A program made the translations under genes and the position numbers. Source: Macrostomum lignano (taxonomy: Eukaryota). Taken from it: DNA of 64,000 nucleotides. Location of the stretch: contig NIVC01000826.1 in NCBI GenBank assembly GCA_002269645.1, positions 41,237 through 105,236 of the forward strand. Reading direction: 5' to 3'. Each line of letters begins with the position of its first letter. Within the stretch, counting starts at the first letter, position 1. The notes beneath the pieces are model-generated. The model did not search any database. It saw only the letters and a list, made by a program, of their open reading frames with translations, and had not been told where the DNA came from. Of this stretch, positions 1 to 64,000 are shown one piece after another.

Positions 1-12692: not shown

Positions 12693-13576
12693 GGCTTGCT
12701 GTTGGTTTCTGATCGGCCAGGCTATCGGCATTGGCAACTGTGTTTCAGGCTTTAAATAGCCGGGCCGGCTATCCAGGAAGCATCGAGGTTCCGAAGCTGG
12801 ATTCCGGAACTGCGGATCGGCTCTTTCCTGTGGCAGCTCTGCCGCACATCCGTGATGAAGTCAGCAGAGAGGGCTGTGCTCTACCAGCAAGAATCTTTTT
12901 CAAACATTTTGTAAACGGAAAGAAAGCTGTGAGTTTCAGGGGCTTTAGAGAAAGGCAGGAATCAATGGCTCACCTGGGAAGGAAGCTAACGAAATTCGGG
13001 GCATCACTTCCTACAGTGTTCCAGCTGCTAAGCTCTTGCTAGCGCTGAACCGACTTCAGCGATAAATACGAGCCAAGTAAAGCAAGAACCCTGAAGACGC
13101 CAGAGTTTTTCGCTGATAAAGGGCAAAATTCTTACATTTTTGCCGGATGTTAATGCTGCCTCAGAAGTTTGTTTTTAAAAACTTTCTTACTGGCACTGAG
13201 CCAGCCTAGCAAACTTCCAAGCTGATTTTTTACCGGTTTCTCGGAACACAGCTACGAGTAATTCCCCCGCATGATGCAGAGTATACATGTTAGCGTGTAA
13301 ATGCCTTAGCAATCACAATACAGTATTTTAACAGATTAGACGCAAATCTGTGCCTAAAATGTGACCTCGAATAATAAATAGGAAAATTTGCTTATAATCA
13401 AGTAAACATTCAAAGCTAACCTGACAGAATGGTACTGCAAAGAGGAAGAGCTTGCAAATTTTATTCATAAATTTTCTCAAAATAACATCGTGTGTGTAAA
13501 TAAATAAATTTTATTATACTTCGTTTTCATTGTCACTGTTTTTAAAGTAGGCCAGATCAGTTCTGAACTGCAGCAC

Positions 13577-13834
13577 TCAGCCGTGGTGGAAGCGGTAGTT
13601 TGAATGAGTCGGAGCCCTGCTGTTGCCAGTGATGAACCATTTTCGATCTCTCGGAACAGCATCCAAACCGTCCTCAGTCTCCGCCATAGCGTTCAACAGT
13701 TGCTCCGCGACGGACGTGTCAGCATCGTCGGCATCTAGGATTTCCGGTTCCCCCGACGGCCGGCCCTGGGTCTGGGTAGCAGCGAAGCAGGCGACAGCAA
13801 GCAGAACCAGAGCAAACTGCCTCTTGTTGTTCAT
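13577..13834 (-). CDS. 85-aa secreted peptide precursor (signal peptide, acidic pro-region, RK site, mature WFITGNSRAPTHSNYRFHH plus amidation Gly)
   Basis: Hydrophobic signal FALVLLAVACFAATQTQG, D/E-rich spacer, RDRK cleavage site and terminal Gly before the stop. TATAAATA at 13917-13924 upstream and AATAAA near 13510-13515 downstream, both on the minus strand. Confidence 0.75.
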   Translation of the reverse strand: MNNKRQFALVLLAVACFAATQTQGRPSGEPEILDADDADTSVAEQLLNAMAETEDGLDAVPRDRKWFITGNSRAPTHSNYRFHHG

Positions 13835-15596
13835 GGCGTAGGTGATGTCGGAGTTTCTTCACAATTTCGCGATTCGTGACAAATTTTTTTCTGTCAATTT
13901 TGGCCAAACGCCACCTATTTATATGGCAAGGCGATTCGTCCAGTTTTTCGTGTGTAAACTCAATCACGTTTCTGTCGTGCTTTTCTGCATTCGCGCGCGA
14001 GCCTGGCACTCCAGGACAAAAAAGAAGCGATTAATTCCTTGCCTGCATCAGAAAATCAACAGACTTGGCCAAGCACACATTTGCTTTGGTGCTGAGCGCA
14101 AATAAACAGACTCTCTTATGCAGAGCATGAGCAAACATTTTTGTCAATGGCTTCAGTTTGCGCTCATTTCACATTCTCATCAAGTATCGAAGTTTGTATT
14201 TAGCCACTCCAACAATTAACACGTAAACTTGTCTCTCGCCAAGAGTAATTTTCTCAGTCTCATTCTTCTCAAGGAAAGTGTAACTTGTCCGGCCATGGAG
14301 GCTGTGAGTGCATTTGAGATACACGAACTACATTTATAGTAATCTCAAACAGAGTTTACAGGCTAGCAGCTGCAAGCTGCAAATCCAATGGTAAAAATTA
14401 ACTTGATGACGCATCACCAACTCTACTCCTAAGCAATCGTCTTAAGGAAAATAAACTCTTCGAACGAGGCTGAATTGAGGGTTAGTCGTGAAGATCCTTC
14501 ATCTATAATATACACGTAGGAGTTTGATAGCCAGTGAAATAGAACTCACTTTCACTTGCATGTACGCGTTGGCTCATCAAGTGGGAAATAACGAGGTCAG
14601 TGCTATATAAAAACTTTTGCAGTGACCTGGACTTTTGGGCTGGACACCCCTTGAAGGCTCAAATGCAGATTTTAAAAGATGGAGTTTGAATGTCCAGCGT
14701 CGTAGATTGTTCTCCAAAGAGGATCGAAAAACATCAGGGAAAATCTATTCCAACAAGCCCAAGCCGTGCTCCATCTCAGAGGCTGCGGCCTCGCACTGTC
14801 GTCACTTGACGGATGAGGAAGTGCGTCTGGGACGAAGTTCCCGGCAGTCGTTTCTCCTGCCTGGCCGTACCTGAATTTAGTTGAAAGACTCGAATTATAT
14901 TTTTGCTGGTCTTGTGCGTAACGTGGTGCCATAAATACCACCCAACGCAAGCTGCTTGAGATGATGATCGGAATTGCAGAGCAGCACGTAAGTTCAGCTC
15001 CTACCTGCCGGCTGTCTGCCAGAGTCCTTAGGTTGCTAGCCCTGGTTGCTTTCATAGTTGAGGGTCGAGAAAGCTAGGGAATTTACATTGCAAACTTAGA
15101 GGTCGTGGATTCCCAATTAGGTCCGTTAACCAAAGGGTTCAGACAGGGAGAACTAGAGGCTTGAGAGAAGAGGATGACGGAAAAAAATAATTGAGGACTC
15201 TGCTACATCCGGGGTCGGAGGCTGGCAACGCAGGTGTTCGAAATTGTTCAAACTGCACACAGAAGTCACTGCGCAAGAACTTTCAAATAATACAAAGATT
15301 CCGGTCTTTCGACGATATAAAATCTCGAGTACATACCGGTATAAATCACCCCCCTACTCCCCACAACAACAAAAACTATACACACACGCGTGCAAACTGT
15401 GCCAGATTTGTTGGGGAGACCGGTTTTCGTTGAACGAAGTTTTTGTTGCGATACGGAGTCCTCTCTATCTGTTCATAAGAATTTTTGTGATGAGGATCGA
15501 CAGACTTTCAGCTCTGATTTTGCTAAATTCGATCGCATACCTACCTTGATACATGTAGATCGATAGATACCTACCTACCGACAAACCATTTTTTTA

Positions 15597-17394
15597 TGTA
15601 ACCGCCCTTGTCGCCTGTCCGCTCCGTTGAGAGACGAACGCATGACTAGAGGGGGCAATGATCGTAGGCTGCCTATGACCGGGCAATGACCTGACGGACC
15701 TCCAGCACCAGACTGTCCCGCCCACATGATTGATAGCTTTGGTAGCGCTTCGTGACCAGAGGGCCAAGGACCCACATGGACCCCACCTGTAGCCAAGGTG
15801 CAATAGTTGGTCACTCGGTCATAGTATGACCGAGTGGCTGCCACCACTCTATGTGACCTGGCGCACCTGGATCTTTCTACCAGACCTCTCGAGGCTAGAG
15901 CCCCACCTGGGATGGTTACCAGGAGATTTAGGCTAACAGGGGAGACACATGCAGGCGAGTACAGGGACTCTGCTTGGGGCATGATCGGGAACTCTGGGCT
16001 CAATCTGGAGGATTTCTCAGCAGGGGATCCTTTGTGGCTGTGAGCGAGGCTGACTTGCGACTTTGATTACTAAAGTAGTATGAGGCGAACATGTACTGTC
16101 TATAGTTTAGATTAAATTAGTAACAGGAACTTACCGGCAGCTGCACAGAGAGAGAGAGACGGAGTGACCGAGGGCGGCTGTAGGCTGCAGTCAGGCAGGC
16201 AGTGAAGCGGCGATGCGCTGAAGCAACTAGGCGCTGGTGTAGATCAGGCGATGCTGATGATGCTGGGCGGTATCAGACCGCTGGCCGATAGGTGAGCTCG
16301 CTTGGGGAGCTGAAGATAACTTGGCGGTAACAGACCGCGGACCGGCAGGGGTTCGTCTTATAGACGGGAAGGTCAGAGCAGTGTCTGACCGCAAGTCCAA
16401 AGACGGACGAGGAGACGAACAGGGAAAATACTGAGGATTCTGGTGCCGAAAACCGCTTCCTTATATAGTCTTCCCAGCCGCCGCTCCAAGGTCGTTTCCA
16501 TGACTCCCTCTCTCTGATTGGCTGCCGGCAGAATGACGTCAGAATGAGTCATGATGAGAAGCATGAGACGGCATAGCAACATGAGAAATGGGGGAATTGC
16601 GCATTTCGGAGGTGGGGTGGGGGATAATTGGCGCAGCGGGAGGTCGCAAAAGTGTTGCGCAAGCCAACATTGAGAACAATGGGGCTGGGGTCGAGAACAA
16701 AGGAACTGGAAATCGGGGACAATTGGGGAGAATCGAGAACAATAGAAAAGCAAACATTGGGGAAAAGGTGATAATTAGGTGCGAAAACGAGAACAATAGA
16801 AAGAGAAAATCGGAGAAAATGTGATAATTGGTGGGGGGTAAAGAGAACAAAAGAATCAAAAACGAGAACAATAGAAGCGGAGGTGGGGTGGGTGTCGCAT
16901 GAGAAATTTGGGGAGGAGAACAATGGCATGAGAAAAGGTTCGCAAGAGAGGGGGGTGAGTCATCGATGAGTCATCGAGGGGAAGAGGGGATCACACGACT
17001 TGCGTCACCGTTTGGAAGTTTGAGAAGGGATGGGGAACGGGGAGCACACAGAATACTGTAAGTAGACACAGGGAAAGAGGGGACAGTGCAGGAAAATAGT
17101 GCGAAAAGGGGCCAAAAGAGGGGAGACAGGAAGAGTACATAAAGAATAGGGAGGCGCGCAGGGGAGATAGGGTAGAGGGGGAGGTACAAAGAGGGAGGGG
17201 GAAGCTCCGGAAAGGCAAGTGTGGCGGCAGGAGAGACGGAGCCAAGGCAGCAGGGGGTGCAGCAGAGCGAGAGTCTCCAGGCCTGGTCGAAGACCTGGCC
17301 GAGTCTCAACAGCTCTGTGCAGGGGGTGCACGGCGATAGAAGGCACTTTCGAAAAAGTTCCCCTGCCCTATCCCGCGACCAGAGCGTGGTTACA
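15597..17394 (-). mobile_element. Probable solo LTR (about 1.8 kb)
   Basis: TG...CA termini with imperfect inverted ends (TGTAACCGCCCTTGTCGC vs TGTAACCACGCTCTGGTCGC) and an internal U3-like promoter. No clear TSD. Confidence 0.55.
16461..16551 (-). promoter_or_regulatory. Compact promoter: AP-1 (16545-16551), CRE TGACGTCA (16534-16541), CCAAT (16517-16521), TATATAA (16461-16467); two more AP-1 sites near 16957-16975
   Basis: Consensus motifs read directly, in canonical order for leftward transcription. A GTAAGT donor lies near 16128-16133. Confidence 0.65.
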
Positions 17395-18197
17395 TCATTT
17401 TCAGCTAATCTCGTCCGATAATTTATTTCTTACTATTTGATTCCCAAAAAATGCGAGAGCTCAGATGAGCAGCTAAGCTGAAGGCGGGGGCTGCAGTGGA
17501 CCGAATGGCCAAACATGAGTGCCGTAGTCGATCAATGAATCAATAATTTTGAATCAGAATTCAAGCTGCTGCAGTCATATCATGTTCTTCATCAGTGCTG
17601 ATTCACATGCGTTAGAGGGACAAAGGACGTAGTGTATTATATTAGTATATTTGGCATTGATTGAAGTCATTTAATTTATAAATAGTCAGCGCCAGAAAAA
17701 TATCCTATATACCTTAGGTATATAGACGTCGACTATATAATGACGAGGGACGACTCACCCCTGCAGAGGAGCGCAGAGAGGATAAAATGTACGGAGCCGC
17801 CTGCACAAGAACACGTGCTTAATTGTTAAAGGAATAAGAGAACAAATTAAACAAAAACCACAAACCGGCCACAGGGCCGAAAAAGTCACTCGAAAAAACG
17901 GCCATGCATACACCAAAAGTAAAATTTTTTACTGTGCATTAATTTGGCAAGAAAGAATATCGAATTTTCCTAATTTTTTGAGCGAAAAGTTTTATGAATA
18001 TCGATAGAGCAATAAGAAAGGCACAACATATCAAAAGATGAGCACTGGATCTGCCTCCTATCAAAAGCAATAACAATTTTTGTGCTGAAAAAATAAAAAC
18101 TTCCAATCTCCGTATTTTTCGGAAAAAACTTGCCTTCCAAATTTTTCTAAGAAACGAGCTGGTTTCGGAACCGTCCTTCTACTTAAGTCGTCCTTGA

Positions 18198-19390
18198 ATG
18201 AATCGTGCAGTATATTTACACGAAATAGAATATAAATTCGAAATTCGAATGAATCGTGTAGTATATTTACACGAAATAGAATATAAATTCGAAATTCGAA
18301 TGAATCGTGTAGTATATTTACACGAAATAGAATATAAATTCGAAAGTCGAATGAATCGTGCAGTATATTTACACGAAATAGAATATAAATTCGAAAGTCG
18401 AATGAATCGTGCAGTATATTTACACGAAATAGAATATAAATTCGAAAGTCGAATGAATCGTGCAGTATATTTACACGAAATAGAATATAAATTCGAAAGT
18501 CGAATGAATCGTGCAGTATATTTACACGAAATAGAATATAAATTCGAAAGTCGAATGAATCGTGCAGTATATTTACACGAAATAGAATATAAATTCGAAA
18601 GTCGAATGAATCGTGCAGTATATTTACACGAAATAGAATATAAATTCGAAAGTCGAATGAATCGTGCAGTATATTTACACGAAATAGAATATAAATTCGA
18701 AAGTCGAATGAATCGTGCAGTATATTTACACGAAATAGAATATAAATTCGAAAGTCGAATGAATCGTGTAGTATATTTACACGAAATAGAATATAAATTC
18801 GAAAGTCGAATGAATCGTGCAGTATATTTACACGAAATAGAATATAAATTCGAAAGTCGAATGAATCGTGCAGTATATTTACACGAAATAGAATATAAAT
18901 TCGAAAGTCGAATGAATCGTGCAGTATATTTACACGAAATAGAATATAAATTCGAAAGTCGAATGAATCGTGCAGTATATTTACACGAAATAGAATATAA
19001 ATTCGAAAGTCGAATGAATCGTGCAGTATATTTACACGAAATAGAATATAAATTCGAAAGTCGAATGAATCGTGCAGTATATTTACACGAAATAGAATAT
19101 AAATTCGAAAGTCGAATGAATCGTGCAGTATATTTACACGAAATAGAATATAAATTCGAAAGTCGAATGATTCGTGCAGTATATTTACACGAAATAGAAT
19201 ATAAATTCGAAAGTCGAATGAATCGTGTAGTATATTTACACGAAATAGAATATAAATTCGAAAGTCGAATGAATCGTGTAGTATATTTACACGAAATAGA
19301 ATATAAATTCGAAAGTCGAATGAATCGTGTAGTATATTTACACGAAATAGAATATAAATTCGAAAGTCGAATGAATCGTGTAGTATATTG
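18198..19390 (+). repeat. 51-bp AT-rich minisatellite (ATGAATCGTGCAGTATATTTACACGAAATAGAATATAAATTCGAAAGTCGA), about 23 copies
   Basis: Near-perfect tandem copies. The 400-aa ORF is an artefact of the unit length being divisible by 3. Confidence 0.97.
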
Positions 19391-21445
19391 TGACGAATAA
19401 ATTGGCGGGAAGACGGTTTGTGTAGCGGTTAATTGGATAGTTCACGATTTAGATTTAGCAGATCGGCAAGCCGCTTTCACCCTTAGCGTTACTTTGAATC
19501 GTTATGCCTTGCAAAGATCGGGATTCAGTTGATTGGTTGGTGGGTTGGTGAATTGTAAAATTGTAGAACACTGTCACACTAAAATATAAAATTCTGCTAC
19601 ATGTATACGTACCTGTGCACGCGTATATTCCATTTATTTTCGACACCGAAAATGTTTTAAATTCATGCATTTTTCAGCTCCAAGCAGAAAGAGGGGACAA
19701 TTAAGATTATCAAAGGTCAAGATTCAAGTTTTCTGCTTTTTTGAGGATCTTAGAAATTAAAATTTCAAAATTAAAATAGCCTATAGCCGACCTCGGATAA
19801 TTTCCAATCTTCCCATATAAGTTTCAACGCTGAGTTGCCACTATTCAAGGAGGAGTTGTCGTAATGACAGACAAACAACACGTGAACTTTAGTATATGTA
19901 GAGAAGAAGAGATAGAAAGATAGAAGAGAAGACTCAAATTTAGAAACTTTTAAGGTAAGCCTAAGACATTCTCCGTAGTGAGTTTAGGGTGGGTGCAAAA
20001 TTTGGTGTAATTTGGTTGAGCAGGTTGGAGTCCATAGCGATCAAAATTGTACACAGACAGAGTTTTGATTTTTATATGTAGAGAAGAGATATAAGACCAG
20101 AATCGTAGATTATGGATTAATTGGAATCATTAACGACGTTAAACTTGAGCACAGTAATTAAAAGCAAAAAAATCTGTCAAATAATATCAAATGCATGACT
20201 GAATACAAATTTCGAAGCAACCCAGCAAATCAAGTTATTCATAAAGCCAATGAGCTGAGGCGTGCCATTATACTGTTTTTTTCAGGCACAGGACAGGTGC
20301 CATTGTACGTAGAATAAGAAATAAAAGAATCCTAATTTTCTGAACGAAACGCTTTATGAATATCAATAGAGCTATAAAGAAAGGTACAGCATATTAAAAT
20401 ATGAACATTAGATCTGCCTCCTTCTGTAACATCAAAAGCAACAACAATTTTTGTGCTGAAAAAAATGAGAACTTCCTATCCACTAGTCTATTTTTCTGCT
20501 AAAAGTGGCTGTGACGTTGTCAGTTTAAGGTGGTCCCGAAAAGGGCCGTTGGACTGCTGTTTCTCTATAGTTTCAACCCTTCAGTTTCACCGTTTCAACT
20601 AAACTTTTCTATTTGTTTATTGCGACGTTTACTTGTAGTAGTGCCCAACGATTTTGTGGCAATTTCTAATTCACTGTATATTTTACTATCCTCTCTCGCG
20701 ACCGTATAAAATTGGCACGATCGATAATTTCAAGTTCTCTCGCCAGCCAATGAAAACTCTCCGTGTTTTGCGCTTCCCCCTCTGCGCTCCTTTATTAAAC
20801 CCCCCGCCTGGCGGCAGGCACTCCTCACTCCCTGCTCGTCCCTGTTCTTGTGTTCTGTGTTCTCTCTCCTTAGGCTTGCCTCCGTCCCGTCTGGCTTGCC
20901 TAGCCTTGTCTAGCCTTGTTTTCCTTCTCTCTGTCTGGCTGCCTCGAGCCTCCTTACCTCACGCCACGGCTGACGCCAACTTCGCCACTGCTCATCCGCC
21001 TGCCTACTACGTCTCACTGCCTTCACTGTACTCATTGCCATTGATCATCACGTTACGTCGCCATTATATCACTCGTCTGTCGCTTGAACTCACATCCAAT
21101 TTACCTTAAAAGAAACCATTGTTGCAGCCGCCAGTGCCCAGAAAGCAATAGTTTGTTATTTGCCAGTAACAACCAAACTTACTATTTACATTGATAATAA
21201 AAACGACTACGGCAGTTCCCTGCCCTTATTGCCAAGTGCTCCGCTACACCATCCACTTCGCCTAAGTTGACTTCAACTTATTTTGGGACTAAAACGGCCC
21301 TTTTAAGGGTCACGGCCAACATCAAATAACGTGACAGTGGCCTTCAAAACATTTTCCATAGCTTTCTAGTGTTGCGTCCTTCTACTTTAGTAGTCCTTGA
21401 CTCAAATATTTTGAATACCGAATTCTAACCTCTGTCAGGTTTGAC

Positions 21446-22046
21446 CCTCAGTTTGAGCAAAGCATCTCCCAGATCCTCAGTTTGAGCAAAGCATCTCCCA
21501 GATCCTCAGTTTGAGCAAAGCATCATCTCCCAGATCCTCAGTTTGAGCAAAGCATCTCCCAGATCCTCAGTTTGAGCAAAGCATCTCCCAGATCCTCAGT
21601 TTGAGCAAAGCATCTCCCAGATCCTCAGTTTGAACAAAGCATCTCCCAGATCCTCAGTTTGAGCAAAGCATCTCCCAGATCCTCAGTTTGAGCAAAGCAT
21701 CATCTCCCAGATCCTCAGTTTGAGCAAAGCATCTCCCAGATCCTCAGTTTGAGCAAAGCATCTCCCAGATCCTCAGTTTGAGCAAAGCATCTCCCAGATC
21801 CTCAGTTTGAACAAAGCATCTCCCAGATCCTCAGTTTGAGCAAAGCATCTCCCAGATCCTCAGTTTGAGCAAAGCATCTCCCAGATCCTCAGTTTGAGCA
21901 AAGCATCTCCCAGATCCTCAGTTTGAGTAAAGCATCTCCCAGATCCTCAGTTTGAGCAAAGCATCTCCCAGATCCTCAGTTTGAACAAAGCATCTCCCAG
22001 ATCCTCAGTTTGAGCAAAGCATCTCCCAGATGCTCAGTTTAAGCAA
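21446..22046 (+). repeat. 29-bp minisatellite (CCTCAGTTTGAGCAAAGCATCTCCCAGAT), about 20 copies
   Basis: Direct tandem copies, some with an extra CAT. Confidence 0.95.
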
Positions 22047-22188
22047 AAAAATGACAGGAAGAGGAGCATCCTGCACACCAAACGAAGTCATTTTGGATAA
22101 TTTTAATTCCTTGCTTTGGCAAACAGAAGATTTTGCATCAACTACACAGAGTTATTCGTGTTAGACGTAATTTTTGGTTTCACACCTG

Positions 22189-23231
22189 TCAGATAATGAG
22201 CATTTCGAACTCCATCAGCGAGTAGTAGAATCCGTAGTAGTATTTCCATATGATGCCGTGACCAAACGGACCACCGATGGCGTCAGTGAAGTTCTTGTAC
22301 ACCCCGTTCGGGTGCGTGCTGTAGCAGCCTTGGAACCACCAGCCCCCGGAATAGTTCTCAGCGCAGCTGCTTGAAGAGTCGTCGTGATCGGCGTCCATCG
22401 TGCTGAACTGGCTGCCGGCAGAGTAGGACAGGCTGTCGCCGATGCCGTCGCTGCCCGAGTAGCCCAGCACCTGCAGCCGGTAGTTGTCCGACTCGGGACC
22501 CACGGAGAAGCTGGAGTACTCGGCCCAGTGCTCAGAGTCGTTCCACGCCTTCATCAGGATCCTCAGCTTCCGAGGACCAGAAGCAGTGAGAGCGTGGAGA
22601 GAGTTCAGGCCTGGGTAGACGCGGACGTCATGGCGGTGTTTGTCATTGAAGTCCGAGTTGGAAAAGAAGCGAATGGAGCAGATCTGGGATGCACTCACCG
22701 ATCCAGTAGTTTCCGTCGGGTCCCTCGCCGAACTCGCTCTGGTACTGAGTCCAGTTGCGGTAAAAGTCCACTGAGCCGGACACCCTGTGCTGCACGGTGG
22801 TCCAGCAGTCACTGCCGGCTGTCTGCAAGGTGACACAACAGGTGTGTCAGCTTTTATGCTCTGCGTTAAAGCGTGGCTGTGATGCTGACAAGTCTTGCGG
22901 TATGACTCACCCACACTCGCTGAGCTCCCTTGTTCGCATTGCGGCACTTCCTGCAGTGGCTCAGGCCGAGTCGGCACCTGAAGAGAGCGCACAGGCCGGA
23001 GCTGGCGTTGAACGCGACCAGCTGCACAGCGGAGTCGCTGTTGGCATGCACCGCGCATTCAGAGTCGCTTCGGACAGGCAGCGACCTCACGGCCTCGTAG
23101 TCGGAGAGGCTCTCGAGACTCGACCACCACGGTCGTCCAGAGGAGAAGGCGGCAACGGCTTCGGTCACGTGATGCGGGACTGCAGCGAGCAGCAGCAGCA
23201 GAGCCACTTGACGAGCGGGTTGGAGCTGCAT
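22189..23231 (-). CDS. Secreted FReD-3, about 288 aa; exons 23231-22911, 22822-22699, 22610-22189
   Basis: Signal [19 protein letters not shown]. Exon 2 [37 protein letters not shown]. Exon 3 FSTMDADHD...[21 protein letters not shown]...[11 protein letters not shown]. Confidence 0.92.
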
Positions 23232-24022
23232 TTGATCTGAATATGGAATAGTGGGTGAAAGCCGTCGCCTCAGTGCGGGTTTCACCTGCTGGTTTTCAAC
23301 CTCATTATCGAAGAAAGAAGGCAGATGGGAGACAGCGAATGAAGAGGGGAAGGAGAAGGCGGAGGCACATCTCATGGCCAGGAGTGCTTAACAGACTCAC
23401 CAGTTAAGCTGACTCCTCTGTAATGTCTCCTAATTCGGAAAATTCAGTCCGCAGTCACACAGGAGGCAGGAGCTGCAAGCCAATTATGTAAGTCCCGAGT
23501 CAGAAATTTGCAACAGCTGTGGTTGCCATGACAATCAGGCAGCTCTAGCTTTCAACAGGGGATGCCTCTCTCAGAGGCGGTGGGGATGGCCTTGCAGCTG
23601 ACTGCAGCTCATTAATTTCTGGGTTTGAAGGCACTGGAGCCGGCTGGCTTGGATGGCGGAGGCGCAGCTGATGGCGGCAGAGGCCCACCTCCCTTCCTGC
23701 CGCACTGCGCAGGCGGCCTGTTGCAGCGCCGGCCATGATGCAGGCGTTACCTTGAAAACTGGAACCTGAATAAGAAGCCGCTTTTGTTTACCAATTGAGG
23801 TCTGCTTTTTTGCGACTCTTCTCTGACTAGTCTAAGATGCTCATAAAATTGTAATGAGACACTAGTTTAGCCTATTCAGCTGCCTTCCACTTCAGAAGGC
23901 CAAAAAAGGAAGGCCCCAGACGGAAGAAAGGAAAAAGGTAGCTACCAGGCCAGGTAGAGACCAGCCTAGCCATAAACACGGCAGAATCTGGTCTGGAGAG
24001 TGTACACAGATTCGATATTCTC

Positions 24023-24710
24023 TGCAGCTGGTAGCGTTGAACGACAGCTCCAGCCTGCGCGCTCACTTCAGGTGCTGCCTGGGCCGGAGCCACTGCAGGA
24101 AGTGCCGCAATGCGAGTGTGGGTAAGTCATTCTGTTAGACAAATTAAGCGTTACACCTGAAAAGCTGTTACCTCTGTCACCTTGCAGACAACCGCCAGTG
24201 ACTGCTGGACAACCGTGCAGCACAGGGTGTCCGGCTCAGTGGACTTTTACCGCAACTGGACTCAGTACCAGAGCGAGTTTGGCGAGGGACCCGACGGAAA
24301 CTACTGGATCGGTGAGTGCATCCCAGATCTGCTCCATTCGCTTCTTTTCCAACTCGGACTTCAATGACAAACACCGCCATGACGTCCGCATCTTCCCAGG
24401 CCTGAACTCTCTCCACGCTCTCACTGCTTCTGGTCCTCGGAAGCTGAGGATCCTGATGAAGGCGTGGAACGACTCTGAGCACTGGGCCGAGTACTCCAGC
24501 TTCTCCGTGGGTCCCGAGTCGGACAACTACCGGCTGAGCGTGTCCGGCTTCTCCGGCAGCGCCGGCATCGGCGACTGTTGTCTAGTCGTCAGCAGTGGCA
24601 TGCAGTTCAGTACGAAGGACGCCGATCACGACACCAACTCTGGGAGCTGCGTGAACACTCATTCTGGCGCCTGGTGGTTTGGCAGCTGCTTCGGCACTCA
24701 CCCGAACGGA
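24023..24710 (+). pseudogene. FReD-4 pseudogene, inverted relative to FReD-3; lacks the 5' part of exon 1 and the last ~30 codons
   Basis: Exon-1 remnant ...HCRKCRN, exon 2 at 24188-24311 and exon 3 from 24400. Homology stops abruptly after THPNG. Confidence 0.85.
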
Positions 24711-26243
24711 CATCACAGAGATCTGCTACCATAGGCTCAGGTCATTATTAGGAGTCTTAAACTGGCTCTCAATACTCGCTGAGGAAGATTGCGATGCTGC
24801 CTCTGAAACTGGCAATGAGCTGACTAAAATATTTTGTTGTAAACCAAAAAGACTAAGTGTGATTATGTTGTAGGGCTGCGGGGCTCTTGGCTTTCTGTCT
24901 AAGAATCTCACTGCTGCAACCAATTTGCTACAAGGTTATCTTTTCGCCTGTGGTTTAATCACAGCACTGCTACCAAAATCTGTTATGGGGAATTAATGGG
25001 ATTCTTGGAATTTCTGAAAGATATGCTAGTTTTATTACTAATAGGAGTAAGCCAATGGTTGCTCCTGGTGGCGTGAGTGTCCGAGCGGCAAGACACTGTC
25101 TATCTATATTTACTGGAATTAGTCCGAGTGAGGGCACGCGGTGGATCAGAGTTGCCTGGGATAAACGCACTAATGGGGAATTTCAATACCTAATGGGTAA
25201 TTTCAGTATCTAATGGGGCATGTCAATATCTAATGGGGAATGCTGACATGGGATACGAAATGGGCCTGATAGGGAAAGAGAATATCTAAGACTTGGGGTA
25301 AGTCGCTAGATATGCGCTACGACTGGGCGGGGGGAAAAGGGAGAGGGAGGGAGGCCTGACTGTACGCTTGACTGGGGAAAGGACCAAGGAATGGAGAACT
25401 CAGTTCTTTCAACGAAGGGGGGGATAGAGAGGAGGTGTTCACCGGGAGGGGAGAAACGGTCGGGGCTTCTAAGGAATATGGGGTTATGGGGGAAAGAAAG
25501 GAGGACTGAAGGCTGACTCAATTCTATTTTTAGAACAAACTGTTCATACTCCAGACTTAGCTAGGAGCAATCGCCAAAAGGAAGAGGCACCAGAAGGATG
25601 CAGAAAAGAAGTGTATTTGCGCGTATATATACTAATTTTACTAAGTATGGCGGACAATTTTAAACAAAAATATATAAAAGAATTTATTAGCAGCAAAGTT
25701 ACAGTATAAAACCAGGTATTTATTTACGTATACTTACTTCCTGATAATGCTAAAATTAATAATGACAAAAACAATGAATTTACGTAAAAAACGAGAAAAG
25801 CTAATGTATTTAGGCAACTTGGTTACTAGTAAGGCAAAAATGAACGACAAAAATATCAGACTTGGTAAAAAAAGAGTTTACAAAAATAGCACTGGCACAA
25901 TTACAAGTTAAACTTTTTTACTGACAATTTACATAATCATGGTTTCAAATGCACTTTGCATTCTACAATATTGGAGAGTACTTTTCCTGAGTTTAAATCT
26001 GAATTATCCTCTCATTGAGACGGCAGAGCAGCTTAGCGGCAAACGCGTCTGACTCTCACGGCAAAGCACAGAGGGTGTCATGCGATTCACATCAAGGAGG
26101 GCCAGCCCCCGAGGCTCAGAGAGTGCACATGCCTGATGATTAGAAAATCGGGGCCGCTGTGTGTGTGAGTGCGGAATGGGGCCTCAACGCTAGGTTTTGG
26201 ATGATGTCACTGAAGTCGCTTCACACAGGTGGTTATAGCTGCG

Positions 26244-26257
26244 GTCGCCATGGCAAC
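26244..26257. promoter_or_regulatory. RFX X-box-like motif GTCGCCATGGCAAC within a segment triplicated upstream of FReD genes (variants at 23522-23535 and 28709-28722)
   Basis: Matches the RFX consensus GTNRCC(N0-3)RGYAAC. The homologous segments at about 23.5 and 28.7 kb carry 1-2 mismatch versions. Confidence 0.45.
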
Positions 26258-26644
26258 CGGACAATGTAGCTTTCTACAGGGGATATCTCTCTCAGAGGCA
26301 GTGAGCCTTGAAACTGACTGCAGCTCATTGATATCAGAGCGGCTGCGTCTTGGAAGCCGAATCCAGCTGATGGTGGCAGAGCTGCTGCATTTGCTGCGAG
26401 CGGCACCATGCCCTCCCGCTAGACTTTGCATGCGAACAGTTGCCCTGGCCCGAAGCTGCAACTGCTGCCCACATCGGACTCGGGCTGCAGCGGCGGGAGG
26501 CTGTGCCAGGCCTCGCTGTTGTCGCTCTTTGGAGGCGTCTCTGCGACTGCGCCAGGTCCCCGAAAAACCGCTGGGAGCGGCGGGCGTTGGGGCCGGCGGA
26601 CTCGAGTGCCTTGATTTGGAATTTTATGCCAGCAAACAGGTGGG

Positions 26645-26830
26645 CTGAGATTGGATTGGGGTGAGATTGGATTAGGGTGAGATTGGATTGTGGTGGGATT
26701 GGATTGGGGTGAGATGCGGTTGGGTGAGATTGAATTGGGGTATTATTGGACTGGGGTGAGATTGAATTGATCGGATTGGTTGGGGTTCGATTACATCCGG
26801 ATTGGGGTGGGATTAGAATCGTGTTGTGGA
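26645..26830 (+). repeat. Degenerate GATTGG/GGGTGA short-period repeat
   Basis: Repeated GATTGGATTGGGGTGA-like units. Confidence 0.75.
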
Positions 26831-27453
26831 TCAAGCTTGCAGGCTGATAGCAGCGGTTCTGCTTTATCTGAAACCAAGTGCACTTTTATTAGCAAAAGCC
26901 GGGACCTCTGAAGCAGACGAATATACCGGTACTGTGCATGAAAACGTAAAAAATACAAATTAAGCTTAAGCTTCAAATAAATAAGTTTGAAACTCAATGA
27001 TTACTTCTGTGACTAAGGCACCTCTGTGAGCAGATGTGACGAAATTAAACTTCTTAGTTTGATGCACGCAATAAAATTGCTCACGGGCAAAATCTTGAAG
27101 CCTCGGGCTGAGAGCGCCTGAGTGGAAAGAGAATTGGAACTTTTCGGTGAGTAGCTCTCTGTTTCCTGACAAGCCGATGCTTTCCCAAAATTTCGAATGC
27201 CATGCCGTGCAGTTTTTATTAAGGAAATGAAAGTCACAGTCCATCGCCACTGTATGCAGAGTGAATTTTTACCGTGTATTTCCACCATCAATTCCGAGCG
27301 CTTCATCTAACAGATTTCTTTGTGTTGCAATAAAATATTTCAGTTTGGATAAAATTTCGGAAATCTCAAAGTTGCTTCAAAACTGATTGAGCGCTCGATA
27401 TTGCAAGTTGCAGCAGCCATCTCCTATGCTCGTTTCCTATCACGCTGGTGCTA

Positions 27454-28502
27454 TTACAGAAGCAGCATCTCGATCTCCTTCAGTGAGTAGTAGAAACCAA
27501 AAGTTTTCCTCCAAATGACTCCCTTTGCAAAAGCACCTCCAATGGCAGCAGATGAGTCTTTGTACTCTCCGTTCGGGTGGGCGCAGTGACAGCTCCTAAA
27601 CCACCAGGCACCTTTATGAGTTGTTGCGCAGTTGTCAGTGCTGGTGTCGTGATCGGCGTCCTTCGTGCTGAACTGCATGCCGTTGTTATTGTCGAGGCAG
27701 TCGCCGATGCCGGCGCTGCCGGAGAAGCCGGACACGCTCAGCCGGTAGTTGTCCGACTCGGGACCCACGGAGAAGCTGGAGTACTCAGCCCAGTGCTCAG
27801 AGTCGTTCCACGCCTTCATCAGGATCCTCAGCTTCCGAGGCCCAGAAGCAGTGAGAGCGTGGAGAGAGTTCAGGCCTGGGAAGATGCGGACGTCATGGCG
27901 GTGTTTGTCATTGAAGTCCGAGTTGGAAAAGGAAGCGAATGGAGCAGATCTGGGATGCACTCACCGATCCAGTAGTTTCCGTCGGGTCCCTCGCCGAACT
28001 CGCTCTGGTACTGAGTCCAGTTGCGGTAAAAGTCCACTGAGCCGGACACCCTGTGCTGCACGGTGGTCCAGCAGTCACTGCCGGCTGTCTGCAAGGTGAC
28101 ACACAGGTGTGTCAGCTTTTCTACTCTGTGTTAAAAGGCTAGCGTGATGCTGACATATCCAACAGAGTGACTCACCCACAGTCGCTGAGCTCCCTTGTTC
28201 GCATTTCGGCACTTCCTGCAGTGGCTCAGGCCCAGGCGACACCTGAAGTGAGCGCACTGACCGGAGCTGGCGTTGAACGCCACCAGCTGCACAGCGGAGT
28301 CGCTGTTGGCAGGGACAATGCATTCGGGCTCATTCTGGACCGAGTGCGACCTCACGGCCTCGTAGTCGGAGAGGCTCTCGAGACTCGACCACCACAGTCG
28401 TCCAGAAGAGAAGGCGGCAGCGGCTTCGGTTACGTGACGTGGGACTGCAGCGAGCAGCAGCAGCAGCAGCAGAGCCACTTGACGACCGGGTTGGAGCTGC
28501 AT
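27454..28502 (-). CDS. Secreted FReD-5, about 290 aa; exons 28502-28176, 28088-27965, 27875-27454
   Basis: Same exon structure as FReD-3. P-domain [35 protein letters not shown]...[11 protein letters not shown]. Confidence 0.92.
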
Positions 28503-29449
28503 TTGCTCTGAATGTGGAGTAGTGGGTGAAAGCTGTCACCTTACTGCGGATTTCGCCTGCTGGTGAAATGCCCCGTGCTCAACAGACTCACCAGTTTAGC
28601 TGACTTTTCTGTAATTCCTTTAAATAAAAAAATTCAGTACGCACTCACAGCAGGCAGACGCTGCAAGCCAATATGAAAGCCCCGAGTCAAAAATATGCAA
28701 CAGCTGAGATCGCCATGGCAACCAGGCAGCTCTAGCTTTCAACAGAGGCTGTGAGGATGGTCTTGCAGCTGACTGCAGCTCATTAATTTCTGTGCCAGAA
28801 GGCGCTGGAGCCGGCCGGTTTGAATGGCGGAGGCGCAGCTGATGAAGGCAGGTGGCAGAGCCGCTTCTTTTGCAGCTCAGCTTATTGCGGACCCCCCCCC
28901 ACCTTCCTTTCTGCCGGACGGCGCATGCGGGCTGTGAGAACGCAGCTCAGGTAATACAATTGTACCTTGAAAACTGGAACCAACTTTTAGGCTTGAGTGC
29001 CCATTTTGCGACTGTTCTCGTCTTCCCATGCTGAAGTAGTCTAAGATGGTCATGAAATGGTAATGAGCCACCAGTTTAGCCTGCTGTGAGTCTTACTTAC
29101 ATTCAACTGCCTCCTGTCTCCACACTTCAGTGATAGAAAAAAGGAAGGCCCCATACGGAAGAAAAGGAGAAAGAAAGGTAGCTACGGGCTTGGCCTACAG
29201 ACCGGGCTGGCCCTACAAGACACGAAAGAAGCTGGTCTGGAGAATGCAAACAGAAGAGAAGCAAAGTTTGAGGATGGGAAAAGCGTATTTAGAGCTTTCT
29301 GGATTGGACGTTCTACTGCTCAATTATATCCCCATCAACGAACCGAGTTATGGAGCTACCGTAAGTAGTAAGATTTGGTCGAGAGAGCTAATCACAGACA
29401 GTGAAGTGAGAGCTCTCATCCGCCATTCGATAGCCCGTATTAAGCTGAG

Positions 29450-29935
29450 ATGCAGCTCCAACTCGCTAGTCAAGCCGCTTTGCTGCTGCTCGCGGCTATA
29501 CGGCAACAAGTGACCCCACTGTGCAGCTGGTGACGTTCCAGCTCCGGCCTGCGCGCTCACTTCAGGTGTCGCCTGGGCCTGAGCCACTGCAGGAAGTGCC
29601 GCAATGCGAACAAGGGAGCTCAGCGAGTGTGGGTGATTCACTCAGTCAGATGTGTCAGCATCACAGCCACGCTTTAACGCAGAACAGAAAAGCTGGCACA
29701 CCTGTTGTGTCACCTTGCAGACAGCCCACAGTGACTGCTGGACCACCGTGCAGCACAGGGTGTCCGGCTCAGTGGACTTTTACCGCATCTGTACTTAGTA
29801 CAGGACTGAGAGCTCCAGCTTTTCTGTGGGTCTGTGAGTCCGACAAATACCGGCTGACCGTGCCCGGCTTCTCTTTCAGCGCCGGCACCGGCGACTGTCT
29901 TTCTGTTAACAATGATATGCAGTTCAGTGCGAACT
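29450..29935 (+). pseudogene. FReD-6 pseudogene, head-to-head with FReD-5; internal deletions in exon 1 and across exon 2/exon 3
   Basis: ATG CAG CTC CAA at 29450 is homologous to the FReD-3/5 start. Exon-1 3' part is present. Exon 2 is fused out of frame to mid-exon 3 (GAGTCCGACAAATACCGGCTG). Confidence 0.8.
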
Positions 29936-30074
29936 GCAGGTGTTCTCAGTACAGAAGCCAACGAGAATAATTAGCAAAGGAACGATTCTCTATCGCCCCA
30001 ATACTAACAGCCTCTCTCATGAGCTTGTAGCGTACGCCACCACTCAAGCATTTTGCTCCCTAATAGTCTCTCCC

Positions 30075-30849
30075 CAAGGACTACTCAAGTAACATATATA
30101 TAGGACGCAACACTCGAAATCTATGGTAAATGTAATGAAGGCCACTTTTCGCCGAAAAATACACTACAGAGATAGGAGGTTTTAATTTTTCAGCACAAAA
30201 ATTGTTATTGCTTTTGATAAGAGGCAGATCCAGTGCTCATCTTTTGATATGTTGTGCCTTTCTTATTGTTCTATCGATATTCATAAAGCTTTTTGTTCAG
30301 AAATAGTTTTAAAGGCAGGTTTCACTGGAATAATACACTACGGAGATAAGGAATTTAACGATTCTCAACACTAAAACAGTGATTGGGTCTCTTAACAGTG
30401 TCAGAGAAAGTTCTCTGACATGGAAAAATGGTCTTATTGGAAAAAACGTTTAAAATAATGACAAGGTCAATTTAACATGAAAAAATCGATTAATGCGTCG
30501 TTAGAGCAGCATGTGAGGCACAAAATAGTGTGAATAGAACTTTCTCTGACACTGTTAAGAGACCCAGACACTGTTTTAGTGTTGAAAATCGTGAAATTTC
30601 CTATCTCCGTAGTGTATTTTTCAGGCGAAACCTGCCTTTAAAACGAAAAGCTTTATGAATATCGATAGAGCAATAAGAAAGGCACAGCATATCAAAAGAT
30701 GAGCACTGGATCTGCCTCCTATCAAAAGCAATAACAATTTTTGTGCTGAAAAAAACCTATCTCTGTAGTGTATTTTTCGGCGAAAAGTTGCCTTCAAAAC
30801 ATTTACCATAGATTTCGAGTGTTGCGTCCTTCTACTTTAGTTGTCCCTG
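30075..30849. mobile_element. Foldback/MITE-like element with about 310-bp inverted arms; related fragments near 17990-18110, 20340-20470 and 21340-21410
   Basis: Left GGACGCAACACTCGAAATCTATGGTAAATG...AGAAAGTTCT is the reverse complement of right AGAACTTTCT...CATTTACCATAGATTTCGAGTGTTGCGTCC. Flanks CTCTCCC / TTCTCCC may be a degenerate TSD. Confidence 0.8.
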
Positions 30850-31295
30850 TTCTCCCTGTGTGTTTCTAGAGCTTTCATTCCAATAATTAAGCCCTGTGCT
30901 CGACACTTAGAGCCTTAGATAGAACAAAGTTCTGATCAAACTCGTAGGCCACTTGTCTCCAGACACTTTCTCCCTGGGCGGATACTTAGCACCTTATACA
31001 TACTTAGTATAATTATACAAATCAAAATTGATTCTCTTTCCAAAGAGCTTAAAACAGTTATATAAGGTTTTGGCTGCGAGACAGATGTAACGCCTGACTT
31101 CAAGCCAATCGAAGATTTTGTAGCTCGGCTGCTGCATTAAGTGATATAGTGACTAAAGGTCATAAATAAAGCTGAGACAGTATGTGTGATTTGTCCTCTG
31201 TGACATGTACCACAGTTTCAATCGTACTTTTTCGTACCTGTGTTTATTTTTTCATGCCAAACCAGTGAAAATTGTGATAGAACTACTGAACTCAC

Positions 31296-31692
31296 CTGCA
31301 CGAAGGTAGACCTGCCGGTACACAGAGATTCGCCAGAACCCCCCGCAGACTTGGGCAGAGTTGCCGGCGCAGTTCATGTTGCAGTCGCTGTCGGCAGCCT
31401 GGCCGAGGGTGCCATACGAGTCTCTGCAGAAGCATTGAGTTGAGTGCTGAATGCCAAAGTACTCGAAGTTTCCATAGGCGCAGATCTCGCTGCACAGTTC
31501 CAAGGTCATGTTGCCGAGGAGGACGAATGACTCGGACACCGAGTAGGGCCCGATGGTGGACCTGCCGTCGAGTCCGGCCAGGTCTCGAGTTTCCCCGTCC
31601 ACGAAGCAGCCCACCGGGCCGAATTCGGCGCCCAGCGAGCTGCCAAAAGCGACGCAGCAGCACAGAAGCGGCAGAATTGATGAGGCCTGCAT
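31296..31692 (-). CDS. Secreted single WSC-domain protein WSC-1 (main exon; possible short terminal exon near 31197-31160)
   Basis: Signal MQASSILPLLCCCVAFG. WSC pattern VGCFVD...MTLELCSEIC...YFGIQHSTQCFC...CNMNCAGNSAQVCGGFWRISVY. Donor GCAG|GTGAGT at 31295. Confidence 0.85.
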
Positions 31693-34600
31693 TGTCAGCG
31701 GCTGTGCAGATGAGGCTTGTGGCTTTTGTCTCTTGCTTGGGCTGTCGGCTTTATGAATTTTCCCAAATCATCGGTTGGGGTGGCGTGTTCGGCATCGGGA
31801 TGCTCAATTTTTTTAAATTGTTAAAATTGTGTCGCCAACGCAACACTGTAAACTGTTTACTGGGGGGCGGCTGTCAGACTCTGCGCTGCATCACTGCTCC
31901 CAGCGCCTGCTTCTCCCACATCGTACGAGGCATCCCAGTGTGGCGTTCGATTTAATTTTCAGGCAGCTGTGCATGACTTTTCATCCTTATTGGTGCCAAA
32001 TAGAAGCCTTCCATTGTTCCTTTCGACTTGTCTCGAATAATAGTTTTTCTGCTGCTTTTGATAGCACAAGCAAGCACTTTTCCGATTCTCAGTCTATTTT
32101 TTCCGGCGTGATTCGAAGAAATATATAGACGAAAGCCTGTAATTCTATGAAAATGATTCCTACTATTTCAATTAATTCAATCAAATATTAAAAATCAAAT
32201 CCTAGTATCATTTCAATTGATTTGTTTGAGATCAGTTTTGAATTTGTTTGAATGAGTCATGTTTCGACTTTACTTTTCTAATTTACGTCACTTCGACATT
32301 GAAACGTTCCAGTGAATTTGTACCATGTTGGGGTGGCGGGCTCGGCAATGGGGATGCTCAGTAGTTTATTTAGCATTCTTATCTAGAAGTGTGTTGCCAA
32401 AGCGACACTGTAAACTGTTTACTGGGGGCGGCCTGCAGAATCTGAGCTGCATCACTGCTCCCACCAGCGCCTGCTTCTGCCACATCGTACGAGGCATCCC
32501 AGTGTGACGTTCGATTTTATTTTTTGATACTCGTAGTTGTGCATGAATTTTCATTTTTTTATTTCAAAGCGAAGACTTCCATTGTTTTTTCCCGAGTCTC
32601 AAATATCTGTTTTTTTCTGCTGTTTTCGATAGCACACGCATGTACGCTTTCGATTCTCGATTCGATTTGTTTTCCTTTGGATTTGATTCATGGACTAAAC
32701 TCTGCATTCTATTGGGAGTATTCAGTGGAATAGGTTTGCAGGACCCTGCCGATTTTTCCCATTTTTCTTGGGAAAATGATATCCCATTTTTTGCTCTCTT
32801 GCAATCTTTGGAAGAGCAACTTGGGAGCTTTCTGACTTACTAAAAGGGCTGGTCGAATAAACGGGCCCGGCTCGGTACGCTTTCTTCAAATCGATCTTAG
32901 CTTTGAAATAAAGTTGCTAATCGTCCAAAACTCGATCTGCTAAGTAACAGTGATGTGTGAATTCCCGCTGTTGCCTGAGTGCTACAGTTGTGAATGAGCC
33001 GAACCATGTCATCCGTCTTCTGGAAGTCACTTTCGTGTGTCTCTCCGTGACGCGGAAGCAGTGGCACAACTCGATCTCGCGTTCGAGCTGCTTCTCGACC
33101 TTACTCTCGTTTATTTGTAACTCCGTGTTTATCAGAGTTCGAGAATTGTGACTCATGCAAAGTCAACTGGAGTCCGTCACCCCGTCACCCCGCTGCCCTC
33201 TAGTTTTTGTTGTAGTTATCCCGCCGGTTCCATGGCGGGCCTCCGTGTGGTTCCTTGGTTGCCCCTTTAAATTCGTTAGTCAAACGTCTTTAAACAAGCA
33301 AAGGCCATTGTTTCTCTCGCTCTGTCTCGAATATCTGTTGTTTCTTAGACTGCTTTTGATAGCACAAGCATGCACGCTTTCGATTCTCAATCTATTCTTT
33401 CTGTCATGATTAGAAAGCAGAAAAATCTAAAAAAACAGAAAACAGAATCATCTATGAATGAAAAACATAGAAAAGTGAGAATGATTTGCATTGTTTAAGG
33501 AAGATTAGGATAATAAAAGCAAAATTTGCTTCCCTTTCAAACATTGCTATCTAACTTTGCTTCTCACTTTCTTTAATTACGAGCTACATCATGTTGGCTT
33601 ATTAGACTTAAAAAATTACTAACTGTTGTCTGCAAGGAGGCGCTATTGAACCGGAAGTGTCCCAGCGTTTGGCAAGCTGTCGTCTGAGAACAGATGAAAG
33701 GCGCTCAGGAAGCCAAAGCCTGTCCGCTGTCCTGTCCAAAAGAGTCGTTGCACACAACTCTCAGGTCACTACGAGCTCTTGTGACTCTGGGACGACTCTT
33801 GTGACTTTTTAACGACTCAGACGCGTCTAATACGGCGGAGAGATGACTGTTGCACAACAATCGCCTCACGTTTAATACAGCTAATGAGCTAGAATCGTAA
33901 AAAAATCGCGAAAAGTCGTTCAAGAATCGTTGTTTAAATTTCTACTTAACTCAATAGGCTCATTAGGCTATTTAGAGTGAAATTAGAATGCCAATCAAAT
34001 AACGAACTCACACACATATGAACCAAACTCTTTGGTTCCTACATGTGTGACTTTGCAAAGCTCGGCAAATTCAATTTATTAAATAGACTTCACGGTAGAC
34101 TTTCCTCCCTAGATACAGTAGAATTGGCGGCAACTTCGACATTAAATAGCTCTCCGAAACAAATCAATGCTGAAAAGCAATTTTTACTTCGTTTTGCCAT
34201 TGGAGGATTCTTCAATGTGCAAGGATGCGCGGTGGGGAACAGTGGAGAAAGGGTCTGTCAACTTAAGCTCATAAAGTGGAGCCCGGGTAACCTATGTACA
34301 CAAATGATGCGTCATTCTGCTCACAGTGACACCAGAAAGCTGGGTTGGCAAAAAGCGAAAAATATTGGACTTGAGAGAACAATCAAGGAGATAATTTGGG
34401 AATTATTATGTCAAATTAAGCTCATAAAGTAGAGTTTTTAATTATCCCCTTGCTTGTTCTCCCTTATCTCAAGTCCAATTTTCGACGTTCTCGTAGGGGT
34501 TGCCGAACAAGGCGAACTTGTGAGACAAGGGCGATCGCGAGAGCTGCAGAGGTGGAGGAAAATGAGGGGGAGGCTTCTTGGTTCTACAAGGCTTTCTGAG

Positions 34601-35307
34601 CGGGATGCAAACTTGAGGTGACGCACAAGCAGTGTTATTGAGCGGCGCACCAGCCGCGGCGAGTTTTGCTGCACCGATAGAACTTCTTCGATTTTTTTAA
34701 ATTTTAAATTAAAATTTTTACATACCAACCAAGAATAAGTTAATAAAACTTGTCTTGTAGCGACAACAATTTTTTCATTAATTTTTTTAATTGAATTCCT
34801 CCATTGAGTCGGAGAGTTACAAGCAGTTTTTGCTATCACAACAAAATTCCTAAAGTTAAAAAGAAAACTTTTTCTCGAAGACTATAAAATTAAATGCTCG
34901 ATCGAGATCGACTATTCGAAAGCTGAGTGTCAGATAGCTTAGTTATACGTATGGCATTGGCCATTTTATAGTTCACTCAGTTAGATTATTATTATTTGTT
35001 ATTTGAGTTTTAGTTCTAGTGCACCCTTGCCACCCCAGCGTCGGGGGCTGGTGTTATCTAATTCACTTTCTTCTCTCTCTTTGTTGGCCAGCGCGGCACC
35101 CACCCCTAATCTCAATCTAGTAATTTATGCTGGCTAAGTGAATTCAATTTAATAAATACTGCGACACCGCGCATAAGATTTCGCGTGTGTTTTTCCACTT
35201 CCAATTTGCAAATACTCGTCTCGTTTGCGCACTCGGCTCATAATTTCACACTGAGCGATCTCTCAAAAATTGAACCTTTGCTACTGAAAAGGCGCACAAC
35301 CTGCAAC

Positions 35308-35813
35308 ATGTCTCTGGCTCGACTGGCTCTACACCTAGCTGTGCTGAGTGTCGCTCTGGCTGCCTTCTGCGGCGCGGCAACCATAAAACGGAGCACCGGT
35401 AATAGTATTCTTTCTTACTGTGTCCTGACTCCCGTGCCGTAGTATTCTTTGCTGTGTCCTGACTCCCGTGCCGTGATTTCTCAAACGTTCGATTGTTCGA
35501 TTTTACAGCCCCAAAACGAATCGGCTGTTTTGCGGACAGAATTGAAAGAGATCTTGACGGATACGAACTGAGATCAGCGGGTATACATGTAAAAAACTGC
35601 TTGAGACTCTGCACAATAAAAAAGTTCCGGTATGCAGGGATGCAGGCGAGGGACTGGTGTCATTGTGGCAACTCATATGGTCGCTATGGCCAAGTTGCCG
35701 ACTCCGAGTGCAAACTAAAGTGTTCTGGAAACATCTGGAAGGACAACTACTGGGTTTCTGGGGGGACTTGCGGAGGACATTGGAGAAACGAAGTCTACAG
35801 TACAGGCCTATGA
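35308..35813 (+). CDS. Secreted cationic single WSC-domain protein WSC-2, about 131 aa; exons 35308-35398, 35509-35813
   Basis: Signal MSLARLALHLAVLSVALAAFCGA. WSC pattern IGCFAD...CLRLC...YAGMQARDWCHCGNSYG...CKLKCSGN...CGGHWRNEVY. Phase-1 GT-AG intron. Confidence 0.88.
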
Positions 35814-35869
35814 GCTGTGAGCCAAGTTGATGCTGCGCTGCTTTGTGGCAACAGTCCATCTCTGCCTGC

Positions 35870-36147
35870 CTGCATGTCAGTCTGTCTGCCATCAATACTA
35901 GCTTGCATGTCAGTCTGTCTGCCATCAATACTAGCTTGCATGTCAGTCTGTCTGCCATCAATACTAGCTTGCATGTCAGTCTGTCTGCCATCAATACTAG
36001 CTTGCATGTCAGTCTGTCTGCCATCAATACTAGCTTGCATGTCAGTCTGTCTGCCATCAATACTAGCTTGCATGTCAGTCTGTCTGCCATCAATACTAGC
36101 TTGCATGTCAGTCTGTCTGCCATCAATACTAGCTTGCATGTCAGTCT
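35870..36147 (+). repeat. 33-bp minisatellite (GCATGTCAGTCTGTCTGCCATCAATACTAGCTT), about 8 copies
   Basis: Tandem copies ending at the AGTCT target duplication of the Gypsy element. Confidence 0.95.
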
Positions 36148-39100
36148 TGTTAAGTTATTGACAAGAGTCAGTGTGTAAGGCTAGTCAAAAACTCTTATGG
36201 CTCCAACTGGCCCAGCCCCGACTTATATATTTAACTAAGCGAGCGATGTACATTGTAGAACGTACACAAAGCCAGTGCGCATAAATAAAGCATTTTAGCA
36301 TTATTGAATGGATGGATTGAGCTCTCAGTAAAACCAAATCACCCGATACCGATACACAATGCAATACACAACATCTCCTTTACGAAAGTTATTTGTTCGA
36401 AAACGATCTAAATAAAACAGCATTGGTGCGAACTTATATCTCTGAAAAAGGTATTAAAAACGAAACATTGAACAGATACTGTATGGGCATGGCAGGATAA
36501 AAAAACAAAAATCATATTTGTCATTAGGTTAGTAAGTCATGCAATCCGAGATATTAGATGAACACAGAAAGTATTACAATATTATGGCCGAATGCTAAAA
36601 GCTGGTTTTTTTAGATGCTTAAAAAGTTTAAGTTAGCTCAAGAATAACTGCTACATCAAGTGACAGTCACCAGCAACTTACAGTACTCAGGCTGCCTGGT
36701 AATACTCAGGAGTCTTGACAGCTCGGCCACGCATGGTCCGATAAGGCCCATCTCGCTGGAGGCCGGAGGCCGGCTGCACGGAGGCCGGCTGCACGGAGGC
36801 CGGCTGCACGGAGGCCGGCTGCACGGAGGCCGGCTGACAATCTCCCTGCTCGTCCTCTTCGCTGCTCTGTAGGAATTCACCGACTGTCACACCAATCTTC
36901 CGAGGCCTGATGAAGCGGCGGTTCCGTCTGAGCAACTGTCCAGTCTCAGTTCGAACCCAGTACGACCTTGGGGAGTTCTCGCACTCGCTATCAATCTCAG
37001 CTGCCACCCACTCGCGACGTCCGCGTTGTAACCACACCAGATCACCAAATGCTAGCTTCTGCAACGGTCGAGCTCCGCGATTGTACAGCTGCGCTGCTCT
37101 AATGCGCTCTTTTTGAAAAGCCTCAATGCAGGAGTGAAGATGAATTTCCTTTGGCCGCAAGTCCTTGACAGTCGCTGGCAGGTCACATCGAAGCTTACGG
37201 CCGAAAGCCATCTCCGCCGGGCTTGGAAAGCCGCTGCCGACCGGAGTGTTGCGGTAGTGAAGCAGTGCCAACTCCAGACTTTGGCCTGTCTCGGAGCATT
37301 TCTTCAACATGTTTTTAGCTGTCTGTACGTAGCGCTCAGCTCTCCCGTTCGACTGCGGGTACGCTGGACTCGAGGTTCGGTGCTCCACCTTGAATTCAGC
37401 CATTGTCTGTCGAAACTCGCGAGCAGAAAACTGCGGGCCTCCATCACTGACTAGCTTCTCTGGCACTCCAAAGCTTTGAAAATGATCCCGTATCACATTC
37501 GCCACAGCCAATCTTGTGGTTGATCTCATCCGTGTGACACTCATCCAGCGGCTGTAGGAGTCAACGTACACCAAGTAGGATCCACCAGTGAACTCAAATA
37601 GATCAGTCGAACAGACTTGGAACGGAAAATCCGGCATATTCACAGACATCAGCGTTTCTTTGGACTGAGTCCTCATATTGCGCTGGCATGACTCGCATTC
37701 ACTAACGACCTGCTCTACGCAGTTCCGCATTCCTGGCCAGTAGAAATAGTCCTTGGCCTTCAAGTCCATTTTCACGATGCCAGGGTGCCCCGCATGTAGA
37801 ATTTTGAGCACAGATTTCCGGGCGTGGCCTTCAGGCATAGAAGACCGGAGGCATACGTCAAGTCATTTCGGATATCCCAAAAAGGCTTCAGATCATCTGA
37901 CAACTTCGACCGACGCTCTGGCCAACCCTCCTGGATGACAGTTCGCAACCGCTCACTAGTCGCATCTTCTGCTGTCGCAGTCTTTATCATCTGCAAGATT
38001 TCTCGATCACCACTAAAGCAGCGTTCCACCGATAAAACTTGGTCGTCAAGCGCAGTCTCAAGCTGAATAGTGAGAAGATCAGCTGCACCGTGAGCTCGAC
38101 TTAAAGTGTCGGCTACATAAAGGTCTTTGCCTTGCGTGTACTTCACGCGGATGTCATAAGGCTGCAACTGAAGCAGGAGTCGCTGAATTCGAGGAGTAGT
38201 GTCGCACAAAGCCTTTTTAAAGATCGATTCAAGTGGCTTGTGATCGCTTTGCACTTGCACCGTACGACCCCAGATATAACGATGGAATTTTTTTGCAACC
38301 ATAGACGATGGCCAAAAGCTCTTTCTCAATCTGCGCGTACGCGCGCTGAGCACTTGTCATAGCCGAGGACGCGTATTCGACGGGGCGATCCTCTTGAAGC
38401 AGCACTGCGCCGATGCCACTCTTGCTTGCGTCAACTGAGACTGTGACAGGCTTGTTGGTGTCAAACGTGGCTAACACTCGGCTTGAGCATAGTTCCGTGA
38501 CGATCTCATCATACGCTTGGTCGTGTTGATCCACCCAGCTCCATATAACCTCTTTCTTCAGCAGGTGTCTCAGTGGCTCTGCTGTGGCAGACAAGTGTGG
38601 GCAGAATCTGGCCAAGTACGTGACGCAGCCAAGAAACCGCCTCAACTGTTCTTTCTTTGCTGTCACGCCTTCAAGAGAATCGGGTCTTGCCATCTCTTTG
38701 ATCGCTTTAACCTTCTGGGGATCAGCCCTCAGTCCATCTGGTCCGAGAATGTCCCCTAAATAGTTTAGCTCTGGGACTCCAACTTTCACCTTGCTGGGAT
38801 TCAGCGTCACGTTTGCACGCTTGCACTGCTCCATTAGCTGGCGCACCGCCGTATCGTGCTCCTCGATCGTGCGTCCCCACACAATAATATCATCGAAGAA
38901 GTTTTTAGCGTTTTCCACATGGCTGGTAACATTTTTTTCCATGCGTTTCTGAAACACTTCTGGGATCGAAGATAGGCCATACGGCACACGCTTCCACCTG
39001 TATCGACCAAACGGAGTGTGGAAAGTGGTAAGGAACGAACTCTTCTCATCTAGCTTAAGCTGGTGAAAGCTCTCGTTTGTGTTAAATGTGCTAAATACAG

Positions 39101-40980
39101 CGGCTCCAGCAGTTGCCATGCGGACCTCCTCAGCTGTTGGGATTGGGTGATACTCGCGCACAATGAACTGATTCAGATATGTCGGATCCAGGCAAAGACG
39201 CATCGAGCCGTCTCTCTTCCAAACAATGGTGACGTTTGACACCCACTGAGTTGGTTCATCAACCTGGACAATGGTTCCTTTTTTTTCGAGACGCTCTAGC
39301 TCGCACTTCAGTGGCTGATAGGCAGCAAATGGGACCTTCCGTGGTGGCTGGACTTTTGGGACGGCATTTTCAGTCAACTGAATGCTGTACTGCTGTTTCA
39401 TGCACCCAACACCCTTGAAAACGGTTGGATAGTCTGTAAAAAGTTGACTCGAAGTAATCTGAGACTTCTCTACTTTGGTTAGGCTGAGTTGGCTCTTGTC
39501 TATGGCAAAAAGCTTCTTGATGAGTTTTAGCTCATGGAGCGCTGACCTCCAGCCTATTATCGGGGTGGAGTTTTCTCCGACAACTACGAACTGCAGCCTT
39601 TTGTTTTTCTGGCATGGTGAAGACACAGTCAGATATGTCAGTCCAACAACATCTAGCTGCTGTCCGTTGTACGTAGTGAGCATCCATGTCGTGGGCTCGA
39701 TTTTTGCCGATGGAGAAAAACGGGTTAGGCTGCGCAGTGGAATTACATTTACATCTGCTCCCGTGTCAACTTTAAACTGAAGGGCTTTACCCGAATCTTC
39801 TGTTGACAGACTCACCATCATTGTTGAGTGGCCATGCAGAGGCTCAGCTTCCGGTGTCTCAACTGTCATTACTGTCGCTGGGTCTGGTTCTTGATCAAAG
39901 CCTGGCTTGTCCTGTTGATTTTTTTCTTGGAGTTCGTTGACCCTCTTCGAAGACCGGCACGCTGACGCAAAGTGATTCAGTCGTCCACAGCTGCTGCACT
40001 TCTTTCCGTAGGCCGGGCACTTCCTCCGCTCGTGTTGCATAGAGCAGTAGCCACAGCTAGGCCTTGAGGTTGGACCTGAGGATCTAGCTGGTGCCTTGGT
40101 TCGGCCTTGGAGAGCGTCAACAGACACAGCAGGGGGTGCTCGGCTGCCGTGAGCTATGGCCAGAGAAATCGCCTGTCGCTTCGACGTCTCTGAAGCCCTA
40201 CCCATTTGAATAGCGCGGTTGAGATTCAGGTTTTTCTCTCTCAGAAGTCTCTCCTTCAGCGCCGGATCGCTGACTCCTATAACAATCTGGTCGCGGATGA
40301 CGCTATCGCTGACTGTCTCGCCGTTGGCCGGTGTTTCGTAATTGCACCTAGTAACGAGCTGTCGAAGGGAGGCTACGAACTGATCGAAGTCCTCCGACTC
40401 AGCCTGAGTTCTGGTTCTCAACAGGTAGCGATCGAAAGTTTCGTTGCAAAGCGGCTCGCAGTAGTCCTTGAATTGCTTGATTACGTTGTCGTATGTTTTC
40501 ACCTCCTCTGTGGGAAATGTTGAGTACACTTCTTGGCCTTCCGGTCCAAGTGCAGTTAGCAGTATTGCGATCTTAACCTCTTCGCTTTTTTCTGTCTTTT
40601 TTGTAGCCTTCATATAAAAGTCCATCGCCTTGCTCCATCTTCTCCAATTGTCTGCTCGATTGGTGTCGAACACCATCGGCTCTGGAGGCCTCAGTCCTTC
40701 CATTGCTTTGGTAGCTAGTTGAAAATAGAAAGTACTTTTATGCTTGCGACGCCATGTTAAGTTATTGACAAGAGTCAGTGTGTAAGGCTAGTCAAAAACT
40801 CTTATGGCTCCAACTGGCCCAGCCCCGACTTATATATTTAACTAAGCGAGCGATGTACATTGTAGAACGTACACAAAGCCAGTGCGCATAAATAAAACAT
40901 TTTAGCATTATTGAATGGATGGATTGAGCTCTCAGTAAAACCAAATCACCCGATACCGATACACAATGCAATACACAACA
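36148..40980 (-). mobile_element. Full-length Ty3/Gypsy LTR retrotransposon (Mag-like), 4833 bp; LTRs 36148-36373 and 40755-40980
   Basis: The 226-bp LTRs are TG...CA and I see one mismatch between them. 5-bp TSD AGTCT. PBS TGGCGTCGCAAGCA at 40754-40741 and PPT AAAGGAGA. Domain order is gag-PR-RT-RH-IN. Confidence 0.97.
36687..40703 (-). pseudogene. Gag-Pol polyprotein of the Gypsy element, interrupted by two frameshifts (about 38290 and about 37840)
   Basis: CCHC knuckle CSSCGRLNHFASAC, protease VDTGADV, RT FFDD, RNase H VDASKSGIGAVL and YAQIEKELLA, integrase HAGH...CESC with D(STDLF), D(VSDGG), E(AERYV). Extra base in the homopolymer at 38288-38294 and a short deletion before MPEGHARKSV. 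Confidence 0.93.
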
Positions 40981-41787
40981 AGTCTGAATGCCTGCCTAAA
41001 TTTCGTCTATTTCTTATCATCATTTTCAATACACGGCCCCAGATACTTTTGGAGTTGTTCTGCCCTTAGCATGACAATTTGATAATATTAATCCACAATT
41101 TTAGATTGAAGAAGATGCCATCAAACGCGCTTGGAAAGGAAAACTGCCATGCAGCTGTTTGACTGAAACTCATTGACTTAAACGGATATTATCATTGCCT
41201 TAGTGACGCATGAATAAAACTGATTGCACTTAAAATGATGACGAACAAAAAGATTTTTCTTAGCCTTTTTCTCTGCACGTTCGGGAATTTATTTGGAGAT
41301 ACAGCACTGGCTGTTCTGGGAGTGGGTCTGAAAGTTCGGGGTCTCTGATCAAGCCATTGATAAATAGAGGTTGTGCCATAGACAAACATCAATGCGGCAG
41401 GAAAATGGGCACTCTCAGGGTGAGAAGACTTAAATAAAATTGAAATATGAAGCATATTTTCGTGATTTTGAATTAAAAGGGCGTACGTCGAGCAAAAGAA
41501 ACTTTTTGTTCTGGTAGGGATGAAGGCGGCGGTTGCCGTAGGCAAATGTCTCCCAGAACAGGTGGGAGTAGCCAGTCCAGACAGGGAACTATGTCTGGAC
41601 CTTTTCTTCTTGTCGATTGGAGGCTGAAGGCACAAGCTATAGAAATGAAAGGAAAGAAGAGGGAAAGAGATTTGAGCGAGAATCTGTTGCGTCGATAGCT
41701 GTATTTATGAGTTCTGCCCAAACGTACAGTAAACATACAAGTGATAGGACTGGGGGATCATTAAAGTGTGAGATGTGTGAGAAGTGT

Positions 41788-41818
41788 GTTAGTTAGTTAG
41801 TTAGTCAGTTAGTTAGTG

Positions 41819-41859
<41 letters not shown>

Positions 41860-41981
41860 GTTTGTTTGTTTGTTTGTTTGTTTGTTAGTTAGTTAGTTAG
41901 TTAGTCAGTCAGTTAGTTAGTTAGTTAGTTAGTTAGTCAGTTAGTTAGTTAGTTAGCTAGTTAGTTAGTTAGTTAGTTAAC

Positions 41982-42049
<68 letters not shown>

Positions 42050-42128
42050 CAGTCAGTCAGTTAGTTTGTTAGTTTGTTAGTTTGTTAGTTAGTTAATTAG
42101 TTAGTTAGTCAGTTAGTTAGTTAGTTAA

Positions 42129-42187
<59 letters not shown>

Positions 42188-42278
42188 GTTTGTTTGTTAG
42201 TTTGTTAGTTAGTTAGTTAGTTAGTTTGTTTGTTTGTTTGTTTGTTTGTTAGTTAGTTAGTTAGTTAGTTAGTCAGTC

Positions 42279-42313
<35 letters not shown>

Positions 42314-42408
42314 CAGTTAGTTAGTTAGTTAGTTAGTCAGTCAGTCAGTTAGTTTGTTAGTTTGTTAGTTAGTTAGTTAGTTAGTTAGTCAGTTAGTTAG
42401 TTAGTTAA

Positions 42409-42483
<75 letters not shown>

Positions 42484-42523
42484 ACTAGTTAGTTAGTTAG
42501 TTAGTTAGTTAGTTTGTTTGTTT

Positions 42524-42587
<64 letters not shown>

Positions 42588-42793
42588 GTTTGTTTGTTTG
42601 TTAGTTAGTTAGTTAGTTAGTCAGTCAGTCAGTTAGTTAGTTAGTTAGTCAGTTAGTTAGTTAGTTAGTTAGTCAGTCAGTCAGTCAGTTAGTTTGTTAG
42701 TTTGTTAGTTTGTTAGTTTGTTAGTTAGTTAGATAGTTAGTTAGTTAACTAGTTAGTTAGTTAGTTAACTAGTTAGTTAGTTAGTTAGTTAAC

Positions 42794-42845
<52 letters not shown>

Positions 42846-42926
42846 CAGTCAGTAAGTTAGTTAGTTAGTTAGTTAGTTAGTCAGTCAGTAAGTTAGTTAG
42901 TTAGTTAGTTAGTTAGTCAGTCAGTA

Positions 42927-42981
<55 letters not shown>

Positions 42982-43026
42982 CAGTAAGTAAGTTAGTTAG
43001 TTAGTTAGTTAGTCAGTCAGTCAGTA

Positions 43027-43060
<34 letters not shown>

Positions 43061-43084
43061 CTAGTTAGTTAGTTAGTTAGCTAG
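41788..43084 (+). repeat. About 1.3-kb (TTAG)n microsatellite with TTTG/TCAG/TAAC variants
   Basis: Read directly. Confidence 0.98.
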
Positions 43085-43595
43085 TGGCGACTCGAACACA
43101 ATACGAGCTAGTCGTTTGAAAATTACCGAGGCATCCGTGAATACTGTTTCTTCTCAATTCATAAAATTTCTGATACAGGTATGCGTACGAGTAGTTGGTA
43201 GTCAGCTGTCGAATGTTATTTGTGTTTTACTGGTCTGTATTTTTCAGTTTAGTTAATAGTTGTCGCCAATTAAATGCCTTCATCCCACCTACGTACGGTG
43301 TTTTTTTATTTGTTTTTATAACTCTATCCATGGTTATCATTCTAAATGAGGACAGGAACTTCTCTTGCTGTTGTATTCTGCCCCCCACGTCAGGCAAATC
43401 TCAATTAATTTTGATATTATTTCTTCTCGCAACTCTCCCAATAATGCTAATCACACGAATGCAGCAGCGTACCTCTGAAATATGCGGAGAATTAGATGCT
43501 TGAGTGGAAAATTCTCTCGACATTAGAAGGCATTACAGGAGTGACTGACAAACTAAGCGCTAAGTTTAGTATCCCTAATTAACTGCCTTCATCTA

Positions 43596-43613
43596 ACTCA
43601 CTAACTAACAAAC

Positions 43614-43657
<44 letters not shown>

Positions 43658-43660
43658 CAA
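43596..43660 (+). repeat. (CTAA)n microsatellite, inverted relative to the (TTAG)n array
   Basis: Read directly. It abuts the FReD-7 exon 2 remnant. Confidence 0.9.
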
Positions 43661-44285
43661 CTGCCAGCAGTGACTGCTGGACCACCGTGCAGCACAGGGT
43701 GTCCGGCTCAGTGGACTTTTACCGCAATTGGACTCAGTACCAGAGCGAGTTCGGTGAGGGACCCGACGGAAACTACTGGATCGGTGAGCGGTGAATCCAA
43801 TATCTGCCTCATTCGCTTCCTTTTCGGTTGAGCCTGCTACGAGCTGTGCCCGATTTGCAGGTCTGAACTCGCTTCACGAGCTCACGAGGTCTAAAAGCCG
43901 AAAAGTGAGGTTTTTGATCACTGATTGGGACCATTTGGAGACCTGGGCTGAGTACTCCAGCTTCTCAGTCGGTCCTGAGTCTGATAAGTATCGGCTGAGC
44001 GTGTCTGGCTTCTCAACCGGCAGTGCCAATGTGGGCGACAGCTTCTCGCACGGCAACGGCATGCAGTTCAACACCAAAGACAACGACATTTCCGGTAGCA
44101 ACTGCGCTCAGGAATTCTGGAGCCTGGTGGTTCGCCGCCTGCTTTCTCGCCCATCCGAACGGACAGTACAAGAACTTCTCTAAGGCCATCGGAGGTCCGT
44201 ACGCTCAGGGCATCATGTGGATTCATTTTTTGGCGTTCACAACTCCCTGAAAGAGTTCGAGATGATGATCTTTTTGACTGACTAA
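43661..44285 (+). pseudogene. FReD-7, orphan exons 2 (about 43661-43783) and 3 (43861-44285); no exon 1 or acceptor, two frameshifts
   Basis: Exon 2 is essentially identical to FReD-3/5. Exon 3 GLNSLHELTRSKSRKVRF...NCAQEF/GAWWFAACFLAHPNG...SLKEFEMMIFLTD* needs frame corrections near 44118 and 44226-44231. Confidence 0.8.
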
Positions 44286-45119
44286 GAAAATTTGGAAAAC
44301 CTTTCGTCACCAGAAATGCAATCTGTAAGTCGTGATTGTAATCTGTAAGTAGAAATATTTGCAACTGTTTTATTGGCGTTGGTGAATGTAATACGCCTAC
44401 AGTTGTCTACTACTCTCTTGACTATGCAGCGCCATTTCTTAAAACCTCTCGCTCTGCATGTCCCGCAAGCGGTTTTTCTTCAATTCTTGCTTTTTGGCTT
44501 CCTGTCTTGCGAAAGAACTTTCAGTCGTCAGCCAGCAGCCTTCCCGGACTTGCTTTGGCCTCCTGATGCAGCTGCAGCAGCAGACCTTTCAGCCCCTGCA
44601 TTGCGTGCGCGCCGGCTCCGACGTTTGCCCATTTTCTTGCACCTCTTGCCACTCCGACCGGGATGCGATTGTGCAGTCAGGAGCGAAGTTTGGACGCGCA
44701 GGGGACGAGCTGCAATTCCGGCGGGCCGCGCTGCCCGGGGTTCGGGCGATCGAGGCCTGAACTAAGCTGCAGTATTCGAAAGGAAGGCAAAGAGAAAGGG
44801 TGGGCGACTGCATGGCTAAATGCGAAGGATCGCTCTGACATTTCACCCCCTGGTCCACCAGAATTGTGCCTTTCGCTCGCTCTTCCTCCCACCGTCCTTG
44901 AACGGCAAGTCCCTGTCGAATACAACTGCAGCAGCCGGCACTTTCTCCCCAGGAGGCGGCGGCGGAGCAACAGACGTCCCGGGCACCTTTTTCGCGATTT
45001 TTTGGCCCCGGCTATTTGCGTGTTTTCTATTTGAGTCTTTCCTGCCCCCGGCCGGGCCTCTCCTTATTCGAAAGGCGGATTTCGCAAACGAGCGACAGCA
45101 AAGGCGGCACTGACTGACC

Positions 45120-46354
45120 ATGGCGGTGCATCACGTGAGCCTGCGCCGCCCGGACCCGTCCTACTCGTGGGGCTTCCGTCTGCAGGGCGGCATCGACTAC
45201 CAGCTGCCGCTGAGTGTCGAGAGCGTCGCTCCGGGCACCGTGGCCGACCGTTGCGGCCTCGTACGCGGCGACTTCGTCGTTGGCATCAACGGCCAGCCAA
45301 CGGACTACCTGCAGCACGAGGCCGCCAAGATGGCCATCATTCGGTCAGGCAACGAGGTGGCCCTCACTGTGCACCGCGGCAGCGGAGGCGGTGGAGGCGG
45401 GGGAGGCGGGGGAGGCGGCGTAGCTATCTACGATGACTATGAAGGCAGCGGAGGCGGCGGTGGTGGCGGAGGCGGCGGTGGGGTGAACGTCTGGAGGCCG
45501 TCTGTGCAGTCGGTGACGCAGCTCTACCAGCAGCACCAGCAGCAGCGGCAGCAGCAGCAGCAGCAGCAGCACCATGCCCCAGCCGCTAGACCCAGCGGTG
45601 TGGGAAGATTTCCCGCCGGCAGCGGCAGCATGTTCGCCGACCTGCCCAAGGTCAGTGAGAGCTGAATAGAAGTGGCACTTGGGTAGCAGTTAGTGCAACT
45701 GCTCATGATAATTATGAGTAGCAACCCCAAGGGCGGCCTGCCACGTAGTCAAGGTGTGAGCTCGAGCGCTCGCTCAAGGTTCAGCGGGTCGGCCCTGTTG
45801 CTTTGATTGATAAACTCGGACGAATTAAAAGTACATTTCCTCCACATCAATTCGCGCAGGTGACGAACACGTCATTGGCGGCGAACAAAACGGACACGAA
45901 CGTCCGTCACTACGACAACAACTACAACAGCAGCCCGAGGCCGTTCACTCCGCACGGATACGCCTACGGCCCGGCTGCTGCACAGCGTCATCACCGAGGC
46001 GGCGGCGGCGGCGGCACCAGCAACAGCTTCCACCAGCAGCAGCCGCACAGCCCGCACCTGCAAGACTCCACCAACGTGGCTTCAAGCCACGGCTATCGGC
46101 AGGTCCGCCCGCCGGAGCCCGGCGTGCCCCGGCCAGCGCCCGGCGGCGGCGGCGGCGGCGGTTTGATTTGCGCCGCGTGCGGCGAACTCGTCCGCGGCGT
46201 CTTCGTCAACGTCCAGGGCCGGCTGCCGATGCACCCGGAGTGCTTGAAGTGCGCCGCCTGCGGCGTTGGCCTGCGCCACTGCGGCTATTACTGCGTAGAG
46301 GACCGCGTCTTCTGCGAGGCCCACGCCAGGGCGGCCACTGCCGGCGGTCTGTGA
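45120..46354 (+). CDS. PDLIM: PDZ and LIM domain protein (ALP/Zasp-type: PDZ, ZM-like motif, single LIM), about 341 aa; exons 45120-45650, 45860-46354
   Basis: PDZ SWGFRLQGGIDYQLPLSVESVAPGTVADRCGL.RGD.VVGING. Motif VRHYDNNYNSSPRPF. LIM CAAC...HPECLKCAAC...FCEAH. Phase-0 GT-AG intron. Confidence 0.88.
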
Positions 46355-47409
46355 GACACCTTCGGCATGTCTCGCGGAGTGGGAGGGCGCTGGTTGGGGA
46401 TTTGGTTGGCCGCTGACAGCTTTGAAACCTTAGACAGCTGAATCAGGATGCGCTGCACTTTCAGCTGGAGAAAAATTTGGGAATTTTCAGTTTCTTTCGC
46501 AACAGATTTCGCGACATGTTGCCATTGACAAATCCGCGCCAATGAAAGGCAGTAAAAAGGCAGGAACAGCTGGAACTTGGTCTCTGGTTAGAATTTCATG
46601 AATAAACAGCTTAATCGATTTCCCATCGTACTACGTTCTTAACGCATTTTTGCCTCCAATATGGTAATAAATCAAATCGAAATTCCCTCGGGCCAAGCTA
46701 CAGAATATCACCAGAATGCTCGATGAAGCTTATTTGAGAGAAAAACTGCTATTGGAAGAAGTTCTGGAGCGTGTTCTATCTAGTCTACTGTTGGACTGAA
46801 GGTTTTGAGTAGGCGAGTAGCGAATTTTAATGCCAAATATCTCCATGCAGAAAGTTTCAGCTTAATTGATTAGTCTTCTGTAGTCGTTTTTGTACTTTTA
46901 AAAATAAGCAGGCAATATGATTATGGCTATGGAAATGTGCACCATTCTACTTATCTGGAGTCAGTAGGTGGTTGAGGATGCGTCTTGTTATCGCCAATGC
47001 ACTGGCCGGCCGAGCAACATTTACCGGATAATTATTGCGTGTCAAATGTTCGCACACCCTGCCTTAGTTGAGTTGCTTTCACAAACTTCAGTTCCACCCA
47101 CGCTTTTTGCCGCAACCCAAACCGCTTTTGTTGAACTGTTGAATTGAGTTGCAGGGGCTCGATTAGATAGATTTTTACAGAAATAGTTTTCTAAGGAAAG
47201 ATAAGTTGATTTTACAGTTCTTCTACCGTCAGAAGTGTTTCTGAGAAACAGGGCCGATTTCCGAACTTTAAATCTGCCCCCCATATGATGAGTTGATTTG
47301 GTGTGAAATTGTCTATGGCCAAAATCTTGGCATCCAAGTTTGAAAATTGATGTAATAGCTTTAATTCAAGGTTCCTGTTCAACTCGCCCACACATTTCCT
47401 GTTCAATCT

Positions 47410-49290
47410 CCTGACCTACAGTGCCTACAGTGCCTATATGACTAACTGCCCAGCTACCTACCTACCTACCTACCTAGCTACCTACCAACCTACCTACCTA
47501 CCTACTCATAATCACCTAACTAGCTACCTACTTATCTACCTACCTACCAACCTACCTACCTACCTGCCAACCTATCTACCTACCTGCCAACCTACCTACA
47601 TACCTGCCAACCTCCCTACATACCTGCAAACCTCCCTACGTACCTGCCAACCTCCCTACATACCTGCAAACCTCCCTACATACCTGCAAACCTCCCTACA
47701 TACCTGCAAACCTCCCTACATACCTACATACCTGTTCAATCTCCTGACCGTACAGATGACTGAGTCCTACTCATTGGTTTACCCGAGATCCACTCATCTT
47801 TTCCTAAATTCCTATATTTGTTTTAATTACGAATTACATGTACTAATTCTATCCTCAGCAATCTTCACTTGCTTGTGCAACAGTTTTAATATCGCACAGT
47901 TTTTATAACTTCTAGTAGAGAACAAATAACTTATTAATCATACATTTCAAATCTTAAAGATTCTGAAAAAATCTCTAGACAGTTCTCAGTTGTCCTCGGC
48001 TGTGCGAGCTGTCATGACAACCTCCCCCCAAACTTCTCTCTGCTCTGAAAAAGTTGATAATATCCTGATTTATTTTTTTTGTCTTACCCCAACAACTTCT
48101 TTGTGGCCTTTGAAACAAATCAAATAAATCGATTGGAATCTCTGTCATTTTAGCTATTTTGAAATAGTTGAATAAATGAGAGAATTTGCTTCTCAACCGA
48201 CCGCAGTTTTCTCTTCGTGTGTATCATTTTGTTTAGCCGGGACGGCGGTGGAAAATCCCGTGCTGGGCACCGATGCACTCAGCTACAACACCTGCCTACA
48301 CTGCCTACAGTGCTTACAGTGCCTACAGTGCCTACAGTGCCTACAGTGCCTACAGTGCCCACAGTGCCTACAGTGCCTATATGACTAACTGCCCAGCTAC
48401 CTACCTACCTACCTAGCTACCTACCAACCTACCTACCTACCTACTCATAATCACCTAACTAGCTACCTACTTATCTACCTACCTACCAACCTACCTACAT
48501 ACCTGCCAACCTCCCTACCTACCTGCCAACCTACCTACCTACCTGCCAACCTATCTACCTACCTGCCAACCTACCTACATACCTGCCAACCTCCCTACAT
48601 ACCTGCCAACCTCCCTACATACCTGCAAACCTCCCTACATACCTGCCAACCTCCCTACATACCTGCCAACCTCCCTACATACCTGCAAACCTCCCTACAT
48701 ACCTGCCAACCTCCCTACATACCTGCAAACCTCCCTACATACCTGCCAACCTCCCTACATACCTGCCAACCTCCCTACATACCTGCAAACCTCCCTACAT
48801 ACCTGCCAACCTCCCTACATACCTGCCAACCTCCCTACATACCTGCCAACCTCCCTACATACCTGCAAACCTCCCTACATACCTGCCAACCTCCCTACAT
48901 ACCTGCAAACCTCCCTACATACCTGCCAACCTCCCTACATACCTGCAAACCTCCCTACATACCTGCCAACCTCCCTACATACCTGCCAACCTCCCTACAT
49001 ACCTGCCAACCTCCCTACATACCTGCCAACCTCCCTACATACCTGCAAACCTCCCTACATACCTGCCAACCTCCCTACATACCTGCAAACCTCCCTACAT
49101 ACCTGCCAACCTACTTACAAAGCTTACCTACCTACTTATCTAACTAGCTACCTACCTTCCTACCTACAAACCTACCTACTTACCTGGCTACGTATCTACG
49201 TATTTATACCGGTACATGCCTACGCCTACCTAATTAACTACCTACCTACTTACAAACCTATTTACCTATTTGCCTGACTACCTACTCACC
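47410..49290 (+). repeat. Two related compound arrays (47410-47735, 48285-49290): 9-bp TACAGTGCC, (ACCT)n and 20-bp ACCTGCCAACCTCCCTACAT units
   Basis: The shared junction CCTACAGTGCCTATATGACTAACTGCCCAGCTACC indicates a local duplication followed by differential expansion. Confidence 0.9.
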
Positions 49291-49986
49291 TAGCTAACTT
49301 TATAGTTAGATGATTTTTATAGGTATAGATAAGTAGACGCTCACAAGGGGTGTACAGGGGTCCCGACATTCTCATCGTAAAGAAGCTGCGGCCCTCATAA
49401 ACTGCTAGTTTAGAATTTTTTTACAGAATCGAACCCCGATGCTCTGTAGGCTAGCCAAGCCTTCTTTGGGTTGAGAGACCATTGCACCCAGGGTCGCGTG
49501 ACCCCAGCCCCCACCCCTAGCGTCCCAATTTTCGTTCAAAAACAAATCGAACACGGGGAGCTCAAAAACAGGAAGCTGCACAAGTCCTTCTGGCAGCTGT
49601 GTGCCGGATCTCAGGCGCCTCAGCTGCCGCACAGGCTACAGAGAGGCCCGAACTGCCGGAAACGCAGTTAAACCCCTCAGCCTCACCCTCCTCCTTCTCC
49701 TCCATCTCCTCCATCTCTAGCTCCTCAGCTCCCCCATTTCTTACCTCGGCCAGAGCGTGAGGAAAGAAATCCGGGGGAGGTTAAGGGGCAGAGGCCGAGG
49801 CCTGAGCCGGAGAGCAGAGACGCGCGAAGCTCTCTCGTTCGCTCGAGACGCGCGGGCAAAAGTGATGGGGGAGGGGGAGAGACGGGGGGGGGGGTCGGTC
49901 GGAGTCTTCAAACCGTCAGGCCATAGCAGCCGCTGAGCAGCCGCTCCTGAGCTCACCTGCCCAACGTGAGACCTGAACTACTGGGA

Positions 49987-58111
<8,125 letters not shown>

Positions 58112-58244
58112 CTGACCAACTTACTGACCCAGTCACTGACCTCTGATCGAAGTGGATGCGCAACACTGTCAGCATTGTATTTTCACTCGCGCACAAACAA
58201 AATAAATATTTGCAGCACCGCATTCAGCATTCAGATTTCTCCGA

Positions 58245-58545
58245 TCTGACAAGAATGATGAGCAACTGACAGGAATATTTTGCAACTGACAAGAATATTG
58301 TGCAACTGACAAGAATGATGTACAACTGACATGAATGATGTGCAACTGACAAGAATATTGTACAACTGACATGAATGATGTGCAACTGACAAAAACAATG
58401 TGCAACTGACAAGAATACTGTGCAACTGACAAGAATGATATGGAACTGGCAAGAGTGATGTGAGACTGACAAGAATGGTTTGAGACTGACAAGAATGATC
58501 TGACAAGAACAGAAAAGAGTTGAGTGTAACTGACAAGAAGATTGA
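58245..58545 (+). repeat. Degenerate 20-bp repeat (ACTGACAAGAATGATGTGCA)
   Basis: Read directly. Confidence 0.85.
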
Positions 58546-58894
58546 GCACTAAAAGCAAGAACAGCATAAAAGATGGCATATTATGTAATTATTTGCAAAA
58601 TATATTTCACTGCCAGATAGAAATTGGCAGCCACTGCGTGCAGTCTAGAAATGCAACGAACTGAAGGCATGCTGGCAGGGGCACGCTGTGGCCACAGCAA
58701 GTTGAAATAAGAAGCTACATTACCTAGGGTATAGCAGTATATGTAACTGCAAACATTACTACCTGCAGATACTACTTAATAAGCCCAAACAGTAGTAAGC
58801 AGAACATTTTATTAGTAAAACATTAGACAGGAGCATAAAATGCAACACATATCAACTACTTAGATTGAGTCAATAGAAAAATTACACTCGATTC

Positions 58895-59680
58895 TCAGGG
58901 CGATTCTCATGAGAGACAGTTTTCAGGGGTGATTCTCATGAGAGAGAGTCTTCAGGGGTGATTCTCATGAGAGAGAGTTTTCAGGGGTGATTCTCATGAG
59001 AGAGAGTTTTCAGGGGTGATTCTCATGAGAGAGAGTTCTCAGGGGTGATTCTCATGAGAGAGAGTTTTCAGGGGTGATTGTCATGAGAGAGAGTTTTCAG
59101 GGGTGATTCTCATGAGAGAGAGTTTTCAGGGGTGATTCTCATGAGAGAGAGTTCTCAGGGGCGATTCTCAAGGTGAGACAGTTCTCAGGGGCGATTCCCA
59201 AGGGGAGACAGTTCTCAGGGGCGATTCCCAAGGGGAGACAGTTCTCAGGGGCGATTCCCAAGGTGAGACAGTTCTCAGGGGCGATTCCCAAGGGGAGACA
59301 GTTCTCAGGGGCGATTCCCAAGGTGAGACAGTTCTCAGGGGCGATTCCCAAGGGGAGACAGTTCTCAGGGGCGATTCCCAAGGGGAGACAGTTCTCAGGG
59401 GCGATTCCCAAGGGGAGACAGTTCTCAGGGGCGATTCCCAAGGTGAGACAGTTCTCAGGGGCGATTCCAAGGGGAGACAGTTCTCAGGGGCGATTCCCAA
59501 GGGGAGACAGTTCTCAGGGGCGATTCCCAAGGGGAGACAGTTCTCAGGGGCGATTCCCAAGGGGAGACAGTTCTCAGGGGCGATTCCCAAGGGGAGACAG
59601 TTCTCAGGGGCGATTCCCAAGGGGAGACAGTTCTCAGTGGCGATTCCCAAGGGGAGAAAGTTCTCAGGGGCGATTATCAT
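58895..59680 (+). repeat. Two-phase minisatellite: 29-bp TCATGAGAGAGAGTTTTCAGGGGTGATTC, then 30-bp CCAAGGGGAGACAGTTCTCAGGGGCGATTC
   Basis: Read directly. The related monomers form two homogeneous blocks. Confidence 0.95.
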
Positions 59681-59765
59681 GAGAGAGCGGCTCGGAGGAG
59701 CAGGAGCTCTGACAAATAATTGTCCAGAAGAGTCAAGCAAAGAACCAGAGCTGGCCGCCCGCAAC

Positions 59766-62435
59766 TCATGACTGGAAATTCTCGTCAATCATGGCCCTGC
59801 GCAGGGCATCGGATAGCGAGGCCTGCACCACGCTGAGCCGCTCCGCTGGGGCGCAGTCCGCCTGCCGCAGCTCCGCCAGCGCGTGCATCAGGTCGAACAG
59901 CTGGGCGGAGGTGAACACCGCCTGGTGACGCAGCTCTAAGAGGGGCAGGCAGTCCTGCAGCAGCGACAGCCAGTACCGCCTGCGGTAAGAGATGGGCCAG
60001 TGCTGCTGGTGCCTTCTCAGCTGCTCGCCATTTCCCGTGTGTTCTTACCCTACTTTCCCCTACTGCCCTCTCACCCCTACTCTCCCTCTCTCCTTCTCAC
60101 CCCTACTCCCCTACTATTCCTCTCTCCTCTTTCCTACTCCTTTTACCCCTACTCACCCTCTTTCCCTTATTTTCCTCTCTGCCCCATTCTCCCCTACTCT
60201 CCCTCTCAACCCTACTCTCCATCTCTCCCTCTCACCCCTACTCTTCCTCTCTCCTTCTCTTCCCTACTCTCCCTCTCCCCCCTACTCTCCCTCTCACCCC
60301 TACTCTTCCTCTCTCCCCTACTCTTCTCTCTCCTTCTCTTCCCTACTCTCCTCTCCCCCTACTCTCCCTCTCACCCCTACTCTCCCTCTCACCCTAGCCT
60401 TCTCTACTAACAGGTAGGTCCCTACATCGAGCTGCACAACTGCCTCACCTGGGAATCATTCGCGAGCTGAGCAGCTGCGCGGCCACATCGGCCGCTTCGG
60501 CCAGCTGTCCGGCGGACACCCGATCGTGGAAGAGCTTGTACTGGCACAGGAAGGCCATTCGGTTGCTAAGCAGAGCGCTGGTTGCCAGGCAGTCGAGCGC
60601 ATCAGCTGAAGCGGCCCTGGCCAGGCCGGCCGAGTCGCCGCCAGCTCCCAGCAGGAATTTATCCGCTATGGCCGCTACTAGACGAGGGTCGCGAGCTCGA
60701 ATCGCCCAGGTAAGCGCGTTGCCTAGACAACCTTTGTCAAGGGCGCGCCTAGCAACGGTTCTGGCCACGGTGTTGGCGGAGTCTAGAAGGCCGCGGGCAT
60801 GGCAGGCGGCGAAAATCTGCTCCGCTTTGCGCTGCGACTCCGGCGGCACGCGGACCAGCAGAGCCTCCTGCGGGGTGGCAGCGGCGGCGTGAGGGCTCGG
60901 CTGTGTAATCCTCTGGTTTACAGAGCTGCTTCCATGCTCTATCTATGGCTGCTTCCATCCTCTATTTATGGCTGCTTCCATCCTCTATTTATGACTGCTT
61001 CCATCCTCTATTTATGGCTGCTTCCATGCTCTATCTATGGCTGCTTCCATGCTCTATTTATGGCTGCTTCCATGCTCTATTTATGGCTGCTTCCATGCTC
61101 TATCTATGGCTGCTTCCATGCTCTATTTACGGCTGCTTCCATGCTCTATCATGGCTGCTTCCATGCTCTATTTACGGCTGCTTCCATGCTCTATTTACGG
61201 CTGCTTCCATGCTCTATTTACGGCTGCTTCCATGCTCTATTTACGGCTGCTTCCATGCTCTATTTACGGCTGCTTCCATGCTCTATTTACGGCTGCTTCC
61301 ATGCTCTATTTACGGCTGCTTCCATGCTCTATTTACGGCTGCTTCCATGCTCTATTTACGGCTGCTTCCATGCTCTATTTACGGCTGCTTCCATGCTCTA
61401 TTTACGGCTGCTTCCATGCTCTATTTACGGCTGCTTCCATGCTCTATTTACGGCTGCTTCCATGCTCTATCATGGCTGCTTCCATGCTCTATTTACGGCT
61501 GCTTCCATGCTTTATCTATGGCTGCTTCCATGCTCTATTTACGGCTGCTTCCATGCTTTATCTATGGCTGCTTCCATGCTCTATTTACGGCTGTTACCAT
61601 GATCTGCTTAGAGCAACTTCCAATAAGAGTAGAACTTATACAAGAAGATATTTACAAAGACCAGCAGCAGAGCCAGTCCGCTTACCTGATAGTGCCTGCC
61701 GTAGTTGGAGCAGTAGTCCAAGTAGCTCACGGCCAGCTGCCACAGCGCGGCCCGGCCCAGCATGCTGTGCGAGTACTCCAACAGGAAGTGCTCGCGAATG
61801 GCCCCGAACCGCCGCCGCTGCCACTGTAGCCACCGACCTCGCCGCCCAGGCAGTGGTGCAGCAGGTCGGCCAGGTGCGCCACGAACCACCAGTTGCTGCC
61901 GAGGCAGCCGGCCGCTTCGGCCAGGAACTGCCCGACCTGACCGTCGAACAGCAGGCGGACCAGCACGCCGTCCAGTAGGCCGTCACCGTCGCCGTCCCGT
62001 TGACTGGGCCGGTCTCGCTTGTACAGCGCCTCGGCTTCGGGGGCCTCGCGTCCGAGGCAGTCCAGTGAGCCGGTGGGGTTGGTGAGCAGCAGGCGCGCCA
62101 GCAGCAGCTGGTACCAGGAGTCGCACAGGCCGACAATCTCCGGCCTAGCGAAGGCGTCCTCGTCGCCAGCCAGCAGTTCAACGAGCAGCTCCAGCTGCGG
62201 GTGGGCGGCGAACAGGCCGGCCTCGAGGCGCACGCGGACGTCCTTCTGCCACAGGCAGTGGGCGACATCGAACTTGCGCACTGACTGGCTGTCGCGTACG
62301 AAGCTGTACTTTGCATGTTGAGCAGCTCCATCGCGTCTTTGAGCTGCTGCTGACGGCCGGCCTGAGAGTGCTGAGACAGCAGGTTGCGGCGTCCACGGTG
62401 CGGCCCTGCGGAGGGGCGGGTTTGGGATAATCTGA

Positions 62436-62499
<64 letters not shown>

Positions 62500-62506
62500 G
62501 TGTCTT

Positions 62507-62541
<35 letters not shown>

Positions 62542-62544
62542 GCC

Positions 62545-62639
<95 letters not shown>

Positions 62640-63354
62640 GTCTGTCAGTGCCCAGCTCGTACCTGCAGCACCAGCAGGTACAGTGAGTCCCAGAACCGCT
62701 GGTGCAGCTCGGGCGCATCAGTGGCGTTGGCAGACTCCAGCAGCTCGGCAATCCAGCGGTCGGGCTGCGGGCAGTGCAGCCGGGCCCAGTCTACCAGCTC
62801 CAGCAGAATTTGAGGGGCGGCGGCGGCGCTCTGATAGCGCGGCGCTACCAGAGGATCTCCACCAGGTGCCACAGTATCTGGCAGGCAGCCAAAAGTTGCG
62901 ACTGGTTCTCCAGGAAGGCGGCAGCTTCGGGCTCATCGGTAGCAGCAGCAGCGGAGTCCATCAGCTCGGAGGCGCAGTCGTGCATGAGGGCGCGGTACTC
63001 CTTGCTGCAGCGGAGCAGAGCCTCGCGAGTCTCAGCGGAGCTGCCAACGGAGGCGTCGCCAAGTCGCTGGCAGGTGAGGAACACCCGTGCGACTCGGCAG
63101 CCAGCCGGCGAAGGGTGTCGCAGTCGTGAAACTCGGTGGACCAGCGGCATTCAAGCAGGTGTCCGGAGCTGGCAGCAGCGACAGCTGGCCGAGAGCTGGC
63201 CGCGGCGGCCGCCTTGAAGACGGTGACGACCGCGCGCCTAGGGAGGACCAGGCGCTCCCAGCTGACAGCCGGCTTCCACTGTCGGCAGCGGCAGCGCCAC
63301 GAGCTCTCCGGCTGCTGAGATGAGGCCGCTTCGCCTTGGAACATCACGGCTGGG
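59766..63354 (-). CDS. NUP85: Nucleoporin Nup85 (Nup107-160/Y complex); exons about 63354-62663, 62405-61686, 60867-60449, 59979-59766; needs five +1 corrections; 5' end uncertain
   Basis: Motifs [80 protein letters not shown]...[35 protein letters not shown] and [15 protein letters not shown] follow the order of animal Nup85. Confidence 0.9.
60040..61592. repeat. Nup85 intronic repeats: CT-rich tract 60040-60410 and 23-bp GGCTGCTTCCATGCTCTATTTAC array 60925-61592 (about 29 copies)
   Basis: Read directly. Each fills its intron. Confidence 0.93.
62437..62646 (+). repeat. (TCTG)n microsatellite filling a Nup85 intron; similar (CAGA)n runs lie in FReD-1/2 intron 2 (7733-7820, 11965-12025)
   Basis: Read directly. 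Confidence 0.97.
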
Positions 63355-63394
63355 CTGCGACAGTTGCGAGTGGCAGCTTTAATCTCATGAACCT

Positions 63395-64000
63395 CACTTG
63401 AGATGCTTTGGGAATCTCACTGAGATTCTTTGGGAATCTCACTGAGAGGCTTTGGGAATCTCTCTGAGATGCTTTGGGAATCTCACTGAGATTCTTTGGG
63501 AACCTCACTTGAGATGCTTTGGGAACCTCACTTGAGATGCTTTGGGAACCTCACTTGAGATGCTTTGGGAACCTCACTTGAGATGCTTTGGGAATCTCAC
63601 TGAGATGCTTTGGGAATCTCTCTGAGATGCTTTGGAATCTCTCTGAGATGCTTTGGGAATCTCTCTGAGATGCTTAGGGAATCTCTCTGAGATGCTTTGG
63701 GAATCTCTTTGAGATGCTTAGGGAATCTCTCTGAGATGCTTTGTGAATCTCTCTGATGCTTTGGGAATCTCTCTGAGATGCTTTGGGAATCTCTCTGAGA
63801 TGCTTTGGGAATCTCTCTGAGATGCTTTGGGAATCTCTCTGAGATGCTTTGGAATCTCTCTGAGATGATTTGGGAATCTCTCTGAGATGCTTTGGGAATC
63901 TCACTTAGAGGCATTGGAATCTCACTGGAAGTAATCTGGAATCCCACTGGAAGAATCTGGAATTTCACTGAAGGAATCTGGAATTTCACTGGAAGGAATC
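63395..64000 (+). repeat. About 22-bp minisatellite (GAGATGCTTTGGGAATCTCTCT), grading at the window end into GGAATCTGGAATCTCACTG units
   Basis: Read directly. The terminal units resemble the 55.2-56.5 kb array. Confidence 0.93.

Follow-up and report, generated by a model that had tools for sequence, protein, structure and literature searches.

The question raised by this locus is whether a short open reading frame lying among fibrinogen-related genes of the flatworm Macrostomum lignano is a genuine peptide gene and, if so, what kind of product it would release. The window, that is the whole stretch of DNA that was analyzed, spans 64,000 nucleotides of contig NIVC01000826.1 (assembly GCA_002269645.1), and all positions given below refer to it. 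A first-pass annotation had described a single-exon 85-aa ORF with a TATA box, an AATAAA signal, a signal peptide, an acidic pro-piece, an RDRK site, and a C-terminal Gly, and every one of these elements is present in the sequence. Taken together, our analyses indicate that this is a genuine, transcribed, single-exon small gene of M. lignano encoding a secreted precursor of peptide-hormone layout, which has been deposited before but is uncharacterized. Its features are as follows, in the direction of transcription.

13916..13923 (-), TATA box TATAAATA, 89 nt 5' of the ATG and the same in 3/3 genomic copies
13835..13873 (-), minimum 5' UTR, inferred from the start of the deposited model of genomic copy L003
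13577..13834 (-), complete CDS, a single coding exon from the ATG at 13834 to the TGA at 13577, 85 aa plus TGA
13763..13834 (-), predicted signal peptide, residues 1-24, MNNKRQ / FALVLLAVACFAA / TQTQG, from heuristic n/h/c-region and -3/-1 analysis
13652..13762 (-), acidic pro-region, residues 25-61, net charge -10, pI 4.05
13640..13651 (-), R-D-R-K site, residues 62-65, a basic-residue cleavage motif
13583..13639 (-), predicted mature 19-mer WFITGNSRAPTHSNYRFHH, between RDRK and the terminal Gly
13577..13582 (-), C-terminal Gly codon (putative amide donor) and stop, GGC TGA
13510..13515 (-), poly(A) signal AATAAA, 62 nt past the stop and kept in 3/3 copies
13460..13465 (-), second AATAAA, 112 nt past the stop

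The 85-aa precursor translates as MNNKRQFALVLLAVACFAATQTQGRPSGEPEILDADDADTSVAEQLLNAMAETEDGLDAVPRDRKWFITGNSRAPTHSNYRFHHG and can be read in parts as MNNKRQFALVLLAVACFAATQTQG / RPSGEPEILDADDADTSVAEQLLNAMAETEDGLDAVP / RDRK / WFITGNSRAPTHSNYRFHH / G. The deposited gene model is contiguous, with no intron in the CDS. The model of copy L003 (PAA76349.1, labeled "partial", 97 aa) opens 39 nt 5' of the ATG, where, downstream of the TATA box, a transcript end would be expected. Because the window copy carries an in-frame TGA 9 codons 5' of the ATG, the Met of the signal peptide is the true start. Two overlapping ORFs, at 13623-13841 (+) and 13719-14009 (-), were taken as spurious; the other five frames, including those of the opposite strand, contain stop codons and show a lower synonymous share between genomic copies than the annotated frame, in which this share is the largest of the six (5/12). 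A search of Rfam returned no RNA family anywhere in the 64-kb window.

The length of the ORF is by itself no evidence of a gene, because ORFs of such length are common in the window. The comparison was therefore made with the 130 ATG-initiated ORFs of 50-200 aa found on both strands. A simple signal-peptide rule was passed by 6/130, three of these six being genuine first exons of secreted fibrinogen-related-domain (FReD) genes, and only the peptide ORF (1/130) combined a signal peptide with a TATA box at most 150 nt 5' of it and a poly(A) signal at most 150 nt 3' of it. The GC content of its CDS by codon position (0.60/0.45/0.65) is like that of neighboring real exons, the flanks having 38-42% GC, and the sole indel between genomic copies removes one whole codon. 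The gene is already in GenBank as a hypothetical protein, with the UniProt name "Secreted protein", the deposited entries being BOX15_Mlig034053g1, BOX15_Mlig008899g1, and a third copy. It is of note that RNA-seq-derived transcripts were the sole basis of the annotation of GCA_002269645.1, which used an expression filter and ORFs called by TransDecoder (PMC5730564). The presence of all three copies in this transcript-only annotation, together with the start of the L003 model, indicates that a transcript of the peptide gene exists; the absence of any transcript, which would have spoken against the first-pass annotation, is thus not what is seen.

The predicted product has a marked internal organization. 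The signal peptide consists of an n-region, MNNKRQ (+2), a 13-residue uncharged hydrophobic h-region, and the c-region TQTQG with small residues at -3/-1, and the same heuristic places the cut at TQG|RP. No Cys occurs after the signal peptide. The last 20 residues contain no acidic residue and carry a charge of +2 to +4, as opposed to -10 for the pro-region; for the 19-mer, the calculated charge is +2.0 at pH 7 and +4.3 at pH 5.5, owing to three His, before the amide is counted. Within R62-D-R-K65, Lys-65 is the sole residue that satisfies the K/R-Xn-K/R pattern (n = 0, 2, 4, 6). Cleavage there would occur at an R-K pair (P1 = Lys), and such sites are less favored by convertases than K-R or R-R. 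The other flank of the peptide is Gly followed by the stop codon, so that Gly stands at the C terminus with no trimming needed, as in a substrate of peptidylglycine alpha-amidating monooxygenase (PAM). The amidated 19-mer would have a calculated [M+H]+ of 2327.133 and the Gly-extended form one of 2385.138; for the amidated variant of copy L003, the calculated value is 2353.137. The 19-mer is hydrophilic (GRAVY -1.10, mean Eisenberg hydrophobicity -0.12), its helical hydrophobic moment at 100 degrees is only 0.23, and Gly and Pro lie in the middle of the peptide. An AF2 single-sequence model gave no globular fold (mean pLDDT 56.7, pTM 0.24); in this low-confidence model, residues 3-21 (the signal) form a helix, residues 40-51 form another at low confidence, and the tail is coil.

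No relative of the gene was found, in line with the orphan status claimed for it earlier. A word-indexed search of 5.8 billion protein clusters and an exhaustive phmmer search of 1.84 billion representative proteins each returned only the gene's own cluster, no Pfam-A family matched the 85-aa precursor at E <= 10, and neither tblastn nor blastn of the peptide locus turned up a paralogue or a degenerate copy, either in the window or across the three loci (54 kb). "Orphan" here means that there appears to be no relative in any annotated proteome, those of other flatworms included, and does not imply specificity to M. lignano; as far as can be seen, the gene is restricted to Macrostomum. The motif of the mature peptide had no match in the literature, in which only irrelevant hits such as "CHHamide" were obtained, and no similar peptide occurs in the planarian and schistosome peptide lists. 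To our knowledge, there are no peptide families ending in His-His-amide.

Comparison with known systems places the precursor among flatworm prohormones by layout. In planarians, sequences were accepted as prohormones when they began with a signal sequence, had a basic site next to the peptide, were shorter than 200 aa, and resembled no gene annotated otherwise (Collins et al. 2010; PMC2953531), and the M. lignano precursor displays a heuristically predicted signal, the RDRK flank, 85 aa, and no Pfam family or homologue. Like the spp and npp prohormones of Schmidtea mediterranea (PMC2953531), it is short, with a signal peptide, a basic flank, and a Gly amide donor, and such prohormones are often lineage-restricted, with no counterpart beyond the flatworms. 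On the other hand, it has no sequence similarity to them, carries a single peptide at the extreme C terminus, an R-K site, and an unprecedented His-His-Gly end, and its peptide is a predicted one. The precursor has the layout of a flatworm prohormone but is a member of no named family. An aromatic-Arg-Phe stretch (N-Y-R-F) near the C terminus of the basic peptide recalls the RFamide/FMRFamide-like peptides and the NPY/NPF peptides. The tail ends in ...Y-R-F-H-H-G-stop (...R-F-Y-H-G in L003), however, and no RFamide could be formed because R-F is followed by H-H-G and not by Gly and a basic residue or stop; membership of the RFamide/FLP peptides was rejected on this ground. The NPY/NPF peptides have about 36-40 residues, end in R-x-R-F/Y-Gly-basic, and are encoded by genes with a conserved intron within the codon for the Arg that precedes the terminal aromatic residue (PMC2953531). 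The 19-residue length, the different end, and a CDS without that intron rule out the M. lignano peptide as a member. With regard to linear cationic amphipathic antimicrobial peptides, the 19-mer shares their net positive charge but lacks their hydrophobic content and amphipathicity. Frog dermaseptin-type precursors and those of the His-rich clavanins of tunicates are cationic antimicrobial-peptide precursors with an anionic pro-piece. The M. lignano precursor is like them in its signal, acidic spacer, basic site, cationic and possibly amidated peptide, and pH-dependent His charge, and unlike them in its hydrophilic tail, in the absence of any family similarity, and in that variation between copies falls in the pro-region and not in the mature part.

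Three intact genomic copies of the peptide gene are present in M. lignano.

L001, the window copy, contig NIVC01000826.1, reference
L002, Mlig034053.g1, 1 amino-acid difference from the window copy
L003, Mlig008899.g1, 7 substitutions and one deleted residue relative to the window copy

In L003, the cleavage site reads K-D-R-K, P4 thus remaining basic (R to K), and the tail ends in ...RFYH-G, the penultimate residue of the 19-mer being H in one copy and Y in the other. Between L001 and L003, the CDS differs by 12 substitutions, 7 nonsynonymous and 5 synonymous (pN 0.037, pS 0.082, pN/pS 0.44), and with only 12 substitutions neutrality is not rejected (p = 0.14). The pN of the adjacent FReD exons is 0.006-0.010, and that of the peptide CDS is 4-6 times higher; the divergence of the CDS is 4.7% versus 2.6% for the flanks (p = 0.07). 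The pro-region carries 4/7 of the amino acid substitutions. Counting the one-residue deletion, 1/8 of the amino acid changes falls in the last 20 residues (the penultimate H to Y) and the other 7/8 lie in the signal and the pro-region; the direction of this pattern is the one expected if the spacer varies and the peptide is conserved, but with only three near-identical copies to compare it is not significant (p = 0.39). The transcribed region is a local peak of divergence between the homeologous copies, with 30 mismatches over about 600 bp versus 0-8 per 200 bp nearby. The 200 bp upstream of the TATA box are identical in L001 and L003, L002 being the odd copy there at 5 sites, whereas downstream, beginning with the TATA box, it is L003 that differs from the other two, at 39 sites, which puts a breakpoint of recombination between copies at about the TATA box. 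Because L001 equals L003 upstream and L002 is the odd copy, the identical 200 bp are a recombination or gene-conversion mosaic; promoter constraint as their cause was rejected, since the odd copy changes from L002 upstream to L003 downstream.

The neighboring "lectins" are FReD genes, and it is from their family that their proteins may be regarded as lectins. Exons with a Pfam match to Fibrinogen_C (PF00147) are located as follows.

7281-7778, Fibrinogen_C exon
11484-11882, Fibrinogen_C exon
22189-23058, Fibrinogen_C exon
24198-24734, Fibrinogen_C exon
27454-27960, Fibrinogen_C exon

A sixth, FReD look-alike ORF at 29521-29970 has no Pfam match. Because Fibrinogen_C exons lie on both sides of it, the peptide gene is indeed inside the cluster, as first described. 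The nearest FReD gene starts at 12737 on the same strand, about 840 bp downstream of the peptide gene, with its own TATTTAAA. The duplicated FReD unit ends near 12875, leaving the peptide gene outside it, and the peptide locus (13000-14600) has no sequence match elsewhere in the window, FReD promoters included. The co-location is real in position but, with no sign of a common regulatory sequence or origin, carries no functional weight. The window also contains a DEG/ENaC channel gene at 2675-5695, 8 kb from the peptide gene, as well as an LTR retrotransposon, a PDZ-LIM gene, and a phosphodiesterase.

Our preferred reading, held tentatively and at somewhat less than even confidence, is that the gene encodes a lineage-restricted prepropeptide from which cleavage after RDRK and amidation yield WFITGNSRAPTHSNYRFHH-NH2, a signaling peptide. 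All the processing steps, amidation included, are predictions. The signal peptide would be removed after Gly24, and the resulting 61-residue pro-form would enter the regulated secretory pathway, during which the acidic spacer may offset the charge of the basic tail. A PC2-type convertase would then cleave after R-D-R-K65, PAM would turn Gly85 into the amide, and the freed WFITGNSRAPTHSNYRFHH-NH2 would serve as an extracellular signal, most likely via a receptor, the secreting cell being neuronal, endocrine, or sub-epidermal. The M. lignano homologue of PC2 is expressed in the nervous system, and its knock-down is lethal (PMC4490696). The hydrophilic, non-amphipathic tail would be more in keeping with a ligand for a receptor than with a peptide that acts on membranes, and the excess of changes outside the tail (7/8 versus 1/8) points in the direction expected of a neuropeptide, at p = 0.39. 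The weak points of the signaling reading are the R-K rather than K-R site, the single basic site and single peptide, with no repeats to corroborate processing, the H versus Y difference at the penultimate residue between copies, the lack of a known peptide family with a -HH-amide end, a pN 4-6 times that of the adjacent FReD exons, and a purifying selection that is not demonstrable (p = 0.14). As for the site of expression, the gene identifiers did not occur in the full texts or supplements of the M. lignano papers that were searched.

A possible, if rather unlikely, alternative to the signaling peptide is a fast-evolving exocrine product of the prostate (seminal fluid), pharyngeal, cement, epidermal, or adhesive-organ-associated glands, processed or not, that is released outside the animal or into the partner with no internal signaling. 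A taxonomically restricted, short, TATA-driven, single-exon gene is in keeping with such a product, as are the local divergence peak (30 mismatches over about 600 bp) and a pN 4-6 times that of the neighboring FReD exons. Macrostomum transcripts related to reproduction or limited to glands have been reported to evolve rapidly and, in many cases, to be confined to one lineage (PMC7336406, PMC8662610, PMC5977470), and the expression of planarian "prohormone" genes extends to adhesive glands, the intestine, and sub-epidermal cells (PMC2953531). However, Gly-stop, the lone basic cluster, the lack of Cys, and the strict segregation of charge are, in combination, features more to be expected of a processed peptide than of a bulk gland protein. 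Neither the identifiers nor the sequence strings occur in the supplements of a seminal-fluid screen or of a three-species reproduction study, which is weak evidence given that transcript names there may differ. It is also conceivable, and in our view improbable, that the gene is a transcribed ORF of recent, perhaps de novo, origin that has yet to acquire a selected function, its propeptide-like features being fortuitous. The lack of any homologue, and of a paralogue or remnant in the window or at the three loci, would agree with this, as would neutrality that is not rejected (p = 0.14) and the absence of a predicted fold. A fortuitous ORF would nevertheless have to account for a signal peptide, TATA, and poly(A) geometry unique among 130 ORFs, for exon-like GC by codon position distinct from the AT-richer flanks, for a frame kept in 3/3 copies with a single indel of one codon and with the basic site and Gly-stop retained, and for passage through the expression filter on entry to the annotation.

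The first-pass annotation had proposed either a new neuropeptide or a host-defense peptide. Its prepropeptide layout, the reality of the gene, and the orphan status are borne out, and the properties of the 19-mer (GRAVY -1.10, moment 0.23, Gly/Pro) tell against an antimicrobial peptide of the membrane-active type. An antimicrobial precursor tied to the FReD pattern-recognition genes, in which the acidic piece would shield a cationic His/Arg-rich peptide until low pH or metal activates it, appears to us quite improbable. A signal, an anionic spacer, a basic site, and a cationic amidated tail form a layout common to many antimicrobial-peptide precursors, which counts in its favor, together with the position of the gene among five or six FReD loci and the rise in tail charge from +2 at pH 7 to +4.3 at pH 5.5. 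Yet a hydrophilic tail that lacks amphipathicity makes the antimicrobial reading a weak one. The low hydrophobicity (-0.12) and the AF2 coil concur with the values above, the duplicated FReD unit stops short of the gene, which has no sequence in common with FReD promoters or the rest of the window, and the changes between copies spare the tail, whereas antimicrobial-peptide and toxin families usually have a hypervariable mature region.

Returning to the signaling peptide, a bolder form of this reading would make the gene the founding member of a Macrostomum-restricted, recently born family of signaling peptides with an unprecedented -Arg-Phe-His-His-NH2 end, possibly metal-binding or pH-sensing, and acting on a receptor for which a G protein-coupled receptor and a peptide-gated DEG/ENaC channel, such as the one encoded 8 kb from the peptide gene, would be candidates. 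We regard this as a long shot; if true, a new neuropeptide would have arisen after the split from all other sequenced flatworms. Should the gene instead encode a gland product, it would be one more of many fast-evolving orphan secreted proteins of Macrostomum and of local interest only. In either case, it is a gene of an ordinary kind, which leaves the understanding of neuropeptides and of FReD proteins unchanged. No published M. lignano peptidome was found in the literature searched. Provided that the worm does make and amidate the 19-mer, a flatworm model in which transgenesis and RNAi are available would gain a lineage-specific signaling peptide, and the gene would be a clean example of a young peptide-hormone gene, with a single exon, one peptide, and a fast-evolving spacer.

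Comparison of the three genomic copies of the peptide locus (L001, the copy in the window, L002 and L003) identifies a mosaic stretch, listed here with the other features of the window.

Features of the window (coordinates, strand where assigned, content)
2675-5695, minus strand: DEG/ENaC gene (amiloride-sensitive sodium channel, PF00858), in at least three ORF pieces
6569-7205, 9316-10293, 18196-19389 and 21446-22047: four long, highly regular tandem arrays among the fibrinogen-related-domain (FReD) genes
7277-8746 and 11481-12875, minus strand: two FReD genes in tandem
13924-14124, and around 9711-10000 in loci L001/L002/L003: mosaic stretch
29521-29970, plus strand: FReD-like ORF, whose similarity to FReD genes lies in their N-terminal and linker portion
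36687-40703, minus strand: pol region of an LTR retrotransposon (domains: reverse transcriptase, RNase H, integrase)
45120-46354, plus strand: PDZ and LIM domain gene
51782-52717, plus strand: catalytic exon of a 3'5'-cyclic nucleotide phosphodiesterase

In the three-copy comparison, L001 and L003 agree 5' of the TATA box, where L002 is the odd copy at 5 sites, whereas from the TATA box through the coding sequence to 1.1 kb downstream the odd copy is L003, at 39 sites. Because the odd copy switches from L002 to L003 at the TATA box, the alignment implies a breakpoint of recombination or gene conversion at about this position. For the tandem FReD pair, the 5' exon segments (8265-8746 and 12394-12875) are 99.2% identical over 482 bp, whereas the Fibrinogen_C exons of the same two genes share only 78% identity, a disparity suggesting that the 5' exon may have undergone gene conversion or partial re-duplication. 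The Cys-rich product of the FReD N-terminal exon (12303-12737) had no Pfam match, nor did the FReD-like ORF, in which the domain is truncated and which is possibly a pseudogene or a fragment of a FReD gene.

The four tandem arrays have periods of 24, 46, 51 and 29 bp, with 21-27 copies and 93-99% matches, and give rise to long spurious ORFs in the ORF listing of the window. Low-complexity repeat ORFs are numerous in its second half. The pol domains of the LTR retrotransposon are spread over two or three overlapping ORFs, and the exact product of this region had no record in the contig index.

The DEG/ENaC gene lies ~8 kb from the peptide gene in the window. Amidated peptides gate some invertebrate members of the DEG/ENaC family.

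Follow-up and report, generated by a model that had tools for sequence, protein, structure and literature searches.

The fibrinogen-related domain (FReD) genes in the window, the whole stretch of 64,000 nucleotides of Macrostomum lignano DNA that was analysed, are mosaics of segments with different histories. The explanation that we favour, with a probability of roughly three in four, is that the copies became evolutionary mosaics through repeated non-allelic gene conversion, which would have overwritten a central block while old lineages of the P-subdomain were retained. The cluster is a tandem and inverted array of genes specific to the M. lignano lineage, in which F1, F2, F3 and F5 are intact within the window and F4, F6 and F7 have decayed; satellites are abundant throughout. 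The genes and the segments discussed below are:

7281..8564, minus strand: FReD-1 (F1), intact, in-frame three-exon model of 277 aa, a sister subfamily outside 22189-44285
11484..12692, minus strand: FReD-2 (F2), intact, 278 aa
22189..23231, minus strand: FReD-3 (F3), intact, 288 aa, three exons (23231-22911, 22822-22699, 22610-22189) with introns of 88 bp each
22474..22855, minus strand: F3 homogenised tract, from ~33 bp before the end of intron 1 through exon 2 and intron 2 to ...NYRL in exon 3
22189..22473, minus strand: F3 lineage-specific P-subdomain segment with the Ca2+ loop, Cys loop and C-terminal tail
23384..24010, no strand: F3-F4 intergenic spacer, homologue of the F5-F6 spacer 28575-29254 by self-BLAST
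24019..24809, plus strand: FReD-4 (F4), pseudogene, head-to-head with F3
about 24175-24575, plus strand: F4 homogenised tract, 6-7 differences from F3 or F5
27454..28502, minus strand: FReD-5 (F5), intact, in-frame model of 290 aa, three exons (28502-28176, 28088-27965, 27875-27454)
27739-28120 (versus F3) and 27700-28101 (versus F4), minus strand: F5 homogenised tract
29451..29931, plus strand: FReD-6 (F6), decayed fragment, head-to-head with F5
43660..44285, plus strand: FReD-7 (F7), pseudogene of the P0017 lineage
about 43667-43787, plus strand: F7 homogenised part, exon 2 only, 2 differences from F3 in 121 bp

The spliced F3 coding sequence is 867 nt and in frame, with GT-AG introns, and residues 1-290 of the UniRef M. 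lignano protein P0001, which also includes part of F3, are 100% identical to F5. The F3-F4 and F5-F6 spacers are only 68.6% identical (self-BLAST), which sets the baseline divergence of the duplicated head-to-head unit. F4 has a 15-bp deletion and a Cys>Arg replacement in exon 1, lacks an ATG and a signal peptide, and runs into a stop at ~24733 after a deletion following HPNG. F6 has an ATG, large internal deletions, a Cys>Arg replacement and an in-frame stop; the 3' part of its exon 1 and its intron 1 are 82-95% identical to F3/F5. F7 lacks exon 1, with (TAAC)n directly abutting exon 2, and compared with P0017 it carries two frameshifts, of which one falls within its CAQEF-GAWWF loop, and a 6-bp deletion. 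The first-pass annotation had treated FReD-3, -4, -5 and -7 as paralogues with a near-identical scaffold; they do share the tract, but two of these four (F4 and F7) are pseudogenes. The decayed copies keep open P-subdomain segments beside intact genes, in inverted orientation and with an identical tract competent for recombination.

Each gene encodes a predicted secreted protein in which a signal peptide is followed by a PAN/apple-like N-module with Cys residues and then by a FReD that lacks the A-subdomain. Profile and fold both identify the domain as fibrinogen-related: residues 111-287 of F3 match positions 40-218 of 221 in Pfam PF00147 (Fibrinogen_C, E=5.1e-46), and Foldseek superposes the AF2 model (pLDDT 80) on L-ficolin with an rmsd of 1.4 Å over 176 columns, a TM (target) of 0.75 and 42-43% identity. 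The A-subdomain (about 45 residues with a disulfide) is absent, as profile positions 1-39 are unmatched, the PDB alignments begin at ficolin-2 chain residue 44-45, and structural superposition at low rmsd extends over no more than the 176 columns. Residues 1-110 have no Pfam match and no Gly-X-Y repeats, so that there is no collagen-like region, and no Ig match that would indicate an IgSF domain. The N-module model (pLDDT 71) contains strands and a helix, and its top 40 Foldseek matches are almost all PAN/apple/MANEC, but weak (E 0.03-0.2, TM ~0.5, none <0.001), with no PAN/apple profile matching in Pfam at E<=1. Among 1.84 billion representative proteins, the combination of a PAN-like module with an A-less FReD occurs in M. 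lignano only.

F3, F4 and F5 share a tract of ~380 bp at 98-100% identity, which runs from the end of intron 1 through exon 2 and intron 2 into the first 137 bp of exon 3, and the near-identity of exon 2 across F3, F4, F5 and F7 reported by the first-pass annotation is confirmed at 0.94-1.00 of the DNA. Intron 2, which it described as an 88-bp sequence common to F3, F4 and F5, is near-identical in the three (0.98-1.00, versus 0.62-0.64 against F7), but only F3 and F4 have 88 bp, and F5 has 89 bp. Exon 3 up to ...NYRL is 0.99-1.00 identical among F3, F4 and F5 and 0.70 against F7. The abrupt divergence claimed beyond this shared part is real: F3 falls to 0.64-0.77 against F4 and F5, while F4 and F5 stay identical for 39 bp more (to GIGD) and then drop to 0.77. 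The C-terminal tails of F3, F5 and F7 are equidistant (about 0.67-0.71), and the 3' UTR and flank of F3 and F5 have no alignable similarity. All six of the quoted Cys-loop peptides are found where they had been placed.

Between F3 and F5, which are 79% identical overall, sliding identity is 0.94-1.00 over 22846-22497, 0.54-0.74 downstream, and 0.70-0.92 upstream. Across the tract they have 6 differences in 382 bp and an identical run of 234 bp; dS is 0.035 there (dN 0), compared with 0.22 for exon 1 and 1.13 for the P part. The best 370-column window has 4 differences, a clustering reached in none of 10,000 permutations, and for the remaining pairs the identity clustering was reached in none of 5,000. 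A patchwork is nested within the tract, with F3 equal to F5 in exon 2, F4 equal to F5 at the end of intron 2, and F3 equal to F4 in the first part of exon 3 (exon 3a). GC3 enrichment across the converted tracts is inconsistent. Polishing of a repeat-rich assembly could raise an identity of 97-98% to 100%.

A second M. lignano locus in assembly GCA_002269645.1 (L003) served as the third sequence in a three-way site test. The F3 segment 22189..22473 is 67% identical to F5 and 94.9% identical to L003:10082-10359; exon 2 of L003 is 97% identical to the shared block, and its scaffold otherwise differs from that of F3. Upstream of 22474 (intron 2 and exon 3a), 65 informative sites unite F3 with F5 versus one that unites F3 with L003, and downstream (3' flank included) 135 unite F3 with L003 versus 11 with F5. 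F3 is thus a recombinant: it resembles F5 on the 5' side of 22474 and L003 on the 3' side, 3' flank included, and trees are incongruent across this position. Intron and synonymous-site identity, clustering, and incongruence across breakpoints together identify ectopic gene conversion or concerted evolution. The proposal that gene conversion (or recombination) homogenises the scaffold therefore stands on the intron and synonymous identity, the tracts in pseudogenes, the permutations, and the L003 incongruence. The sharp step in divergence marks a breakpoint of conversion or recombination where old lineages meet, and no fast-evolving zone begins there, because dS exceeds dN beyond it, the 3' flanks are unalignable, and the F3-type P part is 95% preserved in L003. 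F1 and F2 share a 482-bp tract at 99.2% identity in the 5' flank and exon 1 (8265-8746 and 12393-12874) and a second one in the last ~135 bp of the coding sequence, and their dS is 0.014 in exon 1, 0.39-0.91 in the middle, and 0.098 in the tail. The constant/variable split is not a fixed family-wide design, because these tracts lie elsewhere and the F1/F2 scaffold has diverged.

About 22 M. lignano paralogues, taken from UniRef gene models (fused or truncated in several cases, and potentially homeologues or alleles of a neopolyploid genome in some), have the constant block flanked by a variable PAN/apple-like N-module and variable P-subdomain loops. In the 13 full-length units, the mean pairwise aa distance is 0.45 in the variable N region and 0.38 in the variable P region, versus 0.03 in exon 2 and 0.02 in exon 3a; N and P distances show little correlation (Mantel r=0.27, p=0.09), and a unit's nearest neighbours are not the same in the two regions. 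Our literature search found no paper on the M. lignano FReD family, which represents a known type of phenomenon, an invertebrate FReD family that has expanded and undergoes concerted evolution.

The acetyl-binding S1 pocket consists of two Asp Ca2+ ligands, a Cys-Cys loop, a His after the second Cys, and aromatic residues. We take the corresponding positions to be those suggested by work on TL5A, FIBCD1 and fibrinogen-gamma, combined with the ficolin-2 alignment. Judged by sequence, the putative pocket of F5 would comprise D225, D227, C233-C246, H247, H237, F266-A267, and F278. F3 has Tyr at position 247, and the residue after the second Cys is His, Phe, Tyr or Ser among paralogues; the statement that only F5 keeps His is correct within the window but not family-wide, as Cys-His is kept in 12 of 23 units. 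Neither the Ca ligands nor the two Cys vary in the family alignment used for pocket entropy, and both Ca-ligand Asp are lost in F1 and F2, whose altered DxDxD had been recognised from the start. Entropy is 2.08 bits at pocket-homologous positions versus 0.97 bits in the rest of the P region (p=0.0018). The products are probably Ca2+-dependent lectin-like recognition proteins of differing specificity.

The concentration of variability at pocket-homologous positions, together with a Cys loop that is unique in nearly every unit (22 distinct loops in 23 units), would also be expected if recent duplicates had been driven apart in the P-subdomain by positive diversifying selection or targeted hypermutation. 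This also fits the young pair F3/L003, whose P part has 7 replacements versus about 4.5 synonymous changes (omega 0.51), with several of these in the Cys loop. We nevertheless regard such selection as unlikely. Variable-part dS is 0.8-1.5 (saturated) and exceeds dN, at a dN/dS of about 0.2-0.5 (loops 0.25-0.43; 0.18-0.43 across the variable part; F3/F5 dS 1.13, dN 0.33, omega 0.29), and omega above 1, sought in every pair and segment with the low power of saturated dS and few DNA copies, was not found (all 0.18-0.52). Further points against this reading are the unalignable F3/F5 3' UTR and flank, the equidistant F3, F5 and F7 tails, and the survival of the F3-type P part at 95% in L003 on a different scaffold. 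The variable part is old, not fast-evolving, so the claim of a diversifying, hypervariable binding pocket is not borne out; patchy gene conversion is what the pattern shows. From the idea of a constant/variable lectin repertoire, the homogenised central block beside pocket-concentrated variability remains, and active diversification does not.

That the tract merely looks identical because assembly or polishing collapsed the reads of many paralogues is very improbable. The M. lignano genome is repeat-rich, neopolyploid and hard to assemble, and the window is rich in satellites, but the tracts retain copy-specific differences in a nested pattern, their flanks are unique, the block recurs in about 22 gene models and at 97% in exon 2 of L003 (GCA_002269645.1), and such an artefact would not produce a step from 30% to 0% divergence. 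Very strong purifying selection on the protein without conversion, which the structurally conserved B-subdomain and a tract dN of 0 might suggest, can be set aside almost entirely: selection alone is refuted by the identity of intron 2 and of synonymous sites, the tract also occurs in the pseudogenes F4 and F7, trees are incongruent across 22474, and the F1/F2, L003, P0017, P0022 and P0025 lineages tolerate 15-30% replacement in the same region. Hardly more credible is somatic diversification in which F4, F6 and F7 would act as cassettes donating to expressed genes, after the pattern of chicken Ig or the one reported in snail FREPs: decayed, inverted copies with open P segments do adjoin intact genes across a shared tract, and the diversity of Biomphalaria glabrata FREPs has been ascribed to gene conversion and point mutation (PMC12074976), but the evidence here is entirely germline (assembled sequence) and the conversion seen falls within the scaffold and not in the P loops.

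Under repeated germline conversion, non-allelic gene conversion, possibly with crossing-over, would overwrite exon 2, intron 2 and the first third of exon 3 time and again, with the direct neighbours F3/F5, the inverted pairs F3/F4 and F5/F6, and more distant relatives as candidate partners. Most of exon 1 would also be overwritten, to a lesser degree. Two regions would escape and keep old lineage-specific sequence: a short N-module patch and the final two thirds of exon 3, where the Ca2+ loop, Cys loop and S1-pocket loops are encoded. The outcome would be a germline family in which the B-subdomain scaffold is nearly constant and the P-subdomain exists in many versions, with differences that would favour positions homologous to the acetyl-group pocket known from ficolins, tachylectin-5A and FIBCD1. 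Selection probably helps to shield the variable islands from conversion. A more far-reaching version, which we consider doubtful, has the central tract as a recombination hub reassorting two variable modules (the N-module patch and the P pocket), with F4, F6 and F7 as reservoirs and selection shielding both islands, to yield a combinatorial lectin repertoire of a free-living flatworm that would be germline and conceivably somatic as well.

Snail FREPs combine a full FReD with one or two IgSF domains at the N-terminus, and their reported diversification lies in the IgSF part and is claimed to be somatic. Like the FREPs of B. glabrata, the M. lignano genes form an expanded invertebrate FReD family of predicted secreted, presumably lectin-like proteins. 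The first-pass annotation was right that the architecture differs: there is no Ig match, the N-module is PAN/apple-like instead of IgSF, and the A-subdomain is missing; moreover, conversion here homogenises, not diversifies, and is known from germline sequence. Ficolins, tachylectin-5A and FIBCD1 have in common with the M. lignano proteins the B and P fold, the DxD Ca2+ ligands, the Cys-Cys loop and the HPNG/NLNG motif, and F5 appears to retain Cys-His and aromatics at pocket positions; unlike them, the M. lignano proteins lack the A-subdomain and any collagen-like or coiled-coil region, their pocket residues vary between paralogues, and F1/F2 lack the Ca ligands. Lineage-specific tandem expansion is shared with the FReD families of mosquitoes and of oysters, whose members are reportedly secreted proteins with a FReD only or a FReD and a short N-terminus; to our knowledge, neither a near-identical central block across many paralogues nor a PAN-like N-module has been described in them. 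The conversion resembles that in MHC, KIR, and between palindrome arms, with patchy ectopic tracts of about 100-400 bp, inverted and direct partners, participating pseudogenes, and a homogenised framework adjoining old divergent binding regions, although the protein family and phylum are different and balancing or diversifying selection is not demonstrated on the M. lignano islands.

Innate recognition molecules of flatworms are poorly known, and because M. lignano is tractable for transgenesis, expression, knock-down and binding tests are feasible. The locus provides a coordinate-level example of ectopic conversion that holds a scaffold constant while old binding-site lineages persist, and a "constant scaffold, hypervariable pocket" in protein alignments can mean age differences made by conversion, not fast evolution.

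Searching the window with the exons of one copy (tblastn) returned seven fibrinogen-related-domain (FReD) gene copies, F1 to F7, of which F1 and F2 are a sister subfamily of the others. All six Cys-loop peptides quoted in the first-pass annotation were recovered by six-frame searches.

FReD gene copies in the window (positions, strand, state)
F1: 8564-7281, minus strand, intact
F2: 12692-11484, minus strand, intact
F3: 23231-22189, minus strand, intact
F4: ~24019-24809, plus strand, decayed
F5: 28502-27454, minus strand, intact
F6: ~29451-29931, plus strand, decayed
F7: 43660-44285, plus strand, decayed

Gene models of F1, F2, F3, and F5 have three exons and GT-AG introns, are in frame, and encode 277-290 aa. 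In F4 only the 3' third of exon 1 is left, so both ATG and signal peptide are missing; this remnant carries a Cys-to-Arg replacement and a 15-bp deletion, and a deletion 3' of HPNG creates a stop. F6 retains the ATG and has an in-frame stop and large internal deletions. F7 has no exon 1, its exon 2 being directly adjoined by a (TAAC)n array, and differs from its intact relative P0017 (a UniRef M. lignano protein) by two frameshifts and a 6-bp deletion; one frameshift falls within the loop previously given as CAQEF-GAWWF. F3 and F4 are arranged head-to-head, as are F5 and F6, and the two pairs constitute a duplicated unit whose intergenic spacers are just 68.6% identical. Close protein matches are all M. 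lignano "Fibrinogen C-terminal domain-containing" proteins, and the family is unreliably annotated in public databases: the UniRef protein P0001, which may not confirm the F5 model independently, joins F5, at 100% identity, to a portion of F3, and several models among P0001, P0002, P0003, P0008, and P0020 are fused neighbouring FReD genes or fragments.

Exon 2 is, as first read, near-identical in F3, F4, F5, and F7 (0.94-1.00 DNA identity). F3, F4, and F5 also have in common intron 2 (0.98-1.00, versus 0.62-0.64 against F7) and exon 3a, the part of exon 3 up to NYRL (0.99-1.00, versus 0.70 against F7). The abrupt divergence described earlier begins 3' of NYRL, where F3 drops to 0.64-0.77 against F4 and F5; F4 equals F5 as far as GIGD, then falls to 0.77, and 3' of the stop codons the copies do not align (0.28-0.39). 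The tract comprises the end of intron 1, exon 2, intron 2, and exon 3a, and in F3 it has 6 differences from F5 over 382 bp, a near-identity that assembly polishing could exaggerate. Such clustering of identity is far above chance expectation: no permutation reached it, in 10,000 for F3/F5 or in 5,000 each for F1/F2, F3/F4, F4/F5, F3/F7, and F5/F7. Between F3 and F5, dS rises from 0.035 in the tract to 0.22 in exon 1 and 1.13 downstream of NYRL.

Homogenised tracts and an island of old sequence
F3 tract relative to F5: 22855-22474, 382 bp
Exon-1 old-sequence island: 23046-23096 in F3 and 28311-28361 in F5, with homogenised sequence on both sides
F1/F2 promoter and exon 1 tract: 8265-8746 in F1 and 12393-12874 in F2, 482 bp, 99.2% identity

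Because the identity of the tract includes intron and synonymous sites, it argues for conversion or recombination and against constraint or hypermutation. The tract is also present in the pseudogenes F4 and F7, where its flanks are decayed or old. The few differences inside it form a nested patchwork (F3 agrees with F5 in exon 2 and with F4 in exon 3a, and F4 agrees with F5 where intron 2 ends and over the 39 bp after exon 3a), which implies several short events. GC-biased conversion was set aside, its signature being inconsistent (GC3 of 0.82 in the tract, 0.67 in the variable part of F5, and 0.81 in that of F3), and the idea that the identical intron hosts a conserved non-coding RNA was dropped, an Rfam search of window positions 20000-45000 having given no matches.

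The decisive test was a three-way comparison with a second M. lignano locus, L003 (NIVC01000616.1), with a partial copy of the F3 lineage, probably a pseudogene, followed by the same 29-bp satellite as in the window. This satellite lies directly 3' of F3 (21446-22047, ~21 copies, 96% matches) and is expanded to several kb in L003 (10528-15259). Among the loci tried only L003 was useful, L001 and L002 being single, distant, and uninformative family members. In intron 2 and exon 3a, 65 informative sites unite F3 with F5 and 1 unites it with L003; from 22473 through the stop codon and 3' flank, 135 unite F3 with L003 and 11 with F5. Accordingly, the identity of F3 to L003 versus F5 is 0.47 versus 0.98 in intron 2, 0.949 versus 0.67 in the P part (the P-subdomain segment after NYRL, with Ca2+ loop, Cys loop, and tail), and 0.85 versus 0.45 in the 3' flank. 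Since its affinities swap between F5 and L003 on either side of ~22474, F3 is a recombinant. Together with the intron and synonymous identity, the pseudogene tracts, and the patchwork, this test upholds the proposal that conversion (or recombination) homogenised the scaffold. The P-subdomain and 3' flank of F3 are those of an old lineage, little changed since the F3/L003 split (dS 0.089), the scaffold was overwritten from an F5-like donor, and the abrupt divergence in F3 is a breakpoint.

The same mosaic logic applies within exon 1, where a 54-bp patch (codons 52-70) has a dS of 0.80 between F3 and F5 and both flanks have 0.07-0.25. Across the family, this island is also where the N-module varies most, and it lies in a strand-helix region of the model. 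In the sister pair the 5' flank and exon 1 are homogenised, as are the last ~135 bp of the coding sequence; exon 2 and exon 3a have diverged (dS 0.39-0.60). Because the F1/F2 tracts sit elsewhere and the scaffold has diverged, conversion is patchy and does not follow a division into scaffold and pocket. Even so, divergence is greatest in the Ca-loop and Cys-loop segment in both subfamilies. Intron 1 is unrelated between F1 and F2, intron 2 of both contains (TCTG)n, and the stretch separating the genes includes a 92-bp tandem array (9292-10293).

Across 13 full-length family members, mean pairwise amino-acid distance is 0.03 for exon 2 and 0.02 for exon 3a, against 0.45 for the variable N part, 0.38 for the variable P part, and 0.13 for the remainder of exon 1; most core members are known solely as UniRef proteins, whose models are partly fused or truncated, and, M. 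lignano being neopolyploid, some "paralogues" may be homeologues or alleles. The 87-aa block of exon 2 and exon 3a is identical in 7 of 22 members, the others differing by few residues, a count that replaces a candidate figure of >15 paralogues with a 100% identical block. P0017 and F7 have exon 2 alone in common with the block, P0022, P0023, and P0028 have exon 2 and the end of exon 3a, and in P0025 and L003 exon 3a is divergent. Distances in the N part hardly correlate with those in the P part (Mantel r=0.27, p=0.09), and the two parts also give different nearest neighbours, a discordance consistent with reassortment across the central block.

Pocket positions were fixed a priori by homology, anchored on the ficolin-2 alignment, using residues that we take to be the ligand site (TL5A Tyr210/Arg218/His220/Tyr236/Ala237/Tyr248 and fibrinogen-gamma Gln329). 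Over 23 family members their mean entropy is 2.08 bits versus 0.97 bits at the other P-region positions (one-sided Mann-Whitney p=0.0018). The 23 members have 22 different Cys loops; little or no variation is seen in the Ca-ligand Asp pair, the two Cys, GAWWF, or the Asn of HPNG. That only F5 keeps the His is right within the window and fails family-wide, Cys-His being found in 12/23. The description of the pocket as "DIVERSIFYING" found no signal of positive selection, because synonymous divergence equals or exceeds replacement divergence: regional dN/dS (Nei-Gojobori) was <1 in all comparisons made (F3/F5, F4/F5, F3/F4, F1/F2, F3/L003), and these ratios were rejected as evidence for diversifying selection. 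For the loops from NYRL to HPNG, omega was 0.42 (F3/F5), 0.34 (F4/F5), and 0.43 (F3/F4); the tail gave 0.18, the exon-1 patch 0.35, and the young F3/L003 pair 0.51. The power of the test is low because dS is saturated and just four or five DNA copies enter it, and selection may act at specific sites.

The sole Pfam match of the protein is Fibrinogen_C (residues 111-287, profile positions 40-218 of 221), PDB sequence alignments begin at ficolin-2 chain residue 44-45, and the AlphaFold2 model (pLDDT 80) can be overlaid on L-ficolin with an rmsd of 1.4 A across 176 columns, covering ~75% of the target; the protein therefore has no FReD A-subdomain. Reading exon 1 as a divergent A-subdomain was ruled out, structural alignments that include it having an rmsd >8 A. 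Exon 1 encodes what, by eye, looks like a signal peptide, and a Cys-containing N-module of ~80 aa, for which a Pfam search gave no match. Modelled alone (pLDDT 71), the best structural matches of this module are almost all PAN/apple/MANEC modules, and weak (E 0.03-0.2, TM ~0.5). A profile search of 1.84 billion representative proteins gave 20 matches: the ten new ones that were named comprise nine FReD proteins of M. lignano and a low-complexity match from a scorpion; of the other ten, nine are M. lignano proteins from the earlier search and one is weak.

The window contains several other elements. An LTR retrotransposon (36148-40980) lies between F6 and F7, with RT, RNase H, and integrase domains in minus-strand ORFs; its 226-bp LTRs (36148-36373 and 40755-40980) are 99.6% identical, which suggests a young insertion. 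Also between F6 and F7 is a 1.3-kb (GTTA)n microsatellite (41788-43085), 5' of F7; the (TAAC)n run (43590-43655) adjoins F7 exon 2 precisely at the expected splice acceptor, and a related array occurs at 53669-53909. A tandem array of 23 copies of a 51-bp unit (18196-19389, 99% matches) can be read as a 400-aa ORF with an ATG and weak Pfam matches below cut-offs, and is probably a satellite, not a gene. A short dispersed repeat (17975-18141, 20337-20509, and 30102-30830) may be a MITE or foldback-like element; it forms an inverted pair just 3' of F6 (30102-30414 versus 30830-30536, 89%) and apparently also occurs 5' of the L003 F3-like copy in both orientations (~8890-9060, ~9400-9700). Flanking ORFs at 4841-5695 (minus), 45120-45665 (plus), and 51782-52717 (plus), with Pfam matches to ASC (amiloride-sensitive sodium channel), PDZ, and cyclic-nucleotide phosphodiesterase, appear unrelated to the cluster.

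Expanded FReD families, and gene conversion within them, are already known, and an oyster paper reportedly deals with immune-gene expansion. A literature search for M. lignano FReDs found no paper on this family. FREP diversity in Biomphalaria has been ascribed to gene conversion and point mutation (PMC12074976). Unlike ficolins, the M. lignano family has no collagen region, and unlike snail-type FREPs it has no IgSF domain; its FReD has no A-subdomain, and its N-module is, as modelled, PAN-like. Function, expression, and selection of the cluster are what we infer, and its products are probably Ca2+-dependent lectin-like proteins. Ectopic conversion, recurring between direct and inverted repeats that lie close together, would homogenise any sequence similar enough for pairing; our best estimate is that the diverged P part and N patch would be barriers to conversion or be shielded by selection. 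The germline would thereby carry a repertoire of secreted lectin-like proteins that have their scaffold in common and differ in their pockets.
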